Source: Obrimoposthia wandeli
Lineage: Eukaryota
Assembly: GCA_977020255.1 (NCBI GenBank)
Contig: CDROCS010001043.1
Coordinates: forward strand, 868,001 to 932,000
Direction of reading: 5' to 3'
DNA: 64,000 nucleotides
The notes under the pieces are model-generated. The model worked only from the letters and a program-made list of their open reading frames with translations, ran no database searches and had not been told where the DNA came from. Below, one piece after another: positions 1-64,000 of this stretch. The stretch's first letter is position 1, and every line of letters starts with the position of its first letter. The position numbers and the translations under genes are program-made.

Positions 1-357
1 AAAATAGGTAAGTAGTAAATGTTCACTAAATTTTTAAGAAAGGTTTATTTCAATCCCGTAAAAATATTTTAAACATTTAACTGCTGGTATAATTGATTTA
101 TTGATGAAATATTTTTTTATATTTGGCATGCATTTCGATTAATCATTTAAAATTTCATTTTTTAAAGAATTATATTATAGTGCAAAAATAAAAATCATAA
201 ATTGAAGGGTAACTTAGCCTTTTCACATAATTTTACTTTAATTTTTCAAAGATAAAATTAAATAATAAATTTGACATCGAATATATTTTAATTTTTTCAA
301 ATAAGTACTCTTTCAACAATTAATTTTCTCAAATTATTTGTAACAAATGTAATTCAG

Positions 358-529
358 TGAGGTTTCCCTGGTGACTGCTGACGCGTTTGTGATGTTTTAC
401 GACAGCGGCATCGGCAAATGGATGGCAAGTGGCAGCACCGATTCTGTGGCAATCGCCAAAGTGCAAATACTGCAGAATCTGATATCGAATCAGTTCAAAA
501 TCTTTGCTTGGAACCCTAATAATAAGGAG
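358..529 (+). CDS. ena: Ena/VASP exon: EVH1 N-terminal half
   Basis: ttcag|T GAG GTT...AAG GAG|gtaaga. Aligns to the SEQSICQARAAVMVYD...KW region of Ena/VASP proteins. Confidence 0.9.
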
Positions 530-3500
530 GTAAGAAAATTTTTAAGATACTCCCGACATTTCTAGGAAGTTAATTAGTATTCGTTTAAAAGATTGTAATT
601 GCTATTCAAGTAAAACTAATATTTAATATTGATGTTTATGGTAAATATTCTAATTACTTTTAAAAGAAAAATAGTAATATTTTGTAAGATAATTTTTATA
701 TCTTTGAAAAATGAAGGCAAATAATTATTTATTGACATGTGGTGATAATAAACGGTTAATTACACATTTTATTATTTAGTTTTTGGGACCTCAAAGGCAT
801 ATAACGTTGTGATTACGCATTTGATGTGACTTGTTGACTATGTCAGACGATATTTCCTCACATTATTCTCAAACATAAGTTGTTAGTGTTTTATATTCAC
901 AGGATTACTTTCCTCTACATTTACGTCATCTTTTCCAGCCGGTATTCAACAAACATTTTTTTCAATAAGTAATAAAACTCTGAAGGAACTGAAATTTTGC
1001 AAGCAAGTTGTGATCGATGTCTGGCCACCATTTCCAAAGTTTCATTCAAAAATATTTATTCCTTCCGGACATATTCTCCCGCAAAGCCGGTTTGACAGCA
1101 TTTATACATTTCTGCAACTAAATATCGAAATTTCAATTTCCGGCTCGCGCAACCACCGAACACAATCTACTGAAATTTGGCAAGCAAGTTGTGATCGATG
1201 TCTGACAACCATTTCCAAAGTTTCATTCAACAACAACAAAAAGTTCAAGGGTCCAAAGATATGACTCATTATTCTTAAAACCTTTATAAGACCTTGTCAG
1301 TAATATATATCCTTTATTTTTATTTCTTAAAACCATACTATTTGGTGGGTTTAACACATATACGTGTTGATTATTCAATCCGTTCAATGGTTCCAGAGAT
1401 ATGAGGTACCAAAAGTCTATATTAAGGGGAAAATGTTGAAGTATTAAAACAAAACATCTGATCCGTTCCAAAACGTAATGCAAAGTAGGAATAGAGCTTT
1501 ACAAGTGTTTAAATCCATCCGTAATACAATCGGAGTTGTAATTGTTGCTAAAGTTGGGATCTAATGGGCAACTTTATGAATCTTGGGACCATTATTGATG
1601 GAAAGGTATGAATAATTTTAATAAACAATGATAGTCATTTCCATTTGTCTTATTGATATCTACATTCTGTGTGAATTTCAACTTTAAAATAACATGCACT
1701 GATTATATAAGTGTTTGGTCATACTTGGCAAAAATATCTGAAATTTCACCAAGAATTTATAAAATTTGAACCATACATCATAATCAAGCCAAACTTTCCC
1801 TGAAATATTAATATTTTTTTCTAATCTTTGGTTTTCGGTCCTTTAGACTACTGATAATCCATTCCAACCACCTAGAGTTGTGTATGAGTACTATACGTTA
1901 CCCAAAAACCCGATTTAAGGTCCCCAAATGGCCCAAAAATTTCCCAACTACCACTGGGGGTATTCCAGTGTGGTGGAAATTGCTATAGACTTGTTGGATA
2001 TGGGTTAAAAAGATATTCCACCACAATTTCAAGTCTCCAAAATTTGTCATCTGGGAAATTCGTAGAAACCGAATATGCTATATTCACCCACATTTTGTAC
2101 AACCTGAACCACAGGTGCTACAGTATCGATTCAAGTACCAAAATGTAGGAAATCAAAAGATAATAAGGTTCGCTTAACATAGTTTATTATAATTATAATT
2201 CCTTCATTGAATTTGGTCAATAGGTCATATTTGAGGGTTTCTTCTGTAGGCTAAACCAAGAGTGCCCCGACAAAACGGTCTTCTCCAATCGCTAGATGGA
2301 AGTCCATATACCTTAAGTACAGGATATCTCCAAATATAAGATTTTGAAAATGTCTATTTGAAAATTAGTCCAAATTTTGGTGAATTTGTCACTTCATGAA
2401 CATTTTGAGTAACTCATTCCCCAGATCCGACCAATATATTTCATCACATATTTTTATATTCCTATATACTATATCGATGATCAGGAACACGATGGTGCCA
2501 TCCATATTGCTCATCTGGGATTGGAAATCACCGAAAATGGACCTTGTAGTATCATATTTTGACCATTTAAAGGCTCTATTGATATAACTTTGGCCACATA
2601 ATATTCCTTGTATTGAAAACTTCTAGAAACATAGATTAAAGTATTTTGAACACTATACAAAAAGCCGTTGGTCAATAGGACTCATGGTTGAGGAGATCCG
2701 CATTGACCAACATCTCACCCCACTATATTAGAGATAGTAAACGTACCACTCAGTGCAGGTTATTTAGACAGTGCTATGAAGTTGAAATTCACACAGAATG
2801 TAGATATCAATAAGACAAATGGAAATGACTATCATTGTTTATTAAAATTATTCATACCTTTCCATCAATAATGGTCCCAAGATTCCTAAAGTTGCCCTTT
2901 AGATCCCAACTTTAGCAACAATTACAACTCCAATTGTCTTACGGGTGGATTTAAACACTTGTAAAGCTATATTCCTACTTTGTATTACGTTTTGGAACGA
3001 ATCGAATGTTTTGTTTTAATACTTCAACATTTTCCCCCTAATATAGATTTTTGGTATCTCTGGAACCATTGGACGGATTGAATAATCAACATGAGTATCT
3101 GTTTAACCCACCAAATAGTATGGTTTTAAGAAATAAAGATAAAGGTTATATACTACTGACAAGGTCTTATAAAGGTTTTAAGATTAATGAGTCATATCTT
3201 TGGACCCTTGAACTTTTTTGTTGTTGAATGAAACTTTGGAAATGGTTGTCAGACATCGATCACAACTTGCTTGCCAAATTTCAGTAGTTTGTGTTCGGTT
3301 AATGCGCGAGCCGGAAATTGAAATTTCAATATTTAGTTGCAGAAATGTATAAATGCTGGTCGTTCCAGGTTTGTACACAAATATCTCCGGAAGGAATAAA
3401 TATTTTTGAATGAAACTTTGGAAATGGTGGCCAGACATCGATCACAACTTGCTTGCAAAATTTCATTTTCATCGGAGTTTTATTACTTATTGAAATATTT

Positions 3501-6500
3501 TTTTTATTTGAATTCCGGCTGGAAAAGATGCCGTCTACATTTTACTCTACAAACACTTTCAATTCGATTTATATATGCGAGTTTGATGACTGGATTTTAT
3601 GACTGTAAACTATGTTGTGTCAAATACGTTCTAGTTAGTCACAATTCGTGTGGTGTAGCGTCATCTTTTCCAGTGGAATTTAAAATTAGTAAACGTATGG
3701 GTTGTATTTTCCTCTTTTTCCGTAATGAACACCAAGTTTTTTAAAAGATCCGAAGTTTATCCGAAAAGATGTCCTGAATAAACTGTACTCTTATAAAAAA
3801 GTAAGATAAAATTAAATAATATGAAATGAATTCAACAAAATCTACAATCGAGTGTTTTCATATACTTATGAGGCCTTTAGAAATAGACACGAGTGATGAA
3901 ATTTCTAAACAATATCAAGCGTGAACTTAATTTCTTTTTTACCATTAACATTTATCTTCTAAATTTTTTTAATATTTATGGTAAATAAAAACTGGAATGT
4001 AATTGACCAGTATTTCATGCCAAATACATTTAAGTTTCTAGCATCAGAATAAGCTCTATATGAGGCTATTCGGAACCATTTACCGGTAAAGCCTTTCGGT
4101 AAACATCAGTAACTGTGATCTCTCGAAAATGGTTTACGTTTATTGAATTAAACACGAGTGTGCGGTAGGGGTGAATTTGCCAAAATGTAGGCTGCGAAAT
4201 TCAAATTATGTTGTGGAATGCTCATCCTCGACGAACGTTGTCCGCCAATCCGTCGAACCTCGTGTTTAATGGGCTGTAGCTTCACCAATTATAACATAAC
4301 TATATTGTTTTATTGTCTTTGTTTACACCTTGTTTAATTTTCAGTTAATATAAAAATCGAATAAATTTTCATATTTCAATCAAAATGTGTAAGGAAAAAA
4401 TTCCTACTAATTTTCCTAGTTGGTTTGGCAGCTGCTACAAGTGCTGCTAATGGACTTGGTGAAACGGCAAGATCTGTGATATCAAATCCAAAAAACTTAA
4501 TTTAATCTCTCAAAGAAAATACACTCAAGAAAACCAAAATTTTGATTCCAAAATGAAAAGAGCATGCTGTTGAAATTTTAAATAAGGTCGCAAATTACTT
4601 CAACAAGATGGAAAGGGTCTTAAACGTAAAATAAATCATTTAAATAGTATAAACAAACGTCTTAAAAGTACTATTTTCCAAAATGACTAGTGTCAAATCT
4701 GAATTGTGTATTTTCGATAGACCATTACCACAAGTAGTGATTGAAAATTCATGTTTTTAAGAAATATTTCCAATCAAATCGATCATTGGTGGAAATTTGA
4801 ATGACATTGAATTTGATATTCACACATATGAAGAAGATTATTTGGATTTGAATGATACTTTGCTAAATATTAAATTAAAAGTTGTAAATGAAGATGGTAC
4901 TGATTTAACTCAAGACTGTGATGTAACTCCAAAGAATTATATGTTTAAAACTTTGTTTAGATGTGTGATTCTAACACTTAATAATGTAAAGATTGATAAG
5001 GTAACGGATGGCATTCCCATAAGGCTATATTCGATACTCTTTTGAATTTTAGTAGTGATACCAAGTATACTAACCTTGAATGTTCCGGGTATGATGATGA
5101 TGCAGAAAGACATAAACAATGGATTAGTGAATCTAAAGTATTTCCTTGTGTAATTCAATTAGATTAGATCTCTTTGATCAGCCAAATTATTTAATTCCAG
5201 GGAATCATGTTCTTTAAAGATTAATGAGAAATCAGCATAATTTTTACTACTCAGATACCAAAAACTGGTAATTTAAGACTTGACATTAGATTTAATTATC
5301 CTCTTGCTGTTCCTACTAGTGTTTTAATATATGGAATTTTTGATTCCGAAATTCAGAATACAAAAAATAAAACTGTGATTGTATGAAGTAAGCTTAATGG
5401 TATTTTATTTAAATTAATACTCTTGAAATTTATAAATCTGGCAAAATATTGTTGAATAACAAATATAATAGAGTAAATTCATTGGATAAAATTCCGTCAT
5501 TGAAACCTGTCATTAATACTCATATTTCAAATTTACCAGGTAAACATTGGATAGTGTTATTCATTGACAAGTTCGAGATTCGGGTGTTTGATCATTTTGG
5601 ATTCTATTTTCCTCCAAAGTTGGTGTCTACACTTTAAAAAGAAAACTTTCCAGTCTACTATACTCGAGTTAAATGTCAAAATCCATTTACTAAAAACTGC
5701 AAACCTCTGAGTCTTTTATTGTTGAAACTGCAATATAAATGATTTTAAGTATAAACAAATATAACGTTTTAGTATTTTATATTTCTTCTAATAGCTTTTA
5801 TGGATTTAGAGTGTTTTATTGATAATAATGAAGATTATATTCTTAAAGAATTATGTATAATGTATGTAAATGACATGACTAGTTCATTTCATTACGTTTT
5901 AAAGAATCAAATTCCGTGGAATAGTTTAGCATTTTCAGTTAAAAGAATAAATCTATATTTAATAAATCATCATCATCAAATATCCTGGCTTGGAGGTGAA
6001 AGCTTTGATATTCATATTTATGATCAAGAAACAATATTCTATTTTATGGATTCTATTGACGGCAAGAAGATTAATTTAGTAAAACAAATATTTCCAAATT
6101 TAAGAATTGTGAATTATAATGAAAGTTTCAAAAAATTAAAGAAAATGCCAGGAAATATTCGATGTTCATTTAGAAAACATTGTGCTTATTTAAAATGTTT
6201 TTTCTCTATGTATTGATTATGTAAATTGTATATAAATATATTTTTTAATGATATTGTTATTTTATATATTTTTAAATTTATAGATAATGTTAATTTATTC
6301 TTTAAAAAAATGTTTAAAGGCATCTAATGTCAACATAAAGGTTTTTGGTCAAATGTTAAATTAAAAAACACTTTTGTTTAAATGCGTCAATTTTAACATT
6401 TTTTGTGCGTGTGCACACATGCAAGTGTTGGTGTGTGCACACAGGGGCTCAGGTGGGTTTTACGTTGTTTAAAGTATTTTTAAAATATGTAAAAATAGTC

Positions 6501-9500
6501 AAATTTTACTGTATAATTTTCTACAAACTTTATGAAATTAAAACAAAGCAACAATACTTAAGTAATTTTTTTGAAAGTGTGGGGAATTAAAAGTATCTGC
6601 GTGTGTTTACTAGTAACATAGTTTTCTTTGAAAAAAAGCTTTACCATACTCCAATACACAATGAGAGGTTGAAAGATTGGCTTTTTTGAATTTATAAATT
6701 TTATATTACTGTACTTTGCATTTACATTGCATACCTTTGCTATTAATTGATTAATTAAAAAGTTGTATTTAATCACCAAATTATTTAGAAAATTCATCCT
6801 TAAATTCGGTAATAATATCAATCATTTTATTTAAATTTAATTGAGCATTTAATTATGAAAATGAGCCAGTCGTTTTTTTATATGTCACAAACAGCTCTTC
6901 AAATAGACCAAGAATAACATGACAGTAGGCAAGCGGGCCGGCAAATTTAAAGAATTCGGTCATTTGGTTATTTCTCGTACGGTAATGAGCTATGGAAACC
7001 GTTACGTGAAGTAATCTTATTTAATTCAATCTTGAAGATAAAGATTCGGCTTTTTCTTTCGACAATTATCGATCTCTAACTAAAACATTCAAGTTCTCGT
7101 ATTTTAATAATTCGGGATCGGATTTCTGAAGATCATCATTGTACATGAGTCATCACATATTAAATCACTGCACATATCTTTATCCAGTTGTCAAATACAA
7201 CGTTATTCTTGGGAACTGGGATGGTTAAAATGTCATCACTGGTATCATTGCAGATTCAAAATTAGGATATACTCTTTTACCCTTTGTATTTAATGAACAT
7301 CCTTTCACATCTGTACAATAAAAATAACAATCTTTCACACGGTCTTTGGGTTCTCGCCACAACATGAGTATGGCAAATGTCATCGACTTCTTTCGATTGT
7401 TGTACCAGTCGCGTAAGCCATTGCTACGGAATATGAAGAGTCCAAGGCTTATCCTGATCTCCGATCGAAATATACCTGTAAAGATTCTTGATATCTGTTG
7501 CTATCTTGCATCTGTTAATTGAATTGTAAAATGACTGCGACAAAAACATGAAATTTAAAACAAATAAATTAACATTGAATAAAATTTATGTCCTAGAACA
7601 AATTAGATTTTTGTTGTTAAAATCAACGTTTTAAAATATATCTAAAAACTTTATCCTTATTTTTGATCATTTTTGGGTGTTGACCTGTGTTATCTACATT
7701 TACCCCGCTACAATTGACGGTGTTCGGACAAATGAATATTTAAAAAACTATAGTGTGATAATGATAGTTACCAGTTCATGTGTGTTTCGACAGGTACTGG
7801 TGACGTCCGTCATCTACCATAACCTGCGCTACCAGAAGGCTCATGCCACCTTCCACGAGTGGCGCGATACAGACACTCAGGTCGTCTACGGGATTCATTT
7901 TGCCGATTCCCGAGAAGCCGGGCGGTTCGGTGACGTCATCTCTAAGATATTTGCCTCGCTGGAAGTAATCTACAAGCAGTGCAAAGAACTTCAGGTTGGC
8001 TCCCAACTCTACGGTATAGCCCAATTTATATTGCTCACGTTCAACGTGTTGTGAGAATAATGGGGTGGACATCAGTACTTCTATTGATAATCTTTTATTG
8101 TAGGAGACCATCAGGTCGCAATCGGTCGTGTCTCAATCAGATCTGCAGCAGCATCAACCTCCACCGCCGCGCTCACCGTCCATACACTATGGCGGTCCAG
8201 TGATGAAGGCATCTCCAGCTGCTGCTGCTGCTAATGTGACCAGTGCCACCATGAACAACAACCGCAAGCAATCAACTCCCAGCATAAGCTATGATGACGG
8301 CAGTGGTCCTCAGCAGCAACAGCAGCAATTACCCAACTACGAGAATATCCATGTCCTTCTCAAGCAACACCAATATCAGACTCAGGTTAGTGGAATCTGC
8401 TGCTTCTGGTTCAGAAAAAACAGGGATTGCAGAGGGAATTTGTGACAATTTCCATATGAAAAGTTTCCATCTTTCATTGGTTTTAAAAAAAGTGAATGAG
8501 TGTATGTGTGTGTGTGAGAGTGTTTGAGTGACTGTGTAATCGAGTGGGTATAAAATTGTGCAGATCAGTGATTATGGAAGTGTTCCTGTGACGCAGACCC
8601 ATCGGCCCAGTGAAACAAGTCTAGCGGCTGCAGCGGCAGCAGTGGAAACCCGATGCCAGTCCTCCTCTGACGACAGTGTCCGTGGTCTGAGACGCCAACC
8701 TTCATCTGCAAGCAGCGGGTACGCCACAGTGGCCAGTCTCGCTGACCAGTACTCCCCTGCATCGGCAGCCGCCACTCCTGGCCAGTTTATGATGGATCCC
8801 AATTGTCCTGCAGTTGTTTCAGGTGAGCTATTCATATCACCTTGTACTTCTGTGTTCCACAATGTAACTTTAGCCTGAAATTCTTTCATTTATCTGTACT
8901 GATTTTTGCACTGATTAAGAATATCGTATTTATATTCGTAGATGTCCTAAAGTTTTTGAAAATATATGGAATATGTAATTGGTAATTATTATTATAATTC
9001 TTACTATTTATAATCCTTATTATGTAATAGTAATTAAAAATTGCATAATCCTTATTTTTCAAAGCATCAACAAATATTCAAATATTAGTTAAACTTACTT
9101 ATTTTAAATGTATTCTTTATTGTAGTTATATAACCTCTAATGAACACCAGACGGTGCAAAATTGATCGCAACCATTTCTGTTATATATGTGGTGTTTATT
9201 TATTTAAAGGACACAGAAAACCAATAACCTATATTATCAAGTCCAGATTCCATGTATATTTTAAGATGAAAATAGGAGATCAAAACAAAGCATTCGCTCC
9301 TAATACGGTATGTAGAACATGTTCTTCTAATTTGTCATTGTGGTCTAGCGGAAAGCTTAAGAAAATGCCATTTTATACATCAATGGGTTGGCGTGAGCAG
9401 AAACACCATTTTACAGACTGTTATTTAAAAGTTTCCTATTCCTTTAGTTACTTGCAGCTCGGAAATTTCAAGTAATGAGCTTAACCAAGTAGAAAATGAA

Positions 9501-12500
9501 TAGCAATATGATGATGAAAGTAATAAGAAAATTAATCAACAGCAATTAGAAAAGTTAAAAGTTGGTTAAAACTCGGAAATTATCTAAAAACGATGCATAT
9601 GTAGCAGGTTATATGTTAAAGGAATTCGGAGGATTGGCTCATGAAACTCGATTTTCTACGTATTATAGAAATAGGCATATGTCGTTTTTTACAATAGAGA
9701 TGAAGTAATAAAATTGTATATTGCTGTAATTTTCCAGGTTCATTTGATAAATTGGGGAAAATATCTGATGTTAAAAAAGAGAGTTGTGGCTTTTTATTGA
9801 TGGTAGTAAATCAGATTTAAAAGCTGTTCTACTACATAAACCAAACAAATATCCAGCTATACCAATAGCTTATTCAAGAGAGCTAAAAAAATGTTACAAT
9901 GTGTTTAAGTTAATATTTGAAAAAATCAATATAATGAATTTCTATGGGATGCTGGAGGAGATTTTAAATTAATAGCTATACTCACTGGAATGCAACAAGG
10001 TTTCACAAAATTTTTGGGACTGTAGATGCAGAATAAATCATTATTGCAAGACTAATTGGCCAGCTCGCATTAATCGAATTTCAGGACAAGAAAACATTAA
10101 AAATGTAAAAACGTTAAAATATAAAGCTTTAAACGGAGAACCAGACAAAATTCTAAGAGGCATATTTTCAGAAGCTAAGATAAAAGAGGGAATAGTTGTT
10201 GGACCAGATATTAGAAAATTGATGAAGAATGAAGATTTTAAAAAACATTAAATAAAGTTGAATACGGAGCCTGGAAAGTTTAATAAACAATATAGAAAAT
10301 TTCTTGGGAACATAGCGTTCACCTAATTACAAAGATATTGTTGCAGAAATGTTACAAACATTTAAATGTATGGGAGTGAAAATGTCATTTAAGATTCATT
10401 TTCTCAGTAGTCATATTGATTTTTTCCGGAAGATTTAGGAAAGGTAAGTGATGAACATGGTAAAGGCTTTCATCAAACTTTTAGTACTATAGAAAATCGT
10501 TTCCAAGGTCGAGCTGATGAAAGAATGATGTCAGGTTTCTGTTGGATTTTACAAATCCAATAGTGTTTTTAAATATAATTTATTGTTTGTGTAATAAAAA
10601 TTGTATTTTTAATTTTTTTTCTTGATTTTGAATACAGTTATATAATCAAATATAAAATTGTATTTATCTCGTTAAATTTAAGACATACAGAAATATGAAT
10701 ACCAGATTCGTTTTCAGTGCGAAAAATGCTATCAGATAGACATATTAAGATGCTGGATTAACTTTCACTTTCGTGCAGTGTAATATAATAAAGAACAGGT
10801 TTAAACGAATCATTGAAAACAATTACTGTGTGAAAACTAAGGAAAGAAGCAAATAATAAACAATAAAAAGAGCTCCTACCAAAATTATATATGAATATTT
10901 AAAATTTCCTACAATCTATTTGAATTTTATGTTTTTATTTCGTTATCAATTTTTGAGACGACGTGGTCACTTTCTTATCATTTGAGATCATTTTTACTGT
11001 TAAAGTAAATTTACCTATATAGGGAATAAATACACTTTTGCATAAATGGCAGCAATGTGCTGATGCTTATGGTTCTTATTTTGATTAAATAAACTTAGTT
11101 TTGGAAAGTTATTAACTTTTGAGTTTTAATATAAAAATACGACATTTCATATGTAGCAACCTTTATAGTAAAGTGGCACTTTACTGTACACTTAAAAAGA
11201 CAAGAAAATAGGTGTCACATGACATGTTGTTAACTAATAATTTTCGAATTGTTTCTTTTGAAGAACTTCGATCTTGCGATCACCATCAATTGACAAATAA
11301 ACTCTCCCACAGACGTCATGATCTTGCGATATATTCTCTATATATTTATAATCAATTCTGATTCTCCCAAATAGTTACTGAAAGTGGGAAGCAGCTTGTG
11401 AAAGTTGGTTAGTTTAATCTGAATCCTTCCGGGTCGACAGATGCGACAAATACCCTCGGATTCCTCTGTAGACAGAACTGTAAATGAGAAAAGGCAGTGT
11501 AGAAAAACCATCAATCAATAATTTGTGGCTGTGAAAATCAATCATAAGTTGGTCACAGTGAACGTGTATTCCGCAAATAGCCGTATCAAATTTATGGCGG
11601 AATAAACACTATACACAGCCTTTATCCGTAAACAATTTGAATTCCTACAATATTCACTAAACAGTTATTCGCTGAATAATCTGGAATTTGAAAAAAGAGT
11701 GTTTTTTGTTTCGATCAATATTTCAAAAACTGTCTGAAGAATTTTTAGATTCATCATGAGATAAACTAAAATAATCACAATTTTACTGTTTTTCAATTAC
11801 AGGATTATGTCTGTTGTCAGATACATCAGATAAATACCTTACTTCTCTTGCGAGGACATACGATGCCAGTAACTGTTTCCATGCTTAACTTCACTTGCTC
11901 ACCCCCAACAAAATGAGCTATTTCGTAGCTTAATTCTGTAGAAATTGGCCAGTCAGATTATTTACTTTATCAAGTCGTGTCTGGCCAGAAAAATTACATT
12001 TTGATTCATATGTGTAACAGTTTGATATGAAATAATTGGAAAATATTTTATATGATTAATATGATATTTTATTTTCAATTAAAAGCGGAATTACGAATAA
12101 GAGCCATATTTTCTTGGTGAAACAGGGAGTAGAACGTCCGATAGAGATTTCTGCCAACAGATTTGGTGAATTCTATGTTACATTTTTAAAGTCAGTCCAT
12201 CAGATTTAATCGGTGAGTAATTCCTTATTTCGGTTCCTGTTGCAGCTGTGGATGACACGAATCGAGACAGAAACTGTGTGTTTGTGAGTGCAGTACCTGC
12301 AGTGCACAGTGCCAGGTCGGTGTATGTTTTGTATGTGTGTGTGAATTTGGATTTCAGATTTTGGAACAGTCGACGAAGTGATGGACTGTGATACTGCACT
12401 TTTTGTTGAAACACAGCTGCAACTTGGATTCGATTTGCAAGCCTACACTCGGAAAAAATTAACCGATCATATTTATAATGAAAAAAAATGTTTGCATACT

Positions 12501-15500
12501 TAGGTTAGTCAAATGTTTTGAGAAAATCTGTTTAATTCTTGAATAAGCTATATCTGACAAAATTAAGTTGCATTTATTTTAAATTAAGCTTATAGAATAT
12601 TAAGTCCTAAATATCAGCTTTATACATCAATTCAAAAAGTAATGATCTTCATTTATATCTAATTACTCTGTTTTGTCTATGGAATTAATATAAGAATGTT
12701 ACAAATATTTATTTATATCTTGAAGTAAAAAAATTGAACTTCATATTTTCATGAATTGCTACAAAATACATGGAAAGATAGATCTAGCATCCGTTTATAG
12801 GCATTTAACAGCCAAAGTACAATTTTCATAGATACAGAAACGGTTGGTTGACATCGGTCATCTTTGAATTATGAAAACTTATCGAGTAATGAAAATTTAG
12901 TAACTGAATTCCTCGAATAGCATTTGATGAAATTATTGAAGAAACAAATATGTGTCACAGGTCTATATATGATATTTAACAAAACCACTTAACTTACGAT
13001 AAAAAAATACAGTGTATGGATACTGAAGGAACTGACAGAAGAACAAATGGAAACTCACATTGAAGTCGGTAAAGTGTGGTTGTCAAAAAGGAAGGAAACA
13101 GTTAGCATAACAAAATGCCACACTATGGATCAAACCGAATAAACCTGCAATATATTGCAAGGCGGACACAATCTGATAACAAAAGTTACATTACAATAGA
13201 TACTATATATAATAAAGTTCTTTTTGAACTATTACCAAAAGGAGAAACAATCAAATTTCGCGATGTATTGATTTTTTAAAAAATGATTTATTGGTCTCAA
13301 GCGATTGGTCAACGATAATTCTAAACCTATGTGTCAAAAGAAATTAATAATTTTTTACAACATAATGGTGTAAATGTTTGCAGGATGTTAATTTCTGTGA
13401 TCGGTGGCTATTTAATTTCGTAGAATCTAAAAGCGCTGTTACAAAAATTTCGATGGTTATGATGACTTAAAAACTTCCTTTATGACACCTGAAAAGCAAT
13501 TCAAAATCACCTTTTTTAAGGAAGTGAACACTCTTTTTTTGGGAATTTAAAATACATAAAGGATGCTGCTGGTTATTAATTGTCATAGCTGAAAGTTTTA
13601 TTATATTTAAATAAATATTCGTTGTTTTTCTCCAAACATTTTTGACTGACCCGAGTATATATATAGGACAAACTAATAATTTAATCTAATCTGTGTTTCA
13701 GTTTTTTACAATATTTTTTACAGACGAAGAATTTAAAGTATCACAAAAGCTTTTAACGAAACTTGTCTTTTTGTTCAAACTCGGACATTCAAGTTTGATT
13801 GCAATTGGGATTTTATGTTCATGGGATTTTAAATAAATATTTTCTTAAAAGTCCTTAATGACTATCAGAAGTACATTTTTCTGTAATCCTTAAAGCTCTA
13901 ACGTAACATATATTAATTTACTATCGCGTCAGTAGTTAACCACAGTGGCTACTCAGAGACTCCGAATGAATTCTTCAAACTCTCTTTAGTTTTTGAAATG
14001 GGTTTGCAAATTCTGGACGAAATTGATGATATTTCTAGTTTCTTATGCATGGCTGTAAATTCTTTCACAATTTCACACTGTAAATCTCGACAATCGGCAG
14101 AGGGATTTGAATATTCCAGATGCTGCATAATGTAATCAATACAACTTTCATTCCAACATTGAGCTAAAAGATGTAATGATTTTTGATGGGCGTATTAGCA
14201 ATAAATGATGTAAATCGAGTTTTGAAGCTATTATTGCACGTGCTAGAATTTCTGTAGCTTTCGTATTTACGATTTTTTTAGAAGGAATGTGAAGATATTA
14301 ACAACGTTTATTAGCAAATTTAAATATCCAGTGAATATGTTTGAATAATCTTTTAGATTGATATGATGATTTTCCAATATTAATGATATACACTCGGTGT
14401 GGGCTTCATTCAATTAAGTTTGCTCTCTGATATCCTCATGGTATTAATTTACGCTCCTTTAAACCATTTTAAAATTACTTTTGACTTATTACTCGTGTGT
14501 TCTACTTGAAAATCAAGCTTAAAATCCATATCCAGCACCATAAACTTGAGATATACCGATGTTAAATTATATATATTTAAAAAGTCGTGTTTACAAAATA
14601 TAATTGTTAAAATATATTATGTATCGTTTTGTTTGAATATTAGTTTAACCGTTTCATCTTTAGGTAACACATCATAATGAATTATACCCATATAATTTTT
14701 ATATCTCATAATACACGACGAAATCGCGTTTTTTAAAATGAAAATCGTTATTTTATGCAATAGATATATGAATGGAATCAAGACAATCGAAGATGAATGA
14801 AAATAAAACTGAGTCTATAATATTTGAATTTAAGATTAATTTGAAACGTATTAAAAGAAAGAAGTTTCATACATGACGGTGAAAATATTAGTGCTATATT
14901 AAATATATTATTTTATTTTATAGTTCCAATAAAACTGTATAACAGTTTCGTCGAGCTGTGCTTGCTTACCTAACGAAGGATTTCGTAAATAAAGCCACTT
15001 TTCATTTATAATAATGACTAGTTTCAAAAATCTTTCCAATTTTCAACATGTTTTTAAAGAATTAGTACATTTTCTAACTTTGTAAATTAGTTAAATCATG
15101 CTGTATTTAATTTGAGCGCCTTCTATTCTTTCCCATTACATTGAACTGTCCGATATTGGTTTTTGACAGTTCACTCCTACTTCAGGGTGGATCAGACTAG
15201 TCTCTTGTAATAGGGCATCATCCACATACAGCCGTGCTTGAACCACGCCACAATTAAAAATATTTGATGTTTACGACAAGTTGTACAATTATTTGTTGAA
15301 ATGAGAATTTGTGCTATAATTTATCAAATAAATGTTTTACATACCTTATAATTTTAAATCCGTTTCATCAGGCTTTAAATTCGACTAAAAATAGCTATTT
15401 CCAAAATTTATAACTTACTAAGTTTCTTTTTTTAACTTAGTAAGTTACACAGAGTGTAGTTCAAATTCAAAAGGATTTTGAATTTGCCCGAAGATGGGTT

Positions 15501-18500
15501 GTTGCACTTTTAAGTTTTTCATGTGTTATATGTGTAATAGCCATACCCGAATGCAGTGAACAGTGGTGGCGATGTTTCTAGTTGTGATGAAGTAAGCGGT
15601 TGACGTGTTAGATTTGGTAAAGTTAAAATAAAGTTTTGTCGAATAGTTTGCCAGTTATTCTGAATAAAGCTGTCGAATTTATCTTCATACATGGAACCAC
15701 ATAAATGTCACTCCCATACTTAATGAAGCTGCGTTTGTTACCAATATAAGCAAGAATTTCCTTCAAAATATTTATGTTATTGAGCACAAGGAACTTCAGA
15801 AAAATCGACACATTAGAATATCAATGTAACTAGATAATGTCGCTATAATAAATGGTGCCTATCATTCACTTTACCAATTGTCAGCTGTTCTGAGGGAAAC
15901 TTCAGATGGAACCGCAACTTTTATGCCTTTTGTTTTCTAGATTAATTTAATAGACTTTTATTTATAATTTTTAAAAAAATTAAAAAATCATCAAAATAGA
16001 TTTATAAATAACTGTTTGAAATGGATTTAGATATTGACCAAATGTAATTTCCAAATGTGACATCTCTACATTCAATATTTATAATTCAAATTACATTATT
16101 AAGACAATAAAAATAACAATTTCAAATAAAGCTAGTTTTATACTTTTAGATTTCACTGAAGAAACTGAATATTTTTATCACAAAAATCTTCAGCAATAAT
16201 TCAATAAATCATGGTATTCTCTGGAGGGTTGCATATCATACTTTTTATTTCATGAATTTATTTTGGAATTATATTAACTTTGCAAATTTTATAACGAAAA
16301 TTTAAATTAATTTTTGTGTAATAAAATAGAATAGCTGAAATGTATTTTTGAATGAAGCAAATCTAATTATATTTAGTTTTCAATAGAATTATGAATATTT
16401 CCATTTACTCTTTTTTGATCTTTTGAAAATTTGAAATTAGGGCTTCAAAGTTATAAACGTCGTTTATTGAATCAATTTGCAAATTTTTGTAGCTACCTTT
16501 TAACATATTATTATAAAAAAACATATTATATAATAAAAAATATTATTAATTTATGAAGTAAACTAAATTGATAAGAACATGCAGCAGTCATATCAGAAAG
16601 ATTTATATAATTACAAAAAATACAATGCTAACTCGTGCGATTATTAATTCGCTGATTTTTTTTTTTTAAAACTGTCAAACTTATATTATGAAGCTCCGTT
16701 TGCTACCGGTGAATGTCAGAATTGAATTCAAGATCCTACATATTATCAAAAAAGAGGTTATATCTCACAAAAACTCAAATATTTATATTTTTTTCTCAGA
16801 AATTTTCGCTCTGAATCTTTACAACAATCTGCCAATGGATATAAGAAACTGTAACAATAACCAAAAAATAGTTATATTCAAAATTTCAAATATTGGTAGA
16901 TAACGATTTAAAAATAAAGAAAATAACACAAACAATTACTAGGTGATACTCTTTTTATTTTATTTCAATTTTAAAATTCCAAATGGGTAAAATTCCCTTT
17001 TAAACTAATATTCCAAAGCTAGTTTTAAATTTAATTCAAACGTGTAATAAATGTACGTGGCATTTCTATTAATATCGAGGCATCCACTTCATTTTGGTTA
17101 ATCACGATTTCCTGACATATTGCATTACTTTATTATTAATTGTTGCTTTCCCTTGACTTGCTGCCGGTTTGATATTTGCTTCCCAAACAGTTTTGTGTTG
17201 CCCAGTTCAGCTAAACGAAGCGGGGATTCTGTCTTAAACATTGCCTTTCAGTATCAGATGCAGTCAAGCTACATTTTGGACCAGTTAATTTATTATAACT
17301 TGAATATTTGAAACAAATAACACATGTTTCTGACCTGAGAACTCTTGTATCAGTAACTTGTTTTTTTATTTCCAACTGGATAGCACTACAGAACCAATAA
17401 ACATATTCTTAATTAATTCGTTTTTCATACAGTAAAATATTTGACTGACATAAATATATCTCTTTATTCATTTAACTTTTTCTTCTGGTGAAGAGTGGTA
17501 TTCTAAGGGAAATGGTATATTTACGTATGGTTGATTTTTCTGATCGCACCTAACTAATCGAAAAACAAGTGAAAGGGTGCATGACTAAGCTAACAAAAGC
17601 TCAGATCTTAACTCCCTTGAAATTATGGGGTAGATGATTAAATATCATTGAAGATGGAAAATGTAACAATACAGCAGCTCATATCAGATATTCGTTATTG
17701 GAATTTCCACGGTGATATCCAAGAAACCCTTAACAAACTTACCGAATCAATGCATCGTATAAAACAATAATAATATATTTAATATAATGCCAACATCCAA
17801 TAAATCTATGATTTATTACTCTATTATACTTAGAAATATTTGCTTCTTGAATTTTTCAATTTTGTTACAGTTTCTATAATCATCAGTCTTTTGTTTAAAA
17901 TATTCCATCACTCTGTTATTTGAGAATTTCTTAACCTACCTGCACTCATCGACGTTGCTCTTAAGATGCATATACACATTCACTACATTAGACTTGAAAA
18001 GATTATATAAATATTTGTTTGTTTTTTTGTGAGTGAAAATAGTTTTTGATAATGCAAAATCTTGAATTCAATTCTTATATTAATTAGTAGCCAATGTAGC
18101 TTCTTTAATGGTTGACCTGTACTAGCACTTTTCTTTAATTTGAATATAATTATGTCGGCTTTGTTTAGCATTTTTCGCAATCGATTTAATTTATGAGATG
18201 GAATATTAAACACTAAATAATTTTGAAAATCAAGTCTTGGTGTAATAATCGCATGAGTTAACTGAGTAGTAAGGTATTTTCTTATTAGATAAATCTTTTT
18301 GACCTTTTTCTATTAATACAATATATGTGTAACAGTTGAGTTTGACGCATTATAAATCGAGAAGTTAAATTTGTCTCTGTTAATTTTGCCAACACTGTAT
18401 ATTTATATTTGGCAGATTTCAGATGACTTTATACGGAAAATATAAAAACACGGTTAATTTTTTTTAAAATTATAAACTGTTATCACAATCTATTATTTGT

Positions 18501-21500
18501 GTTTTTCATTTGGAAACATTTGTAGTATAAAATTGGGGATGAAAACAAAAATATTTCTTCTTATTATTTTTCACACAAAACTAGATTGGGTGAGATTAAT
18601 AATTTCCTTTCAATTCACAACGGAAGCTAGTCGGGACAATCTGGTGGAGATTTTTGAGTGTATTTGTCAGAGTAAAATTGTCTCGGGAACGGCTCTGTTT
18701 AGTGGGGAGAGTTGTGAGATGATTCACTGGTGTTCACCTGATCCCACCACTGGCAGCAGAGCAGCGCTGCCCTTGGTTGACCCGAGCCGCGCTCGGATTT
18801 GGTCGGGGACAGTATACACACAACAGTTACACTAGTTCGTAACTACTCAACTCTTAGTTCGAATGAGGAGAACTCCACTCCCACGCACGGCTGAGATTCT
18901 CTTTCAGTAACTATGAAGTTAGGGTTGTGTGTGCGTGTTGATGGATGTCACAGACAATAGAAATATAGTCGAGAGAAAGTTTTCAAAGGCAACGATCGAG
19001 TAGTGACTGAGTAACGACCAAATAAGGACCTAGCGAAGCATCTTGCACCTCGGCTGAATATTTGGCTCAGCCCATTTTATGAGTGAATAATGACTGAGTA
19101 GTGGGTGAATAATGACCTCGTACAGAGTGAGTAATAACCTAGTAGTGACTGAATAATGACTGAGTTTTGGTCACCCAGCATCACCACCCCAACAAGCGGC
19201 AGTGCTGGGATCCAGATCTCCTCCCACACCGGCTGACATCACTACCCCCGTTACCCCTGTTGCTGCACCTGCCACCCCTGTTGCCAGACCAGAAGATCAG
19301 GCACTCCCAAGACAGACTTCCTTTGCTGCTCAGCTCCAGAGTGCTGTTCTTCAGCGGAAGAAGGATCCCAGCTACCCTCCGGCTGTAGGTCCCACTGGGT
19401 GAGTCTGAACTCTCTAGCCTTTTTTATCAACTTTCAAACCACAGCTCTGCAGTTTGTAAACTTAGAAAATGACATCTGCAAAGTTAAATTCGAATTGAAA
19501 TCACTTTCGCAAATTACTCCAAAAATTCAAGAGGCAAGTTAAATCACATGTTCTGAAATTGTATTTCCATGTTTATCTATCTATCTATTTAATAATCGTA
19601 GAAAATTTAATTAATTTATCATAATTGAAGGTTGATCGAAATTCTTTGATCGATTTCAAATCGCCTTCAAATCTGTCAAATGTTTTACCATTGTGACTCA
19701 TCAATGGATAAGAAACTCAGTTTAAGATGATTCGAGACAGTCATTGTGTAAACATTTATTCACAGGAAAGGTTACATAAATGATTGAAATTGTGATTAAA
19801 CTGCCAATATGGGTACATTTGCTGTTTTGTAACACTAAATTCGGATTTTCAAGTATATATTTCAATTTCTGTACTAACAAATTTTCTTGTTTTCTACATA
19901 AAAAATAAAATAATAATATTTGTAGTCACCTATAGGAATATTCACAATCATAGTCATTTTTGTTTTAAAATAAGATAAATGTTCACAAATCCAAAACGTT
20001 AATCAATAATTCATCATCATCAGCATCGCAAATCGTGACTCGGAATGAGTGAATAACACCCAGCGATCAATATCTACACATACACCCTCCTTATGGCTGA
20101 GTCACAAATCACTGGATCACTTCTCACACGCCCTGTCTCGCTGCACAGTAGTATAACCGTGAGAAATTGACTTTTATTTACTTCTCTCTGTCTTCATGTC
20201 ACAATAAAAATTCAATTCTCGATTGTTTCAACCTTACCAACAAATTGTGATCGTAAAAATTAAAAATTCAACTTTTGAACTGAATTTATAGCATATTTCT
20301 AAACTGTTTTAACCTTTGCAAAGTCGCACCATACAATATTAATGAATAGTAGGCAACTAGTAAGGATAACTGGTTATCTGGCTTCATCATACATCGCCAT
20401 TACTGCGTATCAGAGACGACTCAATAGGCATTCGTGTTAAACTGGGTGACTTCATTTATAGTTTGAGAATAAGTTATTGGAGATCACTGATACATTTGTA
20501 AAACTTAGCACATTTCAGAACGAGTTTTATTGGTGCTCTGTTTTTTGACTTTCCCTCAAAAAACGAGATAAGTTAAGGACGTTTCATTGTCAGTATTTCT
20601 ACTAATTGGCTTTATTAGATACAACTACGCTAATATTACCAGGCCCTGTAAGAGCCACTTGGAGGTCCATGTCAGGTGATATATGTGGCCCCCTTTATAC
20701 TGAAAAATATTTATAAAATAAAATTTGTGTCGGCAGTTAGTTGTTCGACGAAAAAAATATTTGAGGCAAGTGAAAGTAGAATTACTCCAAAACTTAGGGC
20801 CTCTCATAGTTGTATTAGATTTTATTATAAGGATATTTTTGTTGCTCTACGTAAAAGAATTAAATAATTTTTTAAAAAGGTTTGCATAGTTTGCTGTAAA
20901 ATTTATATCTAAATATGTCAAGCGACCCATTGCCACCCCCCTCTTACGGGCCTTGAATATGACTAAATATAAATCACCTTTAGACTATACTGAAAGTAAC
21001 CAAATTCTGCATTTGCCACTATTGTACATTGCGCAATTTTTACTTTGACAATAACTTCAAGCCAGTATCGATATGTTTATTTGAAAAAGGGATACTGATA
21101 TAAACATAGTATAAACTCAAATAAAATGGCATATTTTTTAAGAAAAACATAAATGTCTCCCGAAGTTCAAGTATTGTCAGTTCGATATAATTCAAACGGT
21201 TAGTCTTTTTTAAGGCGATCGGAAACCGAAACTGGAACATCGTCAATTTTACACACATCGTGCTCAACATCCAAACAAATTTTAATTAAATGGTGTGTTC
21301 TAGTTATTTGGGGAAAAGACAAAAATCAGAGCAAAAATAAAACTTGTTCTGAAATGTGATTTATTTTACAGATGTATCAATGGTCTCCAATAATTAGATA
21401 TTTATGATTATTTTAATTTAATAACAATCTTTGGATACTTAAATAGATTGTCTACATTGTGTGAAGCAGTCGAATACTTTTTTAAAAAATCTGAAAAGCC

Positions 21501-24500
21501 AAAGCAAATGAACTAACGTATTTTGGAAACGTTTATGACTCGAAATGGAAAATTTAATGAAATTATTTTAATTTTTTAAGAACTTCTGTATTCAATTAAA
21601 ATATATTAATATACAATTTTTATTAATTTATTTGAATCTTCTAAAATTACAAATATAGTTTAAAAATAATACAAATAAAAAAAATTTGTAGTAAAGGGAA
21701 TTTTTAAAAATGTATTATATTTATACATAAATACTTGAGTAAGTTTAACTAATTTACTTAATATCATTTCTGTATGTAATTGATATAAAATTTACTGTAT
21801 TTTTTAAAAAGAGTCAATATTAGATTTATCTTAATAATTGCATCTGAAATTTATTCTATAACGAACTTATTAATCATTGGAAATATTGTATTCAATGAAA
21901 AGTTATTAAAATTAATCATTTGTGTTATCTGAATAAATAATATTTGTAAACACTGTTTTGAAATAAATTTGAAATACACCTATCCCCCGATTTCCACGAT
22001 GGATTGGTTCCTGAGAACACTGTGTAAATCGAAACCGTGTAAATAGGAACAAAGTCCGTATATAAAAACAGGTGCTTGATTCCAACTTAATAGGAAGTGT
22101 AAATCGAGATTTAACCCCCATAAAAACTGACATATTGGATCAAAAAACTCGTGTAAATCGAAAAAAATCAACATGAATTTATTTTAAAACAAAACAGTAG
22201 TTGAAATAGTTTGTGGTGATTCTGGATCGGTAATTGGCCAATTGGTAATGGTTTCAAATCTAGTCTTTGTCATAAAATATGTGATTCGTATTTTTTGAAA
22301 GCCATCTACATAGCTTCAATATTAGTATCCCTCACATATGAAGAATTTACCATATTCGTATCAGAACCGGCTGCTACACTCTTTCTAATTTTTTTATTGT
22401 TCTAATCGTAGTTTTATTCATGTCGTATGATTTGACAACCGTTGTTGAACTTTATCCTTTACTAAGTTGATCAAAAAAATACTTTTGTTTCCGAAGATAT
22501 AACTTTTCATATGAATGTTTTTTCACTGTCTTTTGACATTATGGGGTCCTAAAATATCATACATATTTTATAAGAAAAAATTAAAATCTTACGCTTTATT
22601 ACTACTTACTACCGTTATTAATTTTCTTAGAATATATGAAGAATAAAAACCAAAAAAATCACAGTACTGTGTTTGAAATGGTTGTAGGAAAAAATGGCAA
22701 TGGAAATAATGGCAAAGGAAATAATGGCAATGGAAAAAATGGCAAAGATAAAATATTATTTTTGTTTTTGTTATTATAAATATTTTAACTAAAAAGAAGT
22801 ATAAAAATGATGCCTTGAAGTCACAACAAATGTATACAGTAGTTCATAAGACTTACAGCAAAATTACTAATTGCGCTTTTCAAAGAGTGGCTTCTGTAAC
22901 ATATTTAGATATTAGGCAGCGAATTGATTATTTGTTAAAATAAATTTGTTAAGTACATGTATGTGTCAATATTTAAAAAACATGAAGCCATGAAGTCATA
23001 ATCACAGTAAATTTAGATAACAAATGCACCAACAATAACTAATCTCAAATGTAGGCAATCTCAAATTGTAACCAAGTGGTTGATGAGTGAACTATTTGCC
23101 TAAATGCTATCTACATGTTGATAGGATGTTCTCGAAGACTGCATAGTAATATTAATATGTGCTTTTGGTTATATATAATGTGTAAATAAAATGGCATAAC
23201 TGTACAATATTTTAATGTAAATAAATGTGAGAACAACAAATGTATCTTTGTTTAAAATAATTTTTTGGTTTTACTTATTAATTTATTTTATTTTTTATAA
23301 AATAAAATAAGTTTGCCATTTCTTCCATATTTTGCATATTGCCATTTTTCCATTGCCATTTTTCCATTGCCATTATTTCCATTGCCATTTTTTCCGTACC
23401 CCGTTTGAAATAAAACTATAAACGTAGTAGCACAAATTATAATTAGGCAAAAATCTACGCCTATTAGAATTATACACTTTCAAAAAATATGTAAATATAA
23501 ACAAAACACTGTAAAAATGTACCGTGCAAATCGGGTGAATTGTTAAATTTTAGAACCGTGTAAAAGTGAAAACATGTAAAAAGGTACCGTGCAAATCGGG
23601 AGATATGTGTATATTTCAAATCAATTCTAAAGTTTTTACAATATTACTTTAAAATAACAAACTAATATAGATTATATTTAAAATAGTACAGTATTAACTT
23701 TTAGCTCAATGCATATGGGCTAATAAAAGTTAAAGAGAAGTTCTTATAAAATTAAAATAATTTCGAGTCAAAAACGTTCCCTTGTAAGTATAATAATTGC
23801 AAATTGAAAAATGATGTAAACTAACATAGTTAATTTCTGTTCATTTTTTAAATATTGAAATGTATTTTAATGTTTATTTCAATTGTAAAGATTATTGTTT
23901 GATTTAATTTTATCTGACAATTGCTATTAAAACGAATTTTGGACAAAATTGGGAATTCTGTATGTTTTCATAATTTTCAGCGAAGTCAGAGCGTTTCATT
24001 TCAAAATCTTACCTTATTAGGAGTCAAAATCACGACCTATCTTCTACTTCTAGCATGAATGATTTGTACTGCAGAGTCATGCCAGTTAATGCTGACCATC
24101 TTTGACTTTCTGCAGAAGACGCGAATCGGCAGCCACAGCAACGCCGTCAGCGGCAGCGAGTCAGGGTGATGACATTATGTCTGAGATGCGACGCAAACTG
24201 CAGAAGCGCAAGCAACTGATCGACGGTAACCACGATGACCAGCCCCGAGTCAGTTCTCCGCCCCAACAGTTGCAGCAACAGCAGACCCATTACTCTTCCG
24301 ACAGGCAAGAGTAAGATCTTTGCACCCCATGTGTTTTATGGAGGCATACTAATCTTGTAGTTTCCCTTGCTATTCTTGTTGTTTCCAAATTATATTCTAT
24401 AGAAAATAGTTTTCTTCTAAAGTAGGGAAATTCCCGCGCTTTTTAGAGCGCCTTTCATTCGACCTCATTGGCCATTAAAATTGGATCTCAGAACATATCC

Positions 24501-27500
24501 ATGACCTCGCTGTCTGCACTCTCAGAGTCACCGCAGATCGGTCCTAGTCACGAACACATTTACACAAGCAGTGGATTTACTATACTGTTTTGATTTCCGT
24601 TCTTTTTATATTTGGTTGCTAATTATCGGAATTATAAAATTCAGCCACATTGCGATTTTATGATAATATTTACTTTTATTTTGCATTTTCAGTGATGACA
24701 TGTTGGCATGTTATGGGATTTGGATTTATCGAGTATACTGTTATCAATTTGAGCCTTACCCAGGACACAAGAGTGACACAGTTAATGGGTCTAACACGTT
24801 TTGCTATGACAACAAAGGTCATTTAGTCGACCATTCTGACAAAGAAAACCGGCGTACACGCTGTCAAAACAAGACAAGGTTTAAGAAACGATTACATCTT
24901 AATTTTTGTCAGATTCTGGGGAAATTAGTCGCTGTGCCCGGGAATTGAACCACTACTTGCCAGTGAACCACATAATACCATTGAACTATCGTGACTCGTA
25001 ACTTCTTTTGGTAACACAACTATGAATTTCTGAATGGGGATTAGGCACTTATAATTGTCAGTAACTTACTTTTATAAAATATTTATGTTGATTTTGTTGG
25101 GGTTGTTTTCTCTAAAGTTTTAACATTTAAGAGCAATGTCCTTTATAAAGGAAAAAATGTTTTTATGTAACGGTAAGATTTACGTTACTAAAATCTCTGT
25201 TGCTATATAATATTGATTCTTAGAAACAAAATATAAAGTTGATTTAACCTTCATAGATATAGTACGCATAACTGGGTTAATGTATTCAAATTTAGTAAAT
25301 TCTATTTGTTTTGTCATGAAATTTAGAGATTTATACATATTGTCATTCAATAATACAATCTATAAGTATCTACGAGCAAAAGATTCCAATAAAGAATTGA
25401 GCTTTATTGAGTGCAGATCAGAAGTGGCAGTTAACAGTACAGCTAGCAGCAACAGCAGTAGTGGTGCTGGTCCTGGTGAAAACAGACAGAATCAACCAGC
25501 TCCCGAGACTACAGCATCGATATTTGGAGGCAGCAAACTGGCCAGGCGCCACACGAGCGATATGACTGCGTCTGACAGCAACAAGACTCTGCTCCAGGTG
25601 AGTAGAAGGTGGTGTAAGTGAGTGAGAAAAGATAGAGGTATGGTTGGAGACAGTGCGTGAGAGTGAATAAATGAATGAGTGCATGTGAGAGTAAGTGATC
25701 GAATGTGAGTGAGTGAGAATGATAGTGAGGGAGTGTGAGACAGTATGTGATAGTGAGTAAGTGATTGGATTGTGAGTGAGCGAGATAGTGAGTGATTGAA
25801 AATGAGCGAGGATGTGGGTAAGTGGGAGGGAGTGAATGAAACAGTGTGTGAGAGTGAGTAAGTGACTGAGTAGATGTGAAAATAAGTGATTGGATGTGAG
25901 TGAGTGAGATAGTGAGTGATTGAAAATGAGCGAGGATGTGGGTAAGTGGGAGGGAGTGAATGAAACAGTGTGTGAGAGTGAGTAAGTGACTGAGTGGATG
26001 TGAGTGTAGGGATTGGATGTAAGGGAGTGAGAATGAGACTGAGGAGGCGAGGGATTGGAAGTGAATTAGGGAGTGGGTAAATGGAAGGGAGTGAATGAGA
26101 CTGAGGAAGCGAGGGATTGAAAGTGAATTAGGGAGTGGGTAAATGGAAGGGAGTGAATGAGACTGAGGAAGCGAGGGATTGGAAGTGAATTAGGGAGTGG
26201 GTAAGTGGGAGGGAGCGAATGAGACAGTGTGTGATAGTGAGTAAGTGACTGAGTAGATGTGACAGTAAGTGATTGGATGTGAGTGAGTGATCGAGTCAGA
26301 AGTTGAGTTCGATAAAGTAAATTAATGAGAGATTGAAGAAGTCAGATAAGAAGAAAGACTGGTTGCGAGTCAATGTTTTATGTTTATTTGCATGACTTTA
26401 TTTAAATGTTTAAGAATATACTGCACTTTATGAACATAATTCTTTCCTATTCAGGAAACTGGGAAAATTGTTACAGCCGACAGTTTTGACGAAGAAGTCT
26501 CCGCTGTCAATCCTCGTACCAAGTTAGTCATTTTTGTGTTTCCTTTATGCTAAGAGTTGTAAAATTAAATATGGATAAATGCATTTTTCAACAGTATACT
26601 TATAGAGTTCCTTTTTTGAAAATTTGTTTTTAACCTTAAATCCAAAATAATGCAAAATAGGTGACAGGGATTCTAATTTTCGAACAAATAAAATAATTAA
26701 CTGCTACACAATTTCGAGTAATGTTTACTCTATGTATATTTGTGTAAATTCACTAGCTAAAACAATCGTTAAAACTATATTCAATCAGCACTCTTGCATT
26801 CGCAGTAAGAACTCGTTGTCTAGTGACAATAGCTCGATTCAAGAACATTTGGAGCGGATAAAGACGGAGATAATCGAAGGAGTTCGCAAAGAAATTGCAG
26901 ATACCAAACGTGACATCATCAACGGTGAGTCGAATATCCAATTTTGACTTATAACAACAATAATATATTTAATATAGCGCTTATATCTTATAAATATAAT
27001 TTATTAATCAAAAGTGCTTCCTGTTTTCCATTCTTCATAATATTTGCTGAACAGCAAAGTCGTCAATTGCTTCTAGATTTTTTTATTATAGATTCTTATA
27101 TTCATCTGTAAATTGTTACAATGAATTGGAGCATTATCCATCACTCTGTTTGTTATTTGAGAATTTATTGACCAATTTACTGTCATCAATTGCTCTCAAA
27201 GCAATTTAAATCCAACTTAATTAGCAAATTTCGTCAAATTTAAATCTCTGATTTTTGTTGATGGTGATTTCTCCAAAGATAAGGTCTTTCTTCCAACAAA
27301 GCATTCTCTTCCCTTGATGATTTGAAAGATGCTGTTACGCTATGAAATCAATCCTTTAATGAAATTCCAAGAGGCCATTATCTGGCTAAAAGGGAGTCTT
27401 TGTGAAAACGATCATCCCTGTACCTTGGTTTGTTAATGTTTACAAATATGCTACTTGAATATTTTCTGTAAAAAGGCAGCTGACAAAGTATTATATAACT

Positions 27501-29768
27501 CATATTCTTCTTCAAAAGTTCGGGTAAAAATACTTGCCTATAACTCAAGCAATCTTACAAAGGATACGAAGAACAATATTGGGAATTTTGTATTGGCTAA
27601 AAGAAACAAAATACAAATTTGAAATCTAAACTGAGCTTAAATACTTATTTATTTTCACAAAATTAAAAAAACTAAAATGAAATGTTTGCATATTGTTATT
27701 TAAGAAAACATTTAATATAAATTTAATATAAAGCAGGCATGTCAAACACGCGGCCCTCGCCAAGCACTGATGTGGCCCACGCATCGAATGTTGATTTAAT
27801 AGCTAAATTATATAATATTGTTCTTCAATCGCGTATGTATAGTAGTTAATATATATCACACGATCGAAGCATATAATGTGTTCGTGCATATATACATTTA
27901 TATTAAATCAAGTGAGTAATCATCGAATAAAATACATAACACCGTAAACTTTCGATGAAGAGGCGGTTTCGAAAATAAGTCAAATTTGTAAAATAATATT
28001 TTTTTATTAAAAAATAGGTATTGTTTTAATATTAAATTTTTTTTATTTGTGATCCCAAAATGGCTAATAATCCTCCTACAAAGAAAAAAAGGAAAAGGAA
28101 CGAAGAAGGGCGACTGTTTCAAGAAAAGTGGGAATTGCAGTATTTTTGCACAACAGTAGACATGAAGATAATTTGTTTGATTTGTAATAAAAGTATCTCC
28201 ACACCCAAAGAATACAATTTGAGAAGACATTACACAACGAATCATCAATCTTGCGATAAAGGTCACAGTTGTCAAACGAAAATTTAGTTCATTTTCCAAC
28301 ATGCAAAGAGCTGAAAAACACTGCCAATAATGAGTCTGTTCGTAGCTTCGCTAAATATGATAATCACCTAACATTGTTGTTAAAGGAATTTCAAGAAAGA
28401 TTTCGTGATTTCTCATCTTTTGAAAACAAGTTTGAATTGTTCTCAGCACCATTCGCCTTTGATGTCGCCAATGTAGAAGAAAGCCTGGAGATGGAACTGT
28501 TAGAAATGCAGTCGGACTCTGCTCTTAAAGCAAAGTATCTTGAAGTCGGGATTCCAAATTTCTTTTCATACCTTCCAAAAAAATTTAAAAACTTCAGAAA
28601 GTTTGCCACAAAGATCATGGCAATGTTTGGTTCTACCTATGTGTGTGAACAGTTATTTTCATTCATGAAAGCTACAAAAACATCTCATAGAACAAGGCTG
28701 ACAGAACAGCACTTGTTGTCACTGATCAAAGTGGGAACTGCTCAGGCATTTAAGCCAGACATTCCAAAAATTGTCAATCAAAAAATATGTCAAACCTCAG
28801 GTCATTAAAAGTAAAGATGATGAAAACGTTACCAATAAATAAACATTTATAATTTTTATACATTATGTTTTGTTGTGAATAAAATTTTATTTTTTGTCAA
28901 ACAACTTTTATTTTTTATCATTAAATTTTAATCCGGGCCGCGAAAGCCGTCCCGCCGGTGATTTGAGTTTGACACCCCTGATATAAAGAATAATAAATAT
29001 TATTAAAGTGAGATTGTTTTGTAAAATTAAAAATTTTTAAATTATACAATGCCTTTTCACATGGTATTCCTGTTTTTGTTTAAAACTTTCTTTTGTGGGC
29101 CCTGCAATACATTTAATTTTCAAATAATATTATTTTTGCAACTTTTGAAATTTTTTAAATTTAATTTAGGAAGATTTGAGATGATTTTATTAGAAATAAT
29201 TTTTAAAGTTAATATCAATAAGTCATGTTTTTTAACCATATCTTTAGTTTATGATTCTATTTTTAGTTGTCGGGGCTATTTGATAGAATAATGATGCTGA
29301 AAATCAGCAAAATCAACAAAAATCATTTACAAATAAATAAACGTAACCTTAAACTTATTTTAAATTTATTTAAATTTACATGTGATGATAAAAAATTATA
29401 TAATATGAATTTGAATTAAAAATTTGTAAAATAAAATTAATAAAGTTAATTTTAAAATATGAACGAAAGTAATTTTAATTAATTTTTAGGAAAATGCATG
29501 CTAATTTTGTTGTATTTACAATTTTAAAACAATTAATTATGCAATTTTAAATAAATTTGTTTCAGTTTTAAATAGTAATTTAAACATTTTGCAAAAATCA
29601 AGTGGTTAAATATTTCCTGATTAGCCGGTTTCTTTTATTATATTTAGCATGATTTATATTGTTTCAGGGCGCTCTATGACCCAATTGTTATATCGATTTA
29701 CTAAGAATTTCCTGAAATTTAAGCCTCTGTTTGCAGCAATCCGAATGCAGCGGCTCCACCTCACCTGA
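358..29768 (+). CDS. ena: Ena/VASP-family actin regulator, multi-exon gene, 5'-partial. Exons: 358-529, 7794-7994, 8104-8385, 8564-8822, 19179-19398, 24116-24310, 25417-25597, 26455-26522, 26806-26924, 29737-29768
   Basis: All ten exons have AG/GT borders with matching intron phases (0,0,0,1,2,2,0,2,1) and give one open frame. EVH1: (S)EVSLVTADAFVMFYD..KW and HATFHEWRD..VYGIHF. GAB-like: FAAQLQSAVLQRKK. FAB-like: DIMSEMRRKLQKRK. C-terminal coil: LERIKTEIIEGVRKEI..IINAIR. The ATG-AG first exon is expected upstream of the window. Confidence 0.9.
923..3534. mobile_element. Non-autonomous foldback-type DNA element with ~760-bp inverted arms (923-1685 and 2779-3534)
   Basis: The arms are near-exact reverse complements (e.g. 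gcaagcaagttgtgatcgatgtctggccaccatttcc). Ends are cgtcatcttttccagccgg / ccggctggaaaagatgccg. Non-coding spacer; internal ~180-bp tandem sub-repeat. Confidence 0.8.
4683..5386 (+). pseudogene. Polinton major capsid protein pseudogene, internally deleted
   Basis: MTSVKSELCIFDRPLPQVVIENS and DYLDLNDTLL match MSCAKTELCIFDKPLPQVVVDNA and EYLDFNDTLL of the MCP at 51615. C-terminus YGIFDSEIQ..KNKTVIV. Contains stops and frameshifts. Confidence 0.85.
5383..5760 (+). pseudogene. Adenain-like protease pseudogene
   Basis: INTHISNLPGKHWIVLF..FDHFG..YFPPKLVSTL is homologous to 52846-53225. Starts ATG AA|gtaag; frameshifted downstream. Confidence 0.8.
5800..6216 (+). CDS. Polinton small DEDD/DnaQ-like nuclease-fold ORF (remnant copy)
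   Basis: MDLECFIDNNEDYILKELCIM..HQISW..DGKK..FP..CSFRKHCAYLKC is homologous to 39771 and 58149. Confidence 0.65.
   Translation: MDLECFIDNNEDYILKELCIMYVNDMTSSFHYVLKNQIPWNSLAFSVKRINLYLINHHHQISWLGGESFDIHIYDQETIFYFMDSIDGKKINLVKQIFPNLRIVNYNESFKKLKKMPGNIRCSFRKHCAYLKCFFSMY
7794..7994 (+). CDS. ena: Ena/VASP exon: EVH1 C-terminal half
   Basis: gacag|GTA CTG...CTT CAG|gttggc. VLVTSVIYHNLRYQKAHATFHEWRDTDTQVVYGIHF matches the EVH1 consensus LKYNQATPTFHQWRD..VYGLNF. Confidence 0.92.
8104..8822 (+). CDS. ena: Ena/VASP exons 8104-8385 and 8564-8822: Q/P/S/A-rich linker
   Basis: GC-rich low-complexity coding blocks in AT-rich DNA, with canonical splice sites and consistent phase. Confidence 0.8.
9140..10780 (+). 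mobile_element. Degraded DNA transposon, probably Chapaev/CMC-like
   Basis: Broken transposase frames: FCYICG..WREQKHHFTDCY, WLFIDGSKSDLKAVLLH, KIKEGIVVGPDIR, MSFKIHFLSSHID..GKVSDEHG..FHQ. Candidate right end ..gtgcagtg|taa. Left end unclear; superfamily is recalled, not searched. Confidence 0.6.
12192..12212 (+). CDS. Candidate frame-preserving microexon of the Ena/VASP gene (21 nt; 9-nt variant from 12204)
   Basis: Strong donor cg|gtgagt. Upstream acceptor tttttaaag|, alternative ccatcag|. Both lengths are multiples of 3 and read open in phase 1 (VSPSDLI or DLI). Confidence 0.4.
12445..13655 (+). mobile_element. Possible heavily decayed Tc1/pogo-like element
   Basis: Short TA-flanked inverted ends (ta-cactcgg / ccgagt-ata). 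Fragments RNGWLTSVIF and TMDQ resemble pogo DDE motifs. Confidence 0.25.
16570..16940 (+). mobile_element. 3' tail fragment of an L2/CR1-like LINE
   Basis: LRLLPVNVRIEFKIL..YNNLPMDIR resembles the LHWLPV..RI.FK and WN.LP..IR C-terminus of CR1/L2-group ORF2. Confidence 0.5.
17770..18260 (-). mobile_element. 3' tail fragment of an L2/CR1-like LINE
   Basis: LKKLHWLLINIRIEFKIL. Related to 16570-16940 and to ~26950-27340. Confidence 0.55.
19179..19398 (+). CDS. ena: Ena/VASP exon: Pro/Thr-rich segment plus GAB-like motif
   Basis: cccag|CA TCA CCA...ACT GG|gtgagt; contains FAAQLQSAVLQRKK. Confidence 0.82.
20640..20955. mobile_element. hAT-type MITE
   Basis: TIR caggccctgtaagag / ctcttacgggccttg. 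8-bp TSD aatattac / aatatgac (7 of 8 match). Confidence 0.7.
21977..23609. mobile_element. TA-flanked non-autonomous Tc1/mariner/pogo-type element hosting a nested MITE
   Basis: TIR ta|cacctatcccccgattt / aaatcgggagatatgtg|ta. Subterminal ccgtgtaaa and aaatcg motifs at both ends. Confidence 0.65.
22680..23402. mobile_element. Mutator-like (MULE) MITE
   Basis: Exact 9-bp TSD gtttgaaat (22671-22679 and 23403-23411). G-starting TIRs built from aatggcaa(t/a)ggaaa subrepeats. Confidence 0.8.
24116..24310 (+). CDS. ena: Ena/VASP exon: F-actin-binding (FAB) motif
   Basis: ctgcag|A AGA CGC...CAA GA|gtaaga. GDDIMSEMRRKLQKRK resembles the GLMEEMNKLLAKRRK consensus. Confidence 0.85.
25417..26924 (+). 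CDS. ena: Ena/VASP exons 25417-25597, 26455-26522 and 26806-26924 (EVH2 linker and tetramerisation coil)
   Basis: Canonical splice sites and phase-consistent. LERIKTEIIEGVRKEIADTKRDIIN matches the VASP tetramerisation motif [25 protein letters not shown]. Confidence 0.85.
25620..26295 (+). repeat. Purine-rich GAGTGA-derived minisatellite in an Ena intron
   Basis: Two 124-bp units (starting 25782 and 25906) and three 62-bp units (~26025-26210). The + strand is strongly C-depleted. Confidence 0.85.
27734..28980 (+). mobile_element. Internally deleted hAT transposon (SPIN/Buster/Charlie, GTF2IRD2-like transposase)
   Basis: Exact 8-bp TSD atataaag. TIR caggcatgtcaaac / gtttgacacccctg. N-terminal FQEKWELQYF..CLIC..KEYNLRRHY and C-terminal FGSTYVCEQLFS are joined across a deletion near 28265. 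Confidence 0.92.
29737..29768 (+). CDS. ena: Ena/VASP terminal coding exon (AIRMQRLHLT*)
   Basis: tttgcag|CA ATC CGA completes ..IIN-AIR.., as in the conserved IIDAIR end. A phase-1 junction is required and is met. Confidence 0.7.
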
Positions 29769-31446
29769 CCCTCTCCATTCTCACCCCATTCCCTGTATAG
29801 CCCCTCACAACAAACCCGGTTATTTTTTCTGGGCCATCAACATCATCTGCTCAACTTCTTCCGCGAGTTCACTCCTCTCCCCATCCCCACTCATATTCAT
29901 CGGCCAACCATCGTTTCTCACCTCATTTTTCGACCCATTTCCCGAGTGAAATGAAGTGTGAAGGTAACCTCCTTCTTTGACGTGGGCATTGCTGTGATCT
30001 GTAGAACCTTTCGTCTCCTTCTTCATTCTCCATGATGATTATTACTATTACGGCGTTCAGATGCAATCACATTCATTTTACTGCAATATTAATATATAGT
30101 ACGTCATTATACAAATATATATATTTCATTGATTATCCCTTTGTACTGATAACTCTCCCACTCCCATGTATGTAAACAAGTATATACTTTTGATATTTAA
30201 TTGATTACTGTGATTCAGAATTTAACATACCCTATATTGATTTCTCTACTACCATGGGGAGTGGGAAGAGAAACAACTATATATAGGAGTTAGAAAACTA
30301 AAACTATCAAATAATTTTTAAATTGCTTATTCTAATTTATGTTAATCCTAAAATATATTGAAATTATTTAACTGTGAAACTCAAAATTCTGAAAATTACT
30401 ACCCTGATAAAATTAAGTCCAAAACTGATTCTTTTTCAAAATTAAATAATTACTTTTTAGTGAATAAGTTTAAAAAATAATGAAACAGCTTCAAAATTTG
30501 GTTTGTTTGTTAAAATGTCAAGAAAAAATAAGTCATTTTCCTCAATGTATTTCACAAATCAAGACGAGTCATCATACACATCTACAGATTTTGAGAACAA
30601 AATCTTTTGATGACCTTGACTTAGAGACACATTGACCTACTTAATCGTGAGAAATGTGACGTACGCGCGAGAAATTTGACCTATTTTGGTCATGACCTTG
30701 ACTTACTCGAATGAAATTTTAACTACATCACGCGGATGTGAGAACAATATGTGTGTGGGTACCAATTACTTTTGTTCTCGAGGACCACATTCCATACTGG
30801 TGTACAAATTAATAAATTCCAATTTTGATAGACATCGGATTTCTTATAATTTTGAAGCTAGCTATTTACTAAAGATTTCTTGTGCATTATTCTTTTCAAA
30901 CTGTAATGGTGATTTAAATATAAACATTTTGTAGAATTATTAAGTTTCTGTTATGTATATGAATTAATTTATCTCTTTACCAACTAACATTGGGGATGAT
31001 ATTGTTAACTTTGTTAAAAATCTTGGTTTCCCAAAGTTATTGATGTCATTGTTGTATTAAAATGACTTATTGATTATAATTTTATGAAATGTGAAATTTT
31101 CATTTTATTAGATTTCATATAAATTAATTCATAATTAAATCATTTGTATTAATTTTTAAAAATTGAACTTGATTAATTTTTGTAATTTTTCTGAGATGAG
31201 AAAATTCAAAAGAAATATGAAAGCATTTAAAGATAAAGATAATGAACTCACTAACTCAGAAATAATATTAGTTAAGGAAGATTCTTCAATGCGGCCTCTA
31301 ATATTCTTAGTTAAGTATTCCAAAAAATATCATAGATTTTAAAAAATCTGTCATCATTTTAACAATTTAATTTATTTACAACTTTATTTCATTGTTTGAT
31401 ATTGAATGTATAAAAAGACTAGTTCGTATAAAAAGACTAGTTCGTA

Positions 31447-31625
31447 CAGTAATTATTCACCTATAAGGGGTCCCACCTATAAGGGTGTCCGGTCACCGAA
31501 AATTTCACGCTTCACCTATAAAAGTACCTTTCCAAGCTTTTAAATAATGCATCTATAAGTGATTCGGTGTCGGTCTCTCTCAAAAACATGTTTTAATGAA
31601 TACCCTTACAGGTGAATAATTACTG
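31447..31625. mobile_element. TA-flanked MITE (Tc1/mariner/pogo type)
   Basis: TIR ta|cagtaattattcacctataagg / ccttacaggtgaataattactg|ta. Confidence 0.8.
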
Positions 31626-33834
31626 TATAGCGAGGTAGTTTAATTCAATCAAAGGAATTTTAAAGATATTGTTAAACCTGTTGTGTAAAGAAATTTATTT
31701 TATACTCCTGTTAGATTAAGAAAATTTGGAAAATAATAATTAAAAACGTTTATTTATAATAAAAATCTAACCTCGGATAGTAGAGGTTAAATAAATAATT
31801 TTAAAAATAGAAAAATGTTTTAAAATCGAAATATGTGTGTAAATAATTGAAACTTTAAAGGTCATAAAAGCAAATATATAAAGAATTGAAAAATGTGTAA
31901 AAAGACTGCTGAGAAAACAAAATTAGACAATTAGACAATTGCATCAAATTTCAAAGAAAAGTTATGTTTAGAATCTACGAAAGTCCGATCTGAAACACGA
32001 GACAATATTCCGATAATTGCACTTTTCGGAAAAGCAATAACAAATTTCGATATCCGACCGTCGAACATCACACACAAGTGATAGAAGCGAAGAGATTTAT
32101 TCCAATAATTGTTCAAAAAGAAAATCACGTCAGGAATCGCGTATATTAACGAAGGACAGATTGCACAAAGGATCACTATCTTACCGGATCAGACCAACGG
32201 ACAAAGCCGCGAATTGGTGAGGTGAAGTGATAGGAACGAGTATATAGAGATAGTTATTATAAATTTCGTTTTGAAAAATAATATTGAATTATAAATTGCG
32301 TATTCAAAAGTTTTTCAAGAGGATAATTCGGTGACAATTGAAAACTATAATCGAATTAAGTACAATACAATTTAAACTAGTAAAAGACAAGATAGAGTGT
32401 CGCCTTATTTTGCCTGGAGTTTTTATAATTATTCAACTTTTCAAACAGTCTCTACTCTTGTGGATTAAGAAATAAAGAATTGTGTTTTGGAAATAACCAG
32501 CCTCGCTAAACCTTCGGATACACTAATCTATAGGCTAGCTGAGAGCTAACTACGTAACGGTGTTCCGGGCCCGGTGTATTCAGATGAAAGTCAAACAATG
32601 ATATATTGGAGGAGCATTGTTAGCGTTGCTTGGCTCCAGCTTTGTTTCGCATATTTTTGTTCTATGTTTTAAACAGACCCTTTTGAATTAGACTTCAAAC
32701 CAGCCTAACCGGCTCAATATTACAACCCTACACTACACCACATTAGTTTAGGGTTCTCTCTTAGTTATCCTGAACATAACTCTTTATACACAGCATCAAA
32801 CAAAAACAGCTAACCTTCAGATATTGAGACTAGATTTTAGTAAAGTAAGATTAGGTAGGCCACATCATATGTAAGCCGTATCGATACAGTCGCCGGAAGA
32901 AGATCTAGTTTAAAGGAAACCCAACACTCTTCAAAAGCCTAATTTTTCTTATAAGTAATCAAACAACTTCATTTGGTTTTTTCTGGATCTTTTGATTAAG
33001 AATACGCTATAGAAGTCAACATGGAAAACATATTGTAATTGCAGTTAGTTAAATTTGCAAGCCACAATCTTTCTCAAGAGCCTTTAATTTATATTTTTAT
33101 GGTATTGATGTGTCTAAAAAAATCTCATACATTAAACGAAAGTGCTACTCTTACTTACAACTTGTATTAATGGTAGGATAATTAATTGACGAAATTCAAT
33201 TGCTAACAGTTATCAATGTAGAAATTCCCATTTAGAAATTCTTAGTAGGGTTATTGAGAGAGATTTCGAGTTAAATACGATAATTCGAAGGTATAATGTG
33301 TGACTTGCAAATGAGACCAACAAATTTTCCCTCCAAACGAACATTAATAATCATTTGTATGAAAAGTTTGTATGGAAGACCGGTATCATTCTTGAGAAAT
33401 AATTCCAAACAAAACATAATATTTTTATTTTTATAAAAATATATTATAATTGAAAACAACAAAATAAATCACAAAATTGGGAATATAAACTAGTTATAAA
33501 AACGAGAATTAAAAAATTAGGAATCTAAATTTGGAAAAAAATCCCTCAAATTAAAATTTGTAGGTTTTTTAATTAAGTAAACAAAATAAATAGAGACATA
33601 AATGAACATTCATTAATAAACATACCTGTGTGTTTAAATGTCATTAAAAGTTAATTATCGCAGAAGCAAAAAGGTATTTTGGAATATCTGGAAAGTAACT
33701 GACGTCATACATTCAAGGGGTCATCAGATTGAAGCTCAGCAGAATGACTTGCTAGTTGACCTGTTTCAGGAGATGTCTTTCAGATCAGGCCACGGGGGCC
33801 ATGTTGACAGAGACCTTGGGGTCAGTGCTCAAGG

Positions 33835-34825
33835 TTACGAGACACAACGGGCATTGGTAAAGCACAACACATGGTAGTCGGTAACCTTCACACATGGCCA
33901 AGTGTCCGGTCCGCTCGCGGTGAACAGTACGGGAATGGTGGCGCAATTGGCGCCCTCCACAAGTGAGCCAGCTGACCAGACGGGTCGTGGCTGCGCTTGG
34001 TCCGCCAGCGTGTAGGACAGAGTCGACTTGATCACATACATGACGTCGCCGGCATCTGTGATACCCCCCAGCACTGCATTGCGTCTTGTCGGTGTGTTGC
34101 CGTCTACACAGTGCACCCAGTGGAAACTGTTCGCACAAAAGTTTCCGCCATTCACATGGGTTAATTATTTATATCCCACAAAACCTCTTATCAAAACGTT
34201 TTATTTTAAATTTTTTCAAAATACCTTTGCGTATAGATCTTAAGTAACTCTAGACTTAGGAATGACAGCTTTCACCTATGATCATTACGGATGTGTAACA
34301 CTGAAATAATATGGGTTTAGCAGAGTTAAGAAAAAACAAAATTAACTAATTGAACCATTTAGTTGCTGGTTCCCTCATAAGTTTCTATAAGGATAGCTGA
34401 GTTCTCAGCACAACACTGTCAAATATTATTATATTCTTTTGATTTTAATGATGTTAATATTATTGTGACTTCATTTAGTGAGGGAGTTATGAAAGATTTT
34501 TAAAAGATTTAACAAGTAAATGAAAAATGGAAAGGATTTTGAACATACTTTCAAAAAGTAAAATCACAACAAACCTATCACCGAATTCTGGGCAACCGGT
34601 GTAGCAAAGAATCTCAAAATCCCCGTATCCCAGGAGACAGCAGTCATTGTTCCATGGAAAAAGAGCCAGTGATGGAATATAAGATCCAATTTTGGTGCCA
34701 TCTTCTCGGGTTATTCTAGCAATGTAGACGTCTTTATCGACTGAAATAGCGTTATTGGGAAATTCAATGACGGTAGCTGGCACCCACGACAAGTTGATCT
34801 GGATCCCACTAAAAATGTGTGCCAT
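33835..34825 (-). CDS. DM9-repeat (DUF3421-like) protein, 2 exons (34825-34575, 34126-33835), 180 aa
   Basis: Phase-2 junction GAT AG|gtttgt..gaacag|T TTC. Two DM9-like repeats: LSWVPA..FPNNAI..YIAR..FEILC and FHWVHC..NAVLGG..MYV..YHVLC. Confidence 0.75.
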
Positions 34826-35815
34826 TTAGACTCTAATAGCTGATAGCCAAATTTGGACTCAGTTTAATATGTTATCGATTTATTAACTGTCCATGCAATG
34901 ATTATACCAACATATAGGTTGAATTATGATGGACTTCAAAGCAGTGTTATTTAAACCTTTTTAAACAGCAATCCTGTATAACTTTTTCAGTCAAACTGAT
35001 GAAAAAAAAATTCTTGAGAATAATTCAATGTATTAGTAACTGTTAAATAGTAATTATGTTAGAATTATTTATATTTATAAATTATTTTATTTTTATTTGA
35101 TATTTTTGGCTATTTTTAAAAATAAATATCGAGAACATGTTTCGGGTATGAAAACCCATCATCAGTAAAATGAAAATGTCTAATTAAATATGCAGTGTAT
35201 TCCCGTTTTGCCTACTTCATTATTATAAAAGTTTATTTCACCATTTATCCATTACTCCAGTTTTTTAAAATATTAACCACTTGAGAAAAATTATAACAAA
35301 ATAAACAAATCAAGAAATAAATTTAAAACACACACGTAATTTACTAAAAGATTTATTTAAAGATTTCAATGCATATGTTTTGAAGATATAGCACCAAAGA
35401 TATTGATGCATTTAAATTTCATTTTTCAATTAGGTGGTTTTCAGACATAGAAGACAGTAATTTTTGGATACACAGATAGTTGTTTGGTTGATGTATCTCC
35501 AGCCTCTCGCAGGCGGATTTGTTGCTCAACCCGGACGTTATTTTTCTTGTCGAACCTCAAGAAACCGAAACCGGTTTGGATGTGACTTGCCGAGTTCCGA
35601 ATTCAAAGATTTGTGTCATCCTTCAAGGTGATCATTTGTTCGATGAACCTCTATATTTACATATTGTGTCCCTATTTATTATAGGAAATCTCGCTGATAT
35701 ATTGTAAACTCATGTTTCCGCCACATAATCCATGAAATAAAGACTCTTGATAATCTAATTCACTAATAGCGGTTATCTAAACTTTGCATAATTGACTCTA
35801 TTGGGATTAGATGTA

Positions 35816-35897
35816 AGTAGGTGGATGTGTCCGGTCTAATCCACACCCCTCCCCCCCTCTGTCCTTTAAAACCGTGCATGTGTGTGGAGTGAAATTT
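35816..35897 (+). repeat. Left terminal repeat core of copy A
   Basis: Reverse complement of 61654-61733 apart from a few differences; AG-starting end typical of Polintons. Predicted TSD gatgta (35810-35815). Confidence 0.85.
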
Positions 35898-36230
35898 TCT
35901 ACCCCCCACCCAACACTCAAAAAACTAATTAACCCCATATAACACCCTTTAAAATTTAAAATCTCATAATGCTCCCAAAAAAGTGAGGAAGGTCCTGGGA
36001 GGCCGTTTAGTGGCCCAAAGCGTGCCCTCCGGGCCCGCGGTGGTTTAACGAGCAACACATATACAGGGTCGCGAAAAATTGTACGCGAGAATTTTTTTTT
36101 GAACCCTACGGGCGCGAAAAACATTTTTGCTATAAGAATTTATATCTTGATACATATATAGGGTCGCAAAAATTTTTAAATTATCAACTACATAAATTGG
36201 AAATTATATCAACATTTTCATTTATTCGGA

Positions 36231-36375
36231 TGAGTTATCGTTGAGTCATATGATGAGTAATCGATGAGTCATAGAATGAGTCATCATGACCTTAAATGAC
36301 CTTGACCTCATGATGACCTTCAATGACCTTGACCTCAAGAGGTCATGACCTTAACTTGACCTTAAATGACCTCTG
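36231..36375 (+). promoter_or_regulatory. Cluster of TGAGTCA (AP-1-like) and TGACCT/AGGTCA (nuclear-receptor half-site) motifs
   Basis: Three TGAGTCA, nine TGACCT and one AGGTCA, including AGGTCATGACCT, within ~145 bp upstream of the first viral gene. Function is inferred only. Confidence 0.4.
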
Positions 36376-36760
36376 AAAAAAATTCTACCCTTCAAACATG
36401 TACGGTCAAGAAAATATTACTATTTTAAATCCAAAGATATATATGTATTCAAACATCAACAAAAATTAATAAAATACTAGAAATTATTTGAATAATACGT
36501 TCTCATTGGACGTTGAACTTAAGCAACAAAAACTTAAGAAAATAATTATATTTTCAAATAATTTTTTTTTTTATCCAATGACATACTCGCATTCAACCGT
36601 AGTTAAAAAATTGATAAAAGCCTATGGATTTTTCAAATAAATTATTTGAATAACCCGCTTTAATTGGACGATAAAAGAGGGTAGGTCTGTTGTTTTTGTA
36701 TATAAGGAAACCGCTTATCATTATTTTTCATTAATCAAGAATGGCAAATTTCAACAACGT

Positions 36761-38790
36761 CGATTTGGATGAAGAGATGGAGGTACATATATATGGGGAT
36801 TTCTCTCCAGTACAGCAGCGAACGCCACCACCGGCACAGTACATTGACTTACTTAGTCAAGACTCGACGGTGGTGAGCAAAGGAGACGAAGGAGAAGCAG
36901 CAGCAAGAGCTGAGCTGTTGCTAGAAGAACCGCCATTGGCCAGCTCAACTCCGAGAGAAGAACCAAAGAGCGTGAGAGGTGGGTTACAGAGATCCCAATA
37001 TATCGACCTGACTAGTCAGGATTCGATTGAGAATTGGGAAGACTGTACTCCCAGGCTGAACACAGAAGCCAATCGTCCGGCAACTTCAGCATTAGCAGCA
37101 AGGAGATCCAATATCTTCCAGAATTTTGAGGCGGCAATCAAATGCCCCTGGAAATTGATCCCGCTTTCTCAGCCGGAGATAGTACTCGCACCAGACTCAG
37201 ACGAGGAGCTATTCACCGATGACGTTCCGTCGGATGGTGAGGAGGACTTGACTCCATTCATCGACGAATGGATACAGCCAAGTGTCGGAGCCCCAGTAGC
37301 CAACGATTCGATGGTGGCAGAATTGGATGAGGACGAGTGGCGCCTGTTCACTGACGATTGGGATGTAAATAAAGGCGATAAAGGCGACGAATGAGGTTAG
37401 ACATAATTTATTTTAAATGTTTTTTTATTTTCATTTTCAGAAACTTCAAATGGATTTGAGACCGTCAGTGACCACGATGGAGAGGCTGATTGAACCGCAG
37501 TACTTGGCGAGTCAATGTAGCCAGGATGATCCCAGGAGTGATCAGCAATACCTACCGACTCCGGCTAAATTGAGGTATATTATTATAAATTAGTTACTTA
37601 TTTTAATTATTCACATAGGAAGCCGAATTGGTAGAGGAAATTTGGGAGGAGGCAACTCTCAGACTACCCGTCGATAGGAAACAATGGGCGATTAAGAAAC
37701 CTCGACGCCATCGGGTCACAACTCACACTGTCCATCGAAAGAAGGCCAAGTTGGCGAATCAGGCTAACCTGCCCGTCATCGAGGTAAATTATTTATATTT
37801 TTAAATTTTATTTATGTTTTTGTTGCAGGAATCAATACAATTAACTGAGGAGACATGGGCAAAATTTCTCCTTTCCCACAGAAGCGAACGAGACAGGCTG
37901 CTGTACGGAAGATGAGGCGTCTTAGAAAGGCGAAATCTTGTCTGCTCAAATCGAGTGAAGTAACGATAGAGCGGCAAGAAAAACTTCCGTATAAGATTAT
38001 TGAGGTAAAATTTTAGATATTTAAATATTTTTTATATAAATGAATTTTATTTAAAATTTTATTAATGTTTTCTTTGCAGAAACACGCCCGGATAATTGAG
38101 GAGGCTTGGGGAGAAATTATTCCTTTTCCCAAGAAATGGACGAAGCGAGCAGAGGTGAAGAAGACGAGGCGCTCGAGAAAATGTAACACCTCAATTGGCC
38201 ATTATTCAGAGGCGGTGATTGGACGGCAGGAGATTCTCCCATCTCCAGTGGACGACGGTCCAATTTTATGCGAGAGGATCCCAGTCTCACCGATCGAGAT
38301 TAGTCCGCCATCAAGTCAACGACGCCTGCAGGAAACATCACCGGCTTCTCCTCGTCACACAACCAGCCAGAACTTAAAGAGGGCCTGGGATGAAGCTGGA
38401 TTGGACGAATTCCTGGCGGAACTGGATACACCGGCAATGCTACCAGATTCGCTAGGGAAACAGGATGCCGTCTCACGCCAACTTCAGCGTGAGAAGGAGG
38501 AGAAACAGAAGAAAGCTCCGCGGAAGAGGAAGGCTAATGCTTCTTTGTCAGGGCCATCAACATCGGCTGCATCTCCTCCCAAAAAGTTGCAGCAACTATT
38601 GCCAAAACCTTAGAGAAGGAAAATTGCTACAAAGCAACCGGTGAAGCTGAAAAAGAAACCGGGCCGGCCAAAGAAGAAGGAACCAGTACCGCTTTCTCCT
38701 ATAATACTTAGTCGGAGGGATTTCGACCCGGATGATCCCAATGATGACTTTGTAAAAAAAAAATATATATATATAATTTATAAACATTAG
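36761..38790 (+). pseudogene. Multi-exon disordered regulator-like gene X, copy A
   Basis: TATA box (tatataag) near 36700. Five exons separated by short GT-AG introns. Motifs YIDLLSQDS, YIDLTSQDS, PRKRK and KKPGRPKK. Frameshifts and a premature TAG at ~38610. Confidence 0.65.
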
Positions 38791-39069
38791 TTTCATATGT
38801 TTTATTGTTAGTATTTATTTAAATATCATCTTTAAGTTTATTAAAATATCAACATGAAAAAAATATTTAATTTATTCGCCAGTGATTGGATTAATAAGGA
38901 ATCATTGAAATTTTTAGGTTTAAATATAAATGCAATGATTAGTTATAGATTTATTAAACTTTCATTTGATACATAAAAATATATCATTTCATTGCTTGTG
39001 ATTGGATTAAAAATGTCTTAAATTTATATATATAGGTTCAAATTTATTAACCTCTTCATAATTTAAAAA

Positions 39070-39365
39070 ATGGAATTCATTAAATTGCAAAGCTTGGTAG
39101 CGAAGATAGAAGCAAACATCAGAATAAATGAGAAGAAAGGGGACTTAAGAAAGAGGATCCTCAATCAAAATTTGTATGCTGCTGTCGCGACCGAGTGGAA
39201 TCGCCGGGTGGAAATACAAGATAGGAGGCTAGCAGAACGACGTCGAATCGTGGAGTGGAATAAGAAGATCGAATTGGAAAAAAGGAAGGTGGATGAAAAA
39301 AGAAGAGAAGAGATGATGGATATTTGGAGGCAAGCAAGAAAAAGAATCCTCCAGTTTAAACCGGT
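39070..39365 (+). CDS. Small charged coiled-coil protein, copy A
   Basis: Frame conserved with 58760-59080; E/K/R-rich heptad-like pattern. Confidence 0.6.
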
Positions 39366-39770
39366 TAATTTTTTGATTAATTTTTGGTCTTTATTGATTA
39401 GGTTACATAATTGTTTAAATATTTTACATAAGCATACTAAATATAAACAATTTTATATATAATGTTTTTGTAAAATGGATAATAAAATTTGGAATAAATT
39501 ATACATAAAATTATCTCCAGATTTAATGGAAGATTATAAAAAAAATTAATTTTCAGAAAATTATACCGAGGAAATTGTTGGATATAAATTATGTAATTTA
39601 ATATCGAAATATTTAGGTATGTTTACATTTAATATAATTTATTTTAATATTCATAGGAGAATTGACAATATATACCAATCTTAACATGAAAGACTGAATA
39701 CTTTGTTATTTTAATAAATTTTTGATTTTTTCGTTATAAACAACGGGATTTGCTGCTAATTTAAATAATT

Positions 39771-40259
39771 ATGCAGGAATATATCATAGATTTTGAGGCT
39801 TTCATTAACAAAAATGGTGATTATATTATAAAAGAATTATGTATTATGGATGTATGCGACGTTTTTCATCTTTTGCATTTCATATTTCAAATAGATATCC
39901 CGTTTAAAAGTTTAGATTATAAGAAAAAATTTACTAATTTATATCTAACTAATTACTTTCATTTATTAAAATGGAAAGAAGGACATAAGGCTTTTTGTGA
40001 AATATGTATTTTCGATACAATAACATCTAATTTTGATATAGAAAATGGATTTTTTTATGTTTTAGATGAAATGGATGGCAAAAAATATAAGACTTTAAAA
40101 AAATATTTTCCCAAATTGAGGTTGAATACTTTAAATATTTCACGTGATCATCTAATAAAAATTCCACGAAATATTGGCTGTCCATATCGTAAACATGGTG
40201 ACCATTGCGCATATAAAAAATGTTTAAGTCTTTTTTATTATTACTTGACATGTAGATAA
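39771..40259 (+). CDS. Small DEDD/DnaQ-like nuclease-fold protein with C-terminal C/H cluster, copy A
   Basis: IIDFEAF..KELC motif and CPY..HGDHC. Intact 162-aa ORF, also intact in copy B. Confidence 0.65.
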   Translation: MQEYIIDFEAFINKNGDYIIKELCIMDVCDVFHLLHFIFQIDIPFKSLDYKKKFTNLYLTNYFHLLKWKEGHKAFCEICIFDTITSNFDIENGFFYVLDEMDGKKYKTLKKYFPKLRLNTLNISRDHLIKIPRNIGCPYRKHGDHCAYKKCLSLFYYYLTCR

Positions 40260-40489
40260 ACAATTCTTCTAATTGGAGAAATTCATTATTAAAATTTTAC
40301 AACTAATTACAAATAAGCCTTTTGATTGGAGGAATACAAATATTTTTTTTAACCAATAACAGATAAACAATCCTTCTCAGTGGACGGATAAATTCAATTT
40401 TTTAATCCAATAGGAAAAGAGCATGTGTGCATAAATTTTAGTATCTAAGCAAACACTTTCTTCATTTAAATCCCCGACAATTTGAAATA

Positions 40490-43400
40490 ATGACTATGGT
40501 AAGAATGTATATTTATTATTTCCTTATTAATATTTATTATTTCAGATTACTTGTATCCTGTTTCCAGCATATTGTGGTGCTTCGGCTCCGCATGGAGGAG
40601 AAACCTGCAGGGAGATAATGTCCGCCTACTATCGGACAAAGTCTCGCGGGATTCACTTCTTCGTCTGCCCCTTCTGCAGAACAATGGAGGAGAAGGAGTT
40701 TCGAGACTTCTTCGGTGAACATAGAGCTCATCTATCGTGTTTCACGGCCAACAACAAGAAGAGGGATATCGTGCAATTGGTGCACGATTCGCAGGCCGCT
40801 CCAGCTCCTGCTCCAATTCCAGTTGCAGTCGATCAACCCTTTTACGGTCCTGCCATTGGTCCTTCTGTCCCGGCTCCTGATTCTGCTGCTGCCCCATCCA
40901 TCAAATGACTAACAATGAGTGGATGAACGACATATCCGAAGAAGATTTTGAGGAGTTGGTACCAGCAACCCAATTCTCGAACAATGACTGGATGGAAAAT
41001 ATCACCCAGTCAGATTTCGAGATAGAGCAGCCTCAGTGGAGCGATAACTCCTGGTTGGAGACCATCGAGGAATCCGATTTCGTCGAGATAATGGACAACA
41101 GCTGGATGGATTCCATAAATGAAGAGGACTTCATTCCAGCTCTAGTTGGATTGCCTTCATTAGGTATTTTTTATTATTATTTTTTAAAATTGTAATTATA
41201 AATATTATTGTAATTATATATATTTTATTTTTTATTCAGGAAATACCGTGATACAATCGTCATCCGCTACGACAGCTATGCCTCCCCCATCGCGAGTGCC
41301 TACATCGATGTTAGCACGTCTTAAGGTAATAATTTTTAAAAATATATTTATTTCAGCAGCATCAGACTCTACAACAGCCGCTTCTTCATCGGCAAGGTCA
41401 GCTTCTACCACACCTACTCCAACTTCAAATGCAGCCTCTACAACTGCCACTGTCTCATCATCTGCGGCAGCATCTATCACGGCAGCATCGTCTACACCAG
41501 CTGCAATTGCCTCAACATCGGCAGCATCACCAATAGCAGCACCTTCAATCTCAGCTGCGTTTGTGTCAACTGTTAATATAAATAGTTGTCTTCCCGTTCA
41601 ATTAGAGGGAGGTTTGTCAGCGACTGTAGGAAGAAAGAGGCGAGGCCAATTTCTTAATAAGGTCCCACCAAAAAAACGTAGAGAAAACGGTGCTACTATA
41701 GAGTATCACCTAAATAATAAATATGTTATAGTTAAGGTGCCATTAGGAAATGAAATTTTATTAAACGTAGGTGTAGATTCAAATATTGAAAATCTTTTAA
41801 AATCAGAAGTGACTAAATTAGGACAGGCTAAGGTTCAATTTTGTGCAACAGTGCAGTTTAAAAATGTCAATGAGGCATCTAAAACTTGGGTATTTTCACA
41901 TAAACTAACTGTTTTCTATGATAATTTTGTAACTGAAATTGGAAGAAACCTAGATGAAAAAATTGCTAATTATAGTGAGTTAAGTAGTGGATGGAATCTA
42001 GTTAGAATTCAGGATGTTAGCTTTGTTCTAACAAAGTTCACTGACATGATATATCTTTCGGGGAGTTCATACATTCCTTCACCTAGATCTCTTCAACTTT
42101 CACGTTCCATTGTTAACATACAAAACAGTGATAACCTTTGCTTTCTGTATAGCGTGTTGGCCATCCTCAAAAAATCACTGAACATAGAGAGCGTGTCAGT
42201 AAATATACCCCTTTTTTAAATGAATTGCAGTATCATGGAATAGATTTTCCTGTTAAATTTACTGCGATATCAAGATTTAACATCTTAATAACTTGAGTAT
42301 TAATGTATTCAAATATAATACTGATATCCCAGTTAATGTAACAGATGAAGAAATTTTTAAAAATCCTTTTGTATATATGTAATTTATAGGAGCAAATATG
42401 AGAGGACTCAGGTCAACTTAATTTTGCTCGAACATAATAATAAATTCCATTATGCTGCAATTCCCAGTTTAGATCGTCTTCTAAATTTAAATAATGGAGC
42501 CTTACCGGTTAGGATAAGGTGTAAGTGGTGTCATAGATGTTTGCATGGATTCCGATCCGAGCTCTCTTACAGCAAACATCTGACATTATGTTCACTGAAT
42601 ATTGATGACAATACGCTATATAGCATGCCTAAGGATAAGGATTTAAAATTTTTGGATTGGGCAAAATGCATACCCGTGGAATTCAGGGTGTATGCAGATT
42701 TTGAGTCAATTTTAGCATTGCACGACCAGTATGAGAATATTCACCTACCGGCTTCGGCAGGACTACTATTCTTAGGCCCCAATATTACACAGTATCATAA
42801 ATTTTCCGGTCCAAATTGTATTTTAGATTTTATGTTAAAATTAGAAGAATTAGGAACAACAATTGTCAAACCGTGGTATGATCTCAATGCTCATCAAGCA
42901 ATGATCATGACAGGCATAGACTGGGTTAATTTTAAAACTTGTAGATTATGTTATTTATAGGGAACCCAGTCTAACTTACTCAGAGATCACGATCATGTTA
43001 CGGGGCGATACTTTGGAGCGGCGTGCAACCTCTGTAACCTTGGACGTCGTCTCCCTAAAAAAAACACGAACTCCCATCGTGTTTCATAACCTCAAAGGAT
43101 ATGATTTGCATCATATACTTAAATATGTGTTGGGTACATTAAGCTCTTGGGAAATTTCATGTACACCTCAAACTTCAGAGAAATATTTATCTTTAACTGC
43201 ATATACTGAATTCTGCAGTTTAAGATTCATAGATTCTCTGCAGTTTTTGAGCCAGTCTTTAAAAAATTTAACGGCATCTTTAAATGCATGGCCAATCACA
43301 CAGTCAGTGTTCCCAGCTTCGGTTAATGATAAGGGGATTTTTCCGTATAAATTTGCGAAAACCTTTGCAGATTTAGAAAATACTACAGAAATCCCACCCA

Positions 43401-44987
43401 TAACTGAATTTGAAAGTGTAAGTCTGGGTTAAGACTATAATGAGGCCCGTACATTTTGGGCGAATAATTGTCGAAATCTTCTTGAATATATGCTTTATTA
43501 TATGAAATTAAACATTTATCTTTTAGCTGATGTTTTTGAGTCCTTTCGTGTAAAGTCTTTAGCAGAAGATGGGCTAGATCCCATGCATTTCTTTAATTTA
43601 CATGGTCTTTCATGGGCAACAGCAATAAAAACTCTTAAAATTAATATCGAGTTACTGCAAGATCCCGTGATGTATCAAATGTATGATTATGGTATACGCG
43701 GTGGAATGACTTTTGTCAACAAACATCATGTTGTCAAAAAACAATCCACGGAGATTCTGTACATCGACATTAATAATTTGCATGGGTGGGCGCTTACTCA
43801 ACCTCTATCTCATGCCAACTTTAAGTGGGTTTATGATGAGAAAGAGTTGAATAAATTGATTTCAGATTTGGCTACTGTTGATACAGTTTCATCAAACGTC
43901 GGCTATTTGGTTGAGATTGACTTAAAAATCCCTCCCAATGTGCATGATAAATTAGATGATCTTCCAGGAGCACCTGTTCATCAATGTCCACCTAATTTAA
44001 AGGTTAAGAAATTATTGTTAACCTATGAAGATAAGTTGAATTATGTTGTGCATTGGCAGCTTCTTCAATTCTACTTAAAGTTGGGAGCGAAAGTTACTCG
44101 AATTCATCGTGCTATAAGCTTCAGTCAAAACTTTGTGTTTAAAGACTATATTGAGAAGAATTCAAGAAAACGTAATTTGGCCACTAGCAAATTCGATCGA
44201 GATTTTTACAAGTTAAAAAGTAATAGCTTCTTTGTAATAAAACTGTAGAGGACTTGCGGAAATGTATTTGTCTACGGTTCTGCAATGATGAGCGTAAACT
44301 AATAACATATACTAGCAAGTACAACTTCAAGCGTAGTTTTACAATTGCAGATGACTTGGTAGCAGTGTTATTAGGAAATTGAGTATTTGTCTCGATCGAC
44401 CGAGTTATATAGGTCAAACGGTTTTAGACATTTCTAAACTCAGAATGTACGAGCTTCAATACATAGAATTGGAGAAATATCGACGAGAATTCAATTGTGA
44501 GATCAAAATCGCAGCTGGGGACACTGACTCTTTCTTTTTAGAATGTAAAAATGTTAGTTTAAATAATCAATTATTACCGGCAATGTTTAATGACAACTTA
44601 TTAGATACCCATAAATATCACGCTAACCATCCTCTACACTCTATGAGGTTAAAGGATATTATCGGGAAATTTAAGGATGAAAGCGAGGGACAGGTTTCGT
44701 ATGATGATTGTATTTTCCTACGCCCTAAATGCTACAGTTTACATGCATCTAATAATACATGTTCAATGAGAGCAAAGGGTGTGGGAAGAAACAATCTTAC
44801 ACATGAGGCATACCGGAGAGTTTATGATACTGGGTGTATTGAAAGCGTTGAGCAAACTAGAATTATTTCAAGAGCCCATCAACTGTATTCCCATAAATCA
44901 ACCAAAATCGCTTTGAGTAGTAATGACGACAAGCGCTTTTGGGTAAAAAAGAACGCTAGCCTGGCTTATGGACACTTCCGAATTTAA
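40490..44987 (+). pseudogene. Protein-primed DNA polymerase B, copy A, spliced and multiply disrupted
   Basis: Motifs YADFES, FHNLKGYD, YIDINNL(H)G and AGDTDSFF. Introns at 40499-40545, 41164-41239 and 41326-41356. About eight stops or frameshifts relative to copy B. Confidence 0.93.
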
Positions 44988-45179
44988 ACGGTTTTCATTT
45001 TTTGATTTTTTTAGTTTAGTTTTTTAAAATTTTAGATCCCTATGGCACCTTGACTCTAACCTTTTGTTATTTCAAAACATTTTTTAGGATGGACCTTATC
45101 TTTGCTGACAGATCTCATTGTGATGTTGTTTTTAATAAATGTATTAAAATAAATTTCGTCTTATGTCTTTTATTATTTT

Positions 45180-45636
45180 NNNNNNNNNNNNNNNNNNNNN
45201 NNNNNNNNNNNNNNNNNNNNNNNNNNNNNNNNNNNNNNNNNNNNNNNNNNNNNNNNNNNNNNNNNNNNNNNNNNNNNNNNNNNNNNNNNNNNNNNNNNNN
45301 NNNNNNNNNNNNNNNNNNNNNNNNNNNNNNNNNNNNNNNNNNNNNNNNNNNNNNNNNNNNNNNNNNNNNNNNNNNNNNNNNNNNNNNNNNNNNNNNNNNN
45401 NNNNNNNNNNNNNNNNNNNNNNNNNNNNNNNNNNNNNNNNNNNNNNNNNNNNNNNNNNNNNNNNNNNNNNNNNNNNNNNNNNNNNNNNNNNNNNNNNNNN
45501 NNNNNNNNNNNNNNNNNNNNNNNNNNNNNNNNNNNNNNNNNNNNNNNNNNNNNNNNNNNNNNNNNNNNNNNNNNNNNNNNNNNNNNNNNNNNNNNNNNNN
45601 NNNNNNNNNNNNNNNNNNNNNNNNNNNNNNNNNNNN
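45180..45636. other. Assembly gap (457 N)
   Basis: Run of N; falls at the A/B junction. Confidence 1.
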
Positions 45637-45877
45637 CTCCGCCCGCCCTTTAGGGGCGGGCTCCATTCTCGCGAAAATAACTACAAAAACATGCGCTACA
45701 GTATCACTTGACCTCTCACAATTACAAATGTAAACGACCCGTGTCATACCCTAACATACACCACCCGTCCCTTCCGGGCGGGCTTCATTCTTGATCTACA
45801 GGCACGAAATACATCGGTCAGATAATTTAGAGGAGCAAAAACAAAATACGAGACAAAATTATTTTTCAAAATATTTA

Positions 45878-46282
45878 TTAAACATAATACAACATATTGG
45901 CTTCACTCAAAGTCCAGAGAGGCTGCATTTTCCCGTCATCAGCAAAACATCCATTCAGACGTATTGAGATATTCCATAGTTCTTCATCTAGAATTGGATC
46001 AATCAAATATCCTAGATCATCTTTAAAATCCAGACTGGGTTCAGTTTCAAGCTCGAAACAATTTCCTTCATATACATAATCAGGAATGTAAAATCCCAAA
46101 ATATTTTTCACTTGATCAAAATCAGTTGTTGTTAAAATTTCGATGAGATATTTTTTCTCCACTTTTGATATTTTCACAGGATTCATAACTCGTATAATTT
46201 GATGCCTCTTTAATATATTACATAGTTTTCCTTTTGAAATTCTTTCTGGATAATAAAAATTTGCTACACATCTCTTATCCAT
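45878..46282 (-). CDS. Unknown Polinton protein U2 (paralog of the adjacent ORF)
   Basis: Open frame from MDKRCVANFYY; the homolog begins at 63966 in copy C. Confidence 0.6.
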   Translation of the reverse strand: MDKRCVANFYYPERISKGKLCNILKRHQIIRVMNPVKISKVEKKYLIEILTTTDFDQVKNILGFYIPDYVYEGNCFELETEPSLDFKDDLGYLIDPILDEELWNISIRLNGCFADDGKMQPLWTLSEANMLYYV

Positions 46283-46415
46283 TCTAAAATAAGGAAACTG
46301 ATTAAAAACAATGTTTATAAAAAATACACATAAGATACAAATATTTAAAAAATAAAACTGATTATTAAATGAAAGAAACATAGTAAAACCGATTACAATT
46401 TATTACACACAAAAG

Positions 46416-46891
46416 TTAAAACATAAAAATATGAGCACGTTCAATTTTCCACATAGGCAACTTTGTTCCCATTTCATCTTTCTTGTAACCATAAAGTCGA
46501 ATTGTTACAGTCCATTGCTTCTTTTTCTGAAACGCATCAATATCAACATATCTTCCATAGTCATCTAGAAATGCTTCATCGGGTCCTCGGATATAAAATT
46601 CGTTCTTATTGAAAGTAAAATTCGGAACTGCCTTTTCTATTTTCTGTTTAAGATATTGAAAATCAGGTTTTTGAATACCTGATAGATAGTAGCTGAACTT
46701 TCTTATTTCAATTGTCACAGGATTTACTAAAGCAATCAGTTGAATCAGTTCAAGAATCTGACTTTGTATTTGAAATATTGTTTCACTTCTTCATACATAT
46801 CCTTATCCGATTCTTCAAACATTTCTTCGTCATCGCTTAATACCCGTTGGCTATCATCCATCGTTGATAATTTTCTTTGATATGAATGCAT
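46416..46891 (-). pseudogene. Unknown Polinton protein U1, disrupted near 46740-46760
   Basis: Homologous to 63358-63840; the lesions differ between the two copies. Confidence 0.6.
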
Positions 46892-47107
46892 TTACTGTGA
46901 TTTGTCCTCCAATGGCGCATTCTTTTATACTAATTTCTAACAAAGACATGAATCTCATTGGTTAATATAACTAAAGCATTGAATTTGATTGGACTTAATA
47001 TATCATCCAATTATAATAGGTTTGCAAGATAATTACAAGAAACGTGCAATAAAAAAGCAGGTTCAGACATATATAAAGAAGATTTTACAGAATACAATTT
47101 CAGTCTA

Positions 47108-47607
47108 ATGAAACTCGTAAATATAAATTATAAAGGTAGAACAGAAGATGATGTTTCATACTTACCATTCAATGAATGGAAGCCTAGACAATATGTAGAA
47201 AAGTTTGACAATTTCACAGTTGTTATTTTTCCTACAGGTTAGTTTTTTATTTTATTTTCATATTGAATTCTTTAGGAAATTGTCGTGTTATGGGATGCAA
47301 AATACCAATGCTTGGGTTCAATTTACCATTTGGAATTCAAATCACTGCAATACAATCAATCACGATTTCGGTTAATCTCGGGAAACAGATACATCTTTTT
47401 AAAACTGCAGAGAAAATGAAAGAAGAATGCATGTTTGAACCAGGAAATTTTCCTGCTCTCAGTTATTTGAAGTTTAAACCGCTATGTGTAAATATATTTT
47501 CCAGTGGTAAAGTTATGATATTGGGATTGAAAAATTTTGATTATCCAGACATAGTTGATTTGATTTTAGAATATATATCTTATTACATCTTGTTATCTTT
47601 TCTATAA
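47108..47607 (+). CDS. TATA-binding protein (TBP)-like protein, 2 exons (47108-47237, 47276-47607), 153 aa
   Basis: Two TBP-like repeats: LVNINY..TVVIFPTGNCRVMGCK and IQSITIS..FEPGNFPALSY..VNIFSSGKVMILGLK. These compare with LQNIV..TALIFSSGKMVCTGAK and IQNMVGS..YEPELFPGLIY..LLIFVSGKVVLTGAK of TBP. The 38-nt GT-AG intron restores the frame. Confidence 0.78.
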
Positions 47608-47635
47608 ACAAACCTGTTTAAACTTATTGTTTCAA

Positions 47636-47839
47636 ATGAATAATACTATAAATAGAGACAATGAAGTGGATCGGCTTGCCGATGAAATATTTTCTGGAAA
47701 AATTAGAGGTAAAGAAATTTTATCAGAATTAAAAAATAATGATATAACAAGAGATAACATTGAAATATTGGTTAGATCACACGTTATTCGAGAATTTAGA
47801 AATCGTACACAAATAAATAAAATTATAGCCAAATATTAA
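47636..47839 (+). CDS. Small unknown protein (~67 aa)
   Basis: Frame conserved in copy C (62355-62588). Confidence 0.5.
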   Translation: MNNTINRDNEVDRLADEIFSGKIRGKEILSELKNNDITRDNIEILVRSHVIREFRNRTQINKIIAKY

Positions 47840-47945
47840 TTAATTAATTTTTGTATTTCATCTACAATAGCTCTAACATTGTACATTTCAATAAGGAAAC
47901 TTATATGATAATATAAACAATATTAAAAATGAAAGAGTATATGCA

Positions 47946-48593
47946 ATGGAGCTAAATAATAATGCTGTATTGCAAATAGTTGGCACTAGTGGAAGTGGAA
48001 AGACACATTTCGTCTGTAAATTGTTGCAAAATGAATCTCTTTTCAAATCTAGTTTCAAAAATATTTATTGGCATCATGGTGGAGGAGGGGAAAGCGGGTT
48101 AACCAAAACAGAAGTTTGCAAGTTGAAGGGTATAAAATTTATTGAAGGATTTGATGCAAATTGGTGTGAAAGATTGAAAAAAGAAGATGTAATAATAATT
48201 GATGATTTGCATGAGGAGGCTAACAAGGAATCGGACTTTAATAATTTATTTACAAAGATTGCAAGACATCGTGAAGTAACAGTTATATTTATCACTCAAA
48301 ATCTGTTTCACCAAGGAGGTCATCATAGAACAAGAAATCTTAATGTACATTACTTAGTTTTATTTAAAAATCCTAGAGATCAAACAGTTGTTGATTTTGT
48401 GGCCAGACAGGCATTTCCTCAAAATAAGAACTTTCTAGTTGATTCATTCCACGATGCTGCTAAACAAGCACATGGGTATATATTTATTGACTTTACACAA
48501 GCTTGCCCAGATGATTTACGTGTTTTAACAGACATATTTAATTCTAAGGGAGTAACTGTTTATAAACAAATAGAGAACAATTATAAAAAATAA
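47946..48593 (+). CDS. Genome-packaging ATPase (A32/FtsK-HerA family)
   Basis: Walker A GTSGSGKT, Walker B IIIDD and ARH..IFITQNLF motif; intact. Confidence 0.93.
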   Translation: MELNNNAVLQIVGTSGSGKTHFVCKLLQNESLFKSSFKNIYWHHGGGGESGLTKTEVCKLKGIKFIEGFDANWCERLKKEDVIIIDDLHEEANKESDFNNLFTKIARHREVTVIFITQNLFHQGGHHRTRNLNVHYLVLFKNPRDQTVVDFVARQAFPQNKNFLVDSFHDAAKQAHGYIFIDFTQACPDDLRVLTDIFNSKGVTVYKQIENNYKK

Positions 48594-48766
48594 ATTCGCA
48601 ATGCCTTTTACAAAGTTGATAGTAAAACGTAAAGTAAAATCTAAGAAATCAAAAAAAAGAATCATTAAGAAAAAAGAAGTGAAAAAATTAATCAAATCTG
48701 TAATTAAAAATAAAAAAAAATTAAATGGCTTCGAATATAAACAATATTAAACATTAACTTTTTTAA

Positions 48767-49096
48767 ATGAAGAAAATACAAAGAAGCATACCCTATTTTA
48801 AAGCTTTAGTCAAAGCCTCTTCTAATAAGAGAATGATTATTCTTAAAGCATTTCCATCCTTTGTTGTAGATGATTTATTGGAAGTTTTGTATAATATAGT
48901 TTTGGGTCGAGTAAAAGTTGGAAATCGAAAAAATATATTAAAGAAATATAGAAAAACTCTTCTAGATATTGCTAATGTAAAAAGTAAAAAAAGGAAACGA
49001 AATATTATTCTTAAACAGAATGGTGGTTTCATAGTGGCTGTTATTCCAGTTGTTGCTTCAATTATCAGTAGTATTATAGCTGCGACACGTTCATAA
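48767..49096 (+). CDS. Conserved small basic Polinton protein with QNGG|F motif and hydrophobic tail (putative core/cement precursor)
   Basis: LYNIVLG..LKKYRK..KQNGGFIVAVIP resembles a small ORF I recall from animal Polintons. Confidence 0.6.
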   Translation: MKKIQRSIPYFKALVKASSNKRMIILKAFPSFVVDDLLEVLYNIVLGRVKVGNRKNILKKYRKTLLDIANVKSKKRKRNIILKQNGGFIVAVIPVVASIISSIIAATRS

Positions 49097-49182
49097 ACAA
49101 TTATTTATAAAATCAGCTAAAGATATGGGTGCTAGCCCTTCTTTACTTAAACTTAAATTTTCTTTCTATTCAAATTGTTGTA

Positions 49183-50215
49183 ATGGAGAAGATATGGTTC
49201 AATCCAAAAGATCCAATTGGCTACACAGGAGTTTCAAAATTAGCAAAAAGAACAAAACAAAATTACAAGAAAACGCAGAAATGGCTGAGCGACCAGTTAG
49301 CCTACATTCTGAACAAGCCGATGAGAAGAAGGTTTCCAACTAGAGCTTACAAAACCAGCGGTCCTAATAATTTATGGCAAATGGATTTGATGGAGATGAT
49401 TCCATATTCTTCCATTAATAAGGGATATCGATATCTTTTAACATGTATTGATGTATTTAGCAGGTTTGCTCGTGCAATTCCAGTTAAATCAAAGTCTTCA
49501 ATAGCTATGCTTGATGCCATTAAAGAAATATTAAAAGAGGACATTCCACAAAATGTGCAAACTGATTTAGGAAAAAAAATTTATAATAAGCAAGTTCAAT
49601 CATTATTTAAACAAAATAATATAAATCATTACTCTGTGTTTTCACAGTATAAAGCAGCAGTAGTAGAAAGATTTAATCGTACTCTAAGAGATCGAATAAA
49701 AAAGTATTTCACAAAAGAGGGAAATAAAAAATGGATCCAAGTTTTACCTAAAATAATACATGCATATAAACACTTTGAACATAGAGGTCTCAAGGGAATG
49801 AGACCTGTTGATGTTACTAATAAAAATTCTATGGATATTTGGATGAACAGGAATAAAAAAGAAAATATTAAAAAAGCTAAATATAAGAAAAACTAATATG
49901 TCCGAATTTCGAAAATTAGCTCTACTCAATTTATTAAAAACTTTGATCAGAATTGGAGCGATGAAATATTTTGTATAAGTAAAATTGATCAAAAGAGTAA
50001 TCCAATAATGTATACTATTAAAGATGCTGACAATAATATCGTTCACGGTAAATTTTACGAGCAAGAACTACAAGTAATATCAAATAAACCTAGCGTTTTC
50101 CGAATTCAAAAAATATTAAAATCTAAGGGTACAGGTAAACATAAACAATACTTTGTTAAATGGCATGGTTATTCAGACCCAACTTGGATATCAGCATCTA
50201 ATATAATATCAAGTC
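49183..50215 (+). pseudogene. Retroviral-type (rve) integrase with C-terminal chromodomain; frameshift at ~49893
   Basis: WQMDL, IDVFSRF, QTDLGK and VVERFNRTL (DDE triad). Downstream frame YVRISK..NWSDEIF..YFVKWHGY..TWI. Confidence 0.92.
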
Positions 50216-50216
50216 T

Positions 50217-51240
50217 ATGTATATGGTTTTACCAAGTAACGGATGTCCGAAGACTCAACCAGATAATGACGCTAGTAGCTTTATTATCGATTGGGAAAAT
50301 TCTATAAATCTCCAAGGAGAATGGGAAGCGGCTTTAACAGAATTTTCTTTTTATTATTCTCCAATTACTATCAAAAAAAACTCACATATTTCGTTTACAA
50401 AAGAAATGAATTATGAAAAACAAATAATATTGTATCGGGTTTGATAGTAAAGGAAAATTCTATCACAATTGTATAGATAAAGAAGTGAAAGTAATATTTG
50501 AAAATAACAAATTCAGATTTAAAAATCGATTAAAATTTCTTCAAGTTATTAAAATTAATTTTGAATCTAAAAAGAAGCTCTTCAATTCAGTTTTGATAGT
50601 GAACAAACAGTAGCTCGTAATAAACGGGATATTATCTCATCTAATTCGGTTAGAAATGTTCCTGGTAGAGTAGCAAAAGTGTTGTTACTTGAAACGAGAC
50701 CAAAGACTGTAGTGGAACTGAAAACGTTTTTAAAAGATTATAAAATAGATAGTGAAGTGAATTTCTGTAAATTAATACAGAAAGACTGTAGTGAATATTT
50801 AGATAAATGTGAAACATTAAATGGTAAATTAACGTTTACAGTAAAGAGCAATATAAAACGAGTTTCATTTGATGATAAACTCGCTAAAAACCTTGGTTTA
50901 ATCTGAAATACCTTTGAAACCCATACAATAAAAACCATAAAAGCTAAAAATAAGGCAAAACTTTTAAATGCTGTTAATCATTTATATATTTATACTAATT
51001 TAATAGAACCAACGCTTGTAGGAGGACAGCGAGTTCCACTTTTGAGAACAATATGGATATCTAAAAATGAAACTAGAGATGGGGACGCGGTCGGTATGTG
51101 GATAGATCAACCAATGTATCTTCCAGTTTCTCTCTTTTCTATAAACAATATTGAAGTTAATATTAGAGATGATTCCGGATAACTAATAGATTTCACGTAC
51201 GGGGCCAAGACAAGTTTAACAATACATTTAAGAAAACAAA
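50217..51240 (+). pseudogene. Minor capsid protein (penton), frameshifted
   Basis: N-terminus YMVLPSN..INLQGEWEAALTEF. C-terminus LYIYTNLIEP..VG..VPLLR..MYLPV..INNIEVNIRDD. Confidence 0.8.
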
Positions 51241-51618
51241 ATGGCGAATCCAGCAATAATTGAAGCTTATAGTCAAAGCCAACAAGGTGGAGAATTACCA
51301 TATTTTGTTGGTAAACAATACGGATCTGGCTGGCTTAGAACATTAGTTAGATTTGCCTTTCCTCTTTTAAAGAGACTCGGGCGATTTATATCAAAATTAG
51401 GAAAGGATTACCTTTCATCTAAGGACAACAAACTAATACCAACTTTTAAGAAGCATGCGCTTGATGAACTTGATAATGTTTTACCTGAAGTTGCTAATTT
51501 GATTAGAAAACGTAAATCAAATAAAAGTCAAGGAGGTAGTGGATTTAAAAGTAAAAAGAAGCTAAAAATTAATATAAACAAACGTAAGAATGTTGAAGGA
51601 ACAATATTTGCAAAATGA
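51241..51618 (+). CDS. Small structural protein with QxGG/QxGxG motifs and amphipathic helix
   Basis: QQGG..QYGSGWLRTLVRFAFPLLK followed by a basic C-terminus; lies between penton and MCP. Confidence 0.65.
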   Translation: MANPAIIEAYSQSQQGGELPYFVGKQYGSGWLRTLVRFAFPLLKRLGRFISKLGKDYLSSKDNKLIPTFKKHALDELDNVLPEVANLIRKRKSNKSQGGSGFKSKKKLKININKRKNVEGTIFAK

Positions 51619-52844
51619 GTTGCGCCAAAACTGAATTGTGTATTTTTGATAAACCGCTTCCACAAGTAGTTGTAGATAATGCTTCCTTTGAAGAAATATT
51701 CCTAGTTAACTCAGTTTCAGGAACCACTTTAACCGATTTAGATTTTAATATTAATGGTTCCAATAGTGAGTATTTAGATTTCAATGATACTTTGCTTTAT
51801 GTTCAAATAAATATATTAAATCGGGATGGTACTAATTTAGATGAAAATGCCGATGTAACACTTGTAAATTATCTCTTTAATTCTTTATTTAATGATGCCA
51901 TTGTTACTCTTAATAATGTCAAAATTGAAGGTGGAAATTCTTCCTATGCTCATAAAGCTTTGATTGAAAGTCTTTTGAATTATAGTACTGATACTCAAAA
52001 TACTAATTTGGCAACCATTGGTTATGATAAAACTGTTGCAACTCGCAAAGAATGGATTGCAGGTTCTAAAGCTTACGAAATGTGTGGGTCTTTGAGATTG
52101 AATTTCTTTGAACAACCGAAATATTTAATTCCCGGTGTTAATGTACATCTTCGTTTGAAACGTAATAAATGGATTTTTTCTTTGATAAGCACGGACATTC
52201 TAAAACCTAGACTTGATATTTTGGATGCAAAATTGTATGTTCGAAGAGTTAAAACCGAGCAGTCAGTTTTAATGGCACATAATATAGGAATGGAAAAAAA
52301 CAATGCTTGTTATCCTATTAGAGAAACTAAACTTATATCTTATTCTTTAGGTACGGGTACACAAGCTTTTAATAAGGATCAAATTTTTGGTGATGTAAGA
52401 TTACCGAAATTCATTTTAATTTTTTTTTTTAAAACTGCAAAGTTTCTAGGAAATTATACGACAGATGCAACTCAATTTGACAATCTTAGTGTAGGTTCAG
52501 TGACACTTTCAAGAAATACTGATTATCGCGAAACATATAAAACAGATTTCGAAGGTAACACTTATGCTTTGGCTTATACGCAATCTATTATTCGGAATTT
52601 GGGCCAACTAGATAAAAATATAAACAATGGTATTTCTTTCACTGAGTTTAAAAGCAGCTGCCCGTTCTTCACATTCGTTTTGGCACCAGACTTTGATATA
52701 AACCAATGCCAACTACCAAAGGATGGAATTTTACGACTAGAAATTAAGTTCAATGCAGCTTTAACACATCCTACTACGGTGCTTATGTACGGAGTATTTG
52801 ATTCGGAAATACAAATCAATAAAAACAGAACTGTCATATTATAG
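51615..52844 (+). CDS. Double jelly-roll major capsid protein
   Basis: Intact 409-aa ORF with KTELCIF..PQ, YLDFNDTLLYV, YLIPGVNVHLRL and LEIKF..AL..VLMYG motifs of Polinton MCPs. Confidence 0.9.
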   Translation: MSCAKTELCIFDKPLPQVVVDNASFEEIFLVNSVSGTTLTDLDFNINGSNSEYLDFNDTLLYVQINILNRDGTNLDENADVTLVNYLFNSLFNDAIVTLNNVKIEGGNSSYAHKALIESLLNYSTDTQNTNLATIGYDKTVATRKEWIAGSKAYEMCGSLRLNFFEQPKYLIPGVNVHLRLKRNKWIFSLISTDILKPRLDILDAKLYVRRVKTEQSVLMAHNIGMEKNNACYPIRETKLISYSLGTGTQAFNKDQIFGDVRLPKFILIFFFKTAKFLGNYTTDATQFDNLSVGSVTLSRNTDYRETYKTDFEGNTYALAYTQSIIRNLGQLDKNINNGISFTEFKSSCPFFTFVLAPDFDINQCQLPKDGILRLEIKFNAALTHPTTVLMYGVFDSEIQINKNRTVIL

Positions 52845-52845
52845 A

Positions 52846-53225
52846 ATGGAGTAAGACATATTTTAAATTAATATTTATTAATTTTATTTAGTTCAGTTCA
52901 AGTAAAAGAATCAGCAGAGAAGGTCCTGGGTGATAAATTCAATGGAGTTTATCCTATTGATATGATTCCATTTTTTCAATCTGGAGGTTACATTATCAAT
53001 ACTCATACTTCGAATTTACCAGGAGAACATTGGATAGCTATTTATGTTAGAGAGTGGACATTACATGTATTTGATCCACTTGCAATGTATTATCCACACA
53101 AACTTGTTTCAACTATTCAAAAAGGACGAAGAAGAGTATTTTACAACAAGATACAATATCAGGATCCTGCGACGAGAAACTGTGGACATTTATGTATTTT
53201 ATGGTTATCGTTGCAAAACAATTAG
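52846..53225 (+). CDS. Adenain-like cysteine protease, 2 exons (52846-52850, 52892-53225)
   Basis: Catalytic-type motifs GEHW, FDP, YQ and NCG. ATG GA|gtaaga..atttag|T TCA with a 41-nt intron gives MDSVQV..FNGVYPID. Confidence 0.88.
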
Positions 53226-53501
53226 TGTGTTATAAAAATAAAAATTTTAAATGTTTTATTTTGAATTATTTTTTAAATCTCTAAAAATATAAGGGTAAAA
53301 TAATAAAAGACATAAGACAACTTTTTATAATACATTTATTAATCACAACATCACAATGAGATATGTCAGCAAAGATAAGGCATAATAAATAAGGTCTATC
53401 CTAAAAAAGTATTGAAATAACAAATAAGTTAGAGTTTAGGTGCCATAGGGATCTAAAATTTTAAAAAACTAAACTAACAAAAATCAAAAAATGAAAACCG
53501 T

Positions 53502-56500
53502 TTAAATTCTGAAGTGTCTATAAGCCAGGCTAGCATTCTTTTCTACCCAAAAGCGCTTGTCGTCATTACTACTCAAAGCGATTTTGGTTGATTTATGGGA
53601 ATACAGTTGATGGGCTCTTGAAATAAATCTAGTTTGCTCAACGCTTTCAATACACCCAGTATCATAAACTTTCCGGTATGCCTCATGTGTAAGATTGTTT
53701 CTTCCCACACCCTTTGCTCTCATTGAACATGTATTATTAGATGCATGTAAACTGTAGCATTTAGGGCGTAGGAAAATACAATCATCATACGAAACCTGTC
53801 CCTCGCTTTCATCCTTAAATTTCCCGATAATATCCTTTAACCTCATAGAGTGTAGAGGATGGTTAGCGGGATATTTATGGGTATCTAGTAAGTTGTCCCT
53901 AAACATTGCTGGTAATAGATGATTATTTAAACTAACATTCCTACATTCTAAAAAGAAAGAGTCAGTGTCCCCAGCTGCGATTTTAATCTCACAATTAAAT
54001 TCTTGTCGGTATTTCTCCAATTCTATGTATTGAAGCTCATACATTCTGAGTTTAGAAATGTCTAAAACCGTTTGACCTATATAACTCGGTCGATCGAGAC
54101 AAATACTCTGTTTTCCTAATAACACTGCTACCAAGTCATCTGCAATTGTAAAACTACGCTTGAAGTTGTACTTGCTAGTATATGTTATTAGTTTACGCTC
54201 ATCATTGCAAAACCGTAGACAAATACGTTTCCGCAAGTCCTCTACAGTTTTTCCAAAGAGACTATTACTTTTTAACTTGTAAAAATCTCGATCGAATTTG
54301 CTAGTGGCCAAATTACGTTTTCTTGAATTCTTCTCAATATAGTCTTTAAACACAAAGTTTTGACTGAAGCTTATAGCACGATGAATTCGAGTAACTTTCG
54401 CTCCCAACTTTAAGTAAAATTGAAGAAGCCGCCAATGCACAACCTAATTCAACTTATCTTCATGGGTTAACAATAATTTCTTAACCTTTGAATTAGGTGG
54501 GCATTGATGAACAGGCGCTACTGGAAGATCATCTAATTTATCATGCACATTGGGAGGGACTTTTATGTCCACCTCAACCAAATAGCCGACGTCGGATGAA
54601 ATTGTATCAACAGTAGCCAAATCTGTCATCAACTTATTCAACTGATCCACATCATAAACCCACTTAAAGTTGGCATGAGGTAGAGGTTGAGTAAGCGCCC
54701 ACCCATACAAATTATTAATATCGATGTACAGAATCTCCGTGGATTGATTTTTGACAACATGATGTTTGTTGACAAAAGTCATTCCACCGCGTATACCATA
54801 ATCATACATTTGATACATCGCGGGATCTTGCAGTAACTCGATATTAATTTTAAGAGTTTTTATTGCTGTTGCCCATGAAAGACCAGGTAAACTAAAGAAA
54901 TGCATGGGATCTAGCCCATCTTCTACTAAGGATTTTACACGAAAGGACTCAAAAACATCAGCTAAAAGATAAATGTCTAACTTCATATAATAAAGCATAT
55001 ATTCAAGAAGATTTCGACAATTATTCGCCCAAAATGTACGGGCCTCATTATAGTCTTGAAGACTTACACCCTCAAATTCAGTTATGGGTGGGATTTCTGT
55101 AGTATTTTCTAAATCTGCAAAGGTTTTCGCAAATTTATACGGAAAAATCCCCTATCGTTAACCGAAGCTGGGAACACTGACTGTGTGATTGGCCATGCAT
55201 TTAAAGATGCCGTTAAATTTTTTAAAGAACCACTCAAAAACTGCAGAGAATCTATGAATCTTAAACTGCAGAATTCAGTATATGCAGTATATGCAGTTAA
55301 AGATAAATATTTCTCTGAAGTTTGAGGTATACATGAAATTTCCCAAGAGCTTAATGTACCCAACGCGTATTTAAGTATATGATGCAAATCATATCCTTTG
55401 AGGTTATGAAACACGATGGGAATGCGTAGTTTTTTAGGGAGACGACGGCCAAGGTTACAGAGGTTGCACGCCGCTCCCAAGTATCGCCCCGTAACATGAT
55501 CGTGATCTCTGACTAACTTAGACTGGGTTCCACACAAATAACATAATTTACAAGAATTAAAATTAACCCAGTCTATGCCTGTCATGATCATTGCTTGATG
55601 AGCATTGAGATCATACCACAGTTTGACAATTGTTGTTCCTAATTCCTCTAATTTTAACATAAAATCTAAAATACAATTTGGACCGGAAAATTTATGATAC
55701 TGGGTAATATTGGGGCCTAAGAATAGTAGTCCTGCCGAAGCCGGTAGGTGAATACTCTCATACTGGTCGTGCAATGCTAAAATTGACTCAAAATCTGCAT
55801 ACACCCTGAATTCCACGGGTATGCATTTTGCCCAATCCCTGAATTTTAAATCCTTATCCTTAGGCATGCTATATAGCGTATTGTCATCAGGATTCAGTGA
55901 ACATAATGTCAGATGTTTGCTGTAAGAGAGCTCGGATCGGAATCCATGCAAACATCTATGACACCACTTACACCTTATCCTAACCGGTAAGGCTCCATTA
56001 TCTAAATTTAGAAGACGATCTAAACTGGGAATTGCAGCATAATGGAATTTATTATTATGTTCGAGCAAAATTAAGTTGACCTGAGTCCTCTCATATTTGC
56101 TCCTATAAATTACATACACAAAAGGATTTTTAAAAATTTCTTCATCTGTTACATTAACTGGGATATCAGTATTATATTTGAATACATTAATACTCAAGTT
56201 ATTAAGATGTTCAAATCTTGATATCGCAGTAAATTTAACAGGAAAATCTATTCCATGATACTGCAATTCATTTAAAAAATGGGTATATTTACTGACACGC
56301 TCTCTATGTTCAGTGATTACACCCCTTTTGAGGATGGCCAACACGCTATACAGAAAGCAAAGGTTATCACTGTTTTGTATGTTAACAATGGAACGTGAAA
56401 GTTGAAGAGATCTAGGTGAAGGAATGTATGAACTCCCCGAAAGATATATCATGTCAGTGAACTTTGTTAGAACAAAGCTAACATCCTGAATTCTAACTAG

Positions 56501-57948
56501 AGTCCATTCACTACTTAACTCGCTATAATTAGCAATTTTTTCATCCAGGTTTCTTCCAATTTCAGTTACAAAATTATCATAAAAAACAGTTGCTTTATGT
56601 GAAATTTCCCAAGTTTTAGATGCCTCATTGACATTTTTAAACTGCACTGTTGCGCAAAATTGAACCTTAGCCTGTTCTAATTTAGTCACTTCGGATTTTA
56701 AAAGATTTTCAATATTTGAATCTACACCTACGTTTAATAAAATTTCATTTCCTAATGGCACCTTAACTATAACATATTTATTATTTAGGTAATACTCTAT
56801 AGTAGCACCGTTTTCTCTACGTTTTTTTGGTGGGACCTTATTAAGAAATTGGCCTCGCCTCTTTCTTCCGTTTGTCGCTGACAAACTTCCCCCTAATTGA
56901 ACGGGAAGACAACTAGTTATATTAATCGCAGCTGAGGTTGAAGGTGCTGCTATTGGTGATGCTGCCGATGTTGAGGCAATTGCAGCTGATGTGGAAGCTG
57001 CTGCTATTGTTGATGCTGCCGATGTTGAGGCAACCGTAGCTGATGTTGAAGGGGCTACTGTAGCAGGTGCTGCTGATGTTGATGAGACAGTGGCAGTTGT
57101 TGAGGCTGCATTTGAAGCTGACTTGCCGATGAAGAAGCGGTTGTTGTAGAGGTTAGTGCTGCTGAAATATATTAAAAAATAAATATATTTTTAAAAATTA
57201 TTACCTCTAAGGCGTGCTAACATCGATGTAGGCACTCGCTATGGTGGAGGCATATCTATTGTAGCAGATGACGATTGTAGAACGGTATTTCCTGAATAAA
57301 AAATATAAATAAAATATATATATTAAAAAATAAAATATCTAATTTAAAAATAATAATAAAAAATACCTAATGAAGGCAATCCAAGTTGTGCTGGAATGAA
57401 GTCCTCTTCATTGACGAAATCCATCCAGCTGTCGTCCGACATCTCGACGAAATCGGATTCCTCGATGGTCTCCAACCATGAGTTATCGCTCCACTGCTCT
57501 ATCTCGAAATCTGACTGGGATATGTCATTCATCCACTCATTGTTAGACATTTGAGTGGATGGGTCAGAATCAGGAGCCTGGAGACCAATCGCAGGACCGT
57601 AAAAGGGTTGATCGACTGCAACTGGAATTGGAGGTGGAGCGACCTGCGAATCGCGCACCAATTGCATGATATCCCTCTTCTTGTTGTTGGCCGTGAAACA
57701 CGATAGATGAGCTCGATGTTCACTGAAGAAGTCTCGAAACTCCTTCTCCTCCATTGTTCTGCAGAAGGGGCAGACAAAGAAGTGAAGCCCGCGAGACTTT
57801 GTCCGGTAGTATGCAGACATTGTCTCCATGCAGGTCTCTCCTCCATGTGGAGCCGAAGCACCACAATACGCAGGGAATAGGTTACAAGTAATCTAAAATA
57901 ATAAATATTAATAAGGAAATAATAAAAATAAATTCTTACCATAGGCAT
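53502..57948 (-). pseudogene. Protein-primed DNA polymerase B, copy B; 4 exons (57948-57940, 57892-57367, 57291-57205, 57161-53502), about four lesions
   Basis: vOTU-like DNLCF..INVF..HY; Zn/HNH-like CYLC..RDHDH..ACNLCN; Exo YADFES and FHNLKGYD; Pol YIDINNLYG, KLKSNSLFGK and GDTDS. -1 frameshifts at ~57130 and ~55150; TAG at 54444 and one in exon 3. Confidence 0.95.
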
Positions 57949-58148
57949 TATTTCAAATTGTCGGGGATTTAAATGAAGAAAGTGTTTGCTTATATACTAA
58001 AATTAATGCACACATGCTCTTTTCCTATTGGATTAAAAAATTGAGAAGGTTTGTTTATCTGTTAAATGGTCGAAAAAAATATTTTTTTATTCCTCCAATC
58101 AAAAGATTTAATTGTAATTGAATGAAAATTATGAATTAGAAGAATTTT

Positions 58149-58637
58149 TTATCTACATGTCAAGTAATAATAAGAAAGACTTAAACATTTTTTATATGCG
58201 CAATGGTCACCATGATTACGATATGGACAGTAAATATTTTGTGAAATTTTTAATAGATGATCACGTGAAATATTTAAAGTATTCAACCTCAATTTAGGAA
58301 AATATTTTTTTAAAGTCATATATTTTTTGCCATCCATTTCATCTAAAACATAAAAAATTCCATTTTCAATATCAAAACTAGATGTTATTGTATCGAATAT
58401 ACATATTTCACAAAAAGCCTTATGTCCTTCTTTCCATTTTAATAAATGAAAATAATTAGTTAGATATAAATTAGTAAATTTTTTCTTATAATCTAAACTT
58501 TTAAACGGGATATATATTTGAAATATGAAATGGAATGGATGAAAAACGTCGCATACATCCATAATACATAATTCTTTTATAATATAATCCCCATTTTTGT
58601 TAATGAAAGCCTCAAAATCTATGATATATTCCTGCAT
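58149..58637 (-). CDS. Small DEDD/DnaQ-like nuclease-fold protein, copy B
   Basis: Intact 162-aa ORF, near-identical to 39771-40259. Confidence 0.65.
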   Translation of the reverse strand: MQEYIIDFEAFINKNGDYIIKELCIMDVCDVFHPFHFIFQIYIPFKSLDYKKKFTNLYLTNYFHLLKWKEGHKAFCEICIFDTITSSFDIENGIFYVLDEMDGKKYMTLKKYFPKLRLNTLNISRDHLLKISQNIYCPYRNHGDHCAYKKCLSLSYYYLTCR

Positions 58638-58759
58638 AATTATCTAAATTTGCAGCAAATCCCGTTGTTTATAACGAAGTACTTTCATGTTAAGATTGGT
58701 ATATTTTGTCAATTCTCCTATGTAACATAATCAATAAAGACAAAATAATAATCAAAAAT

Positions 58760-59080
58760 TTATTTTTTTGTGGAAGGACCCTCTTCCGGTTTAATCTGGA
58801 GGATTCTCTTTCTTGCTGCTCGCCGAACATCCTCCATCTTTTCTCTTATTTTTTCATTCACCTTCCTTTTTTCCAATTCGATCTTCTTATTCCACTCCAC
58901 GATTCGATGGCGTTCTGCTAGCCTCCTATCCTGTATCTCCACCCGATGATTCCACTCTGTCGCGACAGCAGTATACAAATTCTGGTTGAGGACTCTCTTT
59001 CTTAAGTCCCCTTTCTTCTCATTTATTCTGATGTTTGCTTCAATCTTCGTCACCAGACTCTTCATTTTAATGAATTCCAT
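58760..59080 (-). CDS. Small charged coiled-coil protein, copy B
   Basis: Intact; homolog of 39070. Confidence 0.6.
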   Translation of the reverse strand: MEFIKMKSLVTKIEANIRINEKKGDLRKRVLNQNLYTAVATEWNHRVEIQDRRLAERHRIVEWNKKIELEKRKVNEKIREKMEDVRRAARKRILQIKPEEGPSTKK

Positions 59081-59299
59081 TTTTTTTAATTATGAAGAGG
59101 TTAATAAATTTGAACCTATATATATAAATTTAAGATATTTTTTAATCCAATTAAATGATATATTTTTATTTATCAAATGAGTGTTTAATAAATCTATAAC
59201 TTATCATTGCAAATAAACTTAAAGATAGTGTTTCTACATTTAAAAAAATAAATATTAAGAAGAAAACATATGAAACTAATTTTTATAAATTATATTTTT

Positions 59300-61090
59300 A
59301 AACATCTTTACGAAGTCATCATTGGGATCATTCGGGTCGTAATCCCTCCGACTAAGTATTATAGGAGAAAGCGGTACTGGTTCCTTCTTCTTTGGCCGGC
59401 CCAGTTTCTTTTACGGCTTCACCGGTTGCTTTGTAGCAATTGTCCTTCCCTCAGGTTTTGGCAATAGTTGCCGCAACTTTTTGGGAGGAGGTGCAGCCGA
59501 TGTTGATGGCCCTGTCATAGAAGTCCTCTTCCTCTTCCGCGGAGCTTTCTTCTGTTTCTCCTCCTTCTCACGTTGAAGCTGGCGTGAGACGGCATCCGGT
59601 TGCCCATGCGAATCTGGAAGCATTGCCGGTGAATCCAGTTCCGCCAGGAATTCATCCAATCCAGCTTCATCCCAGGCCCTCTTCAAGTTCTGGCTGGTTG
59701 TTGGATGAGGAGAAGCAGTCTCCTGCAGGCGTCGTTGACTTGATTGCGCACTTATCTCGATCGGCAAGACTGGGATCCTCTCATATAGGATTGGTCCGTC
59801 GTCCACTGGAGATTTGAGAATCTCCTGCTGGCCAATCACCGCCTCAGAATAATGGTCAATTGAGGTGTTACATTTTCTAGAGCGCCTCGTCTTTTTCACC
59901 TCTGCTCTCTTCGTCCGTTTCCGCGAGAAAGGAGTAATTTCTCCCCAAGTCTCCTCAAATATCTGGACGGGTTCCTGCAAAATATTAATAAAATTTAAAC
60001 ATATAAATAATTTACCTCAATGATGGGCAGGTTAGCCTGTTTCACCAACTTGGCCTTCTTCCGAGTGAGGGTTTTGACCCTATGGCGTTGCGGTTTCTTC
60101 ACTGCCGCTTGCTTCCTATCCACCGGTTGAATAGACGTCGCCTCTTCGTGAATGTTCTCCATCTATGTGAATTATTAAATTTAATATCTAAATAATTTAC
60201 CTTAAAATTATCTGGAGACGCTAGGTATCGGAGCTGACTCCTTGGCAGCTCCTGGCTGCATTGACTCGCCAAGTACTGCGGTTCAATTAGCCTCTCCACC
60301 ATGGTCACTGACGGTGCCAAATCCAGTTGAAGTTTCTGAAAATGAAATTAAAAAACATTTAAAATAAATGATGTCTAACCTCATTCATTGCTTTTATTCT
60401 CCTAACAGGAGATTTCGGCCTTTTGAATGGTTTAGGCATTGTATTATCTGATTTCGGAGTAGCAGAGGGAGTGAGACCATCCCAATCGACGGTAAACAGG
60501 TGCCACTCGTCCTCGTCCAATTCTGCTACCATCGACTCGTTGGCTTCAGGGGCTCCGATACTTGGCTGTATCCATTCGTCGATGAATGGAGTCAAGTCCT
60601 CCTCCCAATCCGAAGGTACATCATCGGTGAACAGCTCCTCGTCTGAGTCTGGTGCGAGGACTTTCTCCGGTTGAGACAGCGGGATCAATTTCCAGGGGCA
60701 TTTGATTGCTGCCTCAAAATTGTCGAAGAGATTGGATCTCCCTGCTGCTACATCTGAAGTTGGCGGACGATTGGGTTTTGTGTTTTGTCTGGGAGTACAG
60801 TCTTCCCAATTCTCTATCGAATCCTGACTAGTCAGATCGATATATTGGGATCTCTGTACCCCACCTCTCACGTCCACTGGTTCTTCTCTTGGAGTTGAGC
60901 TGGCCAATGAGGCTTCTTCTTGTAACAGGTTCGCTCTTGCTGCTGCTTCTCCTTCGCTCACCACCGATGACTCTTGACTATCTAAGTCAATGTATTGCGA
61001 CGGTGGTGGCGTTCGCTGCTGCACTGGAGAGAGATCCCCATAGAGTTGAACCTCCGTCTCTTCGTCTAGGTCAACGTTGTTGTCAGCATT
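59300..61090 (-). pseudogene. Multi-exon regulator-like gene X, copy B (introns 60379-60336, 60200-60163, 60015-59975)
   Basis: Three phase-0 introns of 44, 38 and 41 nt join the exons into one frame. The start region looks damaged and TAA at 59411 precedes the AT-hook-like motif. Confidence 0.7.
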
Positions 61091-61348
61091 GTTGATTTAT
61101 GAAAAATAATGAACGGAGGTGTCTTTATATACACAAACATCTTAATAACCCTCTTTTATTGTCCAATGAGAGCCTCTTATTCAAATAATTTATTTTTTGT
61201 AATGTTTTTTCGTGCCTGTAGATGCCCATCGTTGTTATTTTCGTGAGAATAGAGCCCGCCCCGAAGGGGCAGGTGGTGGTCGGTTGGGTGTTTCCATCCA
61301 ACACCCGTCGACTTTCACTCATCACCCGAGGTAGTTAGTGATATACAC

Positions 61349-61578
61349 GAGAGCGAGACATTCGTACATCGCCAAGCTAGTCTGTGACCTATTTGAGAGC
61401 GAGACATCCGTACATCGCCAAGCTAGTCTGTGACCTATATGAGAGCGAGACATCCGTACATCGTCAAGCTAGTCTGTGACCTATATGAGAGCGAGACATC
61501 CGTACATCGCCAAGCTAGTCTGTGACCTATATGAGAGCGAGACATCCGTACATCGCAGAGCTAGTCTGTGACATATAT
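61349..61578 (+). repeat. Five tandem copies of a 46-bp unit in the subterminal region of B
   Basis: gagagcgagacatccgtacatcgccaagctagtctgtgacctatat; units start at 61349, 61395, 61441, 61487 and 61533. Confidence 0.95.
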
Positions 61579-61593
61579 CAGTCCCGAGCCCTT

Positions 61594-61733
61594 CCTTGTC
61601 CTTTAAAACCGTGCATGTGTGTGGAGTGAAATTTCACTCCACACACCTACACGAAATTTCACTCCACACACATGCACGGTTTTAAAGGACAAGGGGGGAG
61701 GGGTGTGGATTAGACCGGACACATCCACATACT
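61594..61733. repeat. Right terminus of B with internal 41-bp inverted repeat and 30-bp palindrome
   Basis: 61594-61634 is the reverse complement of 61654-61694; 61617-61646 is a perfect palindrome; 61654-61733 matches the left end of A. Confidence 0.9.
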
Positions 61734-62267
61734 ATACCCATGTGCTTGTTTACCAGCATCGTGGAATGAATCAACTAAAAAGTTCTTATTTTGAGGAAAT
61801 GCCTGTCTGGCCACAAAATCAACAACTGTTTGATCTCTAGGATTTTTAAATAAAACTAAGTAATGCACATTAAGATTTCTAGTTCTATGGTGACCTCCAT
61901 GGTGAAAAAGATTTTGAGTGATAAATATAACTGTTACTTCACAATGTCTTGCAATCTTCGTAAATAAATTATTAAAGTCTGATTCCTTGTTAGCTTCCTG
62001 ATACAAATCATCAATTATTATTACATCTTCTTTTTTCAATCTTTCACACTAATTTGCATCAGATCCTTCAATAAATTGTATTCCCTTCAACTTGCAAACT
62101 TCTGTTTTGGTTAATCCGCTTTCCCCTCCTCCACCATGAGGCCAATAAATATTTTTGAAACTAAATTTGAAAAGAGATTTATTTTGCAACAATTTACATA
62201 CGAAATGTGTCTTTCCACTTCCACTGGGACCAACTATTTGAAATACAGAATTATTATTTAGCTCCAT
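61734..62267 (-). pseudogene. Packaging ATPase of copy C, frameshifted and truncated by the B terminus
   Basis: GPSGSGKT and IIIDD. Homology to the intact ATPase ends abruptly at ..CAT GGG TAT|AGTATGTGG. Confidence 0.9.
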
Positions 62268-62607
62268 TGCATATACTCTTTCATTTTTTTAATATTGTTT
62301 ATATTATCATAGAAGTTTCCTTATTGAAATGTACAATGGTAGAGCTATTGTAGATTAAATACAAAAATTAATTAATGAATATTTGGCTATAATTTTATTT
62401 ATTTGTATACGATTTCTAAATTCTCGAATAACGTGTGATCTAACCAATATTTCAATGTTATCTCTTGTTATATCATTATTTTTTAATTCTGATAAAATTT
62501 CTTTACTCCTAATTTTTCCAGAAAATATTTCGTCGGCAAGCCGATCCACTTCATTGTCTCTATTTATAGTATTATTCATTTGAAACAATAAGTTTAAACG
62601 GGTTTGT

Positions 62608-63108
62608 TTATAGAAAAGATAACAAGATGTAATAAGATATATTTTCTAAAATCAAATCAACAATGTCTGGATAATCAAAATTTTTCAATTCCAATATCAT
62701 AACTTTATCACTGGAAAATATATTTACACATAGCGGTTTAAACTTCAAATAACTGAGAGCAGGACAATTTCCTGGTTCAAACATGCATTCTTCTTTCATT
62801 TTATCTGCAGTTTTAAAAAGATTTATCTGTTTCCCAAGATTAGCCGAAATCGTGATTGATTGTATTGCAGTGATTTGAATTCCAAATGGTAAATTGAACC
62901 CAAGTATTGGTATTTTGCATCCCATAACACGACAATTTCCTAAAAGAATTCAATATGAAAATAAAATAAAAAACTAACCTGTAGGAAAAATAACAACTGT
63001 GAAATTGTCAAACTTTTCTACATATTGTCTAGGCTTCCATTCATTGAATGGTAAGTATGAAACATCATCTTCTGTTCTACCTTTATAATTTATATTTACG
63101 AGTTTCAT
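62608..63108 (-). CDS. TBP-like gene, copy C (intron 62978-62940)
   Basis: Same intron position as in B (39 nt here). Substitutions in conserved motifs (FPAL to CPAL, SSGK to SSDK, LGLK to LELK) suggest decay. Confidence 0.7.
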
Positions 63109-63357
63109 TAGACTGAAATTGTATTCTATAAAATCTTCTTTATATATGTCTGAACCTGCTTTTTTATTGCACGTTTCTTGTAATTATCTTGCAAACCTAT
63201 TATAATTGGATGATATATTTCTTCCAATCAAATTTGATTTTTAATATGGATTTAGTCCAATCAAATTCAATGCTTTAGTTATATTAACCAATGAGATTCA
63301 TGTCTTTGTTAGAATTGAGTATAAAAGAATGCGTCATTGGAGGACAAATCATAGTAA

Positions 63358-63840
63358 ATGCATTCATATCAAAGAAAATTATCAACGATGGATGATAGCC
63401 AACGGGTATTAAGCGACGAGGAAGTTATAGAAATGTTTGAAGAATCGGATAAGGATATGTATGAAGAAGTGAAACAATATTTCAAATACAAAGTCAGATT
63501 CTTGAAGAAGGCTCAACTGAGTGCTTTAGTAAATCCTGTGACAATTGAAAGAAGAAAGTTCAGCTACTATCTATCAAATATTCAAAAACCAGATTTTCAA
63601 TATCTGTAACAGAAAGTTGAAAAGGCAGTTCCGAATTTTACTTTCAATAAGAACGAATTTTATATCCGAGGACCCGATGAAGCATTTCTAGATGACTATG
63701 GAAGATATGTTGATATTGATGCATTTCCGAAAAAGAAGCAATGGACTGTAACAATTCGACTTTATGGTTACAAGAAAGATGAAATGGGGACAAAGTTGCC
63801 TATGTGGAAAATTGAACGTGCTCATGTTTCTATGTTTTAA
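63358..63840 (+). pseudogene. Unknown protein U1, copy C, premature TAA at 63607
   Basis: Homolog of 46416-46891. Confidence 0.6.
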
Positions 63841-64000
63841 CTTTTACGTGTCGGTTTTACTATGTTTCTTTCATTTAATAATCAGTTTTATTTATTTAAA
63901 TATTTGTATCTTATATGTATATTTTTTATAAACATTGTTTTTTTAATCAGTTTCCTTATTTTAGAATGGATGAGAGATGTGTAGCAAATTTTTATTAACC

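Follow-up and report, generated by a model that had tools for sequence, protein, structure and literature searches.

The stretch of Obrimoposthia wandeli DNA analysed here (the window, 64,000 nucleotides) raises the question of whether a Polinton has inserted into a member of its own family and, if so, whether it was steered there or arrived by chance. The nesting is real: a copy designated B lies inverted inside an older-looking Polinton of its own family, whose visible parts, A and C, flank it. The features are listed by window coordinates, with the strand in brackets and TSD standing for target-site duplication.

35810..35815 (+): left TSD copy of the host element, GATGTA; right copy beyond the window, at L009:783-788 (64783-64788 if the window numbering is extended)
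35816..45179 (+): A, the portion of the host Polinton on the polymerase side, with terminus AGTAGG.., accessory ORFs and a broken protein-primed polymerase at ~41188-44987 (PF03175)
45180..45636 (no strand): run of 457 N, the only one in the window, covering B's left junction
45637..61733 (-): B, family member nested within A+C in the opposite orientation (16.1 kb visible)
47209..47607 (+): TBP-like ORF of B (PF00352, E 6e-11)
47895..48593 (+): packaging ATPase of B (A32-type), open frame (PF04665, E 3e-7)
49111..50208 (+): rve integrase of B (PF00665, E 3.6e-13) with C-terminal chromodomain (PF00385); one internal stop
50202..51260 (+): broken gene of B, probably for the minor capsid protein (penton), as judged from position and resemblance
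51597..52844 (+): major capsid protein (MCP) of B, whose structure model resembles viral counterparts
52872..53225 (+): B's probable maturation cysteine protease, named for its motifs
53502..57190 (-): B's broken gene for protein-primed DNA polymerase B (PF03175, E 4e-9)
61276..61733 (-): polymerase-side end of B, its terminus intact, with tandem repeats of 46 bp and a palindrome of 100 bp (61594-61694)
61734..61739 (+): ATACCC, hexamer in the host ATPase and candidate target site; its partner position falls in the N run
61734..64000 (-): C, comprising the 5' ATPase, a TBP-like gene and the right arm of the host; runs on to L009:782 (64782)

The polymerase-side end of B is at 61733, and its ATPase-side end lies to the left. 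The sequence at 61720-61750 reads ..CACATCCACATACT up to the C/B junction and ATACCCATG beyond it, and on the minus strand the frame of C's ATPase (..KQAHGY) passes directly into B's terminus; the first-pass annotation, in which B's end adjoins this ATPase in mid-gene after CAT GGG TAT, was thus accurate. It also had A and C oriented alike and B opposite, which agrees with self-BLAST, where both align inverted on B: A (35816-45179) on 61733..53297, at 77-95% by block (92.5% for the polymerase block of 4.3 kb), and C (61733-64000) on 48480..46248, at 94%. The further statement that A+C gives B's gene order reversed is correct for the aligned blocks, but B's 48480-53296 (4.8 kb) is missing from A+C.

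A+C is one Polinton insertion with a 6-bp TSD. Past position 64000 the element runs on to L009:782 (window coordinate 64782), where it finishes with ..CATCCACCTACT and is followed immediately by GATGTA, an exact match to the hexamer at 35810-35815 and the one predicted to lie beyond the window at A's other end. By hand arithmetic, such a match would arise by chance about once in 3,000 at 70% AT, or about once in 500 when the family's target preference is allowed for. The terminal inverted repeats of the host, formed by the ends of A and C, are 93.9% alike over 82 bp, and the 12.4 kb of A+C plus the missing 4.8 kb come to 17.2 kb, compared with 17.4-17.5 kb in two mapped TSD-bounded copies. The broken polymerase of A is recognizable (PF03175, E 3.8e-9) and C holds the 5' part of the packaging ATPase; no rve integrase occurs in the visible parts of A+C.

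B is predicted to carry a double jelly-roll major capsid protein. A model built from an 82-sequence alignment (pLDDT 91.2, compared with 30 for a single-sequence fold) matches in Foldseek the iridovirus capsid 8hif (E 1.7e-15) and also the PBCV-1 and mavirus MCPs, all of which are double jelly-rolls; PDB sequence searches with the capsid protein and protease of B gave no significant match. We take the ORF at 50202..51260 to be the minor capsid gene from its position and a resemblance; a sister copy has a 354-aa ORF between integrase and MCP, a penton candidate with no Pfam match above the cut-off. The ORF at 52872-53225, which likewise had no significant Pfam match, is presumably an adenain-type cysteine protease, as judged from His-Trp and Gln..Cys-Gly motifs. 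B's terminus, AGTAT, departs by one base from the usual AGTAG and is found at 229 of 15,511 termini; it was considered as a subfamily mark and rejected, no element-length pair appearing among the 100 of 229 matches listed. The copies at B's inner ends (45639-45684 and 61231-61276) match at 85%.

Polymerase B, rve integrase, A32-type ATPase, MCP, terminal inverted repeats plus a 6-bp TSD together identify the family as Maverick/Polinton, and all of these are shared with vertebrate Mavericks/Polintons as described in the cited part of that survey (PMC8097293). The vertebrate elements are described there as having two opposite-strand gene modules that point to the centre, with most copies degraded, and the same holds here. 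The family differs from them in placing the ATPase in the integrase-capsid module, in possessing a TBP-like gene, in its terminus (AGTAGG rather than (AG)3 or (AGT)2) and in its copy number of ~10,000, where vertebrates have a median of 8 and a maximum of 287 (PMC8097293).

Comparison with other copies supports the view that A and C are older than B. Private substitutions are more numerous in A and C than in B in all five segments (per kb, 9.9, 14.0 and 18.1 in A against 5.3, 5.3 and 7.6 in B; 13.8 and 8.2 in C against 8.6 and 5.5 in B). The claim that A and C are also the more damaged applies to private substitutions and to stops plus frame changes in the polymerase, ATPase and TBP-like gene, but fails for one left-arm ORF, in which B has more lesions; in the remaining small ORFs the counts are equal or one apart. 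B is itself broken in the polymerase, integrase and minor-capsid gene. B differs from A or C by 2.8-6.7% and from the nearest other copy by 1.4-2.9%; because the latter is closer in 5/5 segments, B is not a duplicate of A. One tract of A (41997..42489, ~490 bp) is 99.6% like its inverted homolog in B and has rare variants in common with it, which likely reflects gene conversion between the inverted arms, or else a polishing artefact. A variant common to A and B stands at 42260, near an indel of A's own.

The block that A+C lacks extends from the protease to the 3' ATPase. The suggestion that it is hidden in the gap is not supported: the N run is only 457 letters, so the block cannot fit unless the run is an undersized gap, and no N occurs in 300 loci of the same assembly (1.62 Mb, rich in termini and repeats). 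A later deletion of this part of the host is likely. Deletions are frequent, with a break within 3.2 kb in ~18 of 29 sister loci (hand count) and a TSD-matched partner for only 39 of 86 census termini. In two other inverted nestings (C5380 and C6075) one junction is gone together with host DNA. For four further nested cases (C27, C76, C276 and C3545) the 10 kb covered contained no terminus of the other end. The idea that nesting itself makes ends fragile was not borne out (TSD-matched partner at 2/7 nested and 37/79 other termini; Fisher p 0.45). Also set aside was placing B's left terminus from the near-equality of the N run (457) and B's other end (455-458), since the two ends of one element are unequal (445 and 651, 478 and 723 in the two TSD-matched cases measured).

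We think it fairly probable that B inserted by chance, in inverted orientation, into the ATPase of the older A+C, and that the 4.8 kb and B's left junction were then lost, likely by deletion. The single insertion of A+C between copies of GATGTA is the starting point, and the position of B's intact end in the ATPase (61733/61734) is observed; that B came second would follow from its fewer private changes. The target preference of the integrase appears weakly palindromic, and about 1 insertion in 10 would land in a sibling because 9-24% of the genome is the same family. A repair-type deletion may then have removed the host protease-capsid-integrase-3' ATPase block along with the left ataccc; it would probably have cut into B's left end from outside as well, and ~490 bp would have been exchanged by conversion between the inverted arms. 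The locus would be a fossil, with no function of its own. Several points weigh against this explanation: the left junction lies in the N run, so that neither the deletion breakpoints nor B's TSD are visible; the length of the run also fits an intact left end; the estimate of occupancy is imprecise (23.6% in the random sample, in which 7 polymerase motifs stood where 3.0 were expected); and ATACCC is weak for an integrase-chosen site, standing at the 1st percentile of 86 target hexamers (1/86 as low; likelihood ratio 0.17), which casts some doubt on its being the original target.

That weak hexamer is better accommodated if B first inserted a short way downstream of A's polymerase, at most ~130 bp from 45179, and a deletion running from its polymerase-side end, by abortive excision or intramolecular integrase attack, joined it to the ATPase, ATACCC being a deletion junction and not a TSD. 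The match of the N run to B's other end within 3 bp favours this course, as do the 3 of 19 B-type ATPase-side ends short enough for the run. We regard it as unlikely, since the breakpoint must coincide exactly with the terminus, 16 of the 19 ends exceed the 460 bp available at the left of B, the deletions in C5380 and C6075 took the terminus away and did not begin there, and the poor hexamer is no advantage where the joint is the work of the integrase. The family abounds in internal deletions, and in 4 of 14 B-type elements a terminus stands in the expected range beside a flank that does not match; the host might have been without much the greater part of the block by the time of B's insertion, or two B-like copies, inserted at two sites in the host, might have recombined and lost the DNA between them. 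This is rather improbable: no such deletion appears in any of the 29 loci closest to the final 220 bp of A (in L108, the nearest of them, the break runs from 52698 to 48275), and it would be unlikely for an insertion to fall within 130 bp of a breakpoint already present, or for one 17-kb host to receive two.

In the window a mask and a gap look alike, so that its letters alone are compatible with clean nesting, in which the N run is an undersized gap hiding ~5.3 kb and B is flanked by ataccc at either end; such a nesting, complete with TSD, is known once (C6:213601-219665, CCAATG). The letter-for-letter masking of stretches of this window and the 300 loci free of N make it quite improbable here. 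A chimeric mis-assembly between repeats at 61733 draws on the ~10,000 near-identical copies and on the failure to find a read or contig bridging the junction among the matches listed (32 of ~86,000, from four runs of one sample, contigs only), in sequencing runs where just 0.57-0.64 of 14 sampled words were present. The same failure stands against chance insertion too, but it is uninformative either way. With GATGTA identical at both outer ends, the join on the exact terminal base and the equal kind of private-change excess in A and C, such an error is extremely improbable.

The abundance of the family and its use of target sites speak for chance insertion, the explanation we favour. Counts for the whole genome are 15,511 exact termini and at least 10,064 polymerase motifs (0 in controls), and the family occupies ~9-24% of genome DNA, with 21 of 40 random 10-kb stretches containing some. 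In the full census, 7 of 86 termini (8.1%, CI 3.3-16%) are nested, that is, adjoin family DNA at scattered sites; the probability of at least 7 is 0.66 at 9% occupancy and 0.94 at 13%. The census gave 20 matched pairs of 6-bp TSD and 78 distinct target hexamers, with a preference for A at -5 (47/86) and T at -2 (51/86). The first-pass annotation had proposed self-targeting or a cluster of landing sites, and the chromodomain-bearing integrase might indeed steer fresh insertions towards older copies or a single region; in LTR chromoviruses a chromodomain guides targeting to heterochromatin, and three older relics lie within ~40 kb. The nested fraction is not above occupancy, the 17 nested events occupy 17 different sites, family DNA is met in the random stretches too, and no second copy of the 61733 junction was found in the genome with up to 2 mismatches allowed. 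Self-targeting is contradicted at the resolution of this sample, below which a bias under about twofold would fall, and steering by the integrase is very improbable.

A hotspot after the polymerase was suggested by L171 and L179, which share the window's left-side layout with ATCTTG; the junction occurs four times, but host deletions are common to its copies, and outer flanks to pairs of them, so that it represents one duplicated event. Nor was an orientation bias shown (11 inverted and 6 direct events, p 0.33) in a set that includes loci fetched because they were nested, with L091 and L290 re-called inverted by hand (B-type ends misled the script) and L117 direct. New copies may avoid old ones, 8% being nested where sampled large contigs hold 18-24% family DNA; avoidance was not shown, the p value being 1.5e-4 at 23.8% occupancy, 0.11 at 13% and 0.48 at 9%, with the random sample over-rich.

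Nesting of such elements has precedents. Nested Mavericks have been published for TvMav of Trichomonas vaginalis, a protist host, in an account whose cited passages do not address targeting, orientation or junction fate (PMC12289875), and in Halocafeteria seosinensis, also a protist, 5 PLVs and 9 virophages are inserted within one another as mixed subtypes, same-family nesting not being singled out in the cited part of that report (10.64898/2026.07.28.741278). True targeting is exemplified by Ngaro retrotransposons, which like B lie within an integrated virus-like element: 91% of type 1 Ngaros are in EMALE virophages, while for EMALEs themselves the cited passages report no sequence-specific integration (PMC8547959). 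The present family shows neither enrichment over genome share nor a recurrent site or specific target sequence, its 8% of nested termini being at chance level against the 91% of Ngaro (PMC8547959). A search of titles and abstract openings, mostly of freely accessible literature, found no test of Polinton self-targeting.

The locus is an ordinary fossil, of a kind expected where a family fills a tenth or more of the genome, and it serves as a test case in which the idea of self-targeting could be quantified; the answer is no, despite the integrase chromodomain. A load of at least 10,064 polymerase copies, compared with at most 287 copies in vertebrates, makes this genome a rare place for measuring target preference and decay in large numbers. 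The tract of likely conversion points to an in-place exchange of sequence between nested copies in inverted orientation. We propose tentatively, as a possibility more doubtful than probable, that chance self-nesting yields 10-kb inverted repeats by the hundred and that these drive recombination in the family, through conversion in cis and the shedding of junctions and gene blocks; if so, the family's predominant mosaic and deleted copies would stem from arm-to-arm conversion and loss at nested inverted repeats.

The window (G000:C1043:868001-932000) comes from a 1.35-Gb assembly with 6,912 contigs and contains a Polinton, B, lying in inverted orientation between the polymerase-side part (A) and the ATPase-side part (C) of a host element of the same family. 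In a self-BLAST of the window, A aligns in inverted orientation with B between 61733 and 53297; C (61734-64000) does so with B between 48480 and 46248, at 94% identity. The terminus at 61733 adjoins the host ATPase gene directly after CAT GGG TAT, as the first-pass annotation had described. Three core genes of B are broken. Its major capsid protein is identified by a structural model (pLDDT 91.2), which Foldseek matched to the capsids of iridovirus, PBCV-1, and mavirus; the penton and protease are presumptive, named from position and motif resemblance. The TBP-like gene had two homologs, at 49-50% identity. Related Polintons have left three older relics (67-87% identity) within about 40 kb of the element.

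Features of the composite and its surroundings
35816-45179: A, polymerase-side part of host
45637-61733: B; plus strand, TBP-like, A32 ATPase, rve integrase with chromodomain, probable penton, major capsid protein, probable protease; minus strand, polymerase
47209-47607, plus strand: TBP-like gene adjoining the ATPase (PF00352)
62608-62949, minus strand: TBP-like gene adjoining the ATPase (PF00352)
4620-5976; L011:1-5808; L009:3831-5873: older relics
923-3534: element of 2.6 kb whose inverted arms (~760 bp) are 92% identical
25647-26323: array of purine-rich direct repeats of 62-135 bp

The boldest checkable prediction of the first-pass annotation concerned the sequence past 64000, and it was borne out: the host ends ..CATCCACCTACT at 64782 and is followed by GATGTA. 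Because this matches the hexamer preceding A, A and C are one insertion. Both look older than B, as had been proposed, with more private substitutions per kb in every segment compared (A 9.9, 14.0, and 18.1 vs 5.3, 5.3, and 7.6 in B; C 13.8 and 8.2 vs 8.6 and 5.5; alignments of 10-38 copies); many comparison copies were picked for likeness to A in the first segment, a bias against this result, and for likeness to B in the last, a bias in its favour. B differs from other copies by 1.4-2.9% and from A or C by 2.8-6.7%; it is therefore not a fold-back duplicate of its host. Of the original interpretation, the nested insertion stands, but not the view that it was clean and targeted.

The homolog of B 48480-53296 is absent from A and C, which total 12.4 kb; with this block they would reach 17.2 kb, near the 17.4-17.5 kb of two copies bounded by target site duplications (TSDs). 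A clean nesting would have the block hidden in the N run at B's left junction. That run is only 457 letters long and is followed by the inner part of B's ATPase-side end, and no N occurs in 300 loci of the same assembly (1.62 Mb, two loci overlapping the run set aside), which makes an undersized gap unlikely. B's ATPase-side end has 460 bp available in the window; a terminus could be recognised in 19 of 29 sister loci, where such B-type ends span 330-1,468 bp from terminus to first anchorable base, and 16 of the 19 exceed 460 bp. The count of 46-bp repeats varies among B-type ends (0-16 motif matches; window 61283-61581 and ends in L153-L181), and within an element one end is longer than the other.

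The simplest reading is that a single deletion removed the missing host block together with the left hexamer and the outer stretch of B's end. Alternatively, B may have inserted after the polymerase, with a deletion then starting from the 61733 end; against the single deletion and consistent with this, ATACCC matches the family's target preference poorly (likelihood ratio 0.17; one as low among 86 in a census of all exact termini listed for contigs C1-C12, 86 of 86), and the N run and B's other end agree in length to within 3 bp. Deletions of the kind needed by the single-deletion reading are routine in the family. A hand count gave a break within 3.2 kb in about 18 of the 29 loci that most resemble A's end; TSD-matched partners were found for only 39 of 86 census termini and, in the range fetched, for only two of 14 B-type elements. 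Inverted nestings on C5380 and C6075 each lack one junction and some host DNA; one nested case is clean (C6, TSD CCAATG). Among the census's 20 matched pairs, seven are derivatives without genes, 175-808 bp long, that retain both termini and TSDs.

Gene-less derivatives, among others (assembly G000)
C1:72187-72369
C3:194845-195027
C4:429239-429415
C1:254279-255086

The family is abundant. Across the assembly, its 27-nt terminus has 15,511 exact occurrences and its polymerase motif 10,064 (reversed controls, 0), with at least 4,434 ATPase motifs; vertebrate Mavericks are put at 287 copies at most in the account of PMC8097293, and Mavericks at 0.3% of a weevil genome in that of PMC8576890. By count, the family makes up 9-13% of the genome, assuming 12-17.5 kb per copy. 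In forty 10-kb stretches sampled at random from 63 listed larger contigs, it occupies 23.6% (bootstrap 14-34%; 18.5% at ≥85% identity), an upper bound because these stretches are over-rich in polymerase motifs (7 vs 3.0 expected).

Self-targeting, which the nesting had suggested, is not upheld by this background. Seven of 86 census termini (8.1%, CI 3.3-16%; six events) adjoin family DNA, showing no enrichment against 9-24% occupancy; seven or more would be seen with a probability of 0.66 at 9% occupancy, 0.94 at 13%, and close to 1 at 24%. Depletion is not established either. A higher subset, B-type ATPase-side ends (4 of 19; three events of 18), is still inside the occupancy range, and in the mixed set of all stored loci 20 of the 187 distinct termini are nested, representing 17 events at as many sites. 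Scaled up, the genome would hold about 500-2,500 nested exact termini. The proposed landing-site cluster fares no better: 21 of the 40 random stretches hold family DNA, so the nearby relics do not point to one. Target preference among the census termini is weak and palindromic (nAYRTn).

The window's junction occurs once in the genome, allowing up to two mismatches. No bridging piece for it appeared among 32 pieces listed from the read data, which neither supports nor refutes it; these data are contigs only, from four runs of a single sample, in which 0.57-0.64 of 14 sampled words were present. A recurrent insertion site was rejected, the sole repeated site being one event duplicated. The four copies found there, of one nested composite (C280, C1055, C4200, and C5806; L243-L246), with a deleted host, an inverted B-type end, and ATCTTG, are segmental duplicates or haplotypes, since outer flanks are common to pairs. 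Three termini with identical flank hexamers at 33.7-kb spacing (C3:34994, 68665, and 102346; L050-L052) are a tandem triplication or assembly repeat.

Our literature search found no test of Polinton self-targeting among the titles and abstracts listed, which does not prove that none exists. PMC8547959 describes real targeting, with 91% of type 1 Ngaros inside EMALEs, in contrast to 8.1% of census termini nested here. Nested Mavericks have been published for Trichomonas vaginalis (TvMav, PMC12289875). Nested PLVs and virophages are described in Halocafeteria (10.64898/2026.07.28.741278), and retrotransposons inside PLVs and polintons in PMC12220804 and 10.1101/2025.02.07.637071.

The inverted arms have likely undergone gene conversion at 41997-42489 (one of 11 windows scanned), where A and B differ at two of 491 sites (99.6% identity); 14 other copies are 96.1-98.2% like A there, and on either side of the tract similarity to B is 95.5% and 96.5%. 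Two variants, at 42012 and 42260, were seen in no copy but A and B; a motif with 42397 and 42403 has four occurrences in the genome, two at this locus. Site 42176, seemingly shared, was discounted because a second motif, which matched A alone, spans an indel of A; the tract contains three small indels private to A. A polishing artefact is possible, the tract being also about the size of a short-read fragment. The parts worth following are the load of this family and the likely conversion tract.

Follow-up and report, generated by a model that had tools for sequence, protein, structure and literature searches.

In the Mavericks (Polintons) of vertebrates, eight conserved ORFs lack introns and intact elements contain none at all, according to Barreat and Katzourakis (2021, PMC8097293), who cite Kapitonov and Jurka 2006 to the same effect. 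In the nematode Mavericks described by Widen et al. (bioRxiv 10.1101/2022.07.12.499685), introns occur in host-derived cargo only and the core is intronless. For the core genes, these two descriptions bear out the statement of the original prediction that Polinton genes are usually annotated as single-exon ORFs. Spliceosomal introns have been described inside the Maverick-Polinton-like proviruses of dinoflagellates, where they form mobile introner families, mostly acquired after integration (PMC11957031). In adenovirus, a nuclear virus relative, the mRNAs of polymerase and terminal protein are spliced from short 5' exons, by long alternative splices from shared leaders (E2B and late units, PMC11304566). 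The adintoviruses (Starrett et al. 2021, PMC8502044) have the same gene complement as the element studied here; the main text of that paper contains neither 'splic' nor 'exon', and one figure legend, in its section on datasets from eukaryotes other than animals, mentions a TBP-like gene. A survey of 7,103 assemblies, flatworm Polintons included, ignored introns by its own statement. Across the literature covered, largely open-access main texts, inherited spliceosomal introns in core genes of animal Polintons are unreported.

Polintons, which are virus-like transposons, are very abundant in the genome of the flatworm-like host animal, and many copies of the family described here are 98-99% identical. 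The hallmarks of the group are present (protein-primed family B polymerase, pPolB; rve integrase; A32-like ATPase; adenovirus-like cysteine protease), and as in vertebrate Mavericks they appear to be combined with a capsid module and terminal repeats. In contrast to the vertebrate elements, however, four genes are split. Nematode Mavericks are likewise animal Polintons with intron-bearing genes, but here two of the split genes, the protease and pPolB (at its 5' end), belong to the core, and the core ORFs are therefore not all intronless. Unlike the dinoflagellate introners, the introns are mutually unrelated and have fixed positions across families; unlike those of adenovirus, they are of minimal size, lie within single genes and look constitutive in what was tested. 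The original prediction had called the element adenovirus-like, which holds in that spliced start-codon exons occur and is otherwise an analogy.

Elements and introns in the window

The window, that is, the whole stretch of 64,000 nucleotides analysed, contains copies B and C of the element, for each of which a single terminus was seen, and whose facing ends lie at an N run (45180-45636). Features are listed in Table 1. The polymerase was identified by PF03175 on three ORF pieces and by 123 homologues of at most 60% identity. The putative capsid gene is an ORF of 409 aa, conserved and located where such a gene is expected, without a Pfam hit. Assignment of the protease was based on a weak Peptidase_C5 match (E=0.032, below the cut-off), a His motif conserved across families and the position after the capsid gene. 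Scans of viral contigs gave 0 loci for the major capsid protein, 1 weak locus for pPolB and 5 distant loci for the protease.

Table 1. Polinton features in the window
Feature	Position	Strand	Remarks
Protease start, older family-A relic	5383..5417	+	Same intron position; acceptor lost there
Copy B left terminus	35816..35897	+	Terminal repeat sequence common to copy C end; 95% match to 61733-61654; terminal motif
Gene X, copy B	36741..38790	+	5 exons; frameshifts and stops; one exon + intron duplicated relative to copy C
Gene X intron 1, copy B	37396..37440	+	45 nt; GT-AG in 23/25 B-type copies; phase 0 in most
Gene X intron 2, copy B	37575..37618	+	44 nt; GT-AG in 25/25
Gene X intron 3, copy B	37784..37828	+	45 nt; GT-AG in 24/24 aligned (1/25 unaligned)
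Gene X intron 4	38005..38079	+	75 nt; B-type subfamily only; GT-AG in 25/25
Extra candidate intron	39617..39656	+	40 nt; small B-type ORF from ~39475; absent from the original prediction
pPolB, copy B	40490..44987	+	Many lesions; 3-codon start exon, Cys/His-domain exon, 86-nt exon, linker + polymerase
pPolB intron 1, copy B	40499..40545	+	47 nt; phase 0
pPolB intron 2, copy B	41164..41239	+	76 nt
pPolB intron 3, copy B	41326..41356	+	31 nt; shortened variant of 43-47-nt intron
TBP-like gene, copy C	47108..47607	+	2 exons; PF00352 E=6e-11; collinear with intronless families
TBP-like intron, copy C	47238..47275	+	38 nt; phase 1
A32-like packaging ATPase	47946..48593	+	Intronless; PF04665 E=3e-7; single segment vs other families
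Integrase + chromodomain	49111..50307	+	Intronless; lesion-broken; PF00665 E=3.6e-13, PF00385
Putative major capsid protein	51615..52844	+	Intronless; 52-57% identity, full length, to other families and metagenome contigs
Adenovirus-type protease	52846..53225	+	Start exon of 5 coding nt + exon 2
Protease intron, copy C	52851..52891	+	41 nt; phase 2; common to clade
pPolB, copy C	53502..57948	-	Lesion-broken; introns 57939-57893, 57366-57292, 57204-57162; PF03175
Gene X, copy C	59276..61089	-	4 exons; introns 60379-60336, 60200-60163, 60015-59975
Copy C terminus	61654..61733	-	Inside ATPase gene of copy D
TBP-like intron, copy D	62940..62978	-	39 nt

The GT-AG segments claimed for gene X, pPolB, the TBP-like gene and the protease were all found in those genes, and copy C has eight of them (three in gene X, three in the pPolB 5' leader and one each in the TBP-like gene and the protease). 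They combine a GT donor, a T-rich tract and a YAG acceptor, as in U2-type introns, and are 82-95% AT, compared with 51-68% in the coding stretches measured. By chance, GT..AG was met in 27 of 20,970 windows of 38-47 nt (0.13%) of the element's non-coding DNA. The description of the element as intron-rich across core genes fits the protease and the 5' end of pPolB, but the integrase, the ATPase, the major capsid gene and the catalytic core of the polymerase are unsplit, with no intron-sized gaps in alignment to other families.

Removal of the introns had been said to restore the reading frames in copies B and C. It leaves the TBP-like frame open in copy C, but gene X and pPolB are still broken by lesions, and the continuity of their frames was seen in other genomic copies, outside the window. 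In such copies the introns of gene X and the TBP-like gene retain GT/AG in nearly all cases. A comparison of B with C gives 0.51-0.97 for intron interiors and 0.60-0.98 for the exons beside them, with no clear excess of divergence in the interiors; therefore, GT/AG retention within the family reflects mostly young copies and not selection. The pattern of conserved GT/AG with a drifting interior, which the original prediction had proposed as a check, is found instead at the protease intron, over eight lineages. The presence of the introns in the sequence is confirmed, and they are very probably genuine.

The protease and TBP-like introns in related families

The protease intron, placed after the ATG and two further nucleotides, was found at the same place in five families of this genome and in four metagenome contigs. 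It is in phase 2 in 8/8 lineages tested (five families here and three distinct metagenome lineages), is 38-48 nt long and keeps GT/AG, while the identity of its interior is at chance level (0.68 vs 0.66 for shuffles). Families that share intron positions are about 50% identical in protein. In all eight lineages the unspliced frame stops after two codons, and in 4/7 lineages the part of exon 2 that precedes the catalytic His lacks a Met. A protease search gave one homologue, starting 9 residues into exon 2, which is suggestive only. In the close relatives L132 and L133, the protease is uninterrupted and collinear at the exact codon. In trees the close relatives group together firmly (100/100), with no resolution at the base of the group; a grouping of all intron-bearing lineages is absent from the trees, yet compatible with them (p-AU 0.21), so that either a single gain or a gain with later loss may apply. 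Among the sequences compared, no intron of the element is as widespread as that of the protease. The 5' intron of pPolB and the TBP-like intron occur in several families, and pPolB introns 2 and 3 and the gene X introns were seen in the family of copies B and C only; we infer a stepwise gain.

It is possible, though rather unlikely in our judgement, that a clade of invertebrate Polintons has kept the post-start protease intron across hosts as a splicing gate, the basis of this proposal being that unspliced RNA encodes so short a product. Capsid maturation, and hence particle formation, would then start only at those times and places at which the host splices the protease RNA. According to the same proposal, the clade would also possess its own compact TBP-like protein, the full length of which would depend on splicing in some families.

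The TBP-like intron has GT-AG and a length of 38 nt in 25/25 copies, none of which keeps the unspliced frame open beyond codon 44. Families A, A' and E carry the gene uninterrupted, and it aligns with the two exons joined across one split codon; introns with different interiors are present at the same codon in families F, G and H. For exon 2, a search among proteins of at least 197 residues found no homologue of greater length. Neither of the two canonical host TBPs inspected has an interruption at this codon, and both were rejected as a source of the intron.

The pPolB leader and gene X

In pPolB, the intron phases are 0, 1, 1 in 29/30 copies, exons 2 and 3 are both stop-free in 24/30, and the unspliced frame closes at codon 96-149 in all 30; exon 4 is open for at least 300 codons in only 6/30. 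Intron 3 is 43 nt long in 29 of the 30 copies and 47 nt in one, and 46 nt in another B-like copy. Of the range of 31-76 nt given in the original prediction, the upper end stands with intron 2 of copy B, but the 31-nt intron 3 is a deletion variant, seen in that copy only. Human adenovirus pol and pTP have a 3-codon start exon.

Gene X introns are all in phase 0 in 16/20 complete B-type and 11/16 complete C-type copies, and the frame is open across all exons in only 1/20 and 4/16, respectively; in copy C, exon 1 is frameshifted and the last exon contains a stop. Neither Pfam (copy C exons), nor the Atlas (copy B exon 1), nor comparison with other families gave a match, and the junctions are supported by copies within the family.

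The possibility has to be weighed that the protease and TBP-like introns are real and the models of the pPolB leader and gene X partly wrong, either because the 87-nt pPolB exon is skipped or because the upstream exons are a separate gene. This exon lies between two phase-1 introns, so its skipping would keep the frame; in L132 this Cys/His domain is encoded by a separate gene with several introns, and gene X is without a homologue found outside its family. On the other hand, the Cys/His domain of exon 2 and the polymerase share a single ORF in three further families of this genome (A, E and G) and in proteins from outside it, e.g. P0001, P0006, P0023 and P0036. With these uninterrupted homologues pPolB is collinear at the domain level. 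In gene X, the internal exons are multiples of three in 16/16 complete C-type copies. We consider partly wrong models unlikely.

Origin of the introns and host splicing

Another explanation is that the introns are introners recently acquired in this host, as in the dinoflagellate Polinton-like viruses, where about 25% of viral elements have them (PMC11957031). An AG/GT-type site is indeed present at the insertion point in the intronless TBP-like genes. However, introners are many similar introns with terminal repeats, and the 10 window introns compared form no sequence family: z exceeds 2 in only 4/45 pairs, with z=4 in one of them (pPolB introns 2 and 3), and no end-inverted match is longer than 7 nt. 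The protease intron is moreover older than the split of the five families and the outside lineages, and a recent introner origin is very improbable. Least probable of all is the passive copying of gene-disabling AT-rich insertions or low-complexity expansions, with GT/AG as a coincidence. The segments are of low complexity and resemble the element's intergenic DNA in AT (75-85%), and most copies are decayed. This reading is opposed by the low chance rate of GT..AG, by identical positions in such diverged families and outside contigs, and by the unlikelihood that elements whose protease, TBP-like gene and polymerase start had been inactivated would yield so many near-identical copies.

The introns are thus very likely ordinary U2-type spliceosomal introns, which belong to the inherited gene structure rather than to post-insertion damage and would require host nuclear splicing. 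Support comes from their position, GT/AG and phase, from the many copies that have inherited them, from homologues without introns, from conservation among families and in outside contigs, and from the match in size to host introns. Host nuclear splicing, as originally predicted, is well supported by the intronless homologues and the cross-family conservation, from which we infer that the RNAs are spliced. The contrast by which the element's introns were called "far shorter" than most host Ena introns was misleading: in a spliced alignment of host myosin genes, 27/52 introns are at most 80 nt long (median 48, minimum 36), so that the element matches the host minimal class. Host short introns have a mean of 71% AT, and the element's are more AT-rich.

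The Polinton would be transcribed in the host nucleus, where intron-definition splicing would remove the minimal introns (38-48 nt, a few ~75 nt). Splicing would be needed for the protease, the two-repeat TBP-like protein and gene X, and for full-length pPolB with its Cys/His N-terminal domain.

Polinton annotation depends on ORF finders, in whose view the protease and polymerase of this clade are truncated and the TBP-like gene is halved; therefore, complete elements can be scored as defective. A fixed intron in a core virion gene, common to several families and outside samples, would provide direct sequence evidence of expression through the host nucleus and spliceosome. Virophages, in contrast, are expressed via the giant-virus factory. 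Since intron-present and intron-absent states occur side by side in one genome, the element also offers a compact system for intron gain and loss. Planarian Polintons are described as transcribed once piRNA silencing is lifted (PMC8532177), so the prediction of splicing is testable on existing kinds of data.

Relative to copy C, copy B has, besides the fourth gene X intron, one further candidate intron, in a small ORF whose upstream part is missing in C-type copies.

Split genes and their conservation among copies

The genes of the window's Polintons have an intron structure that is inherited among copies and conserved across families, and every intron originally predicted in gene X, pPolB, the TBP-like gene and the protease was found at its place. 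The introns are 82-95% AT, and GT..AG was found in 27 of 20,970 intron-sized windows of the element's own non-coding DNA. Lesions outside introns occur in most copies, B and C among them. The predicted conservation of intron positions between copies was borne out by GT-AG and phase counts across genomic copies; within families these GT-AG counts reflect inheritance, not selection, because B and C resemble each other about as closely in their intron interiors as in their exons.

All three pPolB introns have GT-AG in each of the 30 genomic copies compared (the best 30 of 41 matches, copy C included), with phases 0, 1 and 1 in 29; the unspliced frame ends at codon 96-149 in all 30, and exons 2 and 3 are both without a stop in the handed-over frame in 24. 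The 31-nt intron of copy B is a shortened variant. In families A, E and G and in outside proteins (e.g. P0001, P0003, P0006, P0016, P0023, P0036 and P0037), one ORF encodes both the Cys/His domain of exon 2 and the polymerase; the natural N-terminus of pPolB is thus provided by the leader exons. Family G also has a candidate intron directly behind the pPolB start codon, and an intron-like segment lies a little upstream of pPolB in families A and E. At loci of the latter two (L058:5250-5310, L061, L122) the TBP-like gene and pPolB stand head to head, and an intron-like segment starts immediately after the TBP-like start codon, on the other strand, which suggests that the pPolB transcript may begin inside the TBP-like gene.

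The TBP-like intron (38 nt, phase 1) has GT-AG in 25/25 copies, in all of which the unspliced frame ends by codon 44. Exons 1 and 2 of copy C align to uninterrupted homologues with one split codon between them, and the genes of families A, A' and E in this genome, about 50% identical, have no added bases at the junction position. In families F, G and H the same codon is interrupted by an intron, whose interior differs between them. One G copy has a degraded donor, and a microsatellite has made the H intron longer. Several Polinton families carry a compact two-repeat TBP-like protein of 144-155 aa, which among solved structures is matched best, at low identity, by archaeal TBPs. A Pfam TBP search of the assembly gave 19,768 first-look candidates, and 19 of the 20 lower-scoring loci examined (L088-L107) align to the Polinton gene.

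In C-type copies gene X is split by three introns (GT-AG in 17/17, 16/18 and 18/19 aligned, out of 21 rows), all of phase 0 in 11 of 16 complete copies. B-type copies have four (23/25, 25/25, 24/24 and 25/25), all of phase 0 in 16 of 20, the fourth having arisen via a duplicated exon plus intron. Length sums predict a spliced product of about 560-640 residues. No database match was obtained (Pfam; Atlas for exon 1). Its acidic, Ser/Pro-rich and basic parts and two IDL[LT] motifs are similar to those of SUMO-binding nuclear regulators, a lead only. At G000:C1043:1019360-1048892, four B-type gene X copies on the window's own contig, all 96% identical to B, are spaced at about 9.6 kb, either as a tandem array or by assembly duplication.

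The protease intron across lineages

In families C, A, E, G and H the protease gene is interrupted by an intron two bases behind its ATG. Of 20 family-A copies, 19 were parsed and 17 of these retain the acceptor; three family-A protease introns are 31-nt variants. Ten of 13 metagenome loci were examined at the start (of the remaining three, two had no upstream DNA and the third was a weak match); the intron is present in four (L131, L135, L137 and L138, of which two are near-identical) and absent from six. The intronless six comprise four distant loci and two close relatives, L132 and L133, in which the protease start and the spliced product are collinear. Aligning eight lineages, the check proposed with the original prediction, gave the expected pattern: length is 38-48 nt, GT, AG and phase are kept, and the interior is free (identity 0.68 versus 0.66 for shuffles). 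The unspliced frame meets a stop after two codons in all eight, which is not itself evidence of regulation because any phase-2 donor of this type gives it. Exon 2 has no Met ahead of the catalytic His in 4/7 lineages. All close relatives group together in the trees (100/100), which do not tell a single gain from gain then loss (p-AU 0.21).

Host introns, expression and published Polintons

The introns had been described as far shorter than most host Ena introns. They are not unusually short for this host: spliced alignment of seven host myosin stretches gave 52 introns (a few possibly misplaced), many at positions common to paralogues, of which 27 are ≤80 nt (median 48, minimum 36). Short host introns average 71% AT, and the Polinton introns fit this minimal class at its short, AT-rich end. 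Judged from sequence, the segments are very probably functional spliceosomal introns. The Polinton genes would be transcribed by host Pol II, and host intron-definition splicing would remove the short introns, giving protease, full TBP-like protein, full-length pPolB and the gene X product.

That introns extend across core and accessory genes stood for the protease and pPolB and failed for the integrase, ATPase, capsid and polymerase core, which are unsplit on comparison with other families. In the portions of text available, PMC8097293 describes vertebrate Mavericks as free of introns, whereas four genes are split here; nematode Mavericks have introns in cargo and none in core genes (bioRxiv 2022.07.12.499685), whereas here core protease and pPolB are split; and dinoflagellate elements contain introners (PMC11957031), whereas the ten window introns compared form no introner family among themselves, their interiors not being one sequence family. 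Group I introns are described in some protist Polinton-like viruses (PMC12220804). The accessible parts of PMC8502044, PMC10748475, PMC11296320, PMC6431247, PMC11244446 and preprints do not mention spliceosomal introns in Polinton genes, nor were any found for animal Polintons in the openly accessible main texts searched. The intron feature is real and the gene structure differs from that described for Polintons in these texts; against the intronless picture in these sources, split genes are surprising.

Genomic setting and related contigs

Positions of Polintons and neighbouring features in the window
Feature	Position	Strand	Remark
Polinton copy B	35816 to N run	+	one of three nested copies
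Polinton copy C	about 45637-61733		one of three nested copies
Polinton copy D			one of three nested copies; own ATPase interrupted by end of copy C
Older relic, family A Polinton	4600-6216		
Repeats inside the end of copy C	61326-61694		46-nt tandem repeat and inverted duplication of terminal sequence
Conserved 150-164-aa ORF	58149-58643	-	
Conserved 150-164-aa ORF	39765-40259	+	
Conserved 150-164-aa ORF	5773-6216	+	
Host Ena/VASP-like gene	353-29700		WH1/EVH1 exon at 7785-7970; transposon relics in introns; Polintons directly downstream

The window lies at G000:C1043:868001-932000 of a 1.35-Gb animal assembly. By gene content the element is a Polinton, with Pfam matches to pPolB, rve integrase, A32 ATPase and TBP, and weakly to C5 protease. 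The family is, by its matches, young and abundant: 40/40 scored candidates, drawn from 3,170 first-look candidates (which are not copy numbers), match at 98-100%. Copies are frequently nested in or adjoin other Polintons, other families included (window 35816-64000; genomic loci L051-L066, L114-L129), and most genomic stretches fetched contain mixed families. The 150-164-aa ORF is present in most Polinton families and on outside contigs, and had no match in a Pfam search; its acidic motif near the start is reminiscent of DEDD nucleases.

The host is most likely a flatworm. A multi-copy mitochondrial-type COX1 reads AAA at conserved Asn, ATA at Ile and TGA at Trp, the flatworm/echinoderm code, and the myosins, too, have a flatworm-like appearance. 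The assembly also contains many uninterrupted, bacterial-looking COX1 genes, and L112 (G000:C5352) holds the mitochondrial COX1 of another animal, which follows the general invertebrate codon pattern and probably comes from prey or contamination.

On the related metagenome element L137, a dual-specificity phosphatase gene (675-1260; PF00782, E=4.5e-21) has one short intron; the contig may be chimeric, since its first 450 bases look bacterial. Another short-intron gene outside the O. wandeli genome lies on L132 (minus strand, 1800-3300), a relative that lacks the protease intron: there a Cys/His domain of the pPolB type opens a stand-alone gene, which is interrupted by about four short introns.
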